Source: a virus. Taken from it: a stretch of 59,598 nt of DNA. Position 1 is the stretch's first letter; each line of letters opens with the position of its first letter. This document shows, piece by piece, positions 1 to 59,598 of the stretch. The translations under genes were made by a program, and so were the position numbers. The DNA lies in the IMG/VR virus record IMGVR_UViG_3300034782_000053; one strand, given 5' to 3'. The notes under the pieces were generated by a model that saw only the letters and a list, made by a program, of their open reading frames with translations, did not search any database and was not told where the DNA came from.

Positions 1-236
1 GCGATGCTGCTCTTGTATTTCACCCATCGCCCGCCGATGAGGTATCCGAAGAAGACAAAGACAAGAGGCATCCACAGGTGTCCCTGGACCCAGAGAATAA
101 CGAGCAGGATGGCCATCGTGATGATGAGCCCGATGAGATGTATCCTCGCCTCGCGACAAAAGGCTCGTGAGATCTTCGCGACGGTCTCTTCGTTGACCCA
201 ACGCTCGTCTTTGTAGTCAATTGCTTTTCGTTTCAT
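1..236 (-). CDS. partial CDS (N-terminal part present; C-terminus runs off the window start): small membrane protein with ~2 predicted TM helices
   Basis: ATG at 236-234 (cat on + strand) with GAGGAG ~13 nt upstream. The frame stays open down to position 1 (MKRKAIDYKDERWVNEETVAKISRAF...ILLVILWVQGHLWMPLVFVFFGYLIGG...). It is absent from the ORF track because no stop lies inside the window. Confidence 0.5.
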   Translation of the reverse strand, partial: MKRKAIDYKDERWVNEETVAKISRAFCREARIHLIGLIITMAILLVILWVQGHLWMPLVFVFFGYLIGGRWVKYKSSI

Positions 237-245
237 GGATCGGGC

Positions 246-2783
246 CTACTCCTCTGTCATCTCTTCCAGACGCAGCCGTGCCTGTTGGTAGTTCGAGAGG
301 AGAAGTCCGTCTTCTGTGACCTTGACGCCCTTGACGCGCGACTCGACGCGACTCAGCAGCTCAGACGCCTTCATCCACTGCATGTAACGCGTCGGCTCGT
401 TAGTGAGCTTCTTCGCGTTGCGGATCTGTTCCTGGAGCCACGCGATGTGCTCGGAGCCAGCGAGTGCGGTCGCATGGCCGTATATGATGGAGGCCGCGAC
501 TTCCCCGGGCGGCGGTCCAGAACCCATCGAGGTCTTGAAGGTGCTCGCGAGCCACGTTCGGTGCTCGGCGATCTCGACCGCGATGCGAGTCTGCTCGCAG
601 GATGGGCAGATGTCGCCGTCTCCTGATGTTTGGCTCTCGACGCCGGGATCGCTCGGGTTGAACACGGTGTTGCAGTCGTCGCACTCTTGGTCCTTCAGAA
701 CCAGAACCTCTGAGCACCGACCGCCCTTCATCTCGATCACCCGCTGCAGCTCTTCCATTCGATTCTTGAGCAGAGCAGTGTCCACCTTGTGCCGGTCACC
801 CTTCTTGCCGGCTTCCCTGACCACCTTGATGATGCCCCGCTGCTTCATGTCTTGGGCGATCTTGCGCCACATGGACTTGTAGCCGCCTGCTGCTTGGATG
901 TGACAGTCCCAGGGGCAGTTGATGAGGTCTTCCCAGGTCTTGCTTCCGCTCTCGTGCTTCAGCGTCATCATGAGAGCACGGAGCTGCACCTCGGGCTTCA
1001 TTTCGGCGTCGATGTCGATAAAACCGAGGAGAGCGAGACGTTCGCGGATTGTATCTTTGTCGACCGTCGCGACGCTGACTTTCTTCCGGGTGAGGTTACC
1101 CATGTGGTCCTCTTTACGCGTCTTCTCTGTACCGACGTTCAGCCACGGGAATTCGAGGCTGTACTGCTTGAAAAGATCTACGTCGATTCCGTTCGCCTCA
1201 GCCGTTCCTTTGATGGCCTTTTGAATGGCCACGTCGGCGTCCGCTCCCTGCCAGCTACCCTGTACTCGGAGCAGGTACTGAAGGACACGCTTCTCACCTT
1301 TGAAGTCTTCATGCTTGTAGCCCATCTTCTGCCTCGTTTCCGCTATCTCATAGAGACGGTTCTCAGCCGCCTGGTAGTCGATGCCGAAGTACTCGATGCC
1401 CTTTTTCATGCCCTCTGGATGGTCGGCAGGTCGCCGGGTCATGAACTGGCGCAACCACTCAAGCTCTTCGCTCTGAACCTGTACGCGCTTCTTCTCGAAG
1501 ATGCCCTGGGTGATGCCCGAGATGAACATCCAGGACCCCCCGTAGTTGTCGACCATCCACTGAAGAGCTTTCTCCTCGCCGGGGAAGCGCTCGCCAGAGG
1601 CGGTGGGATCCCACTCTGTCGCCTCTTTGAGCTTCTGCTCGTCCATGTACTCGCCCAGCGCTCGGTTGAGCTGCTCTTCGTTATAGACGAAGGCGACGAC
1701 ACCCGGCGTCTTCTGGCGCAGGATGCCTTCCCACTGGCACCAGAGACAAAAGACCTTCGTTTGTTCGAGGTTCGAAAAGTATGGACCGCAGCGCAGGTGA
1801 TACCACTCGATCTCGCGGTCGAACTCGTCGCAGTTGTTCTTCTCGGCGATCCATCGGAGTCCTATGAGCGCATTTGGGAAGAAGGGCTGAACGAACCAGC
1901 GAGCCTTGTCCTTGAAGTGTTGTGCGATATAAATGAGGTTGATGTGGTACAGCTCGTCATCCGTCTTGTAGATGAAGTTATTGCAAGCCGACGCCCAGTT
2001 GATAAAAGCGTTGAGCTTTCGATCTGAAGAACCCTTGAACGCTCGGGTAAGGAGCAGGCGCTTATGGAGCTGCCTCAGGGTCATTGGCTTTGCGTAGGTC
2101 GGTGTCTCTTCGCTGCTGGTCTCGGTGGCGACCCACCACAAGGCACTGAGCTGTTCTTGGCGGAGCTTGGTTAGCTCTTCTTGTACGGTTTGAGGCATCG
2201 GCTCCTCCTCATGCTTCTGGAATCTATTGCGGTTGACGATGTCACTGATGAGCTTGTCGACAGCGTCGGGTCTAATTTGGCCGTTCAGCTTGAAGGTGCT
2301 TTCGCACTTCATCCAGACGATGACCGAGTAGACGAAGTCCGCGTCAAAGTCGTACTCTCTAGCGATGTCTCTCGCCGTCGGAAACCCCATCCCACAGTAT
2401 TTTTTCTTGGCGCGATCCCTGAAGTGGTGCAGGACGACAAGCACATTCTGGTCGTAGATCATCGAGTCGAGTTGCTTTTTGTTCAGCTCCAAGACGGCCG
2501 GCTTCATAGCTTCGACCCTGACGGTAAAGATGCCGACGTGTTGACACCAGACGATAAACTCTTCGGTGTCCTTGGCCATGTTGTCGTTCGGCCCGTCGAT
2601 ATAGAAGCGCAGGTATTTGAACCAGTCGTCGCTGGTGCATTCGTAGTCGGAGTTCCCCTCGTGCTCTGTGAGCGCCTTGGCCGCATCGCGAAAATGCTCG
2701 GGGATGACGCAGCCCCCATCGAACCATGTGTCGAAAATGGGGCGCCAGCAGCAGCTCTCTCTGACTCCAACGATCTTAGGCAT
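246..2783 (-). CDS. large hypothetical protein (845 aa) with a C-terminal CxxC...CxxC zinc-ribbon; function unknown
   Basis: Longest ORF in the 5' arm. ATG at 2783. Cys pairs CDDC...CPSC. No Walker A or other signature recognised by eye. Confidence 0.8.
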   Translation of the reverse strand: MPKIVGVRESCCWRPIFDTWFDGGCVIPEHFRDAAKALTEHEGNSDYECTSDDWFKYLRFYIDGPNDNMAKDTEEFIVWCQHVGIFTVRVEAMKPAVLELNKKQLDSMIYDQNVLVVLHHFRDRAKKKYCGMGFPTARDIAREYDFDADFVYSVIVWMKCESTFKLNGQIRPDAVDKLISDIVNRNRFQKHEEEPMPQTVQEELTKLRQEQLSALWWVATETSSEETPTYAKPMTLRQLHKRLLLTRAFKGSSDRKLNAFINWASACNNFIYKTDDELYHINLIYIAQHFKDKARWFVQPFFPNALIGLRWIAEKNNCDEFDREIEWYHLRCGPYFSNLEQTKVFCLWCQWEGILRQKTPGVVAFVYNEEQLNRALGEYMDEQKLKEATEWDPTASGERFPGEEKALQWMVDNYGGSWMFISGITQGIFEKKRVQVQSEELEWLRQFMTRRPADHPEGMKKGIEYFGIDYQAAENRLYEIAETRQKMGYKHEDFKGEKRVLQYLLRVQGSWQGADADVAIQKAIKGTAEANGIDVDLFKQYSLEFPWLNVGTEKTRKEDHMGNLTRKKVSVATVDKDTIRERLALLGFIDIDAEMKPEVQLRALMMTLKHESGSKTWEDLINCPWDCHIQAAGGYKSMWRKIAQDMKQRGIIKVVREAGKKGDRHKVDTALLKNRMEELQRVIEMKGGRCSEVLVLKDQECDDCNTVFNPSDPGVESQTSGDGDICPSCEQTRIAVEIAEHRTWLASTFKTSMGSGPPPGEVAASIIYGHATALAGSEHIAWLQEQIRNAKKLTNEPTRYMQWMKASELLSRVESRVKGVKVTEDGLLLSNYQQARLRLEEMTEE

Positions 2784-3063
2784 GTGCTTTCGCCTCCAGA
2801 AATTCGAGCGCTCGTTCGATCTGCTGAAAATCGATCTCGTAACCGCTCACACGTTTTCCATCGTCAGGACGGTCGAACCGTGTGGGCTTCGTAATCTTGC
2901 GCCATACACACCAGTTGAGAAATTCGGACACAAGTCGATCCTTGTAATCGAACTCGTCAACGACCCAGCCAGCGAGGTGTCCATAGGTCTGAAATCGACC
3001 ATCCTGTTCGCCACAGTTTTTGAGCGCGCAGAGCGCTGCCATCTTTGCTTCGCCGAGCGACAT
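2776..3063 (-). CDS. hypothetical protein (95 aa)
   Basis: ORF with an 8-nt overlap onto the downstream gene. Co-directional and compact. Confidence 0.55.
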   Translation of the reverse strand: MSLGEAKMAALCALKNCGEQDGRFQTYGHLAGWVVDEFDYKDRLVSEFLNWCVWRKITKPTRFDRPDDGKRVSGYEIDFQQIERALEFLEAKAHA

Positions 3064-3072
3064 TGATCCCCC

Positions 3073-3420
3073 CTAGTCGTCGCTGTATCCAGCCTCGCCT
3101 TCTCCGTAAGCCACAGACTCACGGGGCATCGCGCACCGGACGCGCTTCGAGAGAAACTGAATAGCCCTGTTGTCCTCACCGCGACAAACACACATCCAGT
3201 AGGACTCGGTCCCGAGCGGTTCCTCCTCACCAGACTCGTTGACGCTGAGAATCTGCCCTCCTCCAGAGCACTCTGCCGGCTTCGCGCTGTCGCAAATATT
3301 GTTACAGGTCGTCGACGGCGGGTCCTCGCAGCCTGGAGCGGTGAAAATGAAGTTGATCCAGAAGGCAAACATGAGCGCGGTGGGTATCCCCCACCCGATT
3401 GCTTTGGTTCTGTGAGTCAT
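3073..3420 (-). CDS. small Cys-rich secreted/membrane-anchored protein (115 aa)
   Basis: N-terminal hydrophobic segment (IGWGIPTALMFAFWINFIFTA) followed by ~10 Cys. Preceded by the conserved upstream palindromic element (3448-3482). Confidence 0.65.
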   Translation of the reverse strand: MTHRTKAIGWGIPTALMFAFWINFIFTAPGCEDPPSTTCNNICDSAKPAECSGGGQILSVNESGEEEPLGTESYWMCVCRGEDNRAIQFLSKRVRCAMPRESVAYGEGEAGYSDD

Positions 3421-3447
3421 GGGGCCGTACCTTTGACTTTGTGCGGT

Positions 3448-3482
3448 ACCAAAAGTAGCATGTGCTACACAGCGGTGTCCAG
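3448..3482 (-). promoter_or_regulatory. candidate promoter/operator: T-tract + CTGGACA (-35-like) + N7 + palindrome GTAGCACATGCTAC (minus-strand reading)
   Basis: One of three copies of the same architecture. It sits 35 nt upstream of gene 3073..3420. Confidence 0.45.
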
Positions 3483-3527
3483 AAAAAAGGTCGAGGTCTT
3501 GCGGAGATGAATAGTCCTGAGGATGGA

Positions 3528-4373
3528 TTATAACGGAGTCTCGCCGAACAGCTCGACGAGCTTGGCAACGCGCCCAGAGACGGGCATTTCGCAGAACTCC
3601 TCGCCCTGGATCGCCTCGACATGCTTCTGGTGCTTCCAGCCGTCGAGGATCTCATCGATGAGGTCAGAGGACTTACCGGCTTCGATGGCCTCTTTGACGC
3701 GATCGGTGAGTCTCACGTACTTCTCTTCATCGCTGACCACTTCGATGGTAGCCATTCCCTTCTCATCGAGTCGATCGATAAGCATTGCGAAGGCAGCCTG
3801 GGGGTCGGCTAGCGTCCAGGCAGCAATCGCCTCCATGGCGTGGTAGGGTATTTTTTCACCCACCGCGTCGAGAAACTCGACCTCCATCTTCTGCTCTTCG
3901 TCGACCCCGTGGTTGCAGCCGCACTGCCCGCAGTCACAGGCTTCCTCCCCGTGCTCATAGGAGAGTGGTCCTGTCTTGCAGCCTTCGCAGAAATCGTGCG
4001 CTCCAGGGGGCTCGACGAGACACCAGCGCTCGACTTCGTAGTGGTGCTCATGACCTTCGATAGGAGGGAGCTTGGCGAACTGAAAGATGCAGAACTTGTC
4101 TCCGAGCTGCATGGACTCACCGAGATTGATGGCTCGCCCCTCCTCTTTCAGCTCGATCATGTACTCGCCGACCTGATTAAGGATGCTGCCAGCCATCCCG
4201 TAGAGAAACGTCTGGAGCCCGCGAATCTCCAGCTCGGGGAGCCCGAACTTGTCGAGCCCATGGGTATGAACCCAGCCATGAGCCGGGCTCCCCTCCTTGT
4301 CGCTGATGAGATGGACTGCGATCATCTCTTGAATGCGTGGTTTTTCTGTCTCGCTCACAGTATTTCCTCCCAT
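3528..4373 (-). CDS. hypothetical Cys/His-rich protein (start at internal ATG 4373; ORF-track start 4475 is a probable 5' extension)
   Basis: ATG at 4373 (cat 4371-4373). The stretch upstream of 4373 overlaps the NUDIX gene, so the internal start is the more plausible one. CEGC...CDCGQCGC cluster. Confidence 0.55.
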   Translation of the reverse strand: MGGNTVSETEKPRIQEMIAVHLISDKEGSPAHGWVHTHGLDKFGLPELEIRGLQTFLYGMAGSILNQVGEYMIELKEEGRAINLGESMQLGDKFCIFQFAKLPPIEGHEHHYEVERWCLVEPPGAHDFCEGCKTGPLSYEHGEEACDCGQCGCNHGVDEEQKMEVEFLDAVGEKIPYHAMEAIAAWTLADPQAAFAMLIDRLDEKGMATIEVVSDEEKYVRLTDRVKEAIEAGKSSDLIDEILDGWKHQKHVEAIQGEEFCEMPVSGRVAKLVELFGETPL

Positions 4374-4981
4374 GGGCCTATGCCGCATGTCTTGCATGTC
4401 CCCGTGCATCTGGTGCCGAGGTTGAAGTAGTTGGCGACGGGAAGGTATCGGAACATGTCCGCGGTGATCTGGCACTCCGGACAGGTCCCGCCCATCGCAT
4501 CGAGCTTATCGGCATTGGACTGGAGCCCCCTTTGGATCTCAACGGGGACACCTGCGTCGTCGGAGACACCATCCGGCTGCTTTCCAAGGATGTCAGGGTG
4601 TTCCTTCATCAGATTGAAAACGGGGAGAAACTGGGGAAATGGAATGTTGTCCTTTTCAACCCAGAGCCATTTTGCGCACTTATCAGGTTCTCGAAGCGCA
4701 GGCGTGCCTTCTGCATCGGCAAAGAGGAACAGGGTGATGTAGTGCTTCTTCTCTGCAAGAAAGATATCGTTGGTCCATGGGCCACGGCGAATGTTGAGCA
4801 ACCGCAGTCCCGTCTCCTCCATTGCCTCGCGCTCGCAGGCCTGCTCTGGCGTCTCACCGGGCTCGATGTGTCCACCTGGAAAGGACCAGCGGCCGGCCCC
4901 GTGTGAGTTTTTCCTCTGGCCCATGAGGATCTTGCCGTCGCGCTCGATGATGGCTGCTACGCCGACTTTTACTTTGTCCAT
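4355..4981 (-). CDS. NUDIX hydrolase with C-terminal Cys4 zinc-ribbon extension
   Basis: Canonical Nudix box GGHIEPGETPEQACEREAMEETGL (Gx5Ex7REUxEExGU). ATG at 4981 with GGGAGGG SD. Position 5005 in the ORF track is a GTG. C-terminal CPEC...CKTC. Confidence 0.85.
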   Translation of the reverse strand: MDKVKVGVAAIIERDGKILMGQRKNSHGAGRWSFPGGHIEPGETPEQACEREAMEETGLRLLNIRRGPWTNDIFLAEKKHYITLFLFADAEGTPALREPDKCAKWLWVEKDNIPFPQFLPVFNLMKEHPDILGKQPDGVSDDAGVPVEIQRGLQSNADKLDAMGGTCPECQITADMFRYLPVANYFNLGTRCTGTCKTCGIGPWEEIL

Positions 4982-5466
4982 ATCTTCTCGCCCTCCCAGT
5001 CCCACCAGGCGGTTCCTGGCTTGCCTTCGAGGTGGTCCATACAGAACTTGAGCATATCGGTCAGATCGGTGAAGACGACCTCGTCTCCTATCGACTTGAT
5101 CCAGCCATGTCCGTTGTTGAAGTGGGGCTCGACGATGTAGCCGTTTCTCCCGGTGCGTATCGATACTCCCCGCGCCGTCTCTTTCTCGCCGATCATCTCG
5201 TCGCGATCGATAGAGCGAGTCTCAGGAAGCGCGGAGAGGTCTCCTGTCAGGTATGTCCGAAGGTAGGAGACGGCGTCATGTGCGTTCTTGACGATCTGGG
5301 GATTGGTAAAGAGCATGGAGCCACCGAAGTATCCTCCGGACGATCCCCCCTGGTCAGAGGACGACGTAACGGTTGTGATGCGTTCGTTTGTCAAGATGGA
5401 GACGGTGCGCTGAAAGATTCTTTCAGGCATCGCGATGTCGCTGTTCTTTTCTTTTTCCGTCGTCAT
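4969..5466 (-). CDS. hypothetical protein (165 aa)
   Basis: ORF with ATG at 5466. Gly/Ser-rich linker. Compact co-directional context. Confidence 0.6.
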   Translation of the reverse strand: MTTEKEKNSDIAMPERIFQRTVSILTNERITTVTSSSDQGGSSGGYFGGSMLFTNPQIVKNAHDAVSYLRTYLTGDLSALPETRSIDRDEMIGEKETARGVSIRTGRNGYIVEPHFNNGHGWIKSIGDEVVFTDLTDMLKFCMDHLEGKPGTAWWDWEGEKIWTK

Positions 5467-5468
5467 GG

Positions 5469-5951
5469 CTAATCGTCCTTGTCGAATATGGTGGAGTCAA
5501 AGATGCCGCCACCAAAGTCAGACATTTTCGGCATCTTTGGCATCTTCGGCATAGGCGGCTTCGGAGGCATCTTCATCCTCCATGGGCTCGTCTTCGGACG
5601 CATCTTCATCCTCCATGGGCTCGTCGGTGGCTTCGGACGCTTTGGACGCTTCGGACGCTTCGGCTTCTTGATAACCGGCTTCTTCAGCTTCTTCTTCGGG
5701 GGGATGGGTTCTTTGTCGCGAGGCGCGCGTTGGAAGCCATCGGTCACCATTTTGCCGTCGTACCATTCGGCTCCGCAACGGGTGCAGAACTTGTCGATGC
5801 CGGCGTCTGGATGGAGGTGCGAGAGCCCGGCGTTCTTCCCCATGTTGATGCCGAGCACATACCACTTGTGACCGATAAACCAGCAGACGGGCCGAGCCCA
5901 CCAGCGTTTGACGAGCATGGGGGTTTCGATTTTGGTGGTTCGATAGCCCAT
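5469..5951 (-). CDS. hypothetical protein with extremely basic Pro/Lys repeat tail (PKRPKRPKRPK, TSPWRMKM x2, PKMPKMPKM)
   Basis: ATG at 5951. Its DNA contains a 33-bp direct repeat x2 and a 9-bp ttcggacgc repeat x3-4 (5525-5670). Confidence 0.65.
   Translation of the reverse strand: MGYRTTKIETPMLVKRWWARPVCWFIGHKWYVLGINMGKNAGLSHLHPDAGIDKFCTRCGAEWYDGKMVTDGFQRAPRDKEPIPPKKKLKKPVIKKPKRPKRPKRPKPPTSPWRMKMRPKTSPWRMKMPPKPPMPKMPKMPKMSDFGGGIFDSTIFDKDD
5525..5670. repeat. in-gene direct repeats: 33-bp unit x2 (ttcggacgcatcttcatcctccatgggctcgtc) plus 9-bp ttcggacgc x3-4
   Basis: Read directly in the sequence. Encodes PKRPK / TSPWRMKM peptide repeats. Confidence 0.8.
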
Positions 5952-6263
5952 CTATGGAAGCTTCCCGACTCTTGAATCAGCAAACGGGCATTCAGCGCAG
6001 TCGTCGGGTGCGTTGCCGTTTTCATCAAAAAGGGGAGGCTTCGTTATTTCACAGCAGCAGTGGCACTCGCCAACTCCAGCAGCAGCCATAAGCTTGTTCT
6101 TTAGGTCACTGAAATCATGGGGCGACGTGTATACCCTCTCCAAGAAATCGTATAGATTGCTCGGCGCATGACCCGTGGCAAGATCAATGAAGTCCAGCGC
6201 ACATGCAACCTGCACCATCTCAGATCTTGTAAGCTCGACGGTTTCTTTTGATTCTGCTTTCAT
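5952..6263 (-). CDS. hypothetical Cys-rich protein (start 6263 supported by ATGA overlap with the upstream stop; ORF-track start 6311)
   Basis: cat at 6261-6263 overlaps the tca stop at 6260-6262. CHCCCE...CAECP motifs. Confidence 0.55.
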   Translation of the reverse strand: MKAESKETVELTRSEMVQVACALDFIDLATGHAPSNLYDFLERVYTSPHDFSDLKNKLMAAAGVGECHCCCEITKPPLFDENGNAPDDCAECPFADSRVGKLP

Positions 6264-6742
6264 TGTTGTCTCTCCCTCTCTCGGTTTAGTGAATCTATGA
6301 TGTTGACACACAGGAGTAATACGTTGTGAATGGTGCGAATTTCGTCCATCCTCAGGACGACGGTGTCATCGTCCTCGATGCCCTCCTCTCTGTCGACAAT
6401 GCGGCCCAATTCCAAGACGCGCTGAAGCGCTTGCTCGGGTGTCCAATCGAGGAGTAGCTCCCAGGCGCGCTGCTGCGTCTGTGGACAAGGCCCCATCGGG
6501 TAGTAGCCAGTGCCTCCACAGAAGCGGCAGATCCGCATCTGCATGCAAGAACGGCCCTCTTCGGTCAGATACCAGCACCCCCAAGGGTTGACGTCTCCAG
6601 GGCCTTCTTCTCGCTCCGAGAAGTCATGCCACTGTTCCAGGTACTCCATCATCTGCGAGCGATGAAACTCGTAGTATTCCTGCCGGCCAATGATCATCGG
6701 CGCATAGCCAGTGCCTCTGCATTTGATGCAAGTGCGTTTCAT
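6260..6742 (-). CDS. small protein with two DnaJ-type zinc-finger repeats (CxxCxGxG)
   Basis: CIKCRGTGY and CRFCGGTGY motifs. ATG at 6742 in an ATGA overlap with the upstream stop (6739-6741). ORF-track start 6910 is a 5' extension. Confidence 0.65.
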   Translation of the reverse strand: MKRTCIKCRGTGYAPMIIGRQEYYEFHRSQMMEYLEQWHDFSEREEGPGDVNPWGCWYLTEEGRSCMQMRICRFCGGTGYYPMGPCPQTQQRAWELLLDWTPEQALQRVLELGRIVDREEGIEDDDTVVLRMDEIRTIHNVLLLCVNIIDSLNRERERQQ

Positions 6743-7008
6743 AATCCCATCCACGAACGGATGATGACAAAGTACTTTCCGAGACCCGTCTTGGTCTCGA
6801 CCTCTGGATCCTCGATGTAGTATTTGCAGACGAAGGCCACGTGAGCCGGCTTGAATCGAGCATCCATATGCTTGGCGTGGAGGTAACTCCAGTTCTTGCA
6901 GATGCCCCACCAGGCGAATTTGAAGCTGGAGTGCTTGCAGGTGACGCAGCTCTCGACGATTCGGACCTCGTGGTCGGCAAGTATCTTGAGCTTGTTCTCA
7001 TCGGGCAT
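6739..7008 (-). CDS. hypothetical protein (89 aa)
   Basis: ATG at 7008. ATGA coupling to the downstream gene. Confidence 0.6.
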   Translation of the reverse strand: MPDENKLKILADHEVRIVESCVTCKHSSFKFAWWGICKNWSYLHAKHMDARFKPAHVAFVCKYYIEDPEVETKTGLGKYFVIIRSWMGL

Positions 7009-7064
7009 GGGGGCTCACCTCCCGCGGGCCGAGATGAGGAGAAATAGGACTGAGAAAGAACGTT

Positions 7065-7412
7065 TCAATGTCCTTCGACTTCCTCGACGCGAAGACGAGC
7101 CATCTCCGACTGAGCACATTGGCTCTTATTGAACGCTCGCCAATGGATGGCGACGATGTCACCCTTCTTCATTTCGAGCTGGTCACGAAATTCTTTCTTG
7201 GACCCAAGGCTAAGGCGATCACTGAGGATAGAGTGGTTGCCGTCGCGAATCAGAACAATCCGGACATCAGCGAAACGGTAGTCGAGGTCTGCTTCGATTT
7301 TGCAAAGCCCCTCTTGACCGTCCCATTCGACAGAAATGTCTTCCACCCACGTCAACGCAGAACAAAGATGGAGGTTCTGCCGCTTGGTCGTCTTGTAGTC
7401 CCACTGGACCAT
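7065..7412 (-). CDS. hypothetical protein (115 aa)
   Basis: ORF with ATG at 7412. Confidence 0.6.
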   Translation of the reverse strand: MVQWDYKTTKRQNLHLCSALTWVEDISVEWDGQEGLCKIEADLDYRFADVRIVLIRDGNHSILSDRLSLGSKKEFRDQLEMKKGDIVAIHWRAFNKSQCAQSEMARLRVEEVEGH

Positions 7413-7414
7413 CG

Positions 7415-7654
7415 CTACACTTCGTCGTCTTCCTCAGGTGGTCCTTCCTCGTCCATCCCCTCAACGTCCTCTTCGACCCACATCACGGCCTGCTCGAAGT
7501 CGTTGGTGTGTTGTGGTGTTTCTTGTGGGGTGCTCGACTTGGTGCCAGCTTCGAGCACGATGCCGTCACCATCGGCGATCGGGCTCATCCGCGTGATCGC
7601 GTCGGGCCATGCGCAGTGTGCCCCCTTCTCGTCGATAAACAGAATCCAACCCAT
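7415..7654 (-). CDS. hypothetical acidic protein (80 aa)
   Basis: Internal ATG at 7654 with AGGAAGG SD 7 nt upstream. The longer ORF-track version (7846) overlaps the upstream gene. Confidence 0.55.
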   Translation of the reverse strand: MGWILFIDEKGAHCAWPDAITRMSPIADGDGIVLEAGTKSSTPQETPQHTNDFEQAVMWVEEDVEGMDEEGPPEEDDEV

Positions 7655-7677
7655 GTCGTGCCTTCCTTTCTTTACTC

Positions 7678-8217
7678 TCAGCAGAACTTGACGCAGCCTC
7701 CTTGGGCTGCTGTCTCGAACGCAGCATACAGTTTTGTATAGGTTGAGAGAAACCATGGCCCCGTCTTTGCGGAATGCTCGACGACGCGGTATCTCCAGTT
7801 CGCAAAGTCTGTGGCGAGGCGCTGCGACCACTCGGGGCCGATACATCCTTCGTTGTCCCCAAAGAAAAGTATTCCGGCGAAGGTCGACTCGGCGTACTGG
7901 TCCGGATCGTCCCAGAGCGACTCGATTGCTTCAACGTCGTGAACGAGCCTGGCGAGCTGGTTTCGGAACTCGCCATAGAGCGCGTAGGCCCCGATGGGTG
8001 CTCTGCGAAAGTAACGAGTGTCGAAACAACCATAGAGAAGAATGTGGTTCAGGTTGCGAGCCATAACGATGGGCTCGGGGAGCCCTTTACCACGATTGAT
8101 CGACTCCATGATGTTGTAGAGGCATTCGTGGTCTTCTCGTTCGCAGAATTTGCCAAGGTCACCCTCGGCGCATTCGAGCTTCACCAGCGTGTCTGTGAAC
8201 TTGAGATCGAGTCCCAT
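7678..8217 (-). CDS. hypothetical protein (~180 aa)
   Basis: ATG at 8217, adjacent to the stop of the upstream gene (8220). Confidence 0.65.
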   Translation of the reverse strand: MGLDLKFTDTLVKLECAEGDLGKFCEREDHECLYNIMESINRGKGLPEPIVMARNLNHILLYGCFDTRYFRRAPIGAYALYGEFRNQLARLVHDVEAIESLWDDPDQYAESTFAGILFFGDNEGCIGPEWSQRLATDFANWRYRVVEHSAKTGPWFLSTYTKLYAAFETAAQGGCVKFC

Positions 8218-8219
8218 GG

Positions 8220-8543
8220 TTACTCCTGGTTCAGCGCTTCGACCCACGCCTCTTCAGAGCAGATATTGAACTTCACCATTTCCTTGCGGTAGTGCCACCA
8301 GCCTTTGCAGCGCATCTCCCAGATGACCTTGAGCGCCGCGTCAACGTCCTTCTCCTTCAGGCATGGGTACACGTTGCTTTGCCCCACGTCAAAGCCTCGC
8401 CGCCGCAGAAGCTCCTTCTGTGCTGACATAGAGCAAAGATCTCCCCTGAGCGTGAAGGTGTGCTCTTTGTCTCGCTCGCCCCTGGGGTCTTTTACCGCGT
8501 CCTGGAGGAGACCGAAGACGCCTTCGTCTATTGTGAAGCTCAT
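8220..8543 (-). CDS. hypothetical protein (107 aa)
   Basis: ATG at 8543. ATGA overlap with the upstream gene. Confidence 0.6.
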   Translation of the reverse strand: MSFTIDEGVFGLLQDAVKDPRGERDKEHTFTLRGDLCSMSAQKELLRRRGFDVGQSNVYPCLKEKDVDAALKVIWEMRCKGWWHYRKEMVKFNICSEEAWVEALNQE

Positions 8544-8953
8544 GGTTTGTTCTCCTCATCCGGGAACCCCGACGCCGCCAAGAGCGAGTCAGGAAACGAT
8601 GGCAGTGACCTTAGCTTGGCGAGAGCTTTCTCCCGACGGTCTGGGTCGTACTTGTTGAGCAGCTCGTCGGCCCGTCTCAGCGCCTCGTGCGCCTTCTCGG
8701 TGTCGAGCGGGCTGAAGAGGTTGAAATAGTGCTCCATGACGTCGGCCTGCTCCTCTTGCATCATTCGGGTTCGGGCCTTCCACATGTCGCGGTCGTCACG
8801 GTAGGTCACAGCATTCTTAAGGAGTTCAATGACGATCTCGCTCGTCGTCTTCTCACCGTCCAATTCGTCCCCAAGATGATTAATGACCCAGTCGCGGATC
8901 TCGCGGTAGCCGACCTCGGGGACCTCTCTTTTAGGGAGCGTGGGGATTCCCAT
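8540..8953 (-). CDS. hypothetical protein (137 aa)
   Basis: ATG at 8953. Confidence 0.65.
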   Translation of the reverse strand: MGIPTLPKREVPEVGYREIRDWVINHLGDELDGEKTTSEIVIELLKNAVTYRDDRDMWKARTRMMQEEQADVMEHYFNLFSPLDTEKAHEALRRADELLNKYDPDRREKALAKLRSLPSFPDSLLAASGFPDEENKP

Positions 8954-8956
8954 GGC

Positions 8957-9205
8957 TCAGTCCCCGTATTTCCGTTCGACAATGAGCGCGCAGGTCCCCT
9001 CTTCGTCCTCGTTGGGGAGGCGGACGTTGAACGTCGTGTCCTCGCCGTGATTCTCGATCCACACGGTCACATCGACATCGATCGCACGCACCCTGACGTC
9101 GACAACCTCGACCTGCTCCTCCTCGAAATACGCGCGAAGCGCCTTTGCGAGTCGACCCTGAGCCGCACCCTTGGTGACGGGGATCTGATCATCAAGTCTT
9201 GGCAT
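8957..9205 (-). CDS. hypothetical acidic protein (82 aa)
   Basis: ATG at 9205. Confidence 0.6.
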   Translation of the reverse strand: MPRLDDQIPVTKGAAQGRLAKALRAYFEEEQVEVVDVRVRAIDVDVTVWIENHGEDTTFNVRLPNEDEEGTCALIVERKYGD

Positions 9206-9491
9206 TGTCTTCTTTCTCCTTGCAGTCGTGATTGAGCCATTTGGCCCGTGACGGAACGAACTTGGTGACGAGCCCGGTTGCGAGGGCTGCGCCTATCGGA
9301 TAGGCCGCGAGCGACCTGACGTGCTCTGCAAAAATGACTTCACGGATGACGATGACCCAGACGATGCCGACGACCATCGACCAGAAGGCCGGAATGAGGA
9401 AATCGGTTCTATGGGCCACAATTCGAGTGTTGATGCCGATAAACAGCACCCAGATGAACGCAGCAAAAAAGATCTTTGCGAACTCAGCCAC
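9192..9491 (-). CDS. small membrane protein (2 TM), start uncertain (possible GTG at 9491; ORF-track start 9659 overlaps the upstream gene)
   Basis: Hydrophobic segments FAKIFFAAFIWVLFIGI and FWSMVVGIVWVIVI. No ATG lies between the upstream stop and the first TM. Confidence 0.4.
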   Translation of the reverse strand: MAEFAKIFFAAFIWVLFIGINTRIVAHRTDFLIPAFWSMVVGIVWVIVIREVIFAEHVRSLAAYPIGAALATGLVTKFVPSRAKWLNHDCKEKEDNAKT

Positions 9492-9741
9492 GGAGCGCCT
9501 TGAGCTTTCCCAGCATGAAGCCGTAGGCCAGGTGGCCAGCCGAGAGAATCGGCTTGCCACTGACGACAGGGATGACCGCTCGGAGCGCGTAGACGCCCGG
9601 AGAGTCTTCTTTCCAGATCCAGTAGAGCTTGTGCTTCTCGTCGTCCGTCTTGTAGACATCGATCATGAAGTTCATGCCGAGCCACTTGAGCGAGTAGCTC
9701 TTCTGCTTCTTTTGCTTTGGCGCATCTTTGCGACGCATCAT
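9484..9741 (-). CDS. hypothetical basic protein (85 aa; MMRRKDAPKQKKQK...)
   Basis: ATG at 9741-9739 in a TGATG overlap with the upstream stop (9743-9741). ORF-track start 9798 is an extension. Confidence 0.55.
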   Translation of the reverse strand: MMRRKDAPKQKKQKSYSLKWLGMNFMIDVYKTDDEKHKLYWIWKEDSPGVYALRAVIPVVSGKPILSAGHLAYGFMLGKLKALRG

Positions 9742-9896
9742 CAATACCCCAATAATCTCCAGGTGTCCCACATGGAGTAGATGTAGCTGAAGTAGCAAGA
9801 ATCGCAGCGGTATTCACCGAAAAGAAACCAGTCACAGTACTCCATGCGATGGCAGACCGGGCACTCGCTCTTCTCGTAAATCGACTCCTCACCCAT
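9741..9896 (-). CDS. small zinc-ribbon protein (51 aa; CPVC...CDSC)
   Basis: ATG at 9896, 14 nt downstream of the palindromic element GTAGCATATGCTAC. Confidence 0.55.
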   Translation of the reverse strand: MGEESIYEKSECPVCHRMEYCDWFLFGEYRCDSCYFSYIYSMWDTWRLLGY

Positions 9897-9909
9897 AGTG
9901 CAGAGAGAG

Positions 9910-9956
9910 GTAGCATATGCTACATTTCTTGTCCAGTGAAAAAGTAGCAGATGCAA
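9910..9956 (-). promoter_or_regulatory. candidate promoter/operator: T-tract + CTGGACA + N6 + perfect palindrome GTAGCATATGCTAC
   Basis: 14 nt upstream of gene 9741..9896. A second GTAGCAGATGCAA half-site lies upstream. Confidence 0.45.
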
Positions 9957-10241
9957 TTAGTCGTCGAGGCCACCGTCTAGGATGTAGCGACCCATTCGGC
10001 ACTCGTCTGTGGGCGATCGCTCAATCTGCCCGTGAGAGGCACAAGGCGTCTCGCAGTACCAGGGCTCGTCGTGAACGGCGCAGGAATACTCGCCTGGCTT
10101 GTCGCCGACGAGATGCTGACATCGCTCGGGACCATTGAAGCCCACGGCCTTGAGGTTATCTTCTACGATGCCGAGCTTTGGGTCGTCCACGATGACGACC
10201 ATGGTGGTTGTGCAGCAGTAGCCGCAGCGTAGACAGATCAC
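9957..10241 (-). CDS. YkgJ/UPF0153-like CxxCxxCC zinc/iron-chelating domain protein
   Basis: N-terminal CLRCGYCC signature. GTG start at 10241 in a GTGA overlap with the upstream stop. Further Cys/His follow. Confidence 0.55.
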   Translation of the reverse strand: MICLRCGYCCTTTMVVIVDDPKLGIVEDNLKAVGFNGPERCQHLVGDKPGEYSCAVHDEPWYCETPCASHGQIERSPTDECRMGRYILDGGLDD

Positions 10242-10635
10242 TCGGGGTTACCACCGGGGTTGAGACGAGGCTCGGCCTCATCGTAGATAGCTTTGATCTC
10301 GTCGCCAGCCTTCTCCAGCCTGTTGGCTTCGTCCTCGGTGAGCTGGCCCGAGTGATAGGCGCGGTACAGGGACACGAGACCTTCCTGGAGGTGAAGGAGA
10401 GCGGGACCTGACCATAGCACCTTGCCGATGACCTCATTGGCATTGAAGTCCTCGTCGAGCCCATTCTCCTCAGGAAAGTCAACCGATGAGAGGCCGCAGA
10501 CGTGATCGATCTCCATCTTCTTACAGAACGCCTTCATCCCTTCGATATCATCAGGATCGAACCACTTGCCGTCGTTCTTGCGGCCGTCTTTGCAGTAGAT
10601 GTGAAAACGACCCTCGTCGAGTGAAACAAACCAAA
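10238..10635 (-). CDS. hypothetical protein (~132 aa; probable TTG start after a GGAGGAG SD)
   Basis: ORF-track N-terminus (to 10873) overlaps the upstream gene. TTG at 10635, 9 nt after GGAGGAG. Confidence 0.45.
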
Positions 10636-11394
10636 TCAATCTGCCGACTCCTCCCAGGGGTCTGGAGGCCCCTGTTCCTCCATCAGGGCGATCCGCGCTT
10701 CGACGGCTGGCAGGTCGATGGTAAAGGGGTTGCCGGAGCGGAAGCCGCCGATGGTGACGACGTACTGGTAATCCTCGAAGCCGCCGCTCGGCTCGATGAG
10801 CGTGAGGATGGCGCCGCCGCCAATGCCCAGCGTGTCCTGAAGCTCGATGAGGACAGCCCCCTTCTTCCCCCACTGCTTCTCGGGGTTATCGCGCAGGAAA
10901 CGGAGAATCTTCAGCTCCTCGTGGTAGGTCAGCTCGTGGCCCAGCTCCCAGATAGTTCGATGGGTCCTGAAGAAGGAAAGCTCTTCGTCGAGATCGCCGC
11001 ACCACATGTTGCGGCTGAGCGCCTGCCACGCTTCGAGCGCGAACATGCCAGCGTGAGTATTTCCATCGCTGAAGGGGAACTCCATTCGGAACAGATCGTC
11101 CCGGAGCATCTTGGGGCTTTTCGATCCGTAGTCGGCCCCGAGCATGGTGATGAGCGTCCCCATGTCCTCGTGCATCGTTTCGAGCTTGAAGCGGACAACG
11201 ACCCAACACCATGGGTCAGAGAGCACCTGGACGGAGAAGTGGTCCTTTCCCGAGGGGTGCTCTGGATGAGGCACAGCGCGCTTGACCATCTTCATAGGCA
11301 GGCGCACCTGCCCTCCGTCCTCACGACGACTGCACTGAAGCTTGTGCTGGCCCAACATTCTGCACTCGGGGCATCGCTCTTTTTCCTTGGACAT
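10636..11394 (-). CDS. hypothetical protein (252 aa) with N-terminal CPEC zinc knuckle
   Basis: ATG at 11394 with an AAAGGA SD. Preceded by a copy of the CTGGACA + palindrome element. Confidence 0.7.
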   Translation of the reverse strand: MSKEKERCPECRMLGQHKLQCSRREDGGQVRLPMKMVKRAVPHPEHPSGKDHFSVQVLSDPWCWVVVRFKLETMHEDMGTLITMLGADYGSKSPKMLRDDLFRMEFPFSDGNTHAGMFALEAWQALSRNMWCGDLDEELSFFRTHRTIWELGHELTYHEELKILRFLRDNPEKQWGKKGAVLIELQDTLGIGGGAILTLIEPSGGFEDYQYVVTIGGFRSGNPFTIDLPAVEARIALMEEQGPPDPWEESAD

Positions 11395-11427
11395 CACGAT
11401 GGTCCTTTCGCTCGCACATATCCTAGG

Positions 11428-11477
11428 GGTAACATATGCAACCTACCTTGTCCAGAGGATATTGCATGTGCTATATT
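11428..11477. promoter_or_regulatory. divergent regulatory region: CTGGACA + N6 + GTTGCATATGTTAC (degenerate palindrome), plus TTGCATGTGCTAT
   Basis: Lies between minus gene 10636..11394 and the plus-strand methyltransferase (11485). Confidence 0.4.
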
Positions 11478-11484
11478 GCCGCCG

Positions 11485-12231
11485 ATGAAACAGGAACCGC
11501 TCTTTTTTCGCGGGGGACCGCGATTTGTCACTTCACAGGTCGTTAAGCAGGATGCGCTTGACTTTTTGGGAAGTCTTGAGGACGAATCGGTCGACCTCGT
11601 CGTGACCGACCCTCCCTACGAATCACTGGAGAAACACCGAGCAAAAGGGACAACGACCAGGCTCAGCCACTCGAAATCCTCTTCAAATGACTGGTTTCAA
11701 ATCTTCCCAAACTCACGCTTCGATGATCTGTTCAGAGTACTGTACCGCGTCCTCAGGATGGATTCACATTGCTACCTGTTCTGTGACCAGGAAACGATGT
11801 TTGTGGCAAAGCCGATCGCCGAAGAGGCCGGGTTCACGTTCCACAAGCCGCTCGTATGGGATAAGGTCGCCATCGGCATGGGCTATCACTACAGAGCCCG
11901 GTACGAACTGATCCTCTTCTTCGAAAAAGGAAAGCGAAAGCTCAACGACCTCTCCATTCCAGACGTCATCAGAGAGAAACGCATCTACAAGGGCTACCCC
12001 ACCGAGAAGCCAGTCCCCGTCCTCCGGACGCTCATCAGCCAAAGCACTGAGCCTGGCGAAGTCGTCTGCGACCCCTTCTGCGGGAGCGGCTCGGCCGGCG
12101 TCGCGGCTGTCGAGCTGGGGCGCATCTTCTGCGGAAGTGATATTTGCGACGAAGCGATCGAAGTTTCTACACGGCGAATCAAAGAGGCTCAAGCTCAGGA
12201 TCGATCAGAAGAGCCCGCTGCTGATCAGTGA
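11485..12231 (+). CDS. DNA methyltransferase, beta-class (N6-adenine or N4-cytosine); orphan (no cognate restriction enzyme in the window)
   Basis: Motif IV VVTDPPY near the N-terminus precedes motif I FCGSGSAG near the C-terminus. Typical MTase N-terminal GD..L..L...SVDLVVTDPPY. The only convincing plus-strand gene. Confidence 0.85.
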   Translation: MKQEPLFFRGGPRFVTSQVVKQDALDFLGSLEDESVDLVVTDPPYESLEKHRAKGTTTRLSHSKSSSNDWFQIFPNSRFDDLFRVLYRVLRMDSHCYLFCDQETMFVAKPIAEEAGFTFHKPLVWDKVAIGMGYHYRARYELILFFEKGKRKLNDLSIPDVIREKRIYKGYPTEKPVPVLRTLISQSTEPGEVVCDPFCGSGSAGVAAVELGRIFCGSDICDEAIEVSTRRIKEAQAQDRSEEPAADQ

Positions 12232-12985
12232 GTCCTGGCGCTACGCGGGCCAGCTCTTCCCTCAGTCCTGGGTCCTCGATCGCATCGGCGAAGGCGAACC
12301 TCTGGTCAGAGGTGATCGCGAGCTGGAGCGGCAACCTGAGCACGTGGAAGAGAGATTCTTCGTCCTCCAGTGAGTTGATCAGGACGAACTGCTGGTTCTG
12401 CGTCAGCCACTGCTGCGTCTGCAGGAACTCCATCTTCTCGCCGTCCGGGGCTTCAAGTATCAGCTCAAAACGATGAGGATATGTCAGCACCCGCGCCTTG
12501 CGGGCGAGCCAGCCCTTCCACTCGGGAGCGAGCTGGTCGATGAGCTGTCGCTGTCGCTGCTCGTCGAGGAATCGGTACTCGCCCAGAAAGTTCGACCACG
12601 CTTCATCCGTCCCGATGCTCTCGATCATCTGAAGACGAAGCTCTGGGTTGAGGTTGTCGGCATAGAGCGCAGCGTCGGCCCTGTCTTTCTCGGTCAGACT
12701 CAGTGAGAGGCACGCTCGCTGCTCCGCGTTGAGATAGCTGTAGACAGGGAGCGCACCAATATCGCCGCTCGTCGCGAAATCGCCGCCGCGGTTCACGATC
12801 TTCCAGCGCTCGTTGTATTCGAGGTGAGCCCAGGCGTCGTAGAACTTGACAAGGTCACTCATGGGGTAGCCCATCTCGGCGAGAACGACTGCCTCCTCGA
12901 TGTCGTCCTGGTCGATGAGAAGATTCCCCTCGTCGTCGATCTCGATGCCGACGTAGTCATCACCGACCTTGAACATGCACTCCAT
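12179..12985 (-). CDS. EMGY-domain family paralog 1 (268 aa)
   Basis: N-terminal MECMFKVGDDYVGIEIDDEGNLLIDQDDIEEAVVLAEMGYPMSD. ATG at 12985. Confidence 0.8.
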   Translation of the reverse strand: MECMFKVGDDYVGIEIDDEGNLLIDQDDIEEAVVLAEMGYPMSDLVKFYDAWAHLEYNERWKIVNRGGDFATSGDIGALPVYSYLNAEQRACLSLSLTEKDRADAALYADNLNPELRLQMIESIGTDEAWSNFLGEYRFLDEQRQRQLIDQLAPEWKGWLARKARVLTYPHRFELILEAPDGEKMEFLQTQQWLTQNQQFVLINSLEDEESLFHVLRLPLQLAITSDQRFAFADAIEDPGLREELARVAPGLTDQQRALLIDPELEPL

Positions 12986-12987
12986 GG

Positions 12988-13821
12988 CTACTCCGTGCCT
13001 TCAAGATACTTGACGTAGCGGCCAATCTGCCAGGCGCGCTCCTCGGGGAAAAAGCGTTCGTGAAAATCGATTGTTTGTGCAGTCTGAGGAGCATCCGTTG
13101 CCGGAAACCAAATGCCCTCTTCGTAGACAAGAGTATCCTCCCATGTGATTTCTGGGTATTCCTTGAATACCCTAAAATAAGAGGCACCCTTGGCCATGGC
13201 GTCAACGAAATGGTAGAGCTTGGGAAAGCCCATGCCGCCTGGGTCCCACGCGCGCTTGGGGTCTTGATCGATCGCCATCCCCAAGATCCATCGAAGGTGT
13301 GCCTTTACTATGTCGTTGAGGTAGGCCATGTAGTTCCCGTCAAATTCTTGACCCCCATATTCACGAAAACCACTCTGAATTGCTCTTTCGCCAGAGATGT
13401 AATCACCATATTCGAGCGTCCACCACTCCTTGAACTTTCGGTACTGGCCGATAGCTTCCTCATACAGCTCGCCTTGCAGGGGCTCTCCCTCAGTCCCCAG
13501 TTCCCGGATCGCCTCGGCAACCTGATCCATCCAGGGGATGAACTCATCGAACTCGGCGTAGTCCGCGGAGTGCTGCAGGCAGTCGAGCAGGTAGGTAATC
13601 ATCAGCTCGTAGGGGTCGAGTGGCACCCGCTTGAGGAGAAACCGGAGTGTCCTTTGGCTCAACCTCCGAAGGAACGCAAGACACTCGGGTGTGTCGTAGC
13701 CCATCTCTTCGAGCACTTTGGCTTCTTCGATATCGTAGCCGTGAACGTCGAAGCTCCCGTGTTCAAAGAATTCGATCTCGATCTGAGTATTCTCACAGTT
13801 CACAGGAACGATCACTGACAT
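12988..13821 (-). CDS. EMGY-domain family paralog 2 (277 aa)
   Basis: MSVIVPVNCENTQIEIEFFEHGSFDVHGYDIEEAKVLEEMGYDTPEC. ATG 13821 in a TGATG overlap with the upstream stop. ORF-track start 13860 is an extension. Confidence 0.8.
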   Translation of the reverse strand: MSVIVPVNCENTQIEIEFFEHGSFDVHGYDIEEAKVLEEMGYDTPECLAFLRRLSQRTLRFLLKRVPLDPYELMITYLLDCLQHSADYAEFDEFIPWMDQVAEAIRELGTEGEPLQGELYEEAIGQYRKFKEWWTLEYGDYISGERAIQSGFREYGGQEFDGNYMAYLNDIVKAHLRWILGMAIDQDPKRAWDPGGMGFPKLYHFVDAMAKGASYFRVFKEYPEITWEDTLVYEEGIWFPATDAPQTAQTIDFHERFFPEERAWQIGRYVKYLEGTE

Positions 13822-14549
13822 CACGCCTCCAAATACTGCAAGAGCCGAGCGAGCTGCCACGATTCCTCTCGGAACTCGACCTCTTCGATCTCGCTGGCGG
13901 TCGGGTCTTCGAGGTCTCCAGTGGCCCTGGCATAGTCCGACATGATGATACGAAGCTGGCTGACGGTCGTATCAATGTCTCCGCTGGCCATGTCTTCTAG
14001 CAGGTTGTCCTCGTTCAGGATGTACTTGAGAAAATCCTTGAGCAGGACGATGTACTCATTGAGGACTTTTTCCATCTCTTCGCGGTCGTAAGGAACCGGC
14101 TCGCTGCGCACACCATACTGACGCAACCACTTCAGCATCAGGTCGGCACGAATCCACATGCTCTCTTCCAGCTCGACGTTGTCGACGTTCATGTTGTGAG
14201 CACGCGCTATCGTTATGACATCCCCAGCCACCCACTTGAAATCTGGAACCGCCTCTCCAAACTGCTGAGCGACGTGAGCAAAGCAGTCGAGGACGTATTC
14301 GACGGCCGTCCCAGGAATGTCTTCGATGCCGGCGTTGAATGCGAGGCCCGTCCACGACCCCAGGAGAAAGTTGACCATGTCGCCTTCAAGTTCCCTTGCC
14401 GCGCTCAGGCAATCCGAGGGCTCATATCCAAGCTCTTCGAGCGTCAAGTCCTCGCTGAAGTCGTAGCCCACGAACTCGAAGGATCCGTCCTCATAGATGA
14501 TGACGTCCTGACGCTCGTCGTCGCAGTAGATAGTGATCGAAACCGGCAC
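13821..14549 (-). CDS. EMGY-domain family paralog 3 (242 aa)
   Basis: GTG start at 14549 with GAGGAGGA SD. ...VGYDFSEDLTLEELGYEPSDC. Confidence 0.75.
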   Translation of the reverse strand: MPVSITIYCDDERQDVIIYEDGSFEFVGYDFSEDLTLEELGYEPSDCLSAARELEGDMVNFLLGSWTGLAFNAGIEDIPGTAVEYVLDCFAHVAQQFGEAVPDFKWVAGDVITIARAHNMNVDNVELEESMWIRADLMLKWLRQYGVRSEPVPYDREEMEKVLNEYIVLLKDFLKYILNEDNLLEDMASGDIDTTVSQLRIIMSDYARATGDLEDPTASEIEEVEFREESWQLARLLQYLEA

Positions 14550-14551
14550 CG

Positions 14552-15316
14552 TCAGTCCTCCTCGAAGATGATGTTGAGAGCTTTTTCAAAAATCTCTCTA
14601 TTAAATTCCTCGAAAGACTCTTCCCTGACGTCACCGATATCATTGAGACCGCCGCCCGCTTCCACGACTTCATCGACAGCAAGTTCTCTGGCGACCTCTC
14701 TTATCCTATGTACGATTTCCTCTACATTGTCCCATGCATCAATGCGTTTCGCCGCAGACTGCCCACAATCCAACGCCCCCTTGCTGCTTCTGACGTACAA
14801 AGAAATGATCGTTAGGCAAATCTTTTGAACACGGCGCTCCACCTCAGGGTCAGGCCCTCGCCCCACGACGACTGTGGGATACATGGCCTTGTCCTCTCTG
14901 CGCCACCGCGCTTCTTTTTTCAATTGAGTCCAGTTGCGGATCATTTTCTTTGCCCAGACCCAATCGCCTCTTTTGTAACCGTCGCCCTCCTCGATGACAT
15001 TCATCATTCTTTCGAGATGGTTCGCCATGTCCGTCGGGACCGCCTCTCGGACCATGTAAAAATACTCTGCGATCATGCCGTGAAGCAGCAGCCGAAGCTT
15101 TTCGCCACACAAATAGGTCGAGAAAATAACGAGGAATCGAAGGGGCCGATTCTGATAGTCTTCAAGCGTAAACAGACAGTCTTCTCGATACCCCATCTCT
15201 CGAAGCGTCTCGGCTTCTTCCTCGTCGAAGTTCTCAATCTCCATGGACCCGTCTTCGTAGAGGATGAAGGTGTGACGCTCATCGTCACAGACCAACTCGA
15301 AGGTCTTCGACTTCAT
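14552..15316 (-). CDS. EMGY-domain family paralog 4 (254 aa)
   Basis: Internal ATG 15316 adjacent to the upstream stop. MKSKTFELVCDDERHTFILYEDGSMEIENFDEEEAETLREMGYREDC. Confidence 0.8.
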   Translation of the reverse strand: MKSKTFELVCDDERHTFILYEDGSMEIENFDEEEAETLREMGYREDCLFTLEDYQNRPLRFLVIFSTYLCGEKLRLLLHGMIAEYFYMVREAVPTDMANHLERMMNVIEEGDGYKRGDWVWAKKMIRNWTQLKKEARWRREDKAMYPTVVVGRGPDPEVERRVQKICLTIISLYVRSSKGALDCGQSAAKRIDAWDNVEEIVHRIREVARELAVDEVVEAGGGLNDIGDVREESFEEFNREIFEKALNIIFEED

Positions 15317-15735
15317 CGCTCCCGCCGTTCGAGCATCGCCGCCGCGACGCGAGCGAGGACGAATCCTCCAATGATCGCGCCAATTGTGAGAAACCAACCG
15401 TTGCCAGAGCCGTTGCCACTGGCAACAGTGCCGAAGCCTTCGAGTCCCGTCGCCGGGACGATCTGCTTCCACATGGTGGGCTGTGAGATCAGGTCGCCTG
15501 GAACTGAGCCAGGGGGAACGACCGTCAACGTGCGCGTGGGGCCGCTGCGAATATCGTAAGGAGGAAGCACGGTGACAGGCGGCGGGATCGCTGGAAGCCC
15601 AAACTCCTCAGCGATGTACTTGCGCGCTTCCGTTGGCGTCCCATAGACCTGAAGGACGTGAGTGGGGGCCGCGTATCGAACCTTCCCCTCGTTGAAACCA
15701 GGATCAAACTCGGTGACGTAGTCGTATGTCGTCAT
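15313..15735 (-). CDS. C-tail-anchored membrane protein (140 aa), MYEY-like N-terminus (MTTYDYVTEF), interleaved in the EMGY array
   Basis: C-terminal GNGSGNGWFLTIGAIIGGFVLARVAAAMLERRER (NG repeat + TM + basic tail). ATG 15735. Confidence 0.7.
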   Translation of the reverse strand: MTTYDYVTEFDPGFNEGKVRYAAPTHVLQVYGTPTEARKYIAEEFGLPAIPPPVTVLPPYDIRSGPTRTLTVVPPGSVPGDLISQPTMWKQIVPATGLEGFGTVASGNGSGNGWFLTIGAIIGGFVLARVAAAMLERRER

Positions 15736-15744
15736 GAAACTCTC

Positions 15745-16701
15745 CTACAAATGCCAAGCGACAATTTCTCCCTCTCGATCGATCACTCGAAAACCCTCCG
15801 TCTGCTGGTTTGCTGTTCCGATGTCCGTGACGATCTCGAAATGGCGCTTCGCTGACTCCAGGTCGGGATACCAGACCGTCGTGTTGATTTCTCTGCCACC
15901 CTGCGCATGCTGGTCCCAATAGTAGTCGACGAACTCGACACCATACGGACCATCGGGATCTTTCTCCGGAACCCATGGGCGCTCTGGTAGTGGCGGGACT
16001 TGGTCTTCGAGGCCAAAGCTCGCGAGCACGTGATCCATGTCGTTTTTGTTATCCATAGTCCAGAAGTCTGGCCACATCCCTGGGGGCCTGTAGTCGTCGT
16101 CATACTCCCCCATGTCGTGCTCGGTGTAGTACAAGTCGATTACGTCGTTGGTGATCAGGGCCGATCCGCGTTTCCACTTCGCTATCGACTTATCGTTGAT
16201 AACAAGCTCGTTCTCAAAAATCTCAGGGATGTGCTGAAGACTGACATCTTCCAGTATCCGGGAAGGGTCCTCAACATGCACCGAGTGGAGAACGATGCTG
16301 ATCCCATAGCTGTCCGAAAGCGCTCCGATGATGCGAGCGATACTCCTGCTTCTGCTGTCAAAATCTTCCAGGGACTTCTTGAGGAAAGTAGTCAAGTAGT
16401 CCAGAAACTCGTCAAACTCCATGTCGTATCGTTCCGTGAACTCCTCACCGTCAAGCTCGAACGTTGTTTCGGCGCCGGTGACGCCGTCCATGAAGTCTTC
16501 CCACTGACCGTCCTTCTCCAGCAGCGCACGGAAGTCTTTCCAACCCGTCGAAAGCATCATGCATTCTGTGGGCTCATAACCCATCTCGGCGAGCGTCTCG
16601 TCTTCGGAGGCATCGTACTCGAAGATGAGCAGGTCGCCATCATCATCAATGGTGGCGTCGTATTCATTGCCGTCGCATTCAATCTTCAAATCGAAGGACA
16701 T
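15745..16701 (-). CDS. EMGY-domain family paralog 5 (318 aa)
   Basis: MSFDLKIECDGNEYDATIDDDGDLLIFEYDASEDETLAEMGYEPTEC. Confidence 0.8.
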   Translation of the reverse strand: MSFDLKIECDGNEYDATIDDDGDLLIFEYDASEDETLAEMGYEPTECMMLSTGWKDFRALLEKDGQWEDFMDGVTGAETTFELDGEEFTERYDMEFDEFLDYLTTFLKKSLEDFDSRSRSIARIIGALSDSYGISIVLHSVHVEDPSRILEDVSLQHIPEIFENELVINDKSIAKWKRGSALITNDVIDLYYTEHDMGEYDDDYRPPGMWPDFWTMDNKNDMDHVLASFGLEDQVPPLPERPWVPEKDPDGPYGVEFVDYYWDQHAQGGREINTTVWYPDLESAKRHFEIVTDIGTANQQTEGFRVIDREGEIVAWHL

Positions 16702-16702
16702 C

Positions 16703-18388
16703 TCATCGCCTCACGTAGGTTAGTAGCTCATTTATGGTCTCTCCGAGCCGCTGTGTCGCCGCCTGAAGGGGCGTAACCGTGAAGGGGTTGTAGACCTTTT
16801 CCTCTGGCCAGCCCTCGACAGCGTCGAAAACAGCGTTTGCGACGGCGATGATTACGTCGTAGGAGGAAAGCGCCGCCGCCTTGATCGGCTCAGGCATGTC
16901 TTCCTGCGCTTCGACATGAGCGCGCTTCAGCTCGGCGAGAACGACCAGCGGAGGAGCAACGTCTCGGATGTTCTCGACTGATCTCTCGACGTAGGGGAGC
17001 TGGTCCGGCGTCGGGTCGTTGAATTTCTCCTGAGTATCCCGATGCCAGCCGTACTCATACCACTTCCACACCCACATGTTGATGATGCCCAGCTCCTCTT
17101 TGAGATGGGCCACCTCGTAGACAAGGGAATACTGCCACCTCGCCCACTCGTCTTGCCCTGAGTCTCCTCGCCTGGTCAGCTTTCCGAGAGAGCCAAGGAT
17201 GCAGTGAGCAGCCTCAGCGATGTTCTGGGCGCCCAGCTCCAGCATGGTTGCGGATCCGAAGTTGCCGCCCTCAGGCATGCCGCCGTACATCTCGGTGCGG
17301 AGCGGGCATTTCCACTCTTGCGGGTTCTCGTCTGGTGATTCGCGTGATGCAAGGAGCCACTGGGTCTGCATCCACCCCTGGCCAAACTTATCGATCTGCG
17401 GGTGTTTGTGCATCTCTTCACGCCACACGCTCTCGTCGCCTACTTTCTTCCACGGGCTGGCATAGGGCGAAGAAAGATATTCCTGAACTTCGTAGGAACT
17501 CAGCTCGTCGTTTTGAATGCGCACCTCTGTGATAGTCTCTTCGTTTTCGAGCATCGCATGAGCCAGCGCCTCGATCGCCTTCAAGATCTTCACGTTAGCC
17601 TTGCGCGTCCTGTAGATGGTCTGGACCGCGTCGATGACGACGATGGGTCCGGGCTCGACCTCGACCATCTCCATACGAGTTCCGCCCGGCCTCGTTCCGC
17701 CCTCTACCTCTTCGTAGACCCCCTGAGTTCGCCAGGCCCACGCGATGGCAACGGGTTTGTTTCGCCTCTTTTCAACTTTGGAGACGAGATAGAGGCGAGC
17801 GTGGGGACTTTCTATGGTGTCCCAGGCGTATTCGGGGCGGCTCGAACCAGAAACCGACCAATCAAAGATGTCATCAAAGAAGGCGACCCGCGGGTCGATC
17901 GATTCGAGCATCTCGACGCGGTACCCATCGAAGTTGATGATAACGTCTGGCATCGTGTTGTCGAAAAAAGCGCTCCTTGCCTCCGTTACCCACAGCTCTG
18001 CAGCCTCTTCGAGTGGCATCTTCCTCTGCCCGATGTAGACGCCGTCGTCGTGCCCTCGCTCGATGGCCCGCTCGATGAAGTTTCGCCTCCAACCAAGCTC
18101 GATCAGCTCCGCGGGCTCGTCTCCCGTCCATTTTTTGCCGATTCCCTGTTGTTGAACCGCATCGTCGACGACGCGGATCATCTCGATGTCGGTGGCGATA
18201 CCATCATCTATTCCATGCTCGGTGTAGGCCCTTGTGATGCGAGCCCACAGCGGCAGCGGATAGCCCATCTCTTCGAGGACCAGCGCTTCTTCGGCGTCCT
18301 CGTCACTGAAGTCGGTCTTGCCGATCCAGCGGCCTGGAAGCAGCTCGATGCGCTTGCCATCTTCTGGCATCCTCAGGACGAGTCCCAT
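16703..18388 (-). CDS. EMGY-domain family paralog 6 (561 aa, largest member)
   Basis: MGLVLRMPEDGKRIELLPGRWIGKTDFSDEDAEEALVLEEMGYPLP. Long unique C-terminal region. Confidence 0.8.
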   Translation of the reverse strand: MGLVLRMPEDGKRIELLPGRWIGKTDFSDEDAEEALVLEEMGYPLPLWARITRAYTEHGIDDGIATDIEMIRVVDDAVQQQGIGKKWTGDEPAELIELGWRRNFIERAIERGHDDGVYIGQRKMPLEEAAELWVTEARSAFFDNTMPDVIINFDGYRVEMLESIDPRVAFFDDIFDWSVSGSSRPEYAWDTIESPHARLYLVSKVEKRRNKPVAIAWAWRTQGVYEEVEGGTRPGGTRMEMVEVEPGPIVVIDAVQTIYRTRKANVKILKAIEALAHAMLENEETITEVRIQNDELSSYEVQEYLSSPYASPWKKVGDESVWREEMHKHPQIDKFGQGWMQTQWLLASRESPDENPQEWKCPLRTEMYGGMPEGGNFGSATMLELGAQNIAEAAHCILGSLGKLTRRGDSGQDEWARWQYSLVYEVAHLKEELGIINMWVWKWYEYGWHRDTQEKFNDPTPDQLPYVERSVENIRDVAPPLVVLAELKRAHVEAQEDMPEPIKAAALSSYDVIIAVANAVFDAVEGWPEEKVYNPFTVTPLQAATQRLGETINELLTYVRR

Positions 18389-19476
18389 CAGTCCACCTCT
18401 ACCCAGAACGACTTACTTGATAACTTTGCTCCTCCAGCGCTCTTATGGCGGGTAATCTTTCGTGTTTTAGAGACAATCTCCCAGTCTGGACTCACCATAA
18501 AGATCTTGCCGGGGTCCATGTAGTCGAAGTCGTCATCAATTTCAAACACCGGAGGGGAAGGGTTTGTTTTTTTCGCACGCAACACGAATCGTACCCAGCT
18601 CCCACTACGGGGATTGACAATAAACCGATCAATGTAGTCAAGCGCTGCACGAGCAGCCTCTTCGCTGTTGTAGTAAGCGAAGAAGATTTCAAAGGGTTCA
18701 GCGATGGACACGGCCCATCGCCCGTCATGCTGTCCTTCAAGCGGAGAGTACTCCCAGCCTTGATAGACCCAGGGCTCCTCCAGCTCGCACGACCCCTTGT
18801 ATCCGCCCGTGATCCCGTTGAGCAATGCCTTCAGGTTGCGCTGCTCATCCAGCTCTTTGAAGGTAGTCTCGTCATCCAGGCCAGATGACCACTCGACGCT
18901 ATCGTTGACGAAGTCTCCCTCGTACTTGCCGTAATACCACTCATTCCAGGAGACCGCCTCTTTGCCGCCAATCTGCAGAGATGCCCGGCACTTTCCCTCC
19001 ACCAAGGAACCAGGCATTTCGGCCCCCTCCTCGATGGTCATATTTCCACCATCCTCAGGACGTATTTCAAACACTGTCGTCTGACTGACGAGCCCGCCGA
19101 GCTTCTTCAAGATGTCTCGTTGGTTTTCCCAGTCCACCTCGAAATAATTGACAATGTGAAACACCGCCTCGGTGATGTCCTCTTCCCACTCTGGACCGTA
19201 CCGCGCCTCGATCGTTTTCGGGTCCGCGTTCTCCAAGAACGAGTTGAGCCTCCCTGGGTCGACGAACAATGCAGCGAGCCCGTGTTCGTTGTAGCTCTGG
19301 ACAAGCTCTGCAATCGGCGACAGCTCGTAACCCATCTCGCCGAGTACGATCTCTTCCTCAAGCTCCTCCTGTGTGTAGCCGGCGACGTCGAGTCCTTCCT
19401 GTGAGACGTAGCAGAAGACCATCTCCGAGATGAGGTCGCTCTCGTCGATCACGAATTCGACGCCCGAGTAATTCAT
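18388..19476 (-). CDS. EMGY-domain family paralog 7 (362 aa)
   Basis: ...DVAGYTQEELEEEIVLGEMGYELSP. ATG 19476. ATGA overlap. Confidence 0.8.
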   Translation of the reverse strand: MNYSGVEFVIDESDLISEMVFCYVSQEGLDVAGYTQEELEEEIVLGEMGYELSPIAELVQSYNEHGLAALFVDPGRLNSFLENADPKTIEARYGPEWEEDITEAVFHIVNYFEVDWENQRDILKKLGGLVSQTTVFEIRPEDGGNMTIEEGAEMPGSLVEGKCRASLQIGGKEAVSWNEWYYGKYEGDFVNDSVEWSSGLDDETTFKELDEQRNLKALLNGITGGYKGSCELEEPWVYQGWEYSPLEGQHDGRWAVSIAEPFEIFFAYYNSEEAARAALDYIDRFIVNPRSGSWVRFVLRAKKTNPSPPVFEIDDDFDYMDPGKIFMVSPDWEIVSKTRKITRHKSAGGAKLSSKSFWVEVD

Positions 19477-20213
19477 CGTCCAAAGTCTCCCGTTTCCCAG
19501 GGCATCACGGACGGAAACGTCATTTGGGGGTACGGTTTGCCTTTCAACTCAGCGTCCATCACCTTGTAGATGCGTTTGATCTGCCATAGCGTTGTCTTTT
19601 TTGACCAAGATGGGAACATTGACGCGTTGATGTGGGCGTAATTCGATGCCCCGAAGACGCCTCCTCTGATTGGAAGCACACCCCCCGAGCCAACCAACCT
19701 CTGGACAGCATTGAGAGCTTGACGGACTGACATCGTGGCCCCATTACCGACCTGCTTGCCGACCAATGTCATCATCGATGTGTATCGAGATGGTTTCCCT
19801 GGATATTCGTATTCTCTGGCAAATTTTCTTTCTATTTTCTGAACCTGCGCCTTTGCATCTATGAGGGCCTGGAACGAAGCCCCTGAAACAGCTTTCTCGC
19901 GACCGATACTCACGGCTTTCCGCAGCAGCGCTGTAAGCTCATCGGGATAAAGACGGCCAAAAACAGGGATGACATACTCAGCGAAATCCAAACCGAGGAG
20001 CACGGTCAGGGTGCGTGACTGCACTATGAACTCGATCAGGAACTGCACTGGCCAATTGTCGATTAAAACGAACTTGGAAAAGCACTCGGATGGCTCATAT
20101 CCCATCTCGACGAGCGTTGCTTCTTCCTCAAAAGGATAATCAGTGAGGATCTCACCGTCGGGCTTCAGCTCGACATCGTACTCCTCCCCACCGCATTCGA
20201 CCTCGAAGATCAT
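19473..20213 (-). CDS. EMGY-domain family paralog 8 (246 aa)
   Basis: MIFEVECGGEEYDVELKPDGEILTDYPFEEEATLVEMGYEPSEC. Confidence 0.8.
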   Translation of the reverse strand: MIFEVECGGEEYDVELKPDGEILTDYPFEEEATLVEMGYEPSECFSKFVLIDNWPVQFLIEFIVQSRTLTVLLGLDFAEYVIPVFGRLYPDELTALLRKAVSIGREKAVSGASFQALIDAKAQVQKIERKFAREYEYPGKPSRYTSMMTLVGKQVGNGATMSVRQALNAVQRLVGSGGVLPIRGGVFGASNYAHINASMFPSWSKKTTLWQIKRIYKVMDAELKGKPYPQMTFPSVMPWETGDFGR

Positions 20214-21361
20214 TCATCCTCCAATAGAGCCCACTCATCCATCCAGTCTGGACGGTCAAGAATTTCCTCCTCGAACAGTGACTCCTGTCGCGCCCGAAAT
20301 TCTTCCTCCTCTATCTCCTCGTCAGTCTTCTTGCGCAGCAGCGCGATGTCATACTTCTTCTGTTCACCGTCGCGCCTGATGATCGCCTCGGAAAGCCACA
20401 CTGCGTCTCTCGCTTCGTGAAGCTCGTTATAGGCAACGACGACCTCCTCATCGACGCCAAGGCGAACGTCGCCCTCACCTGAAACCCACTTCGTGTCGTA
20501 GATGGTGTAGAGGACACCGTAGTCCGCCAGAAATTCGTCATCGGCCGGCGTGGGGTGGTCTGGTTCTTCGACCTCCTCCTCTTCAGGACCGGGCTCTTCC
20601 AGTCCAAGGCCATTGAGAGCATCTGACAACCCCTGACCAATGGTGTGTCCAGCGGCGTCATACTCTTCCCAGTCAGTGGCTTCGCTATAAAAGTGAATAG
20701 GATCGAAGATTCGCTTCTCGATCGCCCGCTTCCAACTAGCGATATCTTCATTGTCAACAACAAGGGTGTACTCGCAATCGAGCCGGCTTTCCCAGTCCTC
20801 AAGTCCGTAGGCGTGGAAGCACGAGGACTCTATGCGAGCGCCCTCTTCAAGCCTCGTCGAAAGCAGGCTGGCAAGCTCTTCAGCATAGACGCCATCGAAG
20901 CCGTGTTTTCCAGCCTCTTGCTTCAGCCGCTCGATCAGCAGTTCCTTGAATCGGTCCTCACCAATCACAGAGACGATCAAGTCTTCGACATCTCGTTTGC
21001 CCTTGAGCTGCTGCTCGATGAGCACGCTGAACAGTTTTTCTGCTTTGAACTCTGGGCCGTACTCTTCAATGCCCTGCTCTTCGATAGCATCGGCTAGGGC
21101 ATCTGCCCAATCGTCGTCATAGACGCCGTGCAGGAGAAGGTTCTTGAGCGCAGTGACGGGACCACCCTCCGCACCTTCCGTGAACGCCTGGTAGAACTCG
21201 AACGGCTCGTCCTCGACTTCGTAGCCCATCTCATTGAGGGTGAGCGCATTTTCGATATCGTAGCCGCGGACTTCGATGGTACCGTCCGCTGAAATATCGA
21301 TCTCGACGTCGATATCTTCTCCGTCTTCTTCCTCGAAGGGCAATATGATTGTCAGTGGCAT
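20210..21361 (-). CDS. EMGY-domain family paralog 9 (383 aa, strongly acidic C-terminal half)
   Basis: ...RGYDIENALTLNEMGYEVED. C-terminal region similar to paralogs 10 and 14. Confidence 0.8.
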   Translation of the reverse strand: MPLTIILPFEEEDGEDIDVEIDISADGTIEVRGYDIENALTLNEMGYEVEDEPFEFYQAFTEGAEGGPVTALKNLLLHGVYDDDWADALADAIEEQGIEEYGPEFKAEKLFSVLIEQQLKGKRDVEDLIVSVIGEDRFKELLIERLKQEAGKHGFDGVYAEELASLLSTRLEEGARIESSCFHAYGLEDWESRLDCEYTLVVDNEDIASWKRAIEKRIFDPIHFYSEATDWEEYDAAGHTIGQGLSDALNGLGLEEPGPEEEEVEEPDHPTPADDEFLADYGVLYTIYDTKWVSGEGDVRLGVDEEVVVAYNELHEARDAVWLSEAIIRRDGEQKKYDIALLRKKTDEEIEEEEFRARQESLFEEEILDRPDWMDEWALLEDE

Positions 21362-21364
21362 CTG

Positions 21365-22495
21365 CTAATCCTCGTCCTCCAGTATGACCCAGTCTTTGGT
21401 CCATTCCGGAGGCTCCTCGAACTCGAAAAGAACACCCTGTCTTTCCAGCAATTCATCCTCGCGACGCTCATCTGCGGACTTTTCTCTTACCAGCCACATC
21501 GCACGGATTGGGGAGTCGCCTTCATGTTCGACAATCGTCTCCGAAAGTTCCTTCGCCTCGGTGGCATGGAATAGCGTGTCATACGGAACGACCGTGTATT
21601 CAACGGGTGCGTCAGGCTTCCATCCCGCTGGGTCAATCTCGTAGAGCACCCCGTGCCAAGGATGGGGATCTTTGGCTGTCGCCTTCATGGGATAATCGGG
21701 CGGCTCTGGGTCTTCCAGCTCAGGCTCGTCAAGGCCAAGCTCATTCAGCACACCGCTGACGTTATCGGGCAGCTTCGCTTCTTCGATGCCCCACTCCTCG
21801 CCCCAGTCAACGACCTCCCCGTTGAATCCGACGGGGTCATATATCCTGAATTCAAGGGTGCGAGACCAGCACGCAACCTCGATGTCCGAGATGACAAGAC
21901 AGTAGCGAGCATCGAGGATGTTGTTCCATGACATGACATTCGGATCGTAGACGTCGCGATAGCCCTGATGACGAACCTCGACCTCCATGTGGTCTGGTTC
22001 GACGAGGTAGGGCTCAAGCATCTGCGCGACCTCGCCCGATTCACCTTTTCCGTAAAATCTCTTCCCTGCCTGCTCCTCAGCGATGCGATCCTTGAGCAGG
22101 AGGATGCCTTGCCTCACGTATTCGTCTTCGCCAAGGATCGCGTAGTGAGCTTCTTGTGCATCCCAGTCGGACTCGTCGGAATCGGTCCCCTCGAAGAACC
22201 GCTTGAAGAGAATCTTGGAGACGAGCTGTGCTGTTTGTTCAGCCGTGAGCTTGGTCCTCGGCCTCACCTTCTTGAGCGCGTCGAAAAAATCTTTCTCGTA
22301 CTTCTCTAGCGCCCTGACGATTCCAAGAACCGGCGAGGTTTCGTAGCCCATCTCTTCGAGGACGATAGCTTCTTCCAGATCGAAATCGCCCACGTCCAGG
22401 GTGCGATCCATGAGGTAGTGCACCTCGACGGGAACCACTTCCTCGTTGTCTTCGTCCCAAAGGTTCAGGGTCAGAGTTGCGTGGATGGGAGACAT
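21365..22495 (-). CDS. EMGY-domain family paralog 10 (376 aa, acidic)
   Basis: Internal ATG 22495 adjacent to the upstream stop. ...GDFDLEEAIVLEEMGYETSP. Confidence 0.8.
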   Translation of the reverse strand: MSPIHATLTLNLWDEDNEEVVPVEVHYLMDRTLDVGDFDLEEAIVLEEMGYETSPVLGIVRALEKYEKDFFDALKKVRPRTKLTAEQTAQLVSKILFKRFFEGTDSDESDWDAQEAHYAILGEDEYVRQGILLLKDRIAEEQAGKRFYGKGESGEVAQMLEPYLVEPDHMEVEVRHQGYRDVYDPNVMSWNNILDARYCLVISDIEVACWSRTLEFRIYDPVGFNGEVVDWGEEWGIEEAKLPDNVSGVLNELGLDEPELEDPEPPDYPMKATAKDPHPWHGVLYEIDPAGWKPDAPVEYTVVPYDTLFHATEAKELSETIVEHEGDSPIRAMWLVREKSADERREDELLERQGVLFEFEEPPEWTKDWVILEDED

Positions 22496-22497
22496 GG

Positions 22498-23541
22498 CTA
22501 TCCGCTCCTGATTTCGTAATAGTAGTACATGTCGTCGTAGTTGATGTCGTCTTCCTCGGGGTTCCACTCATCCGGGTCGATCGCCATCAGCTCGATCTCG
22601 GCCCCCTGAGACTTGTAGTCCTTGGCATCGCGCAGGGCGTCGAAAAGAAACTCCGCGTCCTCCTGGCCCCAACATGTCATCACGCGTTCTCCATCGACAA
22701 AAACAGAGAAGTAGCCCTTGTCCTCGTTGCAGTAGGGAAGCCACGGCTCTTCCAGGTCAAGGTAGTCTTCGAAGTCTGTATTCTCCCCCATGACTTCGAG
22801 CAGGTGAGCGGCGTTGTCGCTGAGGCTCATTGAGTTTTCGCACTCATCCACGTCCCAGCCAAGACCGACAAGATCGTTGAACCATCCTTCAAAGCAGACG
22901 TTGATGTCCTCTACTATCTCATCAGCGACATGAAGCTCAACCAGCAGCTCAGCCTTGATGTGTCCGGCGCCTTTTTCGTACTTCGGAGTTCCAAACTCCA
23001 ACCGGTAAAGGGTCGAGTTCGTCGCGGGGTCTAGCCTCTTTATGAAATCAATATCCTCCTGCTCGTAAGCGGACGATACCAGCTCCATCTCTCGATCGAG
23101 GTATCCTCTGGTTTGAAAAAACTCTGGCCACTTGTCCTTGATGATTTCGAGGATGACATCGTTATCCATCTCGCTACGAATATTGGTCATCGCAACTTCT
23201 TGAACCAAAAAATCCATCAACACCTCGGCAAAGTCTTCATCGTCGACCGGATACTCATCACCGAGTGTTTCAACACCCTGATCGTAGATTGCTTCCATAA
23301 ATGGCTCGAATCGACCTTGCTTTTTGAAGATGCTGACGATGCCGCCCTTCTCAACGCTGATTTTGAAACCGATACAGTCGGGAAGGTCGTAGCCCATCTC
23401 GTCGAGCACGATATGCTCTTCGACATCGATCTCCGGAGGAAGCTCGACGAGCATCTCACCTGTTCTGGTGTCGGCTGTGATGTGCACGATGACGTTGCCC
23501 TCGTCATACAGCTCGCAGGGTATTGTGACCTTCAGCGCCAT
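22498..23541 (-). CDS. EMGY-domain family paralog 11 (347 aa)
   Basis: MALKVTIPCELYDEGNVIVHI...EIDVEEHIVLDEMGYDLPDC. Close duplicate of paralog 12. Confidence 0.8.
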   Translation of the reverse strand: MALKVTIPCELYDEGNVIVHITADTRTGEMLVELPPEIDVEEHIVLDEMGYDLPDCIGFKISVEKGGIVSIFKKQGRFEPFMEAIYDQGVETLGDEYPVDDEDFAEVLMDFLVQEVAMTNIRSEMDNDVILEIIKDKWPEFFQTRGYLDREMELVSSAYEQEDIDFIKRLDPATNSTLYRLEFGTPKYEKGAGHIKAELLVELHVADEIVEDINVCFEGWFNDLVGLGWDVDECENSMSLSDNAAHLLEVMGENTDFEDYLDLEEPWLPYCNEDKGYFSVFVDGERVMTCWGQEDAEFLFDALRDAKDYKSQGAEIELMAIDPDEWNPEEDDINYDDMYYYYEIRSG

Positions 23542-23543
23542 GA

Positions 23544-24590
23544 CTACGACCTCATCGTGAAGTAGTTACCTGGATCGTCGAGGTCGATGTCGTCCTCTTC
23601 AGGATCTAGCTCGTCGTCGAGTTCCATCAAAGCAATGGAGTCATGCTTGTTCTGCACGTCCCTTGAATCTTCGAGGGCGTCAAAGAGGTTGTCAGCATCG
23701 CTGTAGTCGTCAAACGTCGCGACCCTTACATCGTTAACGAAAACCGAATATCGGCCCTCACCCTCATCGTAGGGGACATCAGGTTCGTAAAGACGAAACT
23801 CGGACTCGAAGTCCGTTCCTTCTCCCATAGTGTCGAGAAAATCTTCGGCCGTCGCCGTGGGCTCCCCGTGCTCGTCGCACTGCTCGACTTCCCAATCGAG
23901 CATTTCGAGGTCTACGTATCCGAGATAACAAACGTCCCACTCATCTACGGTCTCCTCACCGACTGTCAGTGTGACGAACCCCATGACCTTCGCATGTCCT
24001 GGGCCGTCCGAAGACGACGTCTCTTGTACGTTCACCTCGTATAGCGTCGACTGGGTGACCTCATCGAGCTTTTTGATGAAGTCATGCTCCTCATTCTCGT
24101 AGGCGAGCCGAACCAGCTCCATCTCCTTGTCATGGTAGGCGTTTGTCTTGAAGAACCCCTCCCAGTGTTCTTTGATGATCTCAACAACCAGCTCGAAGTC
24201 CATGTCCGTCTTGACGTCCGAGCCATGGGCCATCGCATCTACGAGAAGAATAGCTAATGCACCAGCGACAGCTTCTTCGTCGACCTCCCAGGTCTCCTTG
24301 TCTCCGATTGCCTGCGGTCCCTGCGCCTCGATGGCCTCGAAGAATGCCTGGAAGTACTCCTCTTTGGAAAAGATGTTTCTGAGACCATGACCCTTCTCGA
24401 CGTCCACCTTGAACTGGACGCAGTCGGGGAGATCGTAGCCCATCTCGGCGAGGGTGAGGTGCTCATCCACGTCGATCTCTTCTGGCAGTTCGACGAGAAA
24501 TGAGTTGCTGTAGGGGTCATCGAGAGAGACAATCGCTTCGACCTCGCCTTCTTCGACCAGCTCACAGGGAATCTTGACTCTCAGCGCCAT
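23544..24590 (-). CDS. EMGY-domain family paralog 12 (348 aa)
   Basis: MALRVKIPCELVEEGEVEAIV...EIDVDEHLTLAEMGYDLPDC. Confidence 0.8.
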   Translation of the reverse strand: MALRVKIPCELVEEGEVEAIVSLDDPYSNSFLVELPEEIDVDEHLTLAEMGYDLPDCVQFKVDVEKGHGLRNIFSKEEYFQAFFEAIEAQGPQAIGDKETWEVDEEAVAGALAILLVDAMAHGSDVKTDMDFELVVEIIKEHWEGFFKTNAYHDKEMELVRLAYENEEHDFIKKLDEVTQSTLYEVNVQETSSSDGPGHAKVMGFVTLTVGEETVDEWDVCYLGYVDLEMLDWEVEQCDEHGEPTATAEDFLDTMGEGTDFESEFRLYEPDVPYDEGEGRYSVFVNDVRVATFDDYSDADNLFDALEDSRDVQNKHDSIALMELDDELDPEEDDIDLDDPGNYFTMRS

Positions 24591-24602
24591 GGTTCTTCTC
24601 CC

Positions 24603-25328
24603 TCAGTCAGAAAAATCTTCTTCCAGTTGCTGCTCTTCGAGCAGCTCGATGAGCCGGCTCGCCTGCCAGGCGTTTTCTCTAGTCCCTGCTTTCGTTCGAT
24701 CTTTACCCTGAAAATCAGCCTTTTCCTGAACTGCCCCGACACACTTTCCCAGTACATCCTTTATGCGCCTCTCATATTTTGACTGTGCGCCGCGAGGAAA
24801 ATACCAGGGGCGAATATGAAAAAGACGGGCCATTCTGATGAGGTCGAGTGCCGCGTTACAGGCCGCTTTCGCTGCCCTATCGTCGTCTTTGGATCCTCGT
24901 CTCCAAGCATCTGCCGCCGCATCATCGCATGCTATGACGAGATCGGACTCAAGCTCGTCAATCTCTTCCTCGTCAACATGTTCGCCGCTTAGAACAGCCT
25001 TAACCATCCCAATAATTTGCTGGGGCTCATCGCGCTTTGGATGAACCGCTGCCCAGCAAGGGATGACTCGCTCCAATTGCTCCACTCCAATCCGAAGCAA
25101 CAAATCAGCATCGAGCCCAGAATCAATGAGGTTAATGACGAGGACCGCTGGCTGGTCTTGCATGACACGCTTGAGGTTGAGGCAAGGATGGACATTGTAG
25201 CCCATCTCTTCGAGGACAATGGCCTCTTCCTCATCAAAATCAAGGATGGTGATATCGAGGCCGCGAGTGATCTCGAACTCTTTGGACCTTCCCTCGTAGT
25301 CGCAGAATATTTCAAGGACCACGCTCAT
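24603..25328 (-). CDS. EMGY-domain family paralog 13 (241 aa)
   Basis: MSVVLEIFCDYEGRSKEFEITRGLDITILDFDEEEAIVLEEMGYNVHPC. Confidence 0.8.
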   Translation of the reverse strand: MSVVLEIFCDYEGRSKEFEITRGLDITILDFDEEEAIVLEEMGYNVHPCLNLKRVMQDQPAVLVINLIDSGLDADLLLRIGVEQLERVIPCWAAVHPKRDEPQQIIGMVKAVLSGEHVDEEEIDELESDLVIACDDAAADAWRRGSKDDDRAAKAACNAALDLIRMARLFHIRPWYFPRGAQSKYERRIKDVLGKCVGAVQEKADFQGKDRTKAGTRENAWQASRLIELLEEQQLEEDFSD

Positions 25329-25330
25329 GC

Positions 25331-26410
25331 TCAGCCCTCAAAATCCTCAGGACGATCTTGCCAGTTCTCTTCCAGGGGGCGCCACTCCAGATAGATGGGA
25401 TCGGGCTCTTCGACCTCCTGGGTAGCGCCACCGTTGAAAAGCCTGTACTGACGTCTCAGCGCGGCACGGTCTTTGGCCTCTTCGATGTCCTCGGCCTCTT
25501 CAGAAGGAGTACGACGCCGCACAAGAGACACCTCTACACTGTCTCCTGTTTCTCCTATCATCTTTTGCGCCAGTGCAGCCGCTTCGCTTGCGTCGCTTTC
25601 TCTGGCGTAAATGACGACCTCGACCTCAACCTCGGGTTCTTCGAGCTTCCCCTTGGTCGGATGCCAATAGGTCATCTCTTCGTACATCACCCCGAATAGC
25701 TCGTCGCTGTCTTCGTCTTCTGGCCTGGGAACGTAAAGATCGTCTTCGTCTGGCCCCTCTGGCTCTTCATCTTCAAGACCAAGCGCTTCAAGAACTTCTG
25801 TGAGCCCTTCGACCATTTCAGGGCCAATCTCAAGCCCAGCTTCTCTGAGGTCTGTCAGATCCGAATCAAAATACTTGTAGCTGTACGACGACCTCTCAAC
25901 AGCGTGCTCCCACTGAGCAATTTCCTCTCCGTCGATCATCAGCCGATGTGTCTCGTATCGAACCACTCGCGGATACCCGAATTGGTCTTCGCTGAGATGC
26001 GACTCTACCGTTATCTCTGGCATATCATTCAGGGACCACGGCATCTCCTTGATGACGCTGGCGACCGCAACGGCGTCGTCCGTGTATTCCTTGTTCATGT
26101 AGTGCTGAAGAGCGAGGACAAGGGCACTCTTGACATCATCGATGTCGAACGGCCACAGGCTTCGTCCGACGTAATAATCGTACTGGGTGCGTTTTCCCTG
26201 AAGCGCTTCGATGAAATCATCGAGCTGCCCTTCTTCCTTGAGGGCCTGGAGAACGAGGTCCCACGACTTAACAATCCAATAGTCGAGTCCCAGCTCATAG
26301 CCCATCTCGGCAAGGACAGCTTGCTCCTCCGGGTCATAGCCAGGGACTTCGAGACTTCCGTCGTCATGAATTATCGCGTCGAAGTCGCCGATTTTTATTT
26401 CGTAGGCCAT
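25331..26410 (-). CDS. EMGY-domain family paralog 14 (359 aa, acidic C-terminal)
   Basis: ATG 26410 (TGATG overlap). MAYEIKIGDFDAIIHDDGSLEVPGYDPEEQAVLAEMGYELG. Confidence 0.8.
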   Translation of the reverse strand: MAYEIKIGDFDAIIHDDGSLEVPGYDPEEQAVLAEMGYELGLDYWIVKSWDLVLQALKEEGQLDDFIEALQGKRTQYDYYVGRSLWPFDIDDVKSALVLALQHYMNKEYTDDAVAVASVIKEMPWSLNDMPEITVESHLSEDQFGYPRVVRYETHRLMIDGEEIAQWEHAVERSSYSYKYFDSDLTDLREAGLEIGPEMVEGLTEVLEALGLEDEEPEGPDEDDLYVPRPEDEDSDELFGVMYEEMTYWHPTKGKLEEPEVEVEVVIYARESDASEAAALAQKMIGETGDSVEVSLVRRRTPSEEAEDIEEAKDRAALRRQYRLFNGGATQEVEEPDPIYLEWRPLEENWQDRPEDFEG

Positions 26411-27177
26411 CACAGCTCATCCTTATGCGCTTGGGTTACACGGGAAGTAATGCGAAGGAGATCAGAGACTACAAAGAACACGGCCACCGATAACTCATCA
26501 CCCCCCAGCGCTTCCTGACGACCGGAATACAGCGCGACATGAAGAGCTTCGGTTATAGACCGCCTCGCGTTTTTGTAGAAGGCCTCGACGTTATAGGCCC
26601 CAGCCCAAAGATCCCCAACACAGCGCAGCATGTAATCCAGGGACGATACAGCGTTATTCTCCACCACCTCATTGTCACGGATACGAGCGATGTCGTAGTA
26701 CGCCGCAATCGTGTGATGCAGGTCATCGAAGTCCTCGTCGTCATCCGGGTCCATATACCTGTGCTCTTTGGTCACCATGTCCAGGAACGACTCGGACCTG
26801 TCAACAAATACTTCAGGCGTTATCTCGAAATCATCGAAGCTTCCGCTCCCCTTGGAACGATAGGTGGAGACAGTAAAGGTGTAGTTCTCTGGCGGCAGTG
26901 CTGGGATTGACCAGGAACGCGCCAGCTCAATCAGGAAACGCGCGACGACCTCCGGAGACCAGATTTCCGAGGTCGTAAACGCCTCAATGAAGTGCCGATC
27001 GCCAAGCATCCCCACGAACCTCGAACACTGGCTCCCTGGTTCGTAGCCCATCTCGACCAGGACTCGGTCTTCCGCGATTTCCTCATCTCCATGATCGGCG
27101 AAAACGTAGATGTCCCTTGCACCCTCAACATCGACCCTGTGGACCTCATCACCATCCTGGAGATAGAAGGTGTCCAT
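26410..27177 (-). CDS. EMGY-domain family paralog 15 (255 aa)
   Basis: ...FADHGDEEIAEDRVLVEMGYEPGSQC. Confidence 0.8.
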   Translation of the reverse strand: MDTFYLQDGDEVHRVDVEGARDIYVFADHGDEEIAEDRVLVEMGYEPGSQCSRFVGMLGDRHFIEAFTTSEIWSPEVVARFLIELARSWSIPALPPENYTFTVSTYRSKGSGSFDDFEITPEVFVDRSESFLDMVTKEHRYMDPDDDEDFDDLHHTIAAYYDIARIRDNEVVENNAVSSLDYMLRCVGDLWAGAYNVEAFYKNARRSITEALHVALYSGRQEALGGDELSVAVFFVVSDLLRITSRVTQAHKDEL

Positions 27178-27179
27178 GG

Positions 27180-28025
27180 CTATGAATGCCTCCGTTCAAG
27201 AACCTGGACGAACTGACCGATGAGCTGCCGGCGCGTCTCATAGGAAAAGTCAGCCGCTTCTGACTTCGTGGCTCCGTCCAGTGCGGCCTCGTAGATGGCG
27301 GCGAGGCCGATATACTTCTGGATCTCCTCGAAATTTGAGTGTGCTCTTTCGAGTCGGGCATCGTTGTCATTTCTGATCATCTGACCAAGGGCGAAGAGCG
27401 CACTGGCGGCATAGAACCTGGCCTTGAGGACAAATTGTGGGTAGCGTGAGTAGTCCGTCTTCCAAGGAATATCGTTCTTCTCTGATTGCTCAAAGTTTGC
27501 GTCGCTGACCGCGCGCCCCATAAACCTGTTGTGCTTTTCGAGGTCTCTCTTCGCCTTTCTGTCGTCGGTTCCGAGGTCTGGATCGAAATCGTACAGCTCT
27601 CCGTAGATCTCCTTGAGCCCCTCAACCCACTCCACTGGGTCGACCTGGTAGTAATCCGGCTCATCTTCGCCACCGCGGAAGTAAGAGGCTATTGGGTGCG
27701 CGACGACAAACGGTGGGCTTCCGATCTTCTTGAGAATGGTGAGCGCTCGCTTCACCCAAATGAAGCCGGTTTCTGCCTTGATGTCGTACCAAGGCCCCGA
27801 CGTCCAGTATTCGTTGTCCTCCCACCTGAATAGCGCGAACAGTGTTTTAAACGGATTGGTCTGCCACTTGAGATAGGTTTTTGCACAGAGGTCAGGCTCG
27901 TAACCCATCTCGACGAGAACAAGCGCGTCTTCGATGTCGAACTCCTCAAAGACGAGGTCTCCAGATCCTGTCACCTCCACGTTCTGAATCTCGCCGTCGC
28001 ACTCTATCTTCAGCAGAATGCCCAT
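27180..28025 (-). CDS. EMGY-domain family paralog 16 (281 aa)
   Basis: MGILLKIECDGEIQNVEVTGSGDLVFEEFDIEDALVLVEMGYEPDLC. Confidence 0.8.
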   Translation of the reverse strand: MGILLKIECDGEIQNVEVTGSGDLVFEEFDIEDALVLVEMGYEPDLCAKTYLKWQTNPFKTLFALFRWEDNEYWTSGPWYDIKAETGFIWVKRALTILKKIGSPPFVVAHPIASYFRGGEDEPDYYQVDPVEWVEGLKEIYGELYDFDPDLGTDDRKAKRDLEKHNRFMGRAVSDANFEQSEKNDIPWKTDYSRYPQFVLKARFYAASALFALGQMIRNDNDARLERAHSNFEEIQKYIGLAAIYEAALDGATKSEAADFSYETRRQLIGQFVQVLERRHS

Positions 28026-28789
28026 CAGCCGTGCCTTTCGAGAACCCTGAGCGCTGCGAGCGCCAGCTTCTGATTCACCTCATCGATCTCCTCCTGGATC
28101 ATCCAGACTGACTCGGTGAATATTTTGTGATCTGATTCAAATGGGTGGCGATGCGATGCGACCGTTGGATAGTGGATGACTATGGATTGCATTGCTGCTT
28201 TTGCCACCTCGCAGGGGAGCTGTAGCGGAGTTTGAAGACCGCCCACCATTTCGATCTCGTTGACATACTCGGCAATCACCGATGCACAACCGAGAACTGC
28301 ATCGAGCGTCCTCTCACCTGCAAAAGGTGGGCGCCAGTTCGACCCCGCAAAGCTCTCTCGCCTCTTGTTGACATAGGCGTTCCAGCAATCAAATACCTGC
28401 TGTTTCGCCGAGTAGACTCGCTTGAGCGGCATTCCCCTCTTCGCGGACCAAAAACGTCGACACGCTCCGAGGAGAGATTTCATTTGCTTGACGCATCCGA
28501 TGCTCTGGTTGAGCAACGCCTCGTTTCGCGCTAATGCCTCGGCAGCCCATTGACAGGTGACGAAGCCGAGGAGGTTTGTCGGAATGATGTCAGAGCGACA
28601 GAGAAAATCGATCGGCGCCCTCTCCCACTCCCTCAGTATTTCAAGGCACAGAGGCGTCTCGTAGCCCATCTCTTCAAGGACAACATCTTGCTCGATGTCG
28701 TAGTCGACAAAAACCATCTCACCATCGCTCGTAATTTCGATGGTGGCGAGACCATCCTCTTCGCAGGGGAGCTGCAGGAAGATACTCAT
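28025..28789 (-). CDS. EMGY-domain family paralog 17 (254 aa)
   Basis: MSIFLQLPCEEDGLATIEITSDGEMVFVDYDIEQDVVLEEMGYETPLC. Confidence 0.8.
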   Translation of the reverse strand: MSIFLQLPCEEDGLATIEITSDGEMVFVDYDIEQDVVLEEMGYETPLCLEILREWERAPIDFLCRSDIIPTNLLGFVTCQWAAEALARNEALLNQSIGCVKQMKSLLGACRRFWSAKRGMPLKRVYSAKQQVFDCWNAYVNKRRESFAGSNWRPPFAGERTLDAVLGCASVIAEYVNEIEMVGGLQTPLQLPCEVAKAAMQSIVIHYPTVASHRHPFESDHKIFTESVWMIQEEIDEVNQKLALAALRVLERHG

Positions 28790-29526
28790 TCCTCATCCTC
28801 CTGGTCAGAAAAATAGTCGAGAATGTAGTCGAGCTGCCATTGGTACTCGTTGCCGTAAGCTTTCTGGTCTCGCTCAGCCATACCCTGCTGCGTCGCTGAC
28901 TGCCTTGTATAAGACGCTGTGTCCTGCGAAAACTTCCGCACAAGCACGGGAGCTGGCCCGGCGAGCTGTGTATGTCCGTAGAGGTGAGCATGAAGAGCCT
29001 TCATCGCCTCTCGGACGGCAGTGGCGATCAGCTCATCGCTGTAGGCGATTCTGAAAGCCTTGTCTGCTTCAGAAACATCCTTGCGATGCTCGGCGAGTTT
29101 TACCTCCCCCCTTGCTCTTTCAAGCAAGCGATAAGCCTGTGAAGCCCTCGTTATATTTCCGGACATCATAATGATGTCTCTCAAAGCGAGTCTTTTTTCA
29201 GGAGAGTCCGAAAAATAGTCTTTTCCGTGATACCTCCCGAATCTCTCGATCGCATGGTCCGCTATGCCAATCGCCAACAGCACCCTATCCGCCTCAGGAA
29301 TGAGCAACGCCTCATTACTGAGAAGAGCCTTGACGGGCTCATCCTCGAACTCTCGGACGAGACTAAGGCAGTCCGACGCTGGATACCCCATCTCTTCGAG
29401 CGCGATGTCTTCTTCGAGGTCGTAGTCGAGGGTCAAATCGCCGTCATCGTCGACTTGGGCATCGACGATTTGGTCGTCGCATCGGGCAGCAAGTACGAAG
29501 GACACGAGTTCACCCCCATCGCTCAC
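28786..29526 (-). CDS. EMGY-domain family paralog 18 (246 aa)
   Basis: GTG start 29526 in a GTGA overlap with the VWA gene stop. ...LDYDLEEDIALEEMGYPASDC. Confidence 0.75.
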   Translation of the reverse strand: MSDGGELVSFVLAARCDDQIVDAQVDDDGDLTLDYDLEEDIALEEMGYPASDCLSLVREFEDEPVKALLSNEALLIPEADRVLLAIGIADHAIERFGRYHGKDYFSDSPEKRLALRDIIMMSGNITRASQAYRLLERARGEVKLAEHRKDVSEADKAFRIAYSDELIATAVREAMKALHAHLYGHTQLAGPAPVLVRKFSQDTASYTRQSATQQGMAERDQKAYGNEYQWQLDYILDYFSDQEDEE

Positions 29527-31256
29527 TTGCCAGAGGTGATGTAGATGACATCACCGAACGGTGGTATTCCGCCCCACCTCTCCATCTGCGCCTCATCGCT
29601 TCCGACGATACCGATAACAACCCGCATGTTGGGCGGCGGAGAGTCGGGCCAGAGAGTGCCACCGTCCGTCAGGACTACCATGATGTTCGGGCGGGGCTGC
29701 GAATGATAGGCAGCGTTCATCCCAACTGTCAGGTCTGTTCCGCCGCCGATCTTTGCCTCACTCAGATACTTCTGAATGTCAGACGGGTTAAAAATCCGAC
29801 CAGTCCACGAGACCGTCGTGTCCGTCGCGAAGACACTGACACCTATCGTCGAACCGAACTGCCTGACAATTTCTGCAACTTCTCCCATCGCCTGTTCGAG
29901 GAGCGTGTAATTCCCCTTCGCCTTGGCGCTGCCATCGTTGAACGCGGCGAACATCGAGGCGGAGACATCGATGATGATTGCCACCTCAGGCACAGGGTGA
30001 ACGAGGCCTGGGAGTAGAATGTCTTTCTGGTGCCATTGGCGCCGGCTCACGCGACGGCGAGAGAACTCGAAAGAACCTGCCACAAAGTTGATAGCGTTCG
30101 AGACAGCGCTTCGGAGCTGCTGCTGCCAATTCACCGCAGATGGCGAAAGCTCTTCTTCGGCCCACTGAACTATTGTCGAGCCCACGCCCGTTCCACGACC
30201 CGTAGCTGACTCCTCGATGACCTTGTCGGCCGTTTTTTTTCGGATGAAGTCCTCTTGCGATCGATCAACGAAGTCGTCGGGCTCATCCTCCCAGGGAGCC
30301 GGGATACCAGTTGCGGATGAACCACAATCGCCCTCTCCGACATGCGGCGTGGAGCTAGGCTCACCACCTGTGGTCTGCCCCTGCTCGACCTGCTCTCCCT
30401 CGTCGTACTTGTCTTCAGCGCTCTTACCTTCGCCTTCGCCTTCACCTTCGCCTTCTTCGAAATCACCTTCGCCCTCTACCGGCTGACCTCTCTCTCCTAC
30501 GCCTTCTTCTCCTTCTTGAGGCAGGCGAGGATCGTAAATGACATAAGGAGGTTTCGTCCCTGGAGGCCGCTCTCCTGTCCAGGGTTCTTCGTACTCATAG
30601 ACAATAACCGGATCCGGCGGAGGACCAACTGGCGGCGGCTCGTCTTCTTCTCCTTCTTGCGGCGGCTCGGGAGGCGGTTCTTTCCCAGGCTTCTTCACCT
30701 TGATGATGGTTCGCTTGTACACCTTGACGTCGCCGTCAGGCGTCTCACCGAAGACATCGCCCTTTGGAGCTTCGAGGAGCATTTCGTAATACTCCTCCGC
30801 CAGCAGCCCCTTTTCGAAGTTGAAGCTCTCTGGAGTGATCGGCTCGAATCCAGGAATCTCTTTGAGCCGTTTCACGAGCGTATCGTCAGAATGGATCTCC
30901 GCGTCTGCCGCGAAGTTCCAGACCTTCGCCAGATCGCGGGGCACGTTCAGTTTTCGGGCGCGCTCTCCGTGACGACGGAGCAGGTGCCACAGCTCATGCT
31001 CCATGACAGCCGCGCCAGCTTCGACACCTGCCCTGTCCAAAAACTCATCGTTGAAGTACATCCGCCAGCTCGAATCGACAGCCGCTGTCGGGATGCTTTT
31101 GTCGTGCACCATGCGAAGCGTCATCGCTGCTGTCGCGAGATAGGGCCGCTGCGATGCCCTGAGCAGAAAAAGGCGCGCTGCCCGCACCAGCTCATATGGG
31201 TCACCAGGGTTTCGCCCCCTTCGAGGCCTTCCTGGGTTGATCATTCGAATCGTCAT
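29523..31256 (-). CDS. VWA-domain protein with N-terminal HExxH metallopeptidase-like domain (DUF2201-type MoxR partner) and a Pro/Glu-rich linker
   Basis: MEHELWHLLRRH (HExxH). C-terminal VWA with MIDAS IIIDVSASM (DxSxS). Low-complexity linker PPPEPPQEGEEDEPPP...VIVYEYEEPW...GEGEGEGEG. Translationally coupled on both sides. Confidence 0.8.
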   Translation of the reverse strand: MTIRMINPGRPRRGRNPGDPYELVRAARLFLLRASQRPYLATAAMTLRMVHDKSIPTAAVDSSWRMYFNDEFLDRAGVEAGAAVMEHELWHLLRRHGERARKLNVPRDLAKVWNFAADAEIHSDDTLVKRLKEIPGFEPITPESFNFEKGLLAEEYYEMLLEAPKGDVFGETPDGDVKVYKRTIIKVKKPGKEPPPEPPQEGEEDEPPPVGPPPDPVIVYEYEEPWTGERPPGTKPPYVIYDPRLPQEGEEGVGERGQPVEGEGDFEEGEGEGEGEGKSAEDKYDEGEQVEQGQTTGGEPSSTPHVGEGDCGSSATGIPAPWEDEPDDFVDRSQEDFIRKKTADKVIEESATGRGTGVGSTIVQWAEEELSPSAVNWQQQLRSAVSNAINFVAGSFEFSRRRVSRRQWHQKDILLPGLVHPVPEVAIIIDVSASMFAAFNDGSAKAKGNYTLLEQAMGEVAEIVRQFGSTIGVSVFATDTTVSWTGRIFNPSDIQKYLSEAKIGGGTDLTVGMNAAYHSQPRPNIMVVLTDGGTLWPDSPPPNMRVVIGIVGSDEAQMERWGGIPPFGDVIYITSGK

Positions 31257-31993
31257 GGTGACGTCTCCTCATGGTATCGCTCGATGAAGTCGAGCGTGTG
31301 ATCGAGCTGCCACTTCTTCTCTTCCATCTCCGCCTTGTCAGGATCTTCGTTCTCCTGAATGGCCTTGTTCCTCACGGCCTCTTGTGCTTGCGAGCTGACC
31401 TCGAAGATGTACTTGAAAAAGTTCTTTTCGGCCTTTGCCCGAACCTTTGGTAGCGAGATGGCAACGAGCCACTCTGCAGCGTTGATGAGCTGAACGGCAC
31501 TTTTATTGGCGTGGTACGCAGCAGGTGGATGACCGACATACAGCCCTTGATCTCGAAGGTTTTTCCGAACCTTGTCGAGCATCATCGTTGTAAAACGACC
31601 CTCCAGCGAACCCTCTACCGCTCTCACGGCACTGTAAAACCAGGGGTGCTCAGCCTCCGCGAACATTTCAAAGTGCTGCTGCTGCCCGCGTTCAGAGAAT
31701 ACCCAATCGATGTGATGGACATAGTCAATCCCTAGCTGCACCCAGGCCTCGTATGGGAGAATGCCGACTCCGTAATCTTCCGTTGCCCAAAGCCCCCTCT
31801 GAAGCATCATGAGGACGTAGAGAGGCTTGGTGGGGTAGAAGTTGATAGCCTGGTAGCAGGGGCTACCGGAGTAACCCATCTCGACGAGAACGGCCTCCTC
31901 GTCGTAGTCAAAATCGAAGATGGTTAATCCACCGCGGTCTACTTCGACCTCGTGTACTCCACCTCCGCAGCGTATCTCCGTGACAATGGCCAT
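31253..31993 (-). CDS. EMGY-domain family paralog 19 (246 aa)
   Basis: MAIVTEIRCGGGVHEVEVDRGGLTIFDFDYDEEAVLVEMGYSGSPC. Sits between the VWA gene and the AAA+ ATPase genes. Confidence 0.8.
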   Translation of the reverse strand: MAIVTEIRCGGGVHEVEVDRGGLTIFDFDYDEEAVLVEMGYSGSPCYQAINFYPTKPLYVLMMLQRGLWATEDYGVGILPYEAWVQLGIDYVHHIDWVFSERGQQQHFEMFAEAEHPWFYSAVRAVEGSLEGRFTTMMLDKVRKNLRDQGLYVGHPPAAYHANKSAVQLINAAEWLVAISLPKVRAKAEKNFFKYIFEVSSQAQEAVRNKAIQENEDPDKAEMEEKKWQLDHTLDFIERYHEETSP

Positions 31994-31995
31994 CC

Positions 31996-33459
31996 CTACT
32001 TCTTTTTCTTCGCCAGACCCTTCAAGACGCCGACCTTTTTCATCATGGGGAAGAACTTCTTCACCAGGCGGCTCGGCGGCTTCGTGCCCTTGATCTGTGG
32101 ATAGCGATCACTCGTAGCGATCTTGGTCAGATCGAGGACCGTCGTAAACATTGCGTCGACCTTGTTTGTCTCGTCGACGACGTAACCGACGACATCCCAC
32201 GCCTGAAGGAAACGCTCTTCTGAGGGCTTTCGCTGTACCGCCGCGACGAGCGACTGACCGACAGCGTAGATCTGATCGCTGCGGGCGTTCTTCACGTCCC
32301 AGATGGTTGGATCGAGCATGACCTCTTCTGCGTCTGGCAGGTCTCTCTCCTTGATCCAGTTCATGAACTCGCCGCCTGGACCTTCACCCACGCACCCCTT
32401 GACAAGCAGCGCCTGAACGTCCATCGGAGCCCAGACAGCACGTCCTGCCCCGAGGGCTTCTGCCGCCATGTCCCAGGTTCGCGGGCTCGGCCACGCAAGG
32501 CCGCGCTCTGTCTGCGTCTTCGGCATCATCATGAAAAGCTCTTCACGACGACGAAGGAAGGCCGCAATATCCTCCTTGGCGCTCATGGCCTCTGAAGTCT
32601 TTCGCCAGTCCTTCGGAAGTGAGAACAAGCGAGGCCTGGCCCACCCGAGCATCAGACCGAGACCCCAGATGATCCCAGAGGGCTCTGGCCACTTGATGTG
32701 GAGCATCCGGTTTGCCGCTGGCGGCGGCAAGTCGATGGCTCCAGCACCCTCTCCAGACGGATTCGCGGCGGCGACGACACTGCATGCCTCTCCACGGAGC
32801 GGCCCGCTCTTCGGATCGAAGTTCAGCTCCCCAGCGATCTTCTCGCGCACCACCCGCAGCATAGCGGCATGAACGAGTGGGCTCATGCTCGTGAACTCGT
32901 CCAGGAACAGAACCGAGCGCTTACCCTGATCGGCCCTGGCCCTGATCTCCTGAGCCCAAACTGGTGGGACCAGCGAGCCATCGAGCTTCATGATGCCGCC
33001 GATGTCTGCCGGGTCTTTCGTCGAGCCAATAACGGTGAAGACCTCGGCATCCATCGCTTCGCCGAGAGCTTCCAGCCAGGTCGTTTTACCGATACCAGGA
33101 GCGCCCCACAAGATGGTTGGGACACCGGACTGGACGGCGATTGCAGCAGCCTGCTGTGCGATCTGAGCCTCACTCAGCTCATCGGGATTGCGAAGAATAC
33201 GGGAGCGCTTGACGAAGTAGATGCCGGCTCCAACACCAACGCCGATCCCAACCCAAAACCACCAGGGGCGTCCAGCAAATTGTCCGTCCTCAGGATTTTC
33301 TGTTCCGAGGTTACTACACCCTGCGCAGCTCGCAATCGGAGAGTCGTCGTCGTATATGGGTACGATAGCCCCCATCTGCGGGGGTATGACCTGCTGGGCA
33401 GTGAGCGGAGGGCGAACTGCTACGTAGCGCCCATCATCGTTGTCGTCTCGATAGTTCAT
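31996..33459 (-). CDS. MoxR-like AAA+ ATPase (AAA_5 type) with N-terminal TM segment
   Basis: Walker A LWGAPGIGKTT, Walker B VLFLDEF, sensor AAAN. N-terminal hydrophobic WWFWVGIGVGVGAGIYFV. ATGA coupling to the upstream ATPase. Confidence 0.85.
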   Translation of the reverse strand: MNYRDDNDDGRYVAVRPPLTAQQVIPPQMGAIVPIYDDDSPIASCAGCSNLGTENPEDGQFAGRPWWFWVGIGVGVGAGIYFVKRSRILRNPDELSEAQIAQQAAAIAVQSGVPTILWGAPGIGKTTWLEALGEAMDAEVFTVIGSTKDPADIGGIMKLDGSLVPPVWAQEIRARADQGKRSVLFLDEFTSMSPLVHAAMLRVVREKIAGELNFDPKSGPLRGEACSVVAAANPSGEGAGAIDLPPPAANRMLHIKWPEPSGIIWGLGLMLGWARPRLFSLPKDWRKTSEAMSAKEDIAAFLRRREELFMMMPKTQTERGLAWPSPRTWDMAAEALGAGRAVWAPMDVQALLVKGCVGEGPGGEFMNWIKERDLPDAEEVMLDPTIWDVKNARSDQIYAVGQSLVAAVQRKPSEERFLQAWDVVGYVVDETNKVDAMFTTVLDLTKIATSDRYPQIKGTKPPSRLVKKFFPMMKKVGVLKGLAKKKK

Positions 33460-35036
33460 CGTAGACCTCCGAAGACTCGAACACCCTCGACGCGATACTC
33501 ATCGAGCATTTCGTCTTCGGGAATCTCCGCGTCCTTGATGGCTGCCACGAAGCGCTTGTCTTTGGTCAAGGCCATCAGCCTGTCGGCCGCGAGCGCCAGC
33601 ACCTCTGGCCTGTCAGACTTCGCCCTGGCGTGCTCCATGAACTCCCAAGCCCGCTCCCAGGCATCCCGCGACGGCGACTTCTTGACCTCGTTTACGACAG
33701 CGTTTGCGGCGGCATAGAGGACGTCAGGACGACCTAGCTGCACCTCATATTTCTTGGGAGCTGCGAGAATGTCTCGTCCATCAACAGCGTCTCGGTCGTT
33801 GAGCCAATCGAAGAACTTCTTGGCTGGCAGCATCCCGACCGCACCAGAGACAAGCTTGAAGATGACCTGGGGAGGAGCGTTGACGACTCGGGCGGCGCCC
33901 AGAGCGTCCGCAGCCATCTCCCAGCTCCTGGGGCTCGGCCATGCCTCGCCTCTTGCTGCCGATGTCGCAGGCAGTTCCAGCATGTACCTCTGCTGATAGG
34001 CGACGAAAGCCGCGACGTCTTCCTCTGCGCTGACAGCCTCACGAGTCCTCTTCCAGTCTCTCGGGAGTGCCGGGAGCTGAGGCTTTGGCCACTCCGAAGA
34101 AAGAAGCCCCACTCCCCACTCCACAACAGAAGGCGGCACCCACTTGATATGAATGAGCCGGTTAGCGGCCGGAGGAGGAAGCTCCATCGAGCCTGCACCT
34201 TCCTCGGGGGCGTTCGCGGCGGCGACAACTGAGACATACCTGTCAGTGGGGTCGAAGTTCAGCTCTCCGGCGATCTTTTCCCGAACGACTCGAAGCAGCG
34301 CGGCGTGCACGAGCGGGCTCATGCTCGTGAACTCGTCCAGGAACAGAACCGAGCGCTTTCGCTGGTCCGAACGCTTGCGAATCTTCTGAGCCCACATGGG
34401 CGGGATCGTTCTGCCTTCGAGATTCATGATGCCGCCAATGTCGGCTGGATCCTTGGTTGAGCCGATGACCGTAAAGACCTCGGCGTTCATCGCTTCGCCG
34501 AGGGCTTCCAGCCAGCTCGACTTCCCTATTCCAGGAGGCCCCCAAAGGATGGTGGGAAGCCCTGCCTGCACTGCGAGTGCAGCGGCCTGCTGAGCCGCCT
34601 CGGAATCGGTGACGTCCCTGGGGTTTTCGAAGATGCCGCTTTTTGTAAGCAAGTAGAGCGCACCGCCCACACCAAGGCCGATTCCAACCCAGAACAGCCA
34701 GGAGTGTCCTGTCCTTTCCTCGACTCCGACGTTAGAGAGAGCCGAGTTCTGACATCCGACGCAGCATTCTTCGATCGATGGATCGCAGCTCCCAACGAGC
34801 TGAGACCTCGTCCTCTGGACGATTCCAGGTCCAAATCGATACACCTTCGCACCGGAGGGCTGGATAGCCCCCATCCCGTCAAAGAGCTGAGCTTCGGAGG
34901 GCTGGATGGCTCCCATGCCGCTGAAGAGCTGAGCCTCTGAGGGCTGAATCGCGCCAAGGCCCTGGCTGAAGATCTGAGCACGCGACAGGTTTATGAGACC
35001 CAGCGGCTGTCGACCTTTTGTGTTGTACTCGTACAT
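33456..35036 (-). CDS. MoxR-like AAA+ ATPase paralog with N-terminal MYEY tag, 15-aa x3 tandem repeat and TM segment
   Basis: Starts MYEYNTKGRQ. Repeat EAQLF.GMGAIQPS x3. Walker A LWGPPGIGKSS, Walker B VLFLDEF. GGAGGA SD. Confidence 0.85.
   Translation of the reverse strand: MYEYNTKGRQPLGLINLSRAQIFSQGLGAIQPSEAQLFSGMGAIQPSEAQLFDGMGAIQPSGAKVYRFGPGIVQRTRSQLVGSCDPSIEECCVGCQNSALSNVGVEERTGHSWLFWVGIGLGVGGALYLLTKSGIFENPRDVTDSEAAQQAAALAVQAGLPTILWGPPGIGKSSWLEALGEAMNAEVFTVIGSTKDPADIGGIMNLEGRTIPPMWAQKIRKRSDQRKRSVLFLDEFTSMSPLVHAALLRVVREKIAGELNFDPTDRYVSVVAAANAPEEGAGSMELPPPAANRLIHIKWVPPSVVEWGVGLLSSEWPKPQLPALPRDWKRTREAVSAEEDVAAFVAYQQRYMLELPATSAARGEAWPSPRSWEMAADALGAARVVNAPPQVIFKLVSGAVGMLPAKKFFDWLNDRDAVDGRDILAAPKKYEVQLGRPDVLYAAANAVVNEVKKSPSRDAWERAWEFMEHARAKSDRPEVLALAADRLMALTKDKRFVAAIKDAEIPEDEMLDEYRVEGVRVFGGLR
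34850..34990. repeat. 45-bp tandem repeat x3 inside the AAA+ ATPase gene (encodes EAQLF.GMGAIQPS x3)
   Basis: gagggctggatagcccccatcccgtcaaagagctgagcttcg / gagggctggatggctcccatgccgctgaagagctgagcctct / gagggctgaatcgcgccaaggccctggctgaagatctgagc. Confidence 0.8.
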
Positions 35037-35047
35037 GAGTCCTCCGG

Positions 35048-35587
35048 TTAATACTGCTCAAACTCCGGGAAGCCTGGGAGCAGCTCGGCTACCGGGTCCA
35101 TGAAGTTGATGAGTTCGATCTCGTTCGAGATGGCAAAATCAACGATGTCAGGGAAATACTCGTCCAGCTCAGCATCTTCGTAGAGCTGCTCGCGCGCCCC
35201 CGGTTCGAGCGGAATCTCAAAGACGACTCCATTTACCCAACCCTCGAAGTAGTGATCGTACCAGTTGGCGTCGGGACCGCTCGCGTTACCGATGCGAGTG
35301 ACGGTTCTGTTTATCATCTTCGGGAGATTACGCCGCGGTACAACGAGCATCGGACGCGTAAAGTCGAAGGCAGGTGGCAACAGCCCCATTTCGACGCAGA
35401 AGGAGTAGGGGTTTATCGACCACTTGCGATAAAGCTGAAGGCACTCGCTTGCTGGATACCCCATCTCTGCGAGCGTCACATCGTGATCAAGGTCGTAATC
35501 GAGGAACTCTGGCTCGCCGTCTTCTCCAGGACGTACCAGAACAGTCTTTCCGTCACACTCGAACTCTATGGCGCGCATCTTCCACAT
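35048..35587 (-). CDS. EMGY-domain family paralog 20 (179 aa)
   Basis: ...AIEFECDGKTVLVRPGEDGEPEFLDYDLDHDVTLAEMGYPASEC. Confidence 0.8.
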   Translation of the reverse strand: MWKMRAIEFECDGKTVLVRPGEDGEPEFLDYDLDHDVTLAEMGYPASECLQLYRKWSINPYSFCVEMGLLPPAFDFTRPMLVVPRRNLPKMINRTVTRIGNASGPDANWYDHYFEGWVNGVVFEIPLEPGAREQLYEDAELDEYFPDIVDFAISNEIELINFMDPVAELLPGFPEFEQY

Positions 35588-35589
35588 GG

Positions 35590-36117
35590 TTACCAGCTAC
35601 CGGACACCGTCAACGCAGGTGCGTCATCAGCGAACTCCACCACAAAAACACCTATCGACACGGCGTATGCACAAATATCTATCAGCTTCTTGCTGTAACC
35701 AACTTTCTTCCTTACCCCTCGAAGCTCTTCAAAGAATCCATCTTCATCTGGGATACTTACGAGATACCCTCTTTGAATTGTTTGCACCTCAAACCAGGTG
35801 TCATAGTTCAGCGCTTTACGGTCGTTCTCTTCTCTTTCGAGCGTAAACCGATCCGACGGTTTTATGCTTTCGATTGAAACCGTTAGAACAGCGTAAGAGG
35901 CCTCCATACTTTCTGGAAGAAACCCGTTGTCTCTGTAGAAAGAATAAGGCTCGTTAACGAGCTGATGCCACAGCGTGTAGCACTCCGTCGGGTCGTAACC
36001 CATCTCGACGAGCGTGATGTCGTGCTCAATATCGTAGTTGAGAAACTCAGGACCCTCAGGCGTCAGCCGGATACGAATGGGGCGTCCCTCACATTCGACT
36101 TCAATGACCGGGGTCAT
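35590..36117 (-). CDS. EMGY-domain family paralog 21 (175 aa)
   Basis: Internal ATG 36117 adjacent to the upstream stop. MTPVIEVECEGRPIRIRLTPEGPEFLNYDIEHDITLVEMGYDPTEC. Confidence 0.8.
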   Translation of the reverse strand: MTPVIEVECEGRPIRIRLTPEGPEFLNYDIEHDITLVEMGYDPTECYTLWHQLVNEPYSFYRDNGFLPESMEASYAVLTVSIESIKPSDRFTLEREENDRKALNYDTWFEVQTIQRGYLVSIPDEDGFFEELRGVRKKVGYSKKLIDICAYAVSIGVFVVEFADDAPALTVSGSW

Positions 36118-36377
36118 CTCGACCTCAGGATGTAGCCGATGACCATCCCCGTGATGGCTCCCCACGCCACGAGATCGCATCGTCTCCGCACGTACCACGG
36201 GCGCTGGCTTTCTCGCACCCGGGCCAGCTCTTGATTTGCGACTGCCTGCGCCGGATGCTGATGCAGCGCCGCCTCTTGCTGACCTATGACGACAGCGTAT
36301 TGCTCCACGAACGGTTCGAGCGTCGCCGGGTCTGAGAGCGGCATCTGGTTCGGCATATTGGCGTCAGGGCTCTGCAT
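36114..36377 (-). CDS. small protein with C-terminal hydrophobic anchor (87 aa)
   Basis: ATG 36377. C-terminal LVAWGAITGMVIGYILRSR. Confidence 0.55.
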   Translation of the reverse strand: MQSPDANMPNQMPLSDPATLEPFVEQYAVVIGQQEAALHQHPAQAVANQELARVRESQRPWYVRRRCDLVAWGAITGMVIGYILRSR

Positions 36378-36380
36378 GAA

Positions 36381-36767
36381 TCACTTCCCTGCTGTTGTGA
36401 ACAGAGCGATGCCGCCGATAAGAGCGACGATCCCAACAGACACGATCCCGATCTTGACCCAGTAAGCACCGCTCTCAGGATCTGGGCCGGGCTCGACCGT
36501 GTGACCTGGCTCTCCCTCTTCGGGCCGTCGGCCCCACTGTCGGAAGTGTGGGTTGACCCAGACTCCCTCAGGCACCAGACCAGCCTCGATCTGCGCCATA
36601 AAAGCTTCGCGCTCTTCCTCTGTCTCAGGGACCTGAATCCCGCGGAACCTCGCATCCGCGGGGATCGCCCAGTCCCACTCATGGACAGGAGGAATCGTTC
36701 TTCCGTCTGGCATGACCCCCATCGGCCTGACGTCATCAGTACCAAGTCCTGTCATGTATTCGTACAT
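36381..36767 (-). CDS. MYEY-family C-tail-anchored membrane protein (128 aa)
   Basis: Starts MYEYMTGLG. C-terminal YWVKIGIVSVGIVALIGGIALF. ORF-track start 36857 is an extension. Confidence 0.75.
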   Translation of the reverse strand: MYEYMTGLGTDDVRPMGVMPDGRTIPPVHEWDWAIPADARFRGIQVPETEEEREAFMAQIEAGLVPEGVWVNPHFRQWGRRPEEGEPGHTVEPGPDPESGAYWVKIGIVSVGIVALIGGIALFTTAGK

Positions 36768-36780
36768 CGATCCTCCCCAC

Positions 36781-37137
36781 CTACTCCTCGGACTCTTCGC
36801 CCTCGCCACGCTTGATGAGCCACCAAATGCCTCCGCCAACGAGTGTGAGAATACCAACGCCAGCTACACCGTAGACCCACATTGGCATCCCTGGGGCTCC
36901 TGGCTCATCAAGGGCGTAAGTATCTGTTGTGCTCTGCTGCTCGGGATCGGGGAGCACGATGTCGCCTCTTTCGATGGCTTGTATTACGCCGCGAACGCCG
37001 GGGCTCGAAATCAAGCTCGTCGCCTGAAGAGTCCCTGGACCTACAGTGCTGATACCCCCCCGATCTTGGACCGATGCGATAACTGACCCAAGGCCGCACC
37101 CAAGACACCCGGCCCCTGCTGTGCTCTGCTGATACAT
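36781..37137 (-). CDS. tail-anchored membrane protein, CxxC subfamily (MYQQSTAGAGCLGCGLG), 118 aa
   Basis: C-terminal PGMPMWVYGVAGVGILTLVGGGIWWLIKRGEGEESEE. Confidence 0.75.
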   Translation of the reverse strand: MYQQSTAGAGCLGCGLGSVIASVQDRGGISTVGPGTLQATSLISSPGVRGVIQAIERGDIVLPDPEQQSTTDTYALDEPGAPGMPMWVYGVAGVGILTLVGGGIWWLIKRGEGEESEE

Positions 37138-37158
37138 GAAAACCCTTTTCTACCGCGG

Positions 37159-37446
37159 TTACTCCGCTGCCTCTTCGCTCGGCCGCAGATACCACCAGAC
37201 GCCTGCGCCAATGAAACCAAGCAGCCCAACACCAGCAACGCCCCAAACCCACCAAGGCATCCCAGGAGGAGCACTCACCTGGCCATTTGTTGGCAGGCCT
37301 GTAACTTCACCCTGACGAGCGGCCAACGCGAACCGAATGGCCGAAGGATCGATACTCACGATCCTCATCATTTGGCCCGAGGAATCATCCTCTGTACCCA
37401 GGCCGCACCCAAGACAACCTGTTCCTGATGTGCTTGCCTGATACAT
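37159..37446 (-). CDS. tail-anchored membrane protein, CxxC subfamily (MYQASTSGTGCLGCGLG), 95 aa
   Basis: Paralog of the previous gene. C-terminal PGMPWWVWGVAGVGLLGFIGAGVWWYLRPSEEAAE. Confidence 0.75.
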   Translation of the reverse strand: MYQASTSGTGCLGCGLGTEDDSSGQMMRIVSIDPSAIRFALAARQGEVTGLPTNGQVSAPPGMPWWVWGVAGVGLLGFIGAGVWWYLRPSEEAAE

Positions 37447-37449
37447 GGC

Positions 37450-37731
37450 CTACTCCTCCTCGGATTCGCCGCGTTTCATCCACCACCAGACACCACCACC
37501 GATGGCCCCGAGTATTGCCACGCCTCCGACGCCCCAAACCCACCACGGGAGCCCCTCCTCATGCTCGAAACCACCAGGCTCCGGGTGAGGGATGTCTTCC
37601 TCTCCAGCCTCGGCAGCAGCACGAGCCGCCTGTTGCTGAGCAGCGAATTCCGGATCGATCGATGAAATCTGTGGCCCGATGTTGAGAAGAACGGGCTCGC
37701 TTCCCATTCCGTGAGGGTTGTACTCGTACAT
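37450..37731 (-). CDS. MYEY-family tail-anchored membrane protein (94 aa)
   Basis: ATG 37731-37729 in a TGATG overlap. MYEYNPHGMG...GLPWWVWGVGGVAILGAIGGGVWWWMKRGESEEE. Confidence 0.75.
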   Translation of the reverse strand: MYEYNPHGMGSEPVLLNIGPQISSIDPEFAAQQQAARAAAEAGEEDIPHPEPGGFEHEEGLPWWVWGVGGVAILGAIGGGVWWWMKRGESEEE

Positions 37732-38159
37732 CACTCCTCCTCCGCGGCTCGCCTTCTCTTGACGAGCCACCAAATACCGCCGCCAACCAGAGAGAGGAGG
37801 ACGACACCGCCAATCCCCATGACGATCATCCCAGTTCGCTGCTCTGCCTCGGCCTGTTGACGCATTAGTCGCTCTTGCGTCGCCTGGCGACCAGACTCCC
37901 ATTCAGCCTGATCCGCGGCCTGCTGAGCTTCTTGCCGCGCCAGGTGTTCTTGTCGTCGCTGCTCTTTCTGCTGCTCTGAAGCTGCAGTAAGGGCCTCGGC
38001 CATCACCTGGAACCCTTGCGGGTTCTCCTGCATGAGCTGCGATGCATGAGCCGCCAGCGCGGCACCACCTTCGAGACGCCGGCCTATCATTCCGATTACG
38101 CCGAGACCGCTCTCCTCACAGCCCAGGCAGCCAGCGCCCGACCTGTTCGACTCGTACAT
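37731..38159 (-). CDS. tail-anchored membrane protein, CxxC subfamily (MYESNRSGAGCLGCEESGLG) with Gln/Ala-rich coiled segment, 142 aa
   Basis: C-terminal IVMGIGGVVLLSLVGGGIWWLVKRRRAAEEE. Confidence 0.75.
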   Translation of the reverse strand: MYESNRSGAGCLGCEESGLGVIGMIGRRLEGGAALAAHASQLMQENPQGFQVMAEALTAASEQQKEQRRQEHLARQEAQQAADQAEWESGRQATQERLMRQQAEAEQRTGMIVMGIGGVVLLSLVGGGIWWLVKRRRAAEEE

Positions 38160-38168
38160 GGAACCCTC

Positions 38169-38516
38169 CTAGAGCTTGGAGAGTCCCCACACGATGCCGA
38201 CCGCCGCGACCGGTGCGAGAATGAGACCGAGGAACGGCATCATGCTGCCGTTGCCGTTGGCCGTTCCCATGCCGCTGAACACGCCGTCGCCGTTCGAGAA
38301 GACGCCGTTGTCCACACCCATTCCACAGCCGCAGCCCCCCATCGAGGGAACGCGACCCGTCGGAGCCGCTGGAATCCTGGACGCACCGTGAACGGCTGAG
38401 CCGATATCCCTGATGGGATCGTTCGAGCCGATCGTCGGCGGATGTGAGAGCGCTGCGCCCGGGATGAGCGCACCGATGCTTCCGGGGCCGTAAGACTTCA
38501 TGATGTACTGAGACAT
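38169..38516 (-). CDS. Gly-rich small membrane protein (MSQYIMKSYGPGSIGAL), 115 aa
   Basis: AGGAGAGG SD. C-terminal MPFLGLILAPVAAVGIVWGL. Paralog of the next gene. Confidence 0.7.
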   Translation of the reverse strand: MSQYIMKSYGPGSIGALIPGAALSHPPTIGSNDPIRDIGSAVHGASRIPAAPTGRVPSMGGCGCGMGVDNGVFSNGDGVFSGMGTANGNGSMMPFLGLILAPVAAVGIVWGLSKL

Positions 38517-38543
38517 TTTCTACCTCTCCTGATTCCTGCTGGC

Positions 38544-38951
38544 CTAGAAAGCCAGCTCGGCCTCTTCCTCGCGCTTTCGCAGCATGTAGGCGAGACCGAT
38601 TCCGATGGCCAGACCGACGCCCACGGGGAGCATCCAACCACCGTTTCCGTTTCCGTTTCCGCTGCCATTGGTTCCCATGCCAGCACCGGCTCCACGATTG
38701 CCTGATCCGGCAGGTGCACCTCCACAGTAAACCGTTGGAAAGACCTGGTAATCCAGGCCCATCCCAAACAGCCCAGCCTGTCGAACCGGTGCTCCAGCCT
38801 TCGGATGCATCGGCTTGAACGGGAAAGCTGGCTTGATAGGTCGGCCGACGTCCTCAGCACCGATTGTCGGTTCCCGGCTCGTCAGTCCGATCGTTGGTGG
38901 AAGCGCGGCGATGTCGCCGGGTCCGTATGTCCTTCGCACGTACTGAGACAT
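38544..38951 (-). CDS. Gly/Asn-rich tail-anchored membrane protein (MSQYVRRTYGPGDIAAL), 135 aa
   Basis: AGGGAAGGG SD. NGSGNGNGNGGWMLPVGVGLAIGIGLAYMLRKREEEAELAF. Confidence 0.7.
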   Translation of the reverse strand: MSQYVRRTYGPGDIAALPPTIGLTSREPTIGAEDVGRPIKPAFPFKPMHPKAGAPVRQAGLFGMGLDYQVFPTVYCGGAPAGSGNRGAGAGMGTNGSGNGNGNGGWMLPVGVGLAIGIGLAYMLRKREEEAELAF

Positions 38952-38976
38952 TTCTACACCCTTCCCTTAATCGGGA

Positions 38977-39579
38977 TTACATGTATTCCCCGATGTCATC
39001 GAAGAATCGAGCCGCTCGCCTATACGCAGCGCCGCTGCTTTTGAACCTTCGATCACCCCAGTGCCAACGGTAGTACCACCTGCCGTCTGGCTTCAGAACG
39101 AGAAATCCTTTTATGTCGAAGTTGTCGCCGACGGCCCATTCGCCGTCCTTTCCCTTGCTCCAATAGATGGACCATGGGCCGGTTCCGTGTTCATCTTGCT
39201 GTCGAATCGCACTTTGCATCATCTTCCGGAACACGGTCTTCACAGTGGCAGGGGCGAAATCCGGAAGGCCGTCTTCTCCAGTCCCGCTTGCCCTACGCCC
39301 CCGGTTCTCTGTCCACCCTCGGCGAGCGTACTCGGCATACTCCTCGTCGCGCTTGCTGGACCGGTGGATGAAGTAGGCCCCAACGCCAATGGCGACAAGG
39401 ACACCAAGCGGCAGCCAGCCGTAGTTTCCGTTATCCCCATTGCCGTTCGTTCCGAGGCCCAATTCCTTGAGAGCTGGCTGATAGATCGCCGGCATGTCTG
39501 CGGGCTCGGGGACAGGCTGCATGAACGCGCTTCGGTCACTCCGGCTGATGGCCCTGGCTTTTAGTGTCTGATTTCTCAT
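38977..39579 (-). CDS. N-terminally anchored membrane protein (200 aa)
   Basis: ATG 39579 with GGTGAGGA SD. ORF-track start 39588 is a GTG. NGNGDNGNYGWLPLGVLVAIGVGAYFI. Confidence 0.7.
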   Translation of the reverse strand: MRNQTLKARAISRSDRSAFMQPVPEPADMPAIYQPALKELGLGTNGNGDNGNYGWLPLGVLVAIGVGAYFIHRSSKRDEEYAEYARRGWTENRGRRASGTGEDGLPDFAPATVKTVFRKMMQSAIRQQDEHGTGPWSIYWSKGKDGEWAVGDNFDIKGFLVLKPDGRWYYRWHWGDRRFKSSGAAYRRAARFFDDIGEYM

Positions 39580-39598
39580 CGTCCTCACCTATTCTAAC

Positions 39599-39611
39599 CG
39601 TCCTGAGGATG
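39599..39611. other. copy of the recurrent 13-mer CGTCCTGAGGATG (CATCCTCAGGACG on the coding strand), intergenic
   Basis: 27 nt upstream of the start of 38977..39579. See the 13-mer finding for the other copies. Confidence 0.5.
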
Positions 39612-39622
39612 AAAACCTCACG

Positions 39623-40225
39623 CTATTCTTCGCCCTCACGAGCTTTCTTACGCTTGCGGAGCCACGTCCAGAACAGGGCGCCTCCACCAACAGCAAGGGT
39701 GATGATCGCAAACGCCTTGATCGGTCGCTCTCGCCGCTCTCGTTCTTCGATGACCTGAAGAAACTCGGCCGGCTTGACAAGCCTCCTTCGCCAACCGGTT
39801 ATGCCAGCGACGTCAAGAACCTTCTCGCTCATGGCCTCACGGAACCCCGGAGACGCGATGAGATCAGCGCCCTCTTGTAGCCACTGCTCTCTCCATTCAG
39901 CGCAGCGGCGCTCACGCCACGGATCCCGCTGATGTGCCCCCTGATGTACTTCGGGAGGACACTCCGTTGAAGCATTGCAGGAGCAGATGAAGTTGTGCCC
40001 CGGTACGGAAATCTCCATGGTGTACGGAACAGACGACCGAAGCACTTCTTCACGCGGAGCATTGTGGTAACAGCGACAGTTGACGTTTTCCAGAGAGACC
40101 TCAGCGATCGCCCAAGGAGCTACGCGCCTGGTCTCGCTAAAAGGAATGTAGCGATCGCCAAGCGCACCGAGCGCCGTAGGGTATGGCTTGGTCGAAACAC
40201 TTTTTCCGGTGTTGTATTCGTACAT
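39623..40225 (-). CDS. MYEY-family tail-anchored membrane protein (200 aa), Cys-rich
   Basis: ATG 40225 gives MYEYNTGKS. Positions 40231-40226 are TTG-ATC. C-terminal AFAIITLAVGGGALFWTWLRKRKKAREGEE. Confidence 0.75.
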   Translation of the reverse strand: MYEYNTGKSVSTKPYPTALGALGDRYIPFSETRRVAPWAIAEVSLENVNCRCYHNAPREEVLRSSVPYTMEISVPGHNFICSCNASTECPPEVHQGAHQRDPWRERRCAEWREQWLQEGADLIASPGFREAMSEKVLDVAGITGWRRRLVKPAEFLQVIEERERRERPIKAFAIITLAVGGGALFWTWLRKRKKAREGEE

Positions 40226-40227
40226 GA

Positions 40228-41688
40228 TCAACTCTCCGTCGGTGCGATCAGCTTATAGATCGCAAACGCCCCGACCGCTGCTGCGCCTACGCCAAACGCG
40301 AGAACTCCGATGCTTGGGCCTCGCCGACCCAGTCTTCGAGGCGCCGGCCGTGGCTTCAGGCGATCGCCAAATGTGATCGGCTGAAGAATCGGAAGCATCA
40401 TCGGACCAAGCACTGTCGACTGAGCCCTCGCCTCCGCACCGCGCGGCTCGCCATCCATCTTTGTCATGACTGGAACGTAGGGAAACTCATCGTGCATCTC
40501 GACGAGCATGGCCCTCATCTGCCAGAAGGAGACAAAGCGCATGAAGGGCCACCACTCGAATGGCACATCCATGGGCTCGTATTCTTTACCCTTCCTCATC
40601 TGTCCCAGGACATCGATCGCCGTCTCTGTCACCCCGGCTTCTCTGAGAATCTCTCGAAATCTCTCTCCACCCAGCTTTCGGCCGTAGACCCAGACATCGT
40701 GCATCATCCACACGATGGACGCGTACCAACGAGAACCTCGACGACGTCTTTGATCGTGAACGTCGTCCTCGCCTACAGCCGGCATGCCTTCGAGCACGTC
40801 CTCCATGCACTCCATGGTGCGGCAAAGGATCTGATCCAGTTCCATCCAAGCGAGGATGTTGTGAACTTTCCAAGAACGGGCGAAATATGTCCCCGCCGGG
40901 CATGTCCACGGTTCCGACATGCTCTTAACAATTTCGTCTGTAGATGGGTTAGAACCACCCCACCCCAGGTATAGTCTTCTTCCGTTAGCAGTAAGTGGCG
41001 CGTATTTACTGTTTGTCCGCCAGCGCTCTATGCACCAGGCATTCGCTGCAGTTTTCCCTATAACTCTCCCGTCACCGAGGAATAGCTGGGGCATTCTGAG
41101 GGCATTCGCCCCTCGAACCTGTCCAGCCGAAACAGGCTCTGCCTCCATCACATCAACGTCGAGGCCCTCAACAATCAGGCCGTCATGGAAGTACTTGATA
41201 AAGGAGCAGCGGTGGCTCTTGTAGTCGCACCCGCAATCGCTCTTGTTAGTCCATTTGGACTCATTCCCAGGATGAAGCCCAACGAGCGCTTGCAAGTGCC
41301 GTGTGTAATTCCTTCTGTCGTAGCTTGTATCCCTGTCATATCCGCCACAGTGATACTTGTCGCACTCGATGTAGAATAGCTTGGCGAACCACCTGACGAT
41401 GGCGCCGATCGCCGCTAGCACGACGCCGATGATGGTTCCTACACCTGGGATGATAGCGATGGCCGCGCCGATCCCCATCAGCGCGTTACCAACAGCATCT
41501 GTAGTGGCCTCGTTCTCGTCGTCCGAAGCTGTGGCATTGGCAGCCATCTCGGCCATCGCCGTCGAGACCGTCTCGCTGCCGCTGTCCATGTACTCCTGGG
41601 TAGCGAAAGGGCTCATCCCAGCCTCTCGGCACAGGCCATAAAAATCCAACCACATCAACGTGGTTGTTGTTCGAGCACGCATCGTCAT
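40228..41688 (-). CDS. large bitopic membrane protein (486 aa; N-terminal TM + C-terminal TM), paralog of 41685..43058
   Basis: MTMRARTTTTLMWLDFYGLCREAGMSPFATQEYMD...CDKYHCGGYDR...LCRTMECMEDVL. ATGA coupling. Confidence 0.8.
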   Translation of the reverse strand: MTMRARTTTTLMWLDFYGLCREAGMSPFATQEYMDSGSETVSTAMAEMAANATASDDENEATTDAVGNALMGIGAAIAIIPGVGTIIGVVLAAIGAIVRWFAKLFYIECDKYHCGGYDRDTSYDRRNYTRHLQALVGLHPGNESKWTNKSDCGCDYKSHRCSFIKYFHDGLIVEGLDVDVMEAEPVSAGQVRGANALRMPQLFLGDGRVIGKTAANAWCIERWRTNSKYAPLTANGRRLYLGWGGSNPSTDEIVKSMSEPWTCPAGTYFARSWKVHNILAWMELDQILCRTMECMEDVLEGMPAVGEDDVHDQRRRRGSRWYASIVWMMHDVWVYGRKLGGERFREILREAGVTETAIDVLGQMRKGKEYEPMDVPFEWWPFMRFVSFWQMRAMLVEMHDEFPYVPVMTKMDGEPRGAEARAQSTVLGPMMLPILQPITFGDRLKPRPAPRRLGRRGPSIGVLAFGVGAAAVGAFAIYKLIAPTES

Positions 41689-43058
41689 GACGTCACCAGC
41701 TTATATACCGCGAAGGCGCCGATTGCCGCCGCACCAGCTCCAAACGCGATTGTTCCCAACCCAGGACCACGGGGACCGACGTGGGCTGGGACAGGCTGCA
41801 TGTTGCGGTTGAACTTCACTGCCGTGCGGATCGGAATCAGCATCGGAGCGAGCGTTACTGTTCGAACGCGCGCCTCCTCACCTTCTGGAGCGGCCTGACC
41901 AACGGGCGGCTCGTAGGGGAAGAGCGGCTTCATCTTGATGAGCAGGTCACGGAGCTGCCACCAGGAGAAATGGTAGAGGAAGGGCCACCATTGAAATGGC
42001 ATTTGCTCGGGGGGATAAACGTGTCCATCGCGCATCTTATGAAGATCAGCGATGACGGTATCATTCGCCCCGACCTCGCGCGACAACCTCTCGAACTCAC
42101 TCCATCCGAGCTTCTTTCCCGTCTCCCAAACGTCGTTCATCATCCAGACAATCGACGCATACCAGCGGGATCCCCTTCGACGCTTCTGATTGCCGGAGCT
42201 ATCACCCTCGACACTTGTTGTGTTCAGAAGCACATCTTCCATACACTCCATCGTCCTGCAAAGGATGTGCTCCTGCATCCACCAGAGGACCGCATGGACC
42301 CTGAAAGATCGGCCGTAATAGCTATCAATGGAATTTTCCCATGGGTCGCTTCTGCTTCCCGTTGAAATAGCGTTTCCATCTTCTTTCAGCGGCTTGTAGT
42401 CGGCGTGGTCTCGCCAGTATCTCTCACAGCCTTCGTTGTACCCCCGGCCGTAACCGTTGACACCACGCACTCGGCCTGCCGTCGTGGGCTGAGCATCTGT
42501 TTGATCGAGGTCTATGCCATTGACCATGAGCCCGTCATGCATGTATCGAATGAACGAGCACTCGTGGCTTCGGAGCTTGCACCGGCAGTTACTTTCTGCA
42601 TCTGTCGCGCTTTTAGACGCCCGAGTCAGATTCACTCCAACAAGTGCTTGCTGGTGCTGCGCATATCGACGCCTTCGCGTCTTCGTGTTTCTGTCATACC
42701 CACCGCAGTGATACTTGTCGCACTCGACATAGAAGAGCTTGGCGAACCACTTGACGATGGCGCCAATTGCTGCAATCACAATACCCACGACCGCGCCGAT
42801 GACGGACTCACCTGCGACTGCAACAATTCCGGCTCCAATGGCCATCATCGCATCGCCTACGGCATCGGTGACCGCCTCGCTTTCAGCATCCTCGGCCCCT
42901 GCGTTCGCAGCCATCTCGGCCATCGCACCGTTGACGGTATCGCTCCCTTCGTCCATATACTGCTGAGTGGCGAAAGGGCTCATCCCCGCTTCCCTGCAAA
43001 GGCCATAGAAATCGAGCCAGGTCAGCGTTTTCTTTGTGCGATCCTTGGTAAAAGCCAT
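41685..43058 (-). CDS. large bitopic membrane protein (457 aa), paralog of 40228..41688
   Basis: Internal ATG 43058 with GGAGAG SD. MAFTKDRTKKTLTWLDFYGLCREAGMSPFATQQYMD...CDKYHCGGYDR. Confidence 0.75.
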   Translation of the reverse strand: MAFTKDRTKKTLTWLDFYGLCREAGMSPFATQQYMDEGSDTVNGAMAEMAANAGAEDAESEAVTDAVGDAMMAIGAGIVAVAGESVIGAVVGIVIAAIGAIVKWFAKLFYVECDKYHCGGYDRNTKTRRRRYAQHQQALVGVNLTRASKSATDAESNCRCKLRSHECSFIRYMHDGLMVNGIDLDQTDAQPTTAGRVRGVNGYGRGYNEGCERYWRDHADYKPLKEDGNAISTGSRSDPWENSIDSYYGRSFRVHAVLWWMQEHILCRTMECMEDVLLNTTSVEGDSSGNQKRRRGSRWYASIVWMMNDVWETGKKLGWSEFERLSREVGANDTVIADLHKMRDGHVYPPEQMPFQWWPFLYHFSWWQLRDLLIKMKPLFPYEPPVGQAAPEGEEARVRTVTLAPMLIPIRTAVKFNRNMQPVPAHVGPRGPGLGTIAFGAGAAAIGAFAVYKLVTS

Positions 43059-43071
43059 CAGAACTCTCCGT

Positions 43072-43611
43072 CTACAGCTCGCCTCGATAATATGCGCCGT
43101 ACCAGTGAAGCACCTCGAAGCCGACAAAAACACCAGCAGCGAGCAAGAAGACTGGAAGCATCCACAAAGATGCTCCAGCAGGCTGCTCACCATTCGAGCC
43201 GAGCCCAGCCATTACTGGTGGAAAGGGTGACCCGACAAAAAGAGCATCACCAGGACAGCACCATTCCTGGCTCGGAGCCCGAGCGGACCCTCCACAGCGG
43301 CGCCCGGTTGCGACGCACCCTTGCTGCATGAGACCTTCCTCTTGAGGACCGATTTCAGGTGGCCAGCCACGCCCGGTCTCCAACCCCTTCTCGCCATAAG
43401 GAGCACCAACACACACGCTTCGACCACCACTGACCTCGCTGCAAGAACCTGGTCCCGGAGGACGCTGTCCAGGCTTCGTATACATTGGGCCAAACGTAGC
43501 GCCGCCGCCGGGGCCACCCGGTGCATAGAGGCCGGCACCATAGGCAAACTGGCCACGCTCCCACACAGGAACGTCTCCCACAGGACTGTATTCGTATGCT
43601 TCGTAGGTCAT
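43072..43611 (-). CDS. MYEY-like tail-anchored membrane protein (MTYEAYEYSPVG), Gly/Pro-rich, 179 aa
   Basis: C-terminal WMLPVFLLAAGVFVGFEVLHWYGAYYRGEL. Confidence 0.7.
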   Translation of the reverse strand: MTYEAYEYSPVGDVPVWERGQFAYGAGLYAPGGPGGGATFGPMYTKPGQRPPGPGSCSEVSGGRSVCVGAPYGEKGLETGRGWPPEIGPQEEGLMQQGCVATGRRCGGSARAPSQEWCCPGDALFVGSPFPPVMAGLGSNGEQPAGASLWMLPVFLLAAGVFVGFEVLHWYGAYYRGEL

Positions 43612-43623
43612 ATTTGCCTCTCT

Positions 43624-43929
43624 CTATTCCATCCCCGAGGGGGGCGGCGTCATTGCACTTTCAAGCCGGTCAACGCGCTTACTGGTCTTCACACACAGCT
43701 CAACGACAGCGTCAGTCCTTTCGGAAAAATTCTGATCTATCTTCAACAGGCGATTGAGCATTTCTTCCTGCGTCACCGTCACTTGCTGAAGCGCCTGTGT
43801 AACAAGGTCCAGCCTTTCACCAAGGCCATCGATCTCATTGACGACAAGATCGCCTGTGTCCAGTATTCGGTCGATCTTCTCTGCTTGCGCCTGCAAAGTA
43901 TCGAAAATCTTTTGAACCTTTCGATCCAT
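43624..43929 (-). CDS. small coiled-coil protein (101 aa)
   Basis: Heptad-like LQAQAEKIDRIL...LVTQALQQVTVTQEEMLNRLLKIDQNF. Confidence 0.65.
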   Translation of the reverse strand: MDRKVQKIFDTLQAQAEKIDRILDTGDLVVNEIDGLGERLDLVTQALQQVTVTQEEMLNRLLKIDQNFSERTDAVVELCVKTSKRVDRLESAMTPPPSGME

Positions 43930-44252
43930 TAGCCCGGCTCTCCCCCGTCCGTTTTATCTGGGTCAAACGCCCTTGGTATTGGCGATATCTGTTGCTCAAG
44001 GCCTGTGATTCGGTCGTGGAGCTTTGCCATCACCCCCTGGCATGAGCCCGCCTGCTCTGCGTAGTGATCTTCAAGAGACGACTGTCTCTTTCCAATCCTC
44101 CTCTGGGCTTCGCTGATCATTTTCATCTCGGCGTCGATCGTGTCCAGGCGCCTGCCGATCGTTGTGAGAGCTGCTCCTTGCTTCTTCAAGTACTCCAGAA
44201 TCGCATCCAGCTTCTCATCGGTGGCATTCTGCTTCTCATCGGTGTCTGACAT
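43929..44252 (-). CDS. small coiled-coil protein (107 aa)
   Basis: Internal ATG 44252 with GGAGA SD. MSDTDEKQNATDEKLDAILEYLKKQGAALTTIGRRLDTIDAEMKMISEAQRRIG. Confidence 0.6.
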   Translation of the reverse strand: MSDTDEKQNATDEKLDAILEYLKKQGAALTTIGRRLDTIDAEMKMISEAQRRIGKRQSSLEDHYAEQAGSCQGVMAKLHDRITGLEQQISPIPRAFDPDKTDGGEPG

Positions 44253-44281
44253 CGCTTTATCTCCGCAGTCCCCCGTCACTC

Positions 44282-45211
44282 TCAGCCTTCCACCAGAACG
44301 AAATCCTTTTCTTCTTTGGCCCCCAGAAGCTGAGCAAGCGAATAGAGACCCAGCGGCGTGAGAGCCGCCACTGTCATCGCTGCATATGCTCCCACTAACC
44401 CCCATGGAAGACTCCCTCCTATTTTTTGGCCTGCCCAAAAACCTAAAACTGGGCTCGAAACAATAAACATTGTCAGGTATTTTCCACCAAACGCCGCCTC
44501 CATCGCGAAGGCAGCGGCTTTTACATAAACACGAAGAGGCCAGAGAGCCCTCCCGGTCAATCTATTCTGTGACCAGGTGATCATGGCCTTTGCCAGCTTG
44601 TAACGACCGTAGGTCAGAACATGCACCGGCTCTTCTATCGGCGGCATGTCCCGCAGAGTCTTCCTCACCTTGTACTCGGCAAGCAGAGAGTCGCGCTGAC
44701 CAAAAACAAATCGAGCCTGAACGAGGCAATAGGGAGCACTGCAGGTCTTGAGGCGCCATGATTCAGCAATCGCCTTGTTGAGCGAATCTGTTAGCTCCTC
44801 GTCAGACATCTGCTTGACCACGGATGGTTTCTCCGGGATCGGAACAATGCTTTCGACCGGGAGAGGCGTGTCTTCGTCATCCAGGTCTGCCCCAAGAACA
44901 TCCTGAGGACCACTGTTAAAGGAATTAATACGATGAGAGTAAGCAGCCGGGCTCTCTTCCATCGTCCGCATGGTCCAGGTGTATGACCGTGGGAAGGGCT
45001 TCACTCGCCCACCACCGATAGGAATCGAGTAGTTACGGTTAACGCGGATTTCGCCGTTGAGGCAGACCCGATGTTCCCCCTCAGGTTGTATTGGGCGAGC
45101 TGACCATACGCCGGCAAAGCGTGGAACGATTCCACTTGCGGCATAAACCTTTGAGCCGTTCTTGCTCTTACGAACACGCACATAAGGCGCCTTTTGAATT
45201 CCGTAGCTCAT
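44282..45211 (-). CDS. membrane protein with C-terminal 2-TM region (MSYGIQKAPY...), 309 aa
   Basis: ATG 45211 in a TGATG overlap. C-terminal FIVSSPVLGFWAGQKIGGSLPWGLVGAYAAMTVAALTPLGLYSLAQLLGAKEEKD. Confidence 0.7.
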   Translation of the reverse strand: MSYGIQKAPYVRVRKSKNGSKVYAASGIVPRFAGVWSARPIQPEGEHRVCLNGEIRVNRNYSIPIGGGRVKPFPRSYTWTMRTMEESPAAYSHRINSFNSGPQDVLGADLDDEDTPLPVESIVPIPEKPSVVKQMSDEELTDSLNKAIAESWRLKTCSAPYCLVQARFVFGQRDSLLAEYKVRKTLRDMPPIEEPVHVLTYGRYKLAKAMITWSQNRLTGRALWPLRVYVKAAAFAMEAAFGGKYLTMFIVSSPVLGFWAGQKIGGSLPWGLVGAYAAMTVAALTPLGLYSLAQLLGAKEEKDFVLVEG

Positions 45212-45771
45212 CAAGTCTCCGGAAGCATGGATGCAAGCATGCAGGGGACGACGACGCCTACTGCATAACCGACGGCTCCATAACCCAAAAGCCTCTTCCC
45301 GAACCCTTCTCTGTGATAGTCAATGGCAACTCCAATGAGAGCGCAAAAGAGAGGCATCGCGCGAAAAAACCAATGCCCCCCTCTTATTACCCCTGGGATC
45401 GCCTGTCCGACCATACAGGTTGCCGCTGTCGCAACTCTTCTGTTAGGAACAATTCCGTAAAACCATCCCCTAATCTGCCTTGTTCGGTCCAGGACATCTG
45501 CGCGTAGTGCAGGAGCCGTATCTGGAGGACAGCAAAAAGCTGTTTGCTCGAAATAGCTCGTTGTTGTTCCAGCCGCTCCTCTCATTGTCATGGTTGCAGT
45601 AAAGGGTCCTAGGTTTCTACAGCCTTCTTCCCCATAGCGAGAAATGCTTCTTTCGTCCCTGGCCCACTGAAGCAGCTCTCCCTCTTCGCACTCTGCCTCT
45701 GTGGATGGCGGTGCATCAGGCGCCTCATCAGTCCCGAGAGAAAACAGCGATCCTGGCCCGTAGTAGCTCAT
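45211..45771 (-). CDS. MSYYGP-subfamily membrane protein (186 aa)
   Basis: Internal ATG 45771 (TGATG overlap). MSYYGPGSLFSLGTDEAP... C-terminal TM region. Confidence 0.7.
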   Translation of the reverse strand: MSYYGPGSLFSLGTDEAPDAPPSTEAECEEGELLQWARDERSISRYGEEGCRNLGPFTATMTMRGAAGTTTSYFEQTAFCCPPDTAPALRADVLDRTRQIRGWFYGIVPNRRVATAATCMVGQAIPGVIRGGHWFFRAMPLFCALIGVAIDYHREGFGKRLLGYGAVGYAVGVVVPCMLASMLPET

Positions 45772-46316
45772 CAAAAAGAAGGCCTCCTCCCGGTGACACC
45801 CTCGCGAGCAGCCATAGCTCCTCCCAGAAGAAGCATTGGAACAAATGGAGAAAGTACGCCAATGGCAACCCCGCCACCCACCGCAGCAGCAACGCGCACC
45901 TTGTTTTCCGGCCACTTCTTGTAAGCCCAGTAGCCTCCCACTCCTCCGAGGACAAAAGGAAGCACAGCAATGACCCAGTCGAATGTCATAGGTCTTTGAC
46001 CATGCGTGACAGGTTCTGGACGATCGAACGTCTGATAAACAGCAGTGCAGTATGGGCCAGCGATCCACCAGTTATCGCATGGCCTTCTGTCATGAGGCTC
46101 TTGCACTGGCTCCCACCCAGGAGCCATCGCCGACTCCTCCGTTCCGAGAGCTGGTGACCGCCACAAGCGCTGCCTTCGCATCCCCGAGGCCCTTCTGGCA
46201 ACGGGCGATCGCTGCATCGGCGCACGAATCTTCGGGTGAAGCGAAAAAATTCTGGTCGGAATCTCTTCGGGCGGCTCTTCTGGCTGCCCCATCCCATATG
46301 GTCCGTAGTAGCTCAT
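45771..46316 (-). CDS. MSYYGP-subfamily membrane protein (181 aa)
   Basis: Internal ATG 46316 adjacent to the upstream stop. MSYYGPYGMGQPEEPPEE... C-terminal LPFVLGGVGGYWAYKKW...AAAVGGGVAIGVLSPFVPMLLLGGA. Confidence 0.7.
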   Translation of the reverse strand: MSYYGPYGMGQPEEPPEEIPTRIFSLHPKIRAPMQRSPVARRASGMRRQRLWRSPALGTEESAMAPGWEPVQEPHDRRPCDNWWIAGPYCTAVYQTFDRPEPVTHGQRPMTFDWVIAVLPFVLGGVGGYWAYKKWPENKVRVAAAVGGGVAIGVLSPFVPMLLLGGAMAAREGVTGRRPSF

Positions 46317-47041
46317 CGTCCGCGCTTGGCCAGCATCTTTCCGATCACGAAACCACCAGCGACCCCGAGCCCCAGAGAGAGAAGCGGCCACTTGCGAACG
46401 GTCTCGCGCGTCTCCTGAACAGCCGGCTCGACAACCGGAGCTGCTCCTGCCTCGATTTCTCGAAGGACGGGTCCGACCTCGGCCTCGACATCTCGGATGA
46501 CAGGCGTCATCGTGATCGCGATATCGCTCCCGACGACCCCCAGCTCCTTACGAAGCGCTACATAGAGCGCCTGAGCCTCATCAGAAAGCTCCATCGCAAC
46601 CGGCTGAACTCCGGATTGAACATCGCTTCCTATCTGTCTGGCCTCGACGTAAAACATCTGAGCTTCTTGAGCCAAAAGACCGTTTCCGTTTCCGTTTCCG
46701 TTTGCCATCGGGTCTTCCTCCTGTCCCATTGGCATGAAGTCAACACGCCAGTCATCCGGCATCGCGTAGGGCGGACAGCAATACGCTTCACCAGGCTCCA
46801 ACGTGTCGCACTTTTGACGCACGCTGATAGGCGCGGGGATGTGCTTCATGGCAAGCAGCCGGTCTGGATATCGACACAACTGCGTCAAATCTGGACGAGC
46901 CAGATGATCGAACCTGTTGGCATGCGCTACAGGCTGATCACAAATTTCTAGATGCGGCTCGTCCCAGGCAAAGATGCCAGGATCGAGAATCAGAGTGCCC
47001 TTATCCCAGGTGTAGAACCTGTTGTAGTTATCGTGCGCCAT
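46313..47041 (-). CDS. tail-anchored membrane protein (MAHDNYNRFY...), 242 aa
   Basis: ATG 47041 (TGATG overlap). MANGNGNGNGLLAQEAQMFYVEA coiled segment. C-terminal KWPLLSLGLGVAGGFVIGKMLAKRGR. Confidence 0.7.
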   Translation of the reverse strand: MAHDNYNRFYTWDKGTLILDPGIFAWDEPHLEICDQPVAHANRFDHLARPDLTQLCRYPDRLLAMKHIPAPISVRQKCDTLEPGEAYCCPPYAMPDDWRVDFMPMGQEEDPMANGNGNGNGLLAQEAQMFYVEARQIGSDVQSGVQPVAMELSDEAQALYVALRKELGVVGSDIAITMTPVIRDVEAEVGPVLREIEAGAAPVVEPAVQETRETVRKWPLLSLGLGVAGGFVIGKMLAKRGR

Positions 47042-47424
47042 CACATACCCCAGTATTCGTGGGCCTGCTCTTCCATCAGGTCCAACCGCTCGTAGTAGTC
47101 TGGAAATTCATTGAGGTGCGCCCAGGCAATCTTCCCCGTAATGAGAAGGTCGTCTCCGGTCACGTCCGTTCTCGGATCGGCGCCCCCATGCTCCATCTCG
47201 ACAATGATTCCACGGGCGAATTGATCGACAGAAAACGGAGCGGTTCGCCAATCTATACCAATCGCCTCGCCTACTCGCCGAGCGACCTTGCGGGTTGCGC
47301 GACGGCGATTTGCCTCGGGACTGGTGTCCTTAATGATATTCCATAGCAGCAAAACACCGCCGCCCATGATTATCAGGGCTGCAACGAACCTGCCCGTCTC
47401 ATCACTGCCGTTACCGTTATTCAT
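47041..47424 (-). CDS. N-terminally anchored small membrane protein (MNNGNGSDETGRFVAALIIMGGGVLLLW), 127 aa
   Basis: ATG 47424 (TGATG overlap). Confidence 0.7.
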   Translation of the reverse strand: MNNGNGSDETGRFVAALIIMGGGVLLLWNIIKDTSPEANRRRATRKVARRVGEAIGIDWRTAPFSVDQFARGIIVEMEHGGADPRTDVTGDDLLITGKIAWAHLNEFPDYYERLDLMEEQAHEYWGM

Positions 47425-47912
47425 CAAGCAGCTCCGAGCGCCTCGCTGAACTCGCGTCCGAGACGGCGCTTGTAGGCAGCCTTATACGAAGCGCTCCTCT
47501 TGTAGGCGCGCTGATACACCTTGTTCAGGTAGGCGACGGCCTTGTAGATGCTTCCCGTCAGCGTCCCTCTCGAAAGGATGAACTCGGGCAGGTCGCTTGT
47601 GACTCGAATACGGTCGTACCTTTCGGGTGGAAAGGCACGGAACGACCGCCCAGTACCTCTGACGATGGTCCCGATGAGATCCTCTGACTTTCCGGTGGGC
47701 CGCATCGCGTAGACAGCGTACATGCCCTCTGGAAGGCCGTCTTTGCGAACCATGAGGAGGTTCCCATCGATCTCGAAGATCTGACCGCCAGGGTTCGAGG
47801 TCATGCGCCGCTTCTGGAGCAGCGTCATGCCGACAAAGCCCAACACCAGGCCACCGGCTGCATACATCCAGCCGTTGCTGCAATTCCCATTGGCGCAATT
47901 CTCGATGTTCAT
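47424..47912 (-). CDS. N-terminally anchored membrane protein with basic Tyr/Lys-rich C-terminus, 162 aa
   Basis: ATG 47912 with AGGAGA SD. MNIENCANGNCSNGWMYAAGGLVLGFVGMTLL. Confidence 0.65.
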   Translation of the reverse strand: MNIENCANGNCSNGWMYAAGGLVLGFVGMTLLQKRRMTSNPGGQIFEIDGNLLMVRKDGLPEGMYAVYAMRPTGKSEDLIGTIVRGTGRSFRAFPPERYDRIRVTSDLPEFILSRGTLTGSIYKAVAYLNKVYQRAYKRSASYKAAYKRRLGREFSEALGAA

Positions 47913-47920
47913 AACATCTC

Positions 47921-49204
47921 CTACTCTTTGCCCCACACCTCAGCATGGTGCTCGCTTTTTACCATCCCGACCTGGCCCTGCGGACCCACCATGGCGAAGC
48001 GATATGTCCTCTTGGTGCTCATCATTGGGAGCAACTTTTTTTGCTCCGTGGTGAGTTGAGTGCTCTTCCTGAGTTTTTTGATGTCGGGTCGCTCCACAAT
48101 GCGACGCTTTCTTCGCACCTCAGGCCTGTGCCCCCGTCCTGCAATAACACGCTCGGCGCCCTTCTCGATTCGCTGAAAAGATGTTCTTTTTTCACTCGTC
48201 GCGACTGCGTAGATCAGATTTCGCCCTGCGAGCTGAAGGCCGTACCGAACGATCTCTTTTTCTGGGATACCAGTGTCTGCCTTAACTTCGGCCGGAGACC
48301 GCTCTTTGTAGTGCTTCATCCGCCAGAACTGCTCGACACGGCGAGCGCGCTGTCCCTTTTTCTTAGGCAGCGTCTTGTACTTCGGCGGCACAAAACGTCG
48401 TTTCTTCCCCTTGACGAAGGAGCGAGCCAGATAGCCCATGAGCTGGTGCGCGACATAGACGGAAGTGACCGCACGCTTGCGAGTCGTTCCGATTTCAAGC
48501 TGCAGCTTTTTCTTGCCGACCCAGAAGTAAGCGTCATAAGCACGACCGCGGCGCTCGATGACACCAGCCCGGTCATCGCCAACCCAAACGATGAACCGAT
48601 TTTCCCCTGCGCCTACAGTGGGTTCGACTTCTATATTCTTGACCCAGCTCGGAACTGCGACCTCGACAGTCGTTGGTTCGGGGAGGGGCTCGGGCAGACC
48701 TGCCCACCGGCGATAAACAGCGGCGGCTGCCTTCTTCGCGCTGGAAAAATCCTCCATAAAGGGATCGATCTGGCTCCCCTCATAGGCTGCCCAATCCCCC
48801 GACTCGGTGCGCGTAACTGTTCCGATAAATCGCCTGTCAGCCGAGACGTTTCCTTCTTGGTGAGGTACTTCCCATTCAATTTTAAAAGGCTCTTTTGGGG
48901 CTTTCTCCTGCTGCCAAAATTCAAATACAGACTGAGCAGCTTGTTCCGCCCTCATCGCCTCAACGGACTGCATGGGCTGGTCCTTGAAGTTGTAGGGCAT
49001 CCAGCCGCTGACATAGGTGTCAAGAATGGATCCGATCTTCTCGTCACCCACCCAGACATTGGATTCAGCCTTTGACGGCTCTCCATCGTCATCGAGCCAA
49101 TCGAGACGCCATTCCGGATTTCGTCTTGGGGACGAATCAAAAAGTAGCTTCCCAAAAAGCCAACCACCGGCTACACCGGCAGCTATGTACACGAGGCCTC
49201 GCAT
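47921..49204 (-). CDS. N-terminally anchored protein (427 aa) with highly basic C-terminal third
   Basis: ATG 49204 (TGATG overlap). MRGLVYIAAGVAGGWLFGKLLF. C-terminal KKRRFVPPKYKTLPKKKGQRARR...RRKRRIVERPDIKKLRK. Confidence 0.75.
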   Translation of the reverse strand: MRGLVYIAAGVAGGWLFGKLLFDSSPRRNPEWRLDWLDDDGEPSKAESNVWVGDEKIGSILDTYVSGWMPYNFKDQPMQSVEAMRAEQAAQSVFEFWQQEKAPKEPFKIEWEVPHQEGNVSADRRFIGTVTRTESGDWAAYEGSQIDPFMEDFSSAKKAAAAVYRRWAGLPEPLPEPTTVEVAVPSWVKNIEVEPTVGAGENRFIVWVGDDRAGVIERRGRAYDAYFWVGKKKLQLEIGTTRKRAVTSVYVAHQLMGYLARSFVKGKKRRFVPPKYKTLPKKKGQRARRVEQFWRMKHYKERSPAEVKADTGIPEKEIVRYGLQLAGRNLIYAVATSEKRTSFQRIEKGAERVIAGRGHRPEVRRKRRIVERPDIKKLRKSTQLTTEQKKLLPMMSTKRTYRFAMVGPQGQVGMVKSEHHAEVWGKE

Positions 49205-49947
49205 CACTCCTCGGACTGGCTCCTCTTCTTTATGACGCCAGCAACTAGGCCAACCGCCACCGCGCCACCCGCAAACAACAACAGAGCCCCATACCTTTGA
49301 AAGAAGCCGTATTCGGGTTCAGCAGACTCGATGAGGATCTGTTCACGCTCGGCTATCCGCGCTTCTCTTTCAGCCAAATTAGCCGCCTGCTGCTCAGGGG
49401 TGAGTTCCGCATGGACGAAACGAGGACCCTCAGCAAGGCGAAATTCTACAGGACCGGGCTCTCTTCGCTTGCAGCAGATGAGCTGATGCGGACCTTCGAT
49501 AACACCGGTTTCATGGCAAGTTGTTGGAACATAGGCAATCTTCGGTGCCCACTTTGGATCGCTAGGATGCTCCTCGCCGGTTCGTGTCATAACAATAGGT
49601 CTGCAAAGACCCATTTCATTGAACCGGGTCGCCTCCTCCTCGGTCATTGGACGATGTTCTGGTAGGTCTTCGAGCGCGCAGCACCACGTCGCAACGCGAT
49701 TATAGCCAGGCTTTCCCGCCTCAAGAATTTCACCTGTGAAAAAGCAAGAGTCTTTATCGACCTTGCCACGGCCTGTTGGGTCCTGCGGACGAGGGGGTGG
49801 TTCTGTCGTCGAGTAAGAGAAGTACTCGCGGTGCTTCCACTTTGGACAGGTCTTTGTCCTCTCGACGAGAGGTTTCCCAGCATTTTTTTCCTGCCACATG
49901 ATATCGGGGCCAAGAATGCCGAGACCTGTCATGTACTCGTAGGACAT
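49204..49947 (-). CDS. MYEY-family tail-anchored membrane protein, Cys-rich domain (247 aa); paralog of 52199..52984
   Basis: ATG 49947 gives MSYEYMTGLG. C-terminal YGFFQRYGALLLFAGGAVAVGLVAGVIKKRSQSEE. Confidence 0.8.
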   Translation of the reverse strand: MSYEYMTGLGILGPDIMWQEKNAGKPLVERTKTCPKWKHREYFSYSTTEPPPRPQDPTGRGKVDKDSCFFTGEILEAGKPGYNRVATWCCALEDLPEHRPMTEEEATRFNEMGLCRPIVMTRTGEEHPSDPKWAPKIAYVPTTCHETGVIEGPHQLICCKRREPGPVEFRLAEGPRFVHAELTPEQQAANLAEREARIAEREQILIESAEPEYGFFQRYGALLLFAGGAVAVGLVAGVIKKRSQSEE

Positions 49948-49950
49948 CAC

Positions 49951-50475
49951 CTACCTCGTTTTCCAGTACCAGACCGCCCCACCGATACCGAGACCCAAAA
50001 CTCCCAGCACCGCGACGGCTCCCCATGGGAAGCCGCCCGGCTGCTCAGCGGGCAGTGCCTCTTCTGCTGGCGCAGCAGTTTCAGCAGTTTCCTGCGGAGT
50101 GACCTCAAGCTCAGTCGGCATCATCAAGGTCATCTGTTGAATGGCCTGCGGGCAGCAGTACCAGGACATCCCATCTTCCATGCACTGAAGGGAGCATCCT
50201 CTTTCGCGCATTTCGTTTTCAAGAGCGAGCGCGGCCACCGCATCGCTGTAGTCGGGTCGAACGCCTTCTCGAACTGTGCCATCGGGGCAACCTACCCCGC
50301 TGCATGCTTGTTCGCGAATAGCCGCTATCCTCTCCTGGCGACCTTCACGAAGACGACGAAAAGCTGCCACGCCATTCGACGATGTCGTCTCAGTTGCTTG
50401 CTTGAGAAAAGCCGGTCCAAAGAAAGCAGAAATCGTCTCACCCGCACCCATCCCCGTCATGTACTCATACGCCAT
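49951..50475 (-). CDS. MYEY-family tail-anchored membrane protein (174 aa)
   Basis: MAYEYMTGMG... C-terminal GGFPWGAVAVLGVLGLGIGGAVWYWKTR. Confidence 0.8.
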   Translation of the reverse strand: MAYEYMTGMGAGETISAFFGPAFLKQATETTSSNGVAAFRRLREGRQERIAAIREQACSGVGCPDGTVREGVRPDYSDAVAALALENEMRERGCSLQCMEDGMSWYCCPQAIQQMTLMMPTELEVTPQETAETAAPAEEALPAEQPGGFPWGAVAVLGVLGLGIGGAVWYWKTR

Positions 50476-50980
50476 GGCTTACCCTCGTTACGGTCTTGCC
50501 GAGGAACGGAATGTCCTCTCCAGCCTGGACCCGTTTCTTCCAACTCCACACGACCAAGGCGAGCGCCGCGAGAACACCAACAACAAGGATGACGCCGATG
50601 GTCCTTCGCCTCGACTGATACTGATCGCTCTCAGTCCACTGTTGAAAAACCTGCTCGACACGCTCTGGGTTGCAACACCAGACGTCCGTGTAGTCGCGGA
50701 TTGCTCTAGCGCCAAACGGTCTTTCTTCGTCTGGATCGCTCCACTCGACGCCAGCTCGAACAGCCTGCGTACCGAGGTCTACACAACCGGCGCGGCCGTA
50801 CAGCTCGGCGTCCATCCAGTCCATCTGAGCGAAACGCTGTCCACCCTCGGTCTCGGGACATGGTCGGCCGGTCGCTCGTCTGAAAGCGCCTCGTCCTGCG
50901 CCAATCCTGCTGTACAGCTCGCGATAGGCATAGGACTCGGGGTCCAAGTCGGCCAAGGCCGTTGTGTACTCGTATGCCAT
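50465..50980 (-). CDS. MYEY-family tail-anchored membrane protein (171 aa)
   Basis: Internal ATG 50980 (TGATG overlap). MAYEYTTALADLD... C-terminal TIGVILVVGVLAALALVVWSWKKR. Confidence 0.75.
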   Translation of the reverse strand: MAYEYTTALADLDPESYAYRELYSRIGAGRGAFRRATGRPCPETEGGQRFAQMDWMDAELYGRAGCVDLGTQAVRAGVEWSDPDEERPFGARAIRDYTDVWCCNPERVEQVFQQWTESDQYQSRRRTIGVILVVGVLAALALVVWSWKKRVQAGEDIPFLGKTVTRVSHGV

Positions 50981-51291
50981 CAGGACTCCAACGCCCACCG
51001 ACGCATCATCTCGTTGATGCGACGCTTCCCGCTCTCTGTGAAAACAAGCTTGTAGACCGCGATACCGCCAACAATGACAGCACCCAGCATCGCGACACCG
51101 TACCAATTGACCGTCAGAACACCAGGGAGGACGCGCACGGACGTATCGCCAACCTCGATCTCTCGCGAGCCGACGTAGTGCTGCGTCGTTCCGGGAGTCG
51201 CCAACATCTCAGCGACAAGAGCGTCACGCTCTTCCGGAGTGTCCGTCCTCACGACACCCAGAGGCGCCGCTGATGTCCTGACGTAGGCCAT
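50980..51291 (-). CDS. small tail-anchored membrane protein (MAYVRTSAAPLG...), 103 aa
   Basis: Internal ATG 51291. C-terminal VNWYGVAMLGAVIVGGIAVYKLVF. The ORF-track N-terminal Arg/Ser-rich stretch is probably non-coding. Confidence 0.6.
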   Translation of the reverse strand: MAYVRTSAAPLGVVRTDTPEERDALVAEMLATPGTTQHYVGSREIEVGDTSVRVLPGVLTVNWYGVAMLGAVIVGGIAVYKLVFTESGKRRINEMMRRWALES

Positions 51292-51295
51292 CACC

Positions 51296-52177
51296 TCACC
51301 AGCAGTTCTTGCAGGGAGTCTTGTTTCGGCGCGGGACCTCGACCATTGTCTCAGCCGGAACAGTCTTGGCCTTGCCCAGCCTCTCCACCGCCTTCTTTTC
51401 CTGACGGTTTCTCCACGCCTTGGCCGCGACAGCACCGCCAACGACGCCGCCGAGGATCCAAAACCAGTTATTCTTGATCCCTGCCCAAAGCGGGTGGTCG
51501 AGCCCGAGCATCGCGTTCGACGGAACACCCTTCCACTGAGTCGACTTCGCGAAGGCGAAAAGCTCAGCGGGAACAGGGAGCGCAGTCGGAGTGGCACCAG
51601 CCTCAGCGTTCTGGACGATGAAGGCAGCAAAGCCCGCTCGATCGACCTCAGCCCACCAACGAAGGAATGGTTCCATATCAGCGAGGGCCGGCATCGTCGT
51701 TCCAGCGGCGACAAGCGCCCGGACACGATTCATCGAGGCGACGTAGAGGTTGTACAGCTCCTGCTTGAACCGAAGAGTGTTTCCTTCGAGCCATTCGGGG
51801 AGCACAACGCCCTCGGCCATGAACAAGTCTTTGGACAGCTTCAGGGCCATGATTTTCATGAACCAGTCCATGTAGCCCTGGTCATAGGCCATGAGCCACT
51901 GAACGAACTCCATGCCGCTGGGCGAATCCTTGTCCAGGTAGACGAAGGGTCCCTTCTCGGCCTTCAGCTCGTCGACGAACACCGTCAGCTCCGGAGAAAC
52001 CATCCCACCTGAAGGAAGGGATTCAGGGGGGCCAAGGATAATCCCCGGGTCAGGACCAACCGAAGTGGGTGCGCCCAAAATGATCCCCGAATCAGGCGGC
52101 ACTGGAACTCCAGGGCCAAGTTGTATCCCGCTGTCCGTGAATGCCTGAGTCCCCATTCCTGTCATGTACTCGTACAT
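51296..52177 (-). CDS. MYEY-family tail-anchored membrane protein (293 aa)
   Basis: MYEYMTGMGTQAF... Pro/Gly-rich repeats (GIILGAPTSVGPDPGIILGPPES). C-terminal NNWFWILGGVVGGAVAAKAWRNRQEKK. Confidence 0.8.
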   Translation of the reverse strand: MYEYMTGMGTQAFTDSGIQLGPGVPVPPDSGIILGAPTSVGPDPGIILGPPESLPSGGMVSPELTVFVDELKAEKGPFVYLDKDSPSGMEFVQWLMAYDQGYMDWFMKIMALKLSKDLFMAEGVVLPEWLEGNTLRFKQELYNLYVASMNRVRALVAAGTTMPALADMEPFLRWWAEVDRAGFAAFIVQNAEAGATPTALPVPAELFAFAKSTQWKGVPSNAMLGLDHPLWAGIKNNWFWILGGVVGGAVAAKAWRNRQEKKAVERLGKAKTVPAETMVEVPRRNKTPCKNCW

Positions 52178-52198
52178 ATCTCTCTCCTGATCCCCGGT

Positions 52199-52984
52199 TT
52201 ATTCTTCGTCCTTCTTCGCCTTGGCCCTCTTGACGAGCCCGGCTGTGATTCCGATTCCCAATGCTCCAACGCCGAGGAGCAGGAAAACGCCGTATCGTTG
52301 AAAGAACCCGTACTGAGGCTCTGCCGTTTCTGCGAGCATCCTCTCTGTCTCAGCGATTCGCGCCTCTCGCTCCTGAGCCTGCTGCTCAATCATCTCGGCG
52401 CTGGGCGCCGCGAACTGAATGCCGTTTTCCGGCATTACGAAACGGACTTTTCCAGGCTCTTTCCGCTTACAGCAGATGAGCCTGTAATCGCCGTCATAGA
52501 CCGATGTCGTGTGGCAGGTGTTCGGAATATAGGCATCCTTGTCGCGCCACTCTGGGTCACTCGGGTACTCCTCGCCCGTTGTCGGCATCGTGATGGGGTT
52601 GCAAACCCCCAGCGATAGATAACGATCAGCCTCTTCAGCCGTCAGCGTTCGCTTGGGAGCATAGGTGTGCTTTGGGCAGCACCATTCTTCTCGACGAGAG
52701 CCACCAGGCGCTCTTGCTTCTTGGATACGTCCCGTCTTGTAGCAGGCTGTATCCGGAACCATTTCGCCCCGGTGCGCATACTTTGGAGGCCCCAAATTTG
52801 GCGGAAGATGGCTGCGCTCGTTTGAACTCGGACAGGAACGCGTTTCCGACGTGATCCACTTTCCCGCGTTCTCACGACTCCACGGCTGATCTGGGCCGAA
52901 GAATTCAGCGCCCATGCCCTGATCCTCGCCATCCGTCGGACAACGAGTCACGTTATAGTAGGGCGAGATGAACACGTAAGACAT
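52199..52984 (-). CDS. tail-anchored membrane protein, Cys-rich domain (261 aa); paralog of 49204..49947
   Basis: MSYVFISPYYNV...GEEYPSDPEWRDKDAYIPNTCHTTSVYDGDYRLICCKRKEPG... C-terminal YGFFQRYGVFLLLGVGALGIGITAGLVKRAKAKKDEE. Confidence 0.8.
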   Translation of the reverse strand: MSYVFISPYYNVTRCPTDGEDQGMGAEFFGPDQPWSRENAGKWITSETRSCPSSNERSHLPPNLGPPKYAHRGEMVPDTACYKTGRIQEARAPGGSRREEWCCPKHTYAPKRTLTAEEADRYLSLGVCNPITMPTTGEEYPSDPEWRDKDAYIPNTCHTTSVYDGDYRLICCKRKEPGKVRFVMPENGIQFAAPSAEMIEQQAQEREARIAETERMLAETAEPQYGFFQRYGVFLLLGVGALGIGITAGLVKRAKAKKDEE

Positions 52985-52993
52985 GCCGTCCCC

Positions 52994-54361
52994 CTACAGG
53001 CCCGACGGGTGACGTCGAGATTTTGGTGGGGGAAGCATCATGTTTTCAGCCAGCTCGGCCACCTCTTCTTCGGCCCTGGATCGTCTCACCCACCACCAGG
53101 CGGCTCCGCCCATTGCCGCGAGTGCGCCGATCGCGATGAACCACTTGTAGCGAGAGAAGAAACCGGGCTCTTCATCCAACAGGTCGCCATTGGTATAGAG
53201 AGGAGCGCCGTTCCCATTCCCGTTCGTCACGAGTGGTGAGAGATCGACATCTAGCTCCGGTGTCGGAGTCGTCACCGTAACATGCCCCTCAGCATCATCG
53301 ACTGGAGCCGTTTCCGGCTGAGGCTGCCCGCGCTGATCGACCCCCGGAGGAGTTTCCCATGGCCTCAGGAAGTCTGGTGGACAGCAGTAGATGTTCTTGT
53401 CTGGGGCTCCGCTGACGATCGTTTTCACGACACCACAGCCCTCTGCCCTCATCTGCTCCTCGTAGCGCTTTTCAGCGATAACCGAGAGAGTAGCCCCTGG
53501 CTTGCAAGTCATCTGGGCGATCTCTGCGGGATCTGTTGGCGGCTGGTATTCGACAGGGGTATCTGGGTCTCGCCCTGCCTGAGCAGGCGGGGCGACCGCC
53601 ATTTCGGACGCCTTCCACTGGTCCTTGATTTTGAACAGGCTATTGAGCGTTGATGAGCTGGGACAGGGCGGCGTTCTCGTGCTCTTCCCGAATGTCCCAC
53701 CACCAAGCAGCTTGCTGCCGTGGTGACTGACGAACCAGTTGAAGGCATCTCTCGGAACGATGCTGTCGTTGAAAGTGTGTGTGGTCAGCCACATAGCCCA
53801 CGTGGGCTTGTGGCAACGACGCCACCATGAAAAGAACCTTTTACGATCCTCCTCCGCACGTCTCTTTTTCAGCGTTGTCGTTGCAGCCGCGACAGGGTTG
53901 AAGAAATCGCGCCCGAGCTGAGCCTGAGAAAGCATGGCGTTGCGGAAATCGGCCAGAAGCTCCGCCTCCATGTAGGTGTACTCGGGGTCCTCATCCTTTC
54001 GGCATGCCGCCGAAGAGCTGCCAAACATCTGGCAGTTCCACATCTTGAGGCTGTAGCGCTCCTCGGGCATCGTCAGGACAGTTCCGGGAGGATTGGTCGG
54101 CGTCAGGATGGTCCCGAAAATAACCAACTGGATTCCAGCGGTCTGCTCTGTCTCCGTCTTTCCAGTGCTCGAAGCGCCGCCGACCAACGTCCTCATTCCA
54201 GATGCACTTGCAAGAGTGAACTGGTTGGATCCTTTGGCGAAAGATCCACTTGAGCTGGAACCAGATGTAGAACCACCATTGCTCGAAGGCATTGTCATCG
54301 TGCCCTCGGCGAGTGGCTTTACCGTCATCTGCCCGAGCCCTGTCATATACTCATAAGTCAT
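52994..54361 (-). CDS. MYEY-family tail-anchored membrane protein (455 aa)
   Basis: MTYEYMTGLGQMT... C-terminal NGNGNGAPLYTNG...PGFFSRYKWFIAIGALAAMGGAAWWWVRRSRAEEE. Confidence 0.8.
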   Translation of the reverse strand: MTYEYMTGLGQMTVKPLAEGTMTMPSSNGGSTSGSSSSGSFAKGSNQFTLASASGMRTLVGGASSTGKTETEQTAGIQLVIFGTILTPTNPPGTVLTMPEERYSLKMWNCQMFGSSSAACRKDEDPEYTYMEAELLADFRNAMLSQAQLGRDFFNPVAAATTTLKKRRAEEDRKRFFSWWRRCHKPTWAMWLTTHTFNDSIVPRDAFNWFVSHHGSKLLGGGTFGKSTRTPPCPSSSTLNSLFKIKDQWKASEMAVAPPAQAGRDPDTPVEYQPPTDPAEIAQMTCKPGATLSVIAEKRYEEQMRAEGCGVVKTIVSGAPDKNIYCCPPDFLRPWETPPGVDQRGQPQPETAPVDDAEGHVTVTTPTPELDVDLSPLVTNGNGNGAPLYTNGDLLDEEPGFFSRYKWFIAIGALAAMGGAAWWWVRRSRAEEEVAELAENMMLPPPKSRRHPSGL

Positions 54362-54385
54362 CGTTTGTGCCTTTCATCCAAGGTT

Positions 54386-56227
54386 TCAGTAGTCTTCCAT
54401 GTTGGCTTCAAGACCAGACGGCGAAGACGGAAGTTCCTGTTGACGACGGCGGTAGTACCAGTAGCCACCGCCTGCTACCCCGAGCGCGAGAAGGAGTAGC
54501 CACCACCAGTTTTGCTGACACCAGGTTCTCTCTGGGCCGACCTCCTGGGCAGTAGCCGCAGCCTCCTGGGTGGTGAGGTTGATATCTTGCAGTATTTCGT
54601 TCGCTTCCGTTTCAGCATCCAGAACATCCTCAGCAGCTATGGCGACATCCTGCTCCATGTCCTGAATGGTCTCTTGAACCTGTGACACCTGACCCTGTGG
54701 AACAGCACCAGCGGCGAGCAGACGGCGAAGGCGATTGATTTCCTCCTCCATACGGTAAATCTGCTCCTGGTTCTTTTCCGCAGCGACGCGAGCTGCTTCG
54801 AGGTGTTCCTTCTGAGCGGCGGCGAGCGCGGCCGTCAGCTCATCGACTTCTTTTTTCAAACGTTCCAAGTCCTCAGGGCTTGCGGTTCCGGCCGCAACCT
54901 CGTCTTTCTTGGCGTCAAGCTCGTCCTTCTTCGAGTCGAGTTTTTCTTTGATATCCTCGACTTCCTCTTCTTTTTGGGACGCTTGAAGGACGGCCTCCTC
55001 GGCTTTTTCTGGGTCTTTCGCAACGTCGTAGATAGGATCCTCTGGCTCCCTTTCGCCCTCCATGATTCTGCGGTGCACTTCCTCCCCCCGCACCAGTAGC
55101 CTTGTACCTGTGGTCGCATCTTGAGCGACCTCTTCTGCCGTTGAAGGGGTCGTCGGCTCGATGTAACCGAAGATCTCCATGCGAGCCGTACCGACAGGGC
55201 ACGAAACAACGTTTTTCTCGGCGGCGACGTCGTAGATGGGGGCGACCACCCCGACCGCCGTTGAGCGCTTGGACCCACCAGCCGTTTCGACGTCTGTTTT
55301 CCGGATCGCGTCCTCTGCCTTTCGCTCGGCCTCGTGTCGAGCGAACATATCCGTGCGTTCTCGCTCGCGACGAGCACGAGCCTCTGCACGTACTTCAGGG
55401 GTCGCCGTCTCCAGGGCCTTTCTTTCGGCGTCATGCCTAGCCCTCAGATCGCGCACCTCCTGGCTCCGTCGCTTCTCCGCGTCTCTTCGCTGCTCAGCGT
55501 GCCGCTGCACTGCGCCGACTTCGATAGCGCCGAGACCAATCGAACCTACAGGCGCGGGGGCGCTTCTCCCCCCATTTCCGTTCCGAGCATCCTGGCGGAT
55601 ATCCCAGTATTGGAAGGTTAGAGCCGGGATATGATTCGGATACACAGTGCTCGCCGAAGATGCAAAGGTGTGAAGCGCAGCCCAGAAGTCCTTATCACAC
55701 CCCTCACACCAGCTTTTGAACAGCTCGACCTTGCCGAGCGCACGTTGTTGGGCGACCGCAAGAGACACAGCTTCTTGCTGCTGAATCTTCTTCGCGATAT
55801 CGGTGATCGTGATCGAATCCTTCAGCGTCCTGAGGACTCTGGCCTTTGCGTTGAGGTAGTTGCGATAGTTTGCAGCAGGAACCCGAATCGGTGTCGCATG
55901 CCAGTTGATAGAGTTAAAGACAGATATCGGATACCGCTTTCGCAGGTACATTCGAAGAGTTGCAACGTCGACAGCCTTCACAGCGGACATCGGAACTGTG
56001 GGCGCCGCTTTTCCAGCGGTCGATTTCACAACCATCGTTGGCGCCACTGTGCGCGCCGTCGAAGTTGGCGCCACTGAGACAGTCGAAACCTGTGATGGCG
56101 CAGATTTCCCGATGGTTGGGATTGACGTTGGGTAGTAGGCCGATTTTGAAGCAGGTGTTCTTGAAATCGACGTTTGGACTGTTGATGCAGCGCCCATGCC
56201 GGCCATGGGGTAGTGCTCGTAAGGCAT
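54386..56227 (-). CDS. long coiled-coil, C-terminally membrane-anchored protein (613 aa), MYEY-like N-terminus (MPYEHYPMAGMG)
   Basis: ATG 56227, 6 nt after AGGAGG. The ATG at 56233 abuts the SD. Extended heptad-rich region. C-terminal WWWLLLLALGVAGGGYWYY. Confidence 0.75.
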   Translation of the reverse strand: MPYEHYPMAGMGAASTVQTSISRTPASKSAYYPTSIPTIGKSAPSQVSTVSVAPTSTARTVAPTMVVKSTAGKAAPTVPMSAVKAVDVATLRMYLRKRYPISVFNSINWHATPIRVPAANYRNYLNAKARVLRTLKDSITITDIAKKIQQQEAVSLAVAQQRALGKVELFKSWCEGCDKDFWAALHTFASSASTVYPNHIPALTFQYWDIRQDARNGNGGRSAPAPVGSIGLGAIEVGAVQRHAEQRRDAEKRRSQEVRDLRARHDAERKALETATPEVRAEARARRERERTDMFARHEAERKAEDAIRKTDVETAGGSKRSTAVGVVAPIYDVAAEKNVVSCPVGTARMEIFGYIEPTTPSTAEEVAQDATTGTRLLVRGEEVHRRIMEGEREPEDPIYDVAKDPEKAEEAVLQASQKEEEVEDIKEKLDSKKDELDAKKDEVAAGTASPEDLERLKKEVDELTAALAAAQKEHLEAARVAAEKNQEQIYRMEEEINRLRRLLAAGAVPQGQVSQVQETIQDMEQDVAIAAEDVLDAETEANEILQDINLTTQEAAATAQEVGPERTWCQQNWWWLLLLALGVAGGGYWYYRRRQQELPSSPSGLEANMEDY

Positions 56228-56277
56228 TCCCATCCTCCTGAGGGTGGAGTTCTCTCTGAATTTCTCAGAAGGGGGCC

Positions 56278-56300
56278 GGCGTGATAGAACATATCACGCC
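56278..56300. other. perfect hairpin palindrome GGCGTGATA-GAACA-TATCACGCC in the largest intergenic gap of the cluster
   Basis: 9-bp stem and 5-nt loop. Followed on the plus strand by TTTAAATGTTAAAG. A 13-mer motif copy is nearby (56319-56331). Confidence 0.5.
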
Positions 56301-56347
56301 TTTAAATGTTAAAGCAAGCGTCTTGAGGATGAACGAACCTTGGCAGC

Positions 56348-56698
56348 TCAGTTCGCAGCGGCTCGATAGGGCACGTAGACAGGCACCCGAGAGTAGCCAG
56401 CAAGCTGCGGAGCCTCGTAAAGCTCTGTCCCGGTCGGCTCCTCCTCCTCGCCATGCGAAAGCATCATCTCTTTGATGGCGAGCCCGACGGCCGTCAGAAT
56501 AATCGCCGGAATTATTGGCCTTTCTGGCCACTTCTTGATAGCCCACAGCCCGATTGGCAGGCTAACAATCGTTCCTACGACACCGATTTTCACCAGGAGC
56601 TTGATGATGTCCCAGTCCTGCTGAGACAACGAAAGTAAACCGCCACTCTCGGTCGGCTGTTGCAGTGCTTCACTGCCGAGAGGAGCGAGAGAATACAT
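56348..56698 (-). CDS. small 2-TM membrane protein (116 aa)
   Basis: MYSLAPLGSE...IVSLPIGLWAIKKWPERPIIPAIILTAVGLAI. Confidence 0.65.
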   Translation of the reverse strand: MYSLAPLGSEALQQPTESGGLLSLSQQDWDIIKLLVKIGVVGTIVSLPIGLWAIKKWPERPIIPAIILTAVGLAIKEMMLSHGEEEEPTGTELYEAPQLAGYSRVPVYVPYRAAAN

Positions 56699-56713
56699 GG
56701 GTTCAAGCTAGCA

Positions 56714-56726
56714 CGTCCTCAGGATG
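56714..56726. other. copy of the recurrent 13-mer (CGTCCTCAGGATG), intergenic, 19 nt upstream of gene 56348..56698
   Basis: Read directly in the sequence. Confidence 0.5.
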
Positions 56727-56730
56727 TAGG

Positions 56731-57531
56731 TCAATCCAGTAGCCCACCCCAGCTTCCTTTGTTGCGAACCATGCTGTCGGAGTTCAGTGCGATCTCCTTG
56801 TTCTTGTACCAGCGCCGCTTGTAGTTCCCCCTGTGCCTGTGGAACTGGTGCATCGGGGCAAGGCCCTTGTCGCCGAGGTTGACCGGAGGCGTCTTGTTCA
56901 TATGCAAGCGCCTGACCATATCGTCGTCCTCGAAGCCCCACCCCCACAGACGCTCGTCGTAACCACGCATCTCGAAGAGCAGGTCCCTCTCGATAAAAAA
57001 ACATCCACCCTTCGCAGCAGCGTCGATGGAGCCATTTTTTCGGTTCTCAACGAAGTCGGACACCTCGAACTGCTCGTAGATTGGGCTCTGAGGCCCCTGC
57101 CTCATCCTGTGGACTGGTGAGTACGCCGCCTTCTCCTCGTCCCCAATTATCTTTCGCACCGCACGGAGGGTGCCAGGATGAAGGACGATATCAGCATCCA
57201 CGAAACCGACGATCCGTCGCTGCGCTCGCCTAGCGCCTGCGTTGCGAGCCAGAGCTACCGGAAACTCCGGGAGGTCATGCTCAACCATAACCAGAGAGAA
57301 CCCAAACACGTGATCGTACTGATACGCCAAGCTAACAAAAGGATCGACCTGGACAGGATACTCCGATGACTCCTTGCAGTAAGAGATAGATACAATAACT
57401 TCTATGCGATCTTTGCAGCCCTTCTGGGCCTCAAGCGCAGCAAAGCAATTAGCAAGGTAGTCAATGTATTTGGTCGAAGAAACAGGTATAACAATGCTCA
57501 CCCCTGAAGAGGACGTTTTCTTTCGCCGCAT
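56731..57531 (-). CDS. family-2 glycosyltransferase (GT-A fold)
   Basis: VSIVIPVSS...ARNAGARRAQRRIVGFVDADIVLHP (DxD). ATG 57531 immediately after the upstream TAA (57535-57533). Confidence 0.8.
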   Translation of the reverse strand: MRRKKTSSSGVSIVIPVSSTKYIDYLANCFAALEAQKGCKDRIEVIVSISYCKESSEYPVQVDPFVSLAYQYDHVFGFSLVMVEHDLPEFPVALARNAGARRAQRRIVGFVDADIVLHPGTLRAVRKIIGDEEKAAYSPVHRMRQGPQSPIYEQFEVSDFVENRKNGSIDAAAKGGCFFIERDLLFEMRGYDERLWGWGFEDDDMVRRLHMNKTPPVNLGDKGLAPMHQFHRHRGNYKRRWYKNKEIALNSDSMVRNKGSWGGLLD

Positions 57532-57532
57532 C

Positions 57533-59191
57533 TTAACGGGTTCTCTTTTGCATGAGCTTTTTGAAGATCGCATTAGCGCGGCTGTTAGCAATGAACCCCC
57601 TTTCCCTCGCACTTAGCTCAGTTTTCCAGCGATCGTCTACGGAGATATCTTCTCTCTTGTGCGCCTTGGGATTTCCACCGACCGCATGATACTCGACCGC
57701 TGCGTAGTCCTTCTCCTCCGGCAGCTCACCAGGGATTCCAAGAGCCTTGCGAACTTTTTCTGTCATTCCCCAGGGATCTTCAGCCAACTCTTCGTAGTTA
57801 ACAAAGAGAAGCCGACGACAGTACTGAGGCGCCCAACGAAGCATACCGTCGTACATTCCAGCATAGCCGGCGACGGCCTGCTCGACCGTCTGACCTTCGT
57901 TTCTCATGTCGCTGAGAGCTGCCGCCTCCGGCCGCTTGAACAAAACAATGCCATCAACATTGTTTCTGGCGCAGCACTGGCTGTAATGACCCGTCAGCTT
58001 GTCAGAGACAACAAGAGTGTCCACCCCCATCCTCTCCGCAACCTCACGGTAGAGATCCTTCTTTTTCGGGGGGCTGGCGATGAAGCTCTCGCTGAAAACA
58101 CGGCACTTCTCTCCGCATTTTACGCACCTACGAGTGACGGGCCATCCAGCTTTCGTCTTCACGTCACCAATGAGCGGTGCATCATGGACCCAGTGCAGCT
58201 CTCCCGCTGCGCCGACACCGTCGATAGCCGCCATCAGACGGCTGAGTAAAGTGCTCCCGCAAAAGCTTCTACCGATGATTCCGATGATCCGCGGCCCCTC
58301 GACGCATTCACCAAAGCTGTCTACGGGTTTGAGGTTATCCTTGAAGCTCTGGGTCTCGTCCCCCTCTACGCAATCGATCTCAGGCACCTCTTCTTCGAGG
58401 TTGTGTCCACAGGCGTTCCACAGGGGCGCGTTTTTCAGGTGCCACTTGTTGTAAAAGATCTGACATGAGCGCCAAATCATCTCCGATGACCACCGGTCTT
58501 GGTTGTACTCAGCATTTGTACAAATATGCTTGTGATGTACACATGTGGGGTTCATCATATGAGCGTACTGAACACCCGCCATCCACATCTGATATGCGAA
58601 GTCAATATTCTCTCCAGAAACAAAATATCGTGGGTCTGGGCAGATGCCCCTTTTGAATGTTTCTACAGGAATAACAGTCACACCCATGCCAGAATAATCG
58701 CAGATTTCGTAGTTGGCAAAACCGCTAAGCTTCCGTGTTGCGTGAGTTCCGTTATAAAAAACCAATTGGCCATTTTCTTTACGAAACAATCTGGACGGAA
58801 TATCACCAGGAGAGATAAACCCAGCACCTACATCGAACTCTCCTCTCTTCCGCTCAGCCTCGATTGCCCTGATGAGCAAGTCCCATCCCCACTTGGGGAT
58901 CGTGATGTCGTCATCGACCTTGGCCCACCACGGACTCTCAAGACGCTCGATGCTCTCGTGAAGCGGCAAAGACAGACCAACGTTCTTCTCTTTATGATCA
59001 ACGACCAGCTCGAACTTGAACTCGCTCGCCCTTGGAAGAGAAATACCTTTTTGAAGGGGACCCTGGACAACCAGCTCGACACGGTGAGGCTTCTTGGTTG
59101 CAAACTCCAGGGCGCCGAGGGTATTGAGCAGGCAGTTTAGCGGCCGTCTCGGATGGTAGAGAACGATTGTCGTCAAGAAAGGCTGTGCCAT
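57533..59191 (-). CDS. bifunctional protein: N-terminal GT2-like glycosyltransferase domain + C-terminal sulfotransferase-like domain
   Basis: N-terminal TIVLYH...VDDDITIP. C-terminal IIGIIGRSFCGSTLLSRLM (PAPS-binding 5'PSB-like loop, compare Sulfotransfer_3 PRSGTTLL) and later LFKRPEAAALS (3'PB-like). ATG 59191. Confidence 0.6.
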   Translation of the reverse strand: MAQPFLTTIVLYHPRRPLNCLLNTLGALEFATKKPHRVELVVQGPLQKGISLPRASEFKFELVVDHKEKNVGLSLPLHESIERLESPWWAKVDDDITIPKWGWDLLIRAIEAERKRGEFDVGAGFISPGDIPSRLFRKENGQLVFYNGTHATRKLSGFANYEICDYSGMGVTVIPVETFKRGICPDPRYFVSGENIDFAYQMWMAGVQYAHMMNPTCVHHKHICTNAEYNQDRWSSEMIWRSCQIFYNKWHLKNAPLWNACGHNLEEEVPEIDCVEGDETQSFKDNLKPVDSFGECVEGPRIIGIIGRSFCGSTLLSRLMAAIDGVGAAGELHWVHDAPLIGDVKTKAGWPVTRRCVKCGEKCRVFSESFIASPPKKKDLYREVAERMGVDTLVVSDKLTGHYSQCCARNNVDGIVLFKRPEAAALSDMRNEGQTVEQAVAGYAGMYDGMLRWAPQYCRRLLFVNYEELAEDPWGMTEKVRKALGIPGELPEEKDYAAVEYHAVGGNPKAHKREDISVDDRWKTELSARERGFIANSRANAIFKKLMQKRTR

Positions 59192-59194
59192 TGC

Positions 59195-59598
59195 TCAAAA
59201 CTCCTCACTCACCTCGGGGCCACCGGCCCGAAAGACCTCTTCTGTGCCATCGGGGAACTTGCCGAAAACGTTCTTGTAAAGACCGACATCGTTCAGGCCC
59301 CATTTATCAACCAGCTTCTGCCATGCTTCCCTTTTTTGCTGGTCGCCGAGTCTCACAGCTTCATACTCAGGAGGGCTACAACGTTTTTTCTGATGAGGCG
59401 CCAGCGGATCAGTGATATGAATCGCAAGATAGCCCTGCTTCAGCATCTGCAAAGCCAGGTCGATGTGCTCACTCGCGACAAAGTGCTGCGGATCAAAGTT
59501 GCAGCCGCTTCGAAAAACCTCTGGAAGATAGATAACGGCGCCATTGCCACAGATGTCACAAATGGCGTACCTCGTCTTTTCGAGATCACGTTCAACGT
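59195..59598 (-). CDS. partial CDS (C-terminal part; N-terminus beyond window end), Cys-rich (…ICDICGNGAVIYLPE…)
   Basis: The frame is open from the window end down to the stop at 59195. ORF-track entry 59195..59452 is its 3' portion. Confidence 0.5.
   Translation of the reverse strand, partial: VERDLEKTRYAICDICGNGAVIYLPEVFRSGCNFDPQHFVASEHIDLALQMLKQGYLAIHITDPLAPHQKKRCSPPEYEAVRLGDQQKREAWQKLVDKWGLNDVGLYKNVFGKFPDGTEEVFRAGGPEVSEEF

Follow-up and report, generated by a model that had tools for sequence, protein, structure and literature searches.

An array of 31 genes on the minus strand (36114-56698), within the 59,598-nucleotide window of viral DNA analysed here, encodes proteins many of which begin with the same short, tyrosine-rich tag, carried on otherwise unrelated bodies and selected as a peptide. 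Our best guess is that these genes form a family of cassettes for single-pass envelope proteins, carried by very large phage-like sediment elements of a rare clade, each cassette consisting of the N-terminal tag, a hypervariable acidic N-domain that is often Cys-rich (Omega-CC-P) and sometimes PG-binding, a Gly/Trp-rich transmembrane (TM) helix, and a K/R cluster, often with an acidic tail after it. The genes lie back-to-back, all with an ATG start, at a coding fraction of 98%, a median intergenic gap of 3.5 nt and 11 overlaps, which confirms an earlier note on this DNA that had described about 31 co-directional, tightly packed genes for small membrane proteins. By hydropathy scale and charge counts, the basis of all TM and topology calls here, 22 of the 31 proteins have a single TM helix no more than ~40 residues from the C-terminus, followed by K/R and often an E-rich tail. 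The statement that nearly all end in this way holds for these 22, but there are also three members with two TM segments, one with its TM near residue 53 (38977-39579), and two, both coiled-coil, with no TM; the few N-terminally anchored members it mentioned are present, three in number (47041-47424, 47424-47912 and 47921-49204).

The strict form of the tag, M-x(0-2)-Y-[ED]-[YFH], stands at 10 gene starts in the array (36767, 37731, 40225, 43611, 49947, 50475, 50980, 52177, 54361 and 56227) and at one more just outside, at 35036. The earlier count of at least 12 is reached only by including MYES, MYQ.S, MSYY, MSQY, MSYVF and MAYV; the variant subfamily starts named there all exist as described. 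Ten of the 11 Y[ED][YFH] tripeptides in array proteins fall at residue 4 or earlier, while 2000 residue shuffles of the same proteins gave a mean of 0.02 early tripeptides and a maximum of 1, and M(x)Y-E-[Y/H] starts number 10 against 0.02 expected; more loosely, 19/31 array proteins carry a Tyr at residue 2 or 3. It is the peptide and not the DNA that is under selection. Synonymous codons in the tag follow genome-wide usage (TAC/TAT 22:7, GAG/GAA 23:6, all four ACN and GGN codons used), and hence the conservation previously claimed at the DNA level is a mere by-product with no independent signal.

The tag divides into two halves: at the mature N-terminus a register-locked X1-Tyr2-x-aromatic4, and then a G-[LM]-G-x-[ILV]-x-P unit. 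In 118 of 127 proteins Tyr comes second in the mature chain (47 M-Y, with Met kept, and 71 M-[A/S/T]-Y, with Met removed), and M-[large]-Y starts occur in only 2 of the 127; this register lock fits recognition of a free N-terminus. Hydrophobic core, lipobox, twin-arginine and prepilin features are all absent from the tag, which bears out the view that it is no signal peptide, lipobox or prepilin leader and adds twin-arginine signals to the list. Recent duplication, already judged unlikely in the earlier note, is excluded as the source of the conservation, because the tag sits on unrelated bodies and is kept across deeply diverged relatives. To judge from the sequences, a role in recognition would be the natural reading. 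The idea of a genuine N-terminal recognition feature thus stands, but the tail-anchored setting in which it was placed probably does not.

That setting implied a cytoplasmic N-domain, and we consider that the array proteins are probably oriented the other way, N-out/C-in. In two ATPases the tag and the "PWW..G-rich TM..K/R" module of the array proteins precede an AAA+ domain, which is necessarily cytoplasmic. Moreover, K+R residues around the TM of 97 proteins are concentrated after it (276, vs 90 before), and some tagged relatives carry PG_binding_1 (5/10, best E 1.5e-8), which argues for the same orientation. Array N-domains are acidic and the large C-domains basic; the N-terminal anchors, with negligible ectodomain, lack the tag. 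No Sec-type signal peptide was found among ~197 ORFs of the window and six related loci. The N-out/C-in orientation would place the tag on the non-cytoplasmic end of proteins without a Sec, Tat or lipoprotein signal.

The first gene of the array, at the high-coordinate end, encodes a 116-aa protein (56348-56698; MYSLAPLG, two TM segments) whose orthologs occupy the same position in L071 and L060. It is followed by a 613-aa protein (54386-56227) with a degenerate tag, MPYEHYPMAGMG, a coiled-coil-rich body and a TM (WWWLLLLALGVAGGGYWYY) before RRRQQE, whose L057 ortholog starts MPFKYVPAGLG, and by a 455-aa tagged protein (52994-54361; MTYEYMTGLG, YCCPP and NGNGNG, TM at 407, tail RRSRAEEE plus further residues). 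The 247-aa tagged product of 49204-49947, here g49204, has MSYEYMTGLGILGPD, 8 Cys in the ectodomain, a TM at 221 and the tail KKRSQSEE; it is the reference member of a 23-cluster family, and AlphaFold2 models it at pLDDT 58 with the tag unstructured. In its 261-aa paralog (52199-52984; 45% identity) the N-terminus is MSYVF and the GMG..GPDQPW half is displaced 17 residues inward. Between the two lie a 293-aa tagged protein (51296-52177; MYEYMTGMG, Gly-rich TM NNWFWILGGVVGGAVAA then RNRQEKK) with orthologs in L010 and L057, a 103-aa protein (50980-51291; MAYVRTSAAPLG, Tyr at residue 3, TM at 65), a 171-aa tagged protein (50465-50980; MAYEYTTALADLD, WCCNP, TM at 127) whose gene is a syntenic anchor in sister strains, and a 174-aa tagged cassette (49951-50475; MAYEYMTGMG) whose slot holds 4 different tagged genes in those strains. 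The three untagged N-terminal anchors comprise 427 aa (47921-49204; basic C-domain, K/R 75 vs D/E 54), 162 aa (47424-47912; basic C-domain) and 127 aa (47041-47424); in the last, MNNGNGSDETGR and a TM precede a C-terminal DUF5661 that, lying after TM and K/R, would therefore be cytoplasmic.

Below these, Cys motifs recur in a 242-aa protein (46313-47041; MAHDNYNRFY, YCCPP and a NGNGNGNG tract, TM at 221, tail KRGR), a 186-aa protein (45211-45771; MSYYGPGSLFSLG, FCCPP), and two tagged proteins with 6 Cys each, of 179 aa (43072-43611; MTYEAYEY, WCCPG, TM at 147) and 200 aa (39623-40225; MYEYNTGKS, Cys in the N-domain, TM at 171, tail RKRKKAREGEE). The 186-aa protein has two C-terminal hydrophobic segments, as does a 181-aa neighbor (45771-46316; MSYYGPYGMG); a 309-aa protein (44282-45211; MSYGIQK, Tyr at residue 3, TM ~271) has an ortholog in L078, and two helical proteins without TM, of 107 and 101 aa (43929-44252, 43624-43929), sit inside the array. 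An untagged 486-aa protein (40228-41688; TM segments at ~76 and ~459, Cys-rich middle) is kept in related elements and has a 457-aa paralog (41685-43058; 51% identity). The protein with the early TM (38977-39579; 200 aa, uncertain start codon) reads GLGTNGNG, TM at ~residue 53, and a basic 129-aa, presumptively cytoplasmic C-terminal domain. Two paralogs carry the glycine unit internally: a 135-aa protein (38544-38951; MSQYVRRTYGPG, LFGMG at residue 62, NGSGNGNGNG before the TM, tail RKREEEAELAF) and a 115-aa protein (38169-38516; MSQYIMKSYGPG, VFSGMG at residue 80, NGNG tract, C-terminal TM). The remainder are of 142 aa (37731-38159; MYESNRSGAGCLGCEESGLG, C-terminal TM, tail KRRRAAEEE), 93 aa (37450-37731; tagged MYEYNPHGMG, PWWVWG before the TM, tail KRGESEEE), 95 aa (37159-37446; MYQASTSGTGCLGCGLG, PWWVWG before the TM, tail RPSEEAAE) and its 118-aa paralog (36781-37137; MYQQSTAGAGCLGCGLG subfamily, PMWVYG before the TM, tail KRGEGEESEE), 128 aa (36381-36767; tagged MYEYMTGLG, acidic N-domain, TM 106-124, tail TAGK) and 87 aa (36114-36377; untagged MQSPDANM, C-terminal TM then RSR); in the last the N-terminal part is similar to that of another ATPase subclass.

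The array is as real as first described, but the family reaches beyond it, also on the minus strand. A 526-aa MoxR-like AAA+ ATPase (33456-35036) has the tag MYEYNTKG, four (A-x-L-F-x-G-[LM]-G-A-I-Q-P-S) units, EECCVGC, one TM and AAA_5, in that order, and an isolated tag-family member (15313-15735; MTTYDYVTEF..., GNGSGNG, TM, tail ERRER) lies in an EMGY-family array. A second membrane-anchored MoxR-like ATPase (31996-33459; 487 aa) runs MNYRDD..., TM RPWWFWVGIGVGVGAG, KRSR, AAA_5, and a 577-aa protein without TM (29523-31256; DUF2201_N putative metallopeptidase plus VWA domain) lies in synteny with the ATPases in every relative examined. Directly upstream of the array and on the same strand, a GT-A glycosyltransferase gene (56731-57573) closes a syntenic cassette in which glycosyltransferases are joined by a methyltransferase and a radical SAM enzyme; beside it, also on the minus strand, lies the gene of a 552-aa protein (57533-59191) whose N-terminus is glycosyltransferase-like and whose C-terminus weakly resembles sulfotransferases (26 bits, below the Pfam cut-off of 27).

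The metagenome search proposed in the earlier note did find tagged relatives. Unrelated proteins of a rare clade of huge phage-like sediment elements (contigs up to 270 kb) bear the tag as well; it is kept in 68 non-redundant proteins, drawn from ~20 metagenome loci plus one 183-kb IMG/VR contig. Among 1.84 billion representatives the g49204 family has 23 members, all 23 tagged; in every full-length match the alignment opens at residue 1 with the tag, and signal peptides are absent from all of them. Tag starts occur in 24/61 long-ATPase clusters. Across 185,579 species genomes the exact motif is absent beyond chance, except for one mis-binned 2.8-kb contig, and no counterpart was found in Pfam, PHROG, PADLOC or the literature. 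The order array, tagged ATPase(s), VWA/DUF2201 is kept in relatives whose ATPases are 40-51% identical, and cassettes are gained and lost between strains of ~79% identity, a turnover that suggests diversifying selection on the ectodomains at the cell envelope. The phage nature of the element rests on one relative's IMG/VR membership, dense one-strand coding, and ATPase and DUF2201 matches of phage type; its available parts showed neither a capsid nor a terminase gene.

The reading of the tag that we favor, tentatively and with more doubt than confidence, is that it would serve as a topogenic or export signal for ectodomains that have no signal of their own. The N-terminal half would be the signal; on its recognition the ectodomain would be carried across the membrane, until the C-terminal TM halted passage as a stop-transfer anchor. 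Since the motif is missing from cellular genomes, the recogniser is proposed to be encoded by the phage, and candidate components are the conserved neighbors: the two TM-anchored MoxR ATPases, the VWA/DUF2201 protein and the two-TM 486/457-aa paralogs.

Several points count against export. MoxR/VWA systems are known as chaperone-like remodelers, not translocases, and the ATPases here, with their large post-TM domain, could bring an N-tail of 60-110 aa across the membrane by the ordinary reverse signal-anchor route, no tag being needed. The g49204 family search found no distant homolog with a classical signal peptide in place of the tag, so that functional equivalence of the two is only conjectural. 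The G[LM]G half also repeats internally, the ectodomains of the membrane-anchored MoxR ATPases encoded alongside included, and so resembles a binding repeat more than a signal. The rival explanations are that the tag is a docking motif or a modification site. If the sorting reading is true, this tyrosine-rich tag may be a previously undescribed protein-sorting tag.

All coding in the 59.6-kb window runs along the minus strand, and its array at 36114-56698 comprises 31 genes, every one starting at an ATG behind a GGAG-type Shine-Dalgarno (SD) sequence, with a coding density of 98%, 11 overlaps, and a median intergenic gap of 3.5 nt. Scans of the window for tRNAs, Rfam families, promoters, and terminators returned nothing notable. 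In its strict form, M-x(0-2)-Y-[ED]-[YFH], the N-terminal tag opens 10 array genes and one more just outside (35036). Ten of the 11 Y[ED][YFH] tripeptides in array proteins lie at residue 4 or earlier, against a mean of 0.02 and a maximum of 1 in residue shuffles, and Tyr occupies residue 2 or 3 in 19 of the 31 proteins, against an overall Tyr frequency of 2.5%. The array and the tag described in the earlier note are real, and the related subfamilies it named (MYQ.ST.G.GCLGCGLG, MSQY..YGPG, and MSYYGP) are all present. Apart from DUF5661, the array proteins have no Pfam match, and they have no meaningful PHROG match and no PADLOC match. By BLASTP, only some small sets of paralogs are recognizable within the array; the bodies of most members show no relationship, and it is the N-terminal tag and a C-terminal transmembrane (TM) module that they have in common. 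Recent duplication of one gene, already judged improbable before this analysis, is ruled out as the source of the shared N-termini, since the bodies are unrelated by BLASTP and the tag is kept in distant lineages. Also rejected was an alternative genetic code or read-through that would join cassettes: all 3 stop codons occur, code 11 leaves the ORFs unbroken, and every cassette comes with an SD of its own. An aromatic-Cys-Cys(-Pro) motif (WCCPG, YCCPP, FCCPP, WCCNP) recurs in otherwise dissimilar ectodomains of array proteins and in 36 of 71 tagged proteins from related loci, and it hints at a common, fast-evolving, disulfide-rich core.

The earlier note also saw conservation of the DNA around the start codon; as an independent signal, this does not hold. 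In 29 non-redundant YEYMTG[LM]G tags, synonymous codons are used at about genome-wide frequencies (TAC/TAT 22:7, GAG/GAA 23:6), all four ACN and all four GGN codons occur, and one extra codon after the ATG often shifts the tag. From this synonymous variation and the frequent codon insertion, the DNA string around the start is a consequence of the peptide, and a DNA-level signal was rejected as the conserved unit. What is conserved is a register-locked N-terminal peptide, selected at the peptide level. As a separate observation, the codons of M-Y-E-Y-M form a 6+6 inverted repeat, the near-palindrome ATGTAC-GA-GTACAT, at 36755-36767, 52165-52177, and other MYEYM starts; it is probably incidental, with many copies broken by synonymous variants.

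The register follows a simple pattern. Among 127 family proteins with a Tyr in the first four residues, 47 begin M-Y and 71 begin M-[A/S/T/P/G]-Y, and only 2 begin M-[large]-Y. Methionine aminopeptidase removes the initiator Met before small residues and leaves it before bulky ones; thus, after processing, M-Y and M-[small]-Y should both present Tyr as residue 2 of the mature chain and an aromatic as residue 4. Such a register would fit recognition of a free N-terminus at a fixed distance, and it would argue against a motif that needs mere exposure. In the family of g49204, the 247-aa tagged protein at 49204-49947, every full-length member opens with M-[SAT]-Y-x-[FYV]...G[LM]G-[LFI]-[VI]-GPDQPW, starting from residue 1; Glu is not conserved in this orthogroup, where the position reads Y-[EYLVQIK]-[FY]. 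Its paralog at 52199-52984 retains MSYVF at the N-terminus, with the GMG half 17 residues further in, and on the strength of this displacement we regard the tag as two separable halves.

Twenty-two of the 31 array proteins carry a single hydrophobic helix no more than ~40 residues from the C-terminus, followed by K/R and often by an acidic tail (e.g., KRGEGEESEE, KRGESEEE, and RKREEEAELAF). The remainder comprise 3 N-terminally anchored proteins, 1 with a TM near residue 53, 3 with 2 TM segments, and 2 helical proteins without a TM. The description “tail-anchored,” as used in the earlier note, thus stands for the geometry, but the cytoplasmic N-domain that it entails does not fit the other signs of polarity. 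Both ATPases next to the array (33456-35036 and 31996-33459) consist of an N-segment (with the tag in one of them), a Cys motif, a ‘RPWW.W..G.G.G’ TM, K/R, and then the AAA+ domain, and the array proteins are closed by the same TM module. Since the AAA+ domain must be cytoplasmic, the tag side should be non-cytoplasmic. In 97 family proteins, K and R together number 90 across the 12 residues that precede the TM, compared with 276 across the 12 that follow. The N-domains are acidic and mostly contain an even number of Cys residues; in the N-anchored members, the large C-domain is basic; and PG_binding_1 occurs in the N-domains of 5 of 10 tagged relatives (best E 1.5e-8). From the ATPase fusions, the K/R distribution, the acidic N-domains and basic C-domains, and PG_binding_1, the array proteins are thus predicted to be N-out/C-in, the reverse of tail-anchored, and the tag would sit on the non-cytoplasmic end of signal-less bitopic proteins. 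Ectodomains reach ~570 residues, and array members without an appreciable ectodomain have no tag.

A 12-residue hydropathy scan over the first 33 residues of about 197 ORFs (the window plus the related metagenome loci L003, L006, L052, L072, L077, and L078) found no Sec-type signal peptide. Only 2 ORFs have hydrophobic N-termini, both of which look like uncleaved anchors, and no signal peptide is present in full-length members of the g49204 family. By this measure, canonical signal peptides seem to be missing from the element altogether. For the tag itself, the hydropathy scan and motif checks bear out the earlier statement that it has no hydrophobic h-region and is not a signal peptide, lipobox, or prepilin leader. 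Polar or Gly-rich residues follow it, unlike in a type I Sec signal peptide; the ‘AGAGCLGCGLG’ of the MYQ subfamily is no lipobox, having no h-region and a Gly at position -3; and 68 tagged proteins show neither the RR motif of Tat signals nor, after the tag, the hydrophobic helix of type IV prepilins. Nor does it match a double-glycine leader: it ends in G-[LM]-G, PGGLG occurs only in some relatives, there is no leader consensus, and Pfam scans of the window and related loci found no ABC transporter or C39 peptidase. At the other end, array proteins do have a tripartite ‘(G)[FLM]PW - TM - K/R’ terminus, beyond which many tails go on as acidic residues or whole domains. A sortase- or exosortase-type sorting signal is not indicated, as there is no signal peptide and no sortase-like gene in the loci seen.

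The nearest comparisons are each partial. Like Sec type I proteins, the array proteins are predicted to be N-out with 1 TM and a basic tail inside, and an N-terminal element is common to unrelated exported proteins; unlike the Sec signal, the tag has no h-region, basic n-region, or AxA site, and it comprises 4-10 residues locked to the mature N-terminus. Like reverse signal-anchor proteins (type III; Pf3 coat, E. coli ProW), they would be N-out/C-in, with no cleavable signal and an acidic, K/R-poor N-tail. However, the known bacterial translocated N-tails are up to 100 residues long and lie ahead of further sequence, so that targeting is co-translational, whereas the array N-domains extend to about 570 residues with the TM at the extreme C-terminus, and a conserved N-terminal peptide is not a feature of the reverse signal-anchor class. 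The array as a whole resembles the mycobacterial PE/PPE families and polymorphic toxin or cassette arrays, with dozens of paralogs, a conserved N-terminal module of trafficking type, variable bodies, and strain turnover. PE/PPE N-domains, however, are folded helical units of 110-180 aa exported by ESX systems, while the conserved part here is a peptide of ~10 aa plus the C-terminal TM, and there is no sequence similarity. All topology given here is predicted from sequence.

Strain turnover is seen directly at 49951-50475. Sister strains (about 79% identity) keep the flanking orthologs and carry 4 different tagged cassettes in this slot, each bounded by the tag and ‘..PW.W..TM..WFWKR’. At cassette ends in the related loci L035, L036, L066, and L041, and in the window at 49947-50480, AAG AGG TAG (K-R-stop) also provides the following gene with its SD, which lies 5-6 nt ahead of the ATG; the bases that encode the basic C-tail thus serve translational coupling as well.

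Downstream of the array lie its syntenic partners. Both ATPases score 31-36 bits with AAA_5, and the protein at 29523-31256 matches DUF2201_N (89 bits), DUF2201, and VWA_2. An AAA_5 ATPase gene thus adjoins a VWA gene, the arrangement of MoxR AAA+/VWA pairs, and the same pairing is found in L077 and L078. This MoxR/VWA assignment, which concerns the neighbors, is the only family membership that holds. The resemblance is to RavA-ViaA, CbbQ-CbbO, and NorQ-NorD, but, unlike in the known pairs, the ATPases here add an N-terminal tag, an ectodomain, and a TM, and the VWA protein carries a fused DUF2201_N metallopeptidase-like domain. None of the N-terminal extension is present in the cellular MoxR relatives (355-365 aa), and the phage relatives (in N4-like phages, Thermus phages, and phage G) are without tag, ectodomain, and TM; the closest phage counterparts of the DUF2201_N/VWA protein are in N4-like Erwinia phages. 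Among the long ATPases, 24 of 61 clusters begin with the tag, and the order array, tagged ATPase(s), DUF2201_N/VWA is kept in relatives whose ATPases are 40-51% identical.

Several further features of the window may be recorded alongside. The small array protein at 36114-36377 (EQYAVVIGQQEAALHQHP...) is similar to the N-terminal segment found in a third subclass of TM-anchored ATPases (QYAAQVATRVGQQEAALHGHP; P0048, P0040, and P0050), and it looks as if this ATPase N-module is present there as a separate gene. A second multigene family occupies 12179-36117 on the minus strand, with about 19-20 tandem paralogs of 175-383 aa in which a common N-terminal module (~50 aa; ‘..I.IECDG....V.V...G.L.F..YD.EE..VL.EMGY.P..C’) precedes acidic bodies unrelated to one another; for the members tested, Pfam gave no match and PHROGs only 1 weak one, and in L077 and L078 this family also adjoins the ATPase/VWA genes. 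At 9293-12231, the called ORFs are Arg/Ser-rich and include a 581-aa plus-strand ORF in the otherwise all-minus window; these look like wrong-frame or antisense artifacts of the crude ORF caller. Tracts of (NG)n, such as NGNGNGNG and NGSGNGNGNG, occur just outside TM helices or after G[LM]GT (‘GLGTNGNG’) at 38169-39579, 46313-47424, 52994-54361, and 15313-15735, as well as in related loci.

We regard the element as a very large phage. The sequence of the window recurs without difference within a 71-kb contig from JGI metagenome 3300034988; other samples contain near-identical contigs of 83-166 kb, and a related contig of 183 kb is in IMG/VR. Single-protein searches of IMG/VR gave no useful related loci. 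Pfam, PHROGs, and PADLOC return almost no matches to the element’s proteins, the recognizable genes being the two MoxR-like AAA_5 ATPases, the DUF2201_N/VWA protein, a NUDIX protein, glycosyltransferases, DUF5661, and DUF5662; no capsid, terminase, or other hallmark phage genes were found with PHROGs and Pfam in the sequence parts available, flanks included. The g49204 family is rare, with 4 clusters in a set of 5.8 billion proteins and 23 members in one of 1.84 billion representatives, and a tag profile of 10-16 columns scores at most 28 bits, which against the 5.8-billion-protein set corresponds to E above 0.5. We searched genomes and metagenomes for TAYGARTAYATGACNGGNHTNGG. Across 185,579 species genomes, there were 24 single matches, the chance level; only 1 of them lay at a protein start, on a 2.8-kb contig that is binned in a ‘Thermotogae’ MAG and carries orthologs of 51296-52984. 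Searching metagenomes for proteins that start with the tag and inspecting their neighborhoods, as the earlier note had in mind, was productive: in about 20 of 39 loci, from what are presumably sediment metagenomes by their accession series, the motif directly follows the M[ST] with which an ORF begins, in many cases at several ORFs of one locus. These loci yield 68 non-redundant tagged ORFs with the consensus M-(x)-Y-E-[YFH]-x(1-8)-G-[LMF]-G and nearly always 1 TM near the C-terminus. By these scans, the tag is specific to one phage clade and absent from cellular genomes. We found no mention of a YEYMTG tag in the literature. Short contigs of the lineage (L010, accession CAZDDA010000405.1; P0064) sit inside MAGs labeled Thermotogae and Planctomycetota, a placement that is probably mis-binning and not usable as evidence of the host.

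What the tag does can be read in several ways. Our preference, a tentative one, is that it would serve as a topogenic or export signal recognized by factors that the phage itself encodes: ectodomains as long as 570 residues have to get out of the cytoplasm, tag and ectodomain tend to occur together, and ordinary signals seem to be lacking. In a bolder version, which strikes us as rather unlikely, a huge sediment phage clade would place dozens of envelope proteins by its own Sec-signal-independent route, with the tag (X-Tyr-x-aromatic, then G[LM]G, and no hydrophobic core) as a new signal class, the tagged membrane-anchored MoxR ATPases and their VWA partner in the machinery, and the hypervariable ectodomains as an arms-race interface at the cell surface. 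A possible but doubtful alternative is docking or cohesion after ordinary export. The tag would be the first copy of Omega-x-x-G-[LM]-G-x-[ILV]-x-P (Omega, an aromatic residue) displayed outside the membrane, where array proteins and ATPase ectodomains would bind a common partner (peptidoglycan or an envelope protein) or each other, forming a phage-built envelope patch. In the array proteins and ATPases, Omega-x(0-2)-G[LMI]G is found 16 times against 3.2 in shuffles, and G[LM]G 28 times against 8.3, while the former is not enriched in the window’s non-membrane proteins (1 against 1.6). Docking is strengthened by internal repeats: the ATPase at 33456-35036 has 3 or 4 tandem A-x-L-F-x-G-[LM]-G-A-I-Q-P-S units after its tag, the G[LM]G unit is also internal in 38169-38516 and 38544-38951, and distant ATPases show 2 or 3 [IV]-F-G-x-G-[IV]..SPA repeats after the tag. 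The tag is also predicted to be unstructured in the AlphaFold2 model of g49204 (pLDDT 58). However, the Tyr-x-aromatic half stays locked to the N-terminus even when the G[LM]G half sits 17 residues away, the strong avoidance of M-[large]-Y (2 of 127) is unexpected for a mere internal binding motif, and the export of signal-less ectodomains of up to 570 aa is left unexplained. We also consider it unlikely that Tyr2 and Tyr4, beside Glu, form the acceptor of a phage-encoded sulfation, O-glycosylation, or radical-SAM cross-link, for which the enzymes would lie directly upstream. There, in 3 of 3 lineages with that flank available (the window with L006/L007, L072/L057, and L071/L063), the array is preceded by an enzyme cassette of 4 or 5 GT-A glycosyltransferases (Glyco_transf_7C or MftF-like), a SAM methyltransferase, 1 or 2 radical SAM proteins, and a protein with a sulfotransferase-like C-terminus; it covers L006 1-8461, L007, and L072 1-6019, upstream of the window end, plus window positions 56731-59191. 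In NCBIfam, the radical SAM proteins best match maturases of peptides or cofactors, among them PqqE and MftC, whose substrates are Glu/Tyr-containing peptides; every score is far below the curated cut-offs. In RiPP systems, a short precursor peptide made up of leader and core is encoded beside its maturase; here, a radical SAM gene is syntenic, but the candidate substrates are 93-613-aa membrane proteins whose conserved element spans only ~10 aa at the N-terminus. The register lock would fit enzymes that read an N-terminus, and Y-E-Y places Tyr among acidic neighbors, the classical context of tyrosine sulfation. A further point in favor is the 26-bit match of the sulfotransferase-like protein (57533-59191, 552 aa) to Sulfotransfer_3. 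Against modification, this match is under the Pfam cut-off of 27 and is confined to the C-terminal quarter of the profile; the protein has no match among PDB sequences and no homologs for building a profile, and it gives an unusable AlphaFold2 model (pLDDT 34). Moreover, the Glu varies in the g49204 orthogroup, phage enzyme cassettes of this kind mostly serve glycan, virion, or DNA modification, and phage synteny is conserved for many reasons.

The remaining readings are improbable, to differing degrees. The proteins could be truly tail-anchored, with the N-domain and tag in the cytoplasm, only the short C-tail crossing, and the tag read by a cytoplasmic factor such as a chaperone, a protease, or the VWA/MoxR pair; we give this little credence. 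The class is defined by a single TM near the C-terminus, a geometry that precludes co-translational targeting, and 22 array proteins have theirs about 10-40 residues from that end and have no N-terminal signal; the membrane potential could push acidic EEE tails outward, and the VWA/DUF2201 protein and the upstream enzymes are cytoplasmic. But the opposite polarity is indicated by the identical tag and TM module ahead of cytoplasmic AAA+ domains, the K/R directly after the TM, PG_binding_1 in the N-domains of relatives, and N-terminally anchored members with the same N-out polarity. Slighter still, and already disfavored, is the chance that the shared ends have no present function, being relics of a common ancestor or only recombination homology for cassette shuffling. 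The junctions (TM end, stop codon, SD, tag) do form a repeated block of about 100 nt, and cassette number varies between strains; yet the junction DNA is only about 50% identical in an ungapped comparison, within the tag, synonymous positions change freely and the amino acids do not, the tag survives where bodies are 20-40% identical and is also found on unrelated proteins (an ATPase, for example), and the M-Y versus M-[small]-Y rule is a protein-level constraint. Most improbable in our estimate is that the tag sends proteins to the virion or its membrane and is then removed by a phage protease. The T4 internal proteins (IPI-III, Alt) set the precedent: their capsid-targeting sequence, a conserved tag of ~10 aa at the extreme N-terminus of diverse proteins from a single phage, works as an address label. 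The array, for its part, has a putative metallopeptidase (DUF2201_N) in synteny. The T4 tag, however, is carried by soluble packaged proteins and ends in the prohead-protease site L/I-x-E, which is missing from the tag of the array; the array proteins are membrane-anchored and hypervariable between strains, unlike core virion components; and no prohead protease, capsid, or scaffold genes are seen nearby.

Should the tag turn out to direct topology or export, signal sequences would gain a new kind that has no hydrophobic core, and this would be the first phage to bring its own address system for envelope proteins. If true, this would bear on how signal-less proteins cross membranes in bacteria and would offer biotechnology a small, portable tag. 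Even if the tag is a docking or modification site, it defines a large and previously unannotated protein superfamily and, within a huge-phage clade that is otherwise almost wholly dark matter, a conserved module of tagged array, membrane-anchored MoxR ATPases, and VWA protein. In either case, the strain-level turnover of cassettes points to a conflict interface at the cell envelope.
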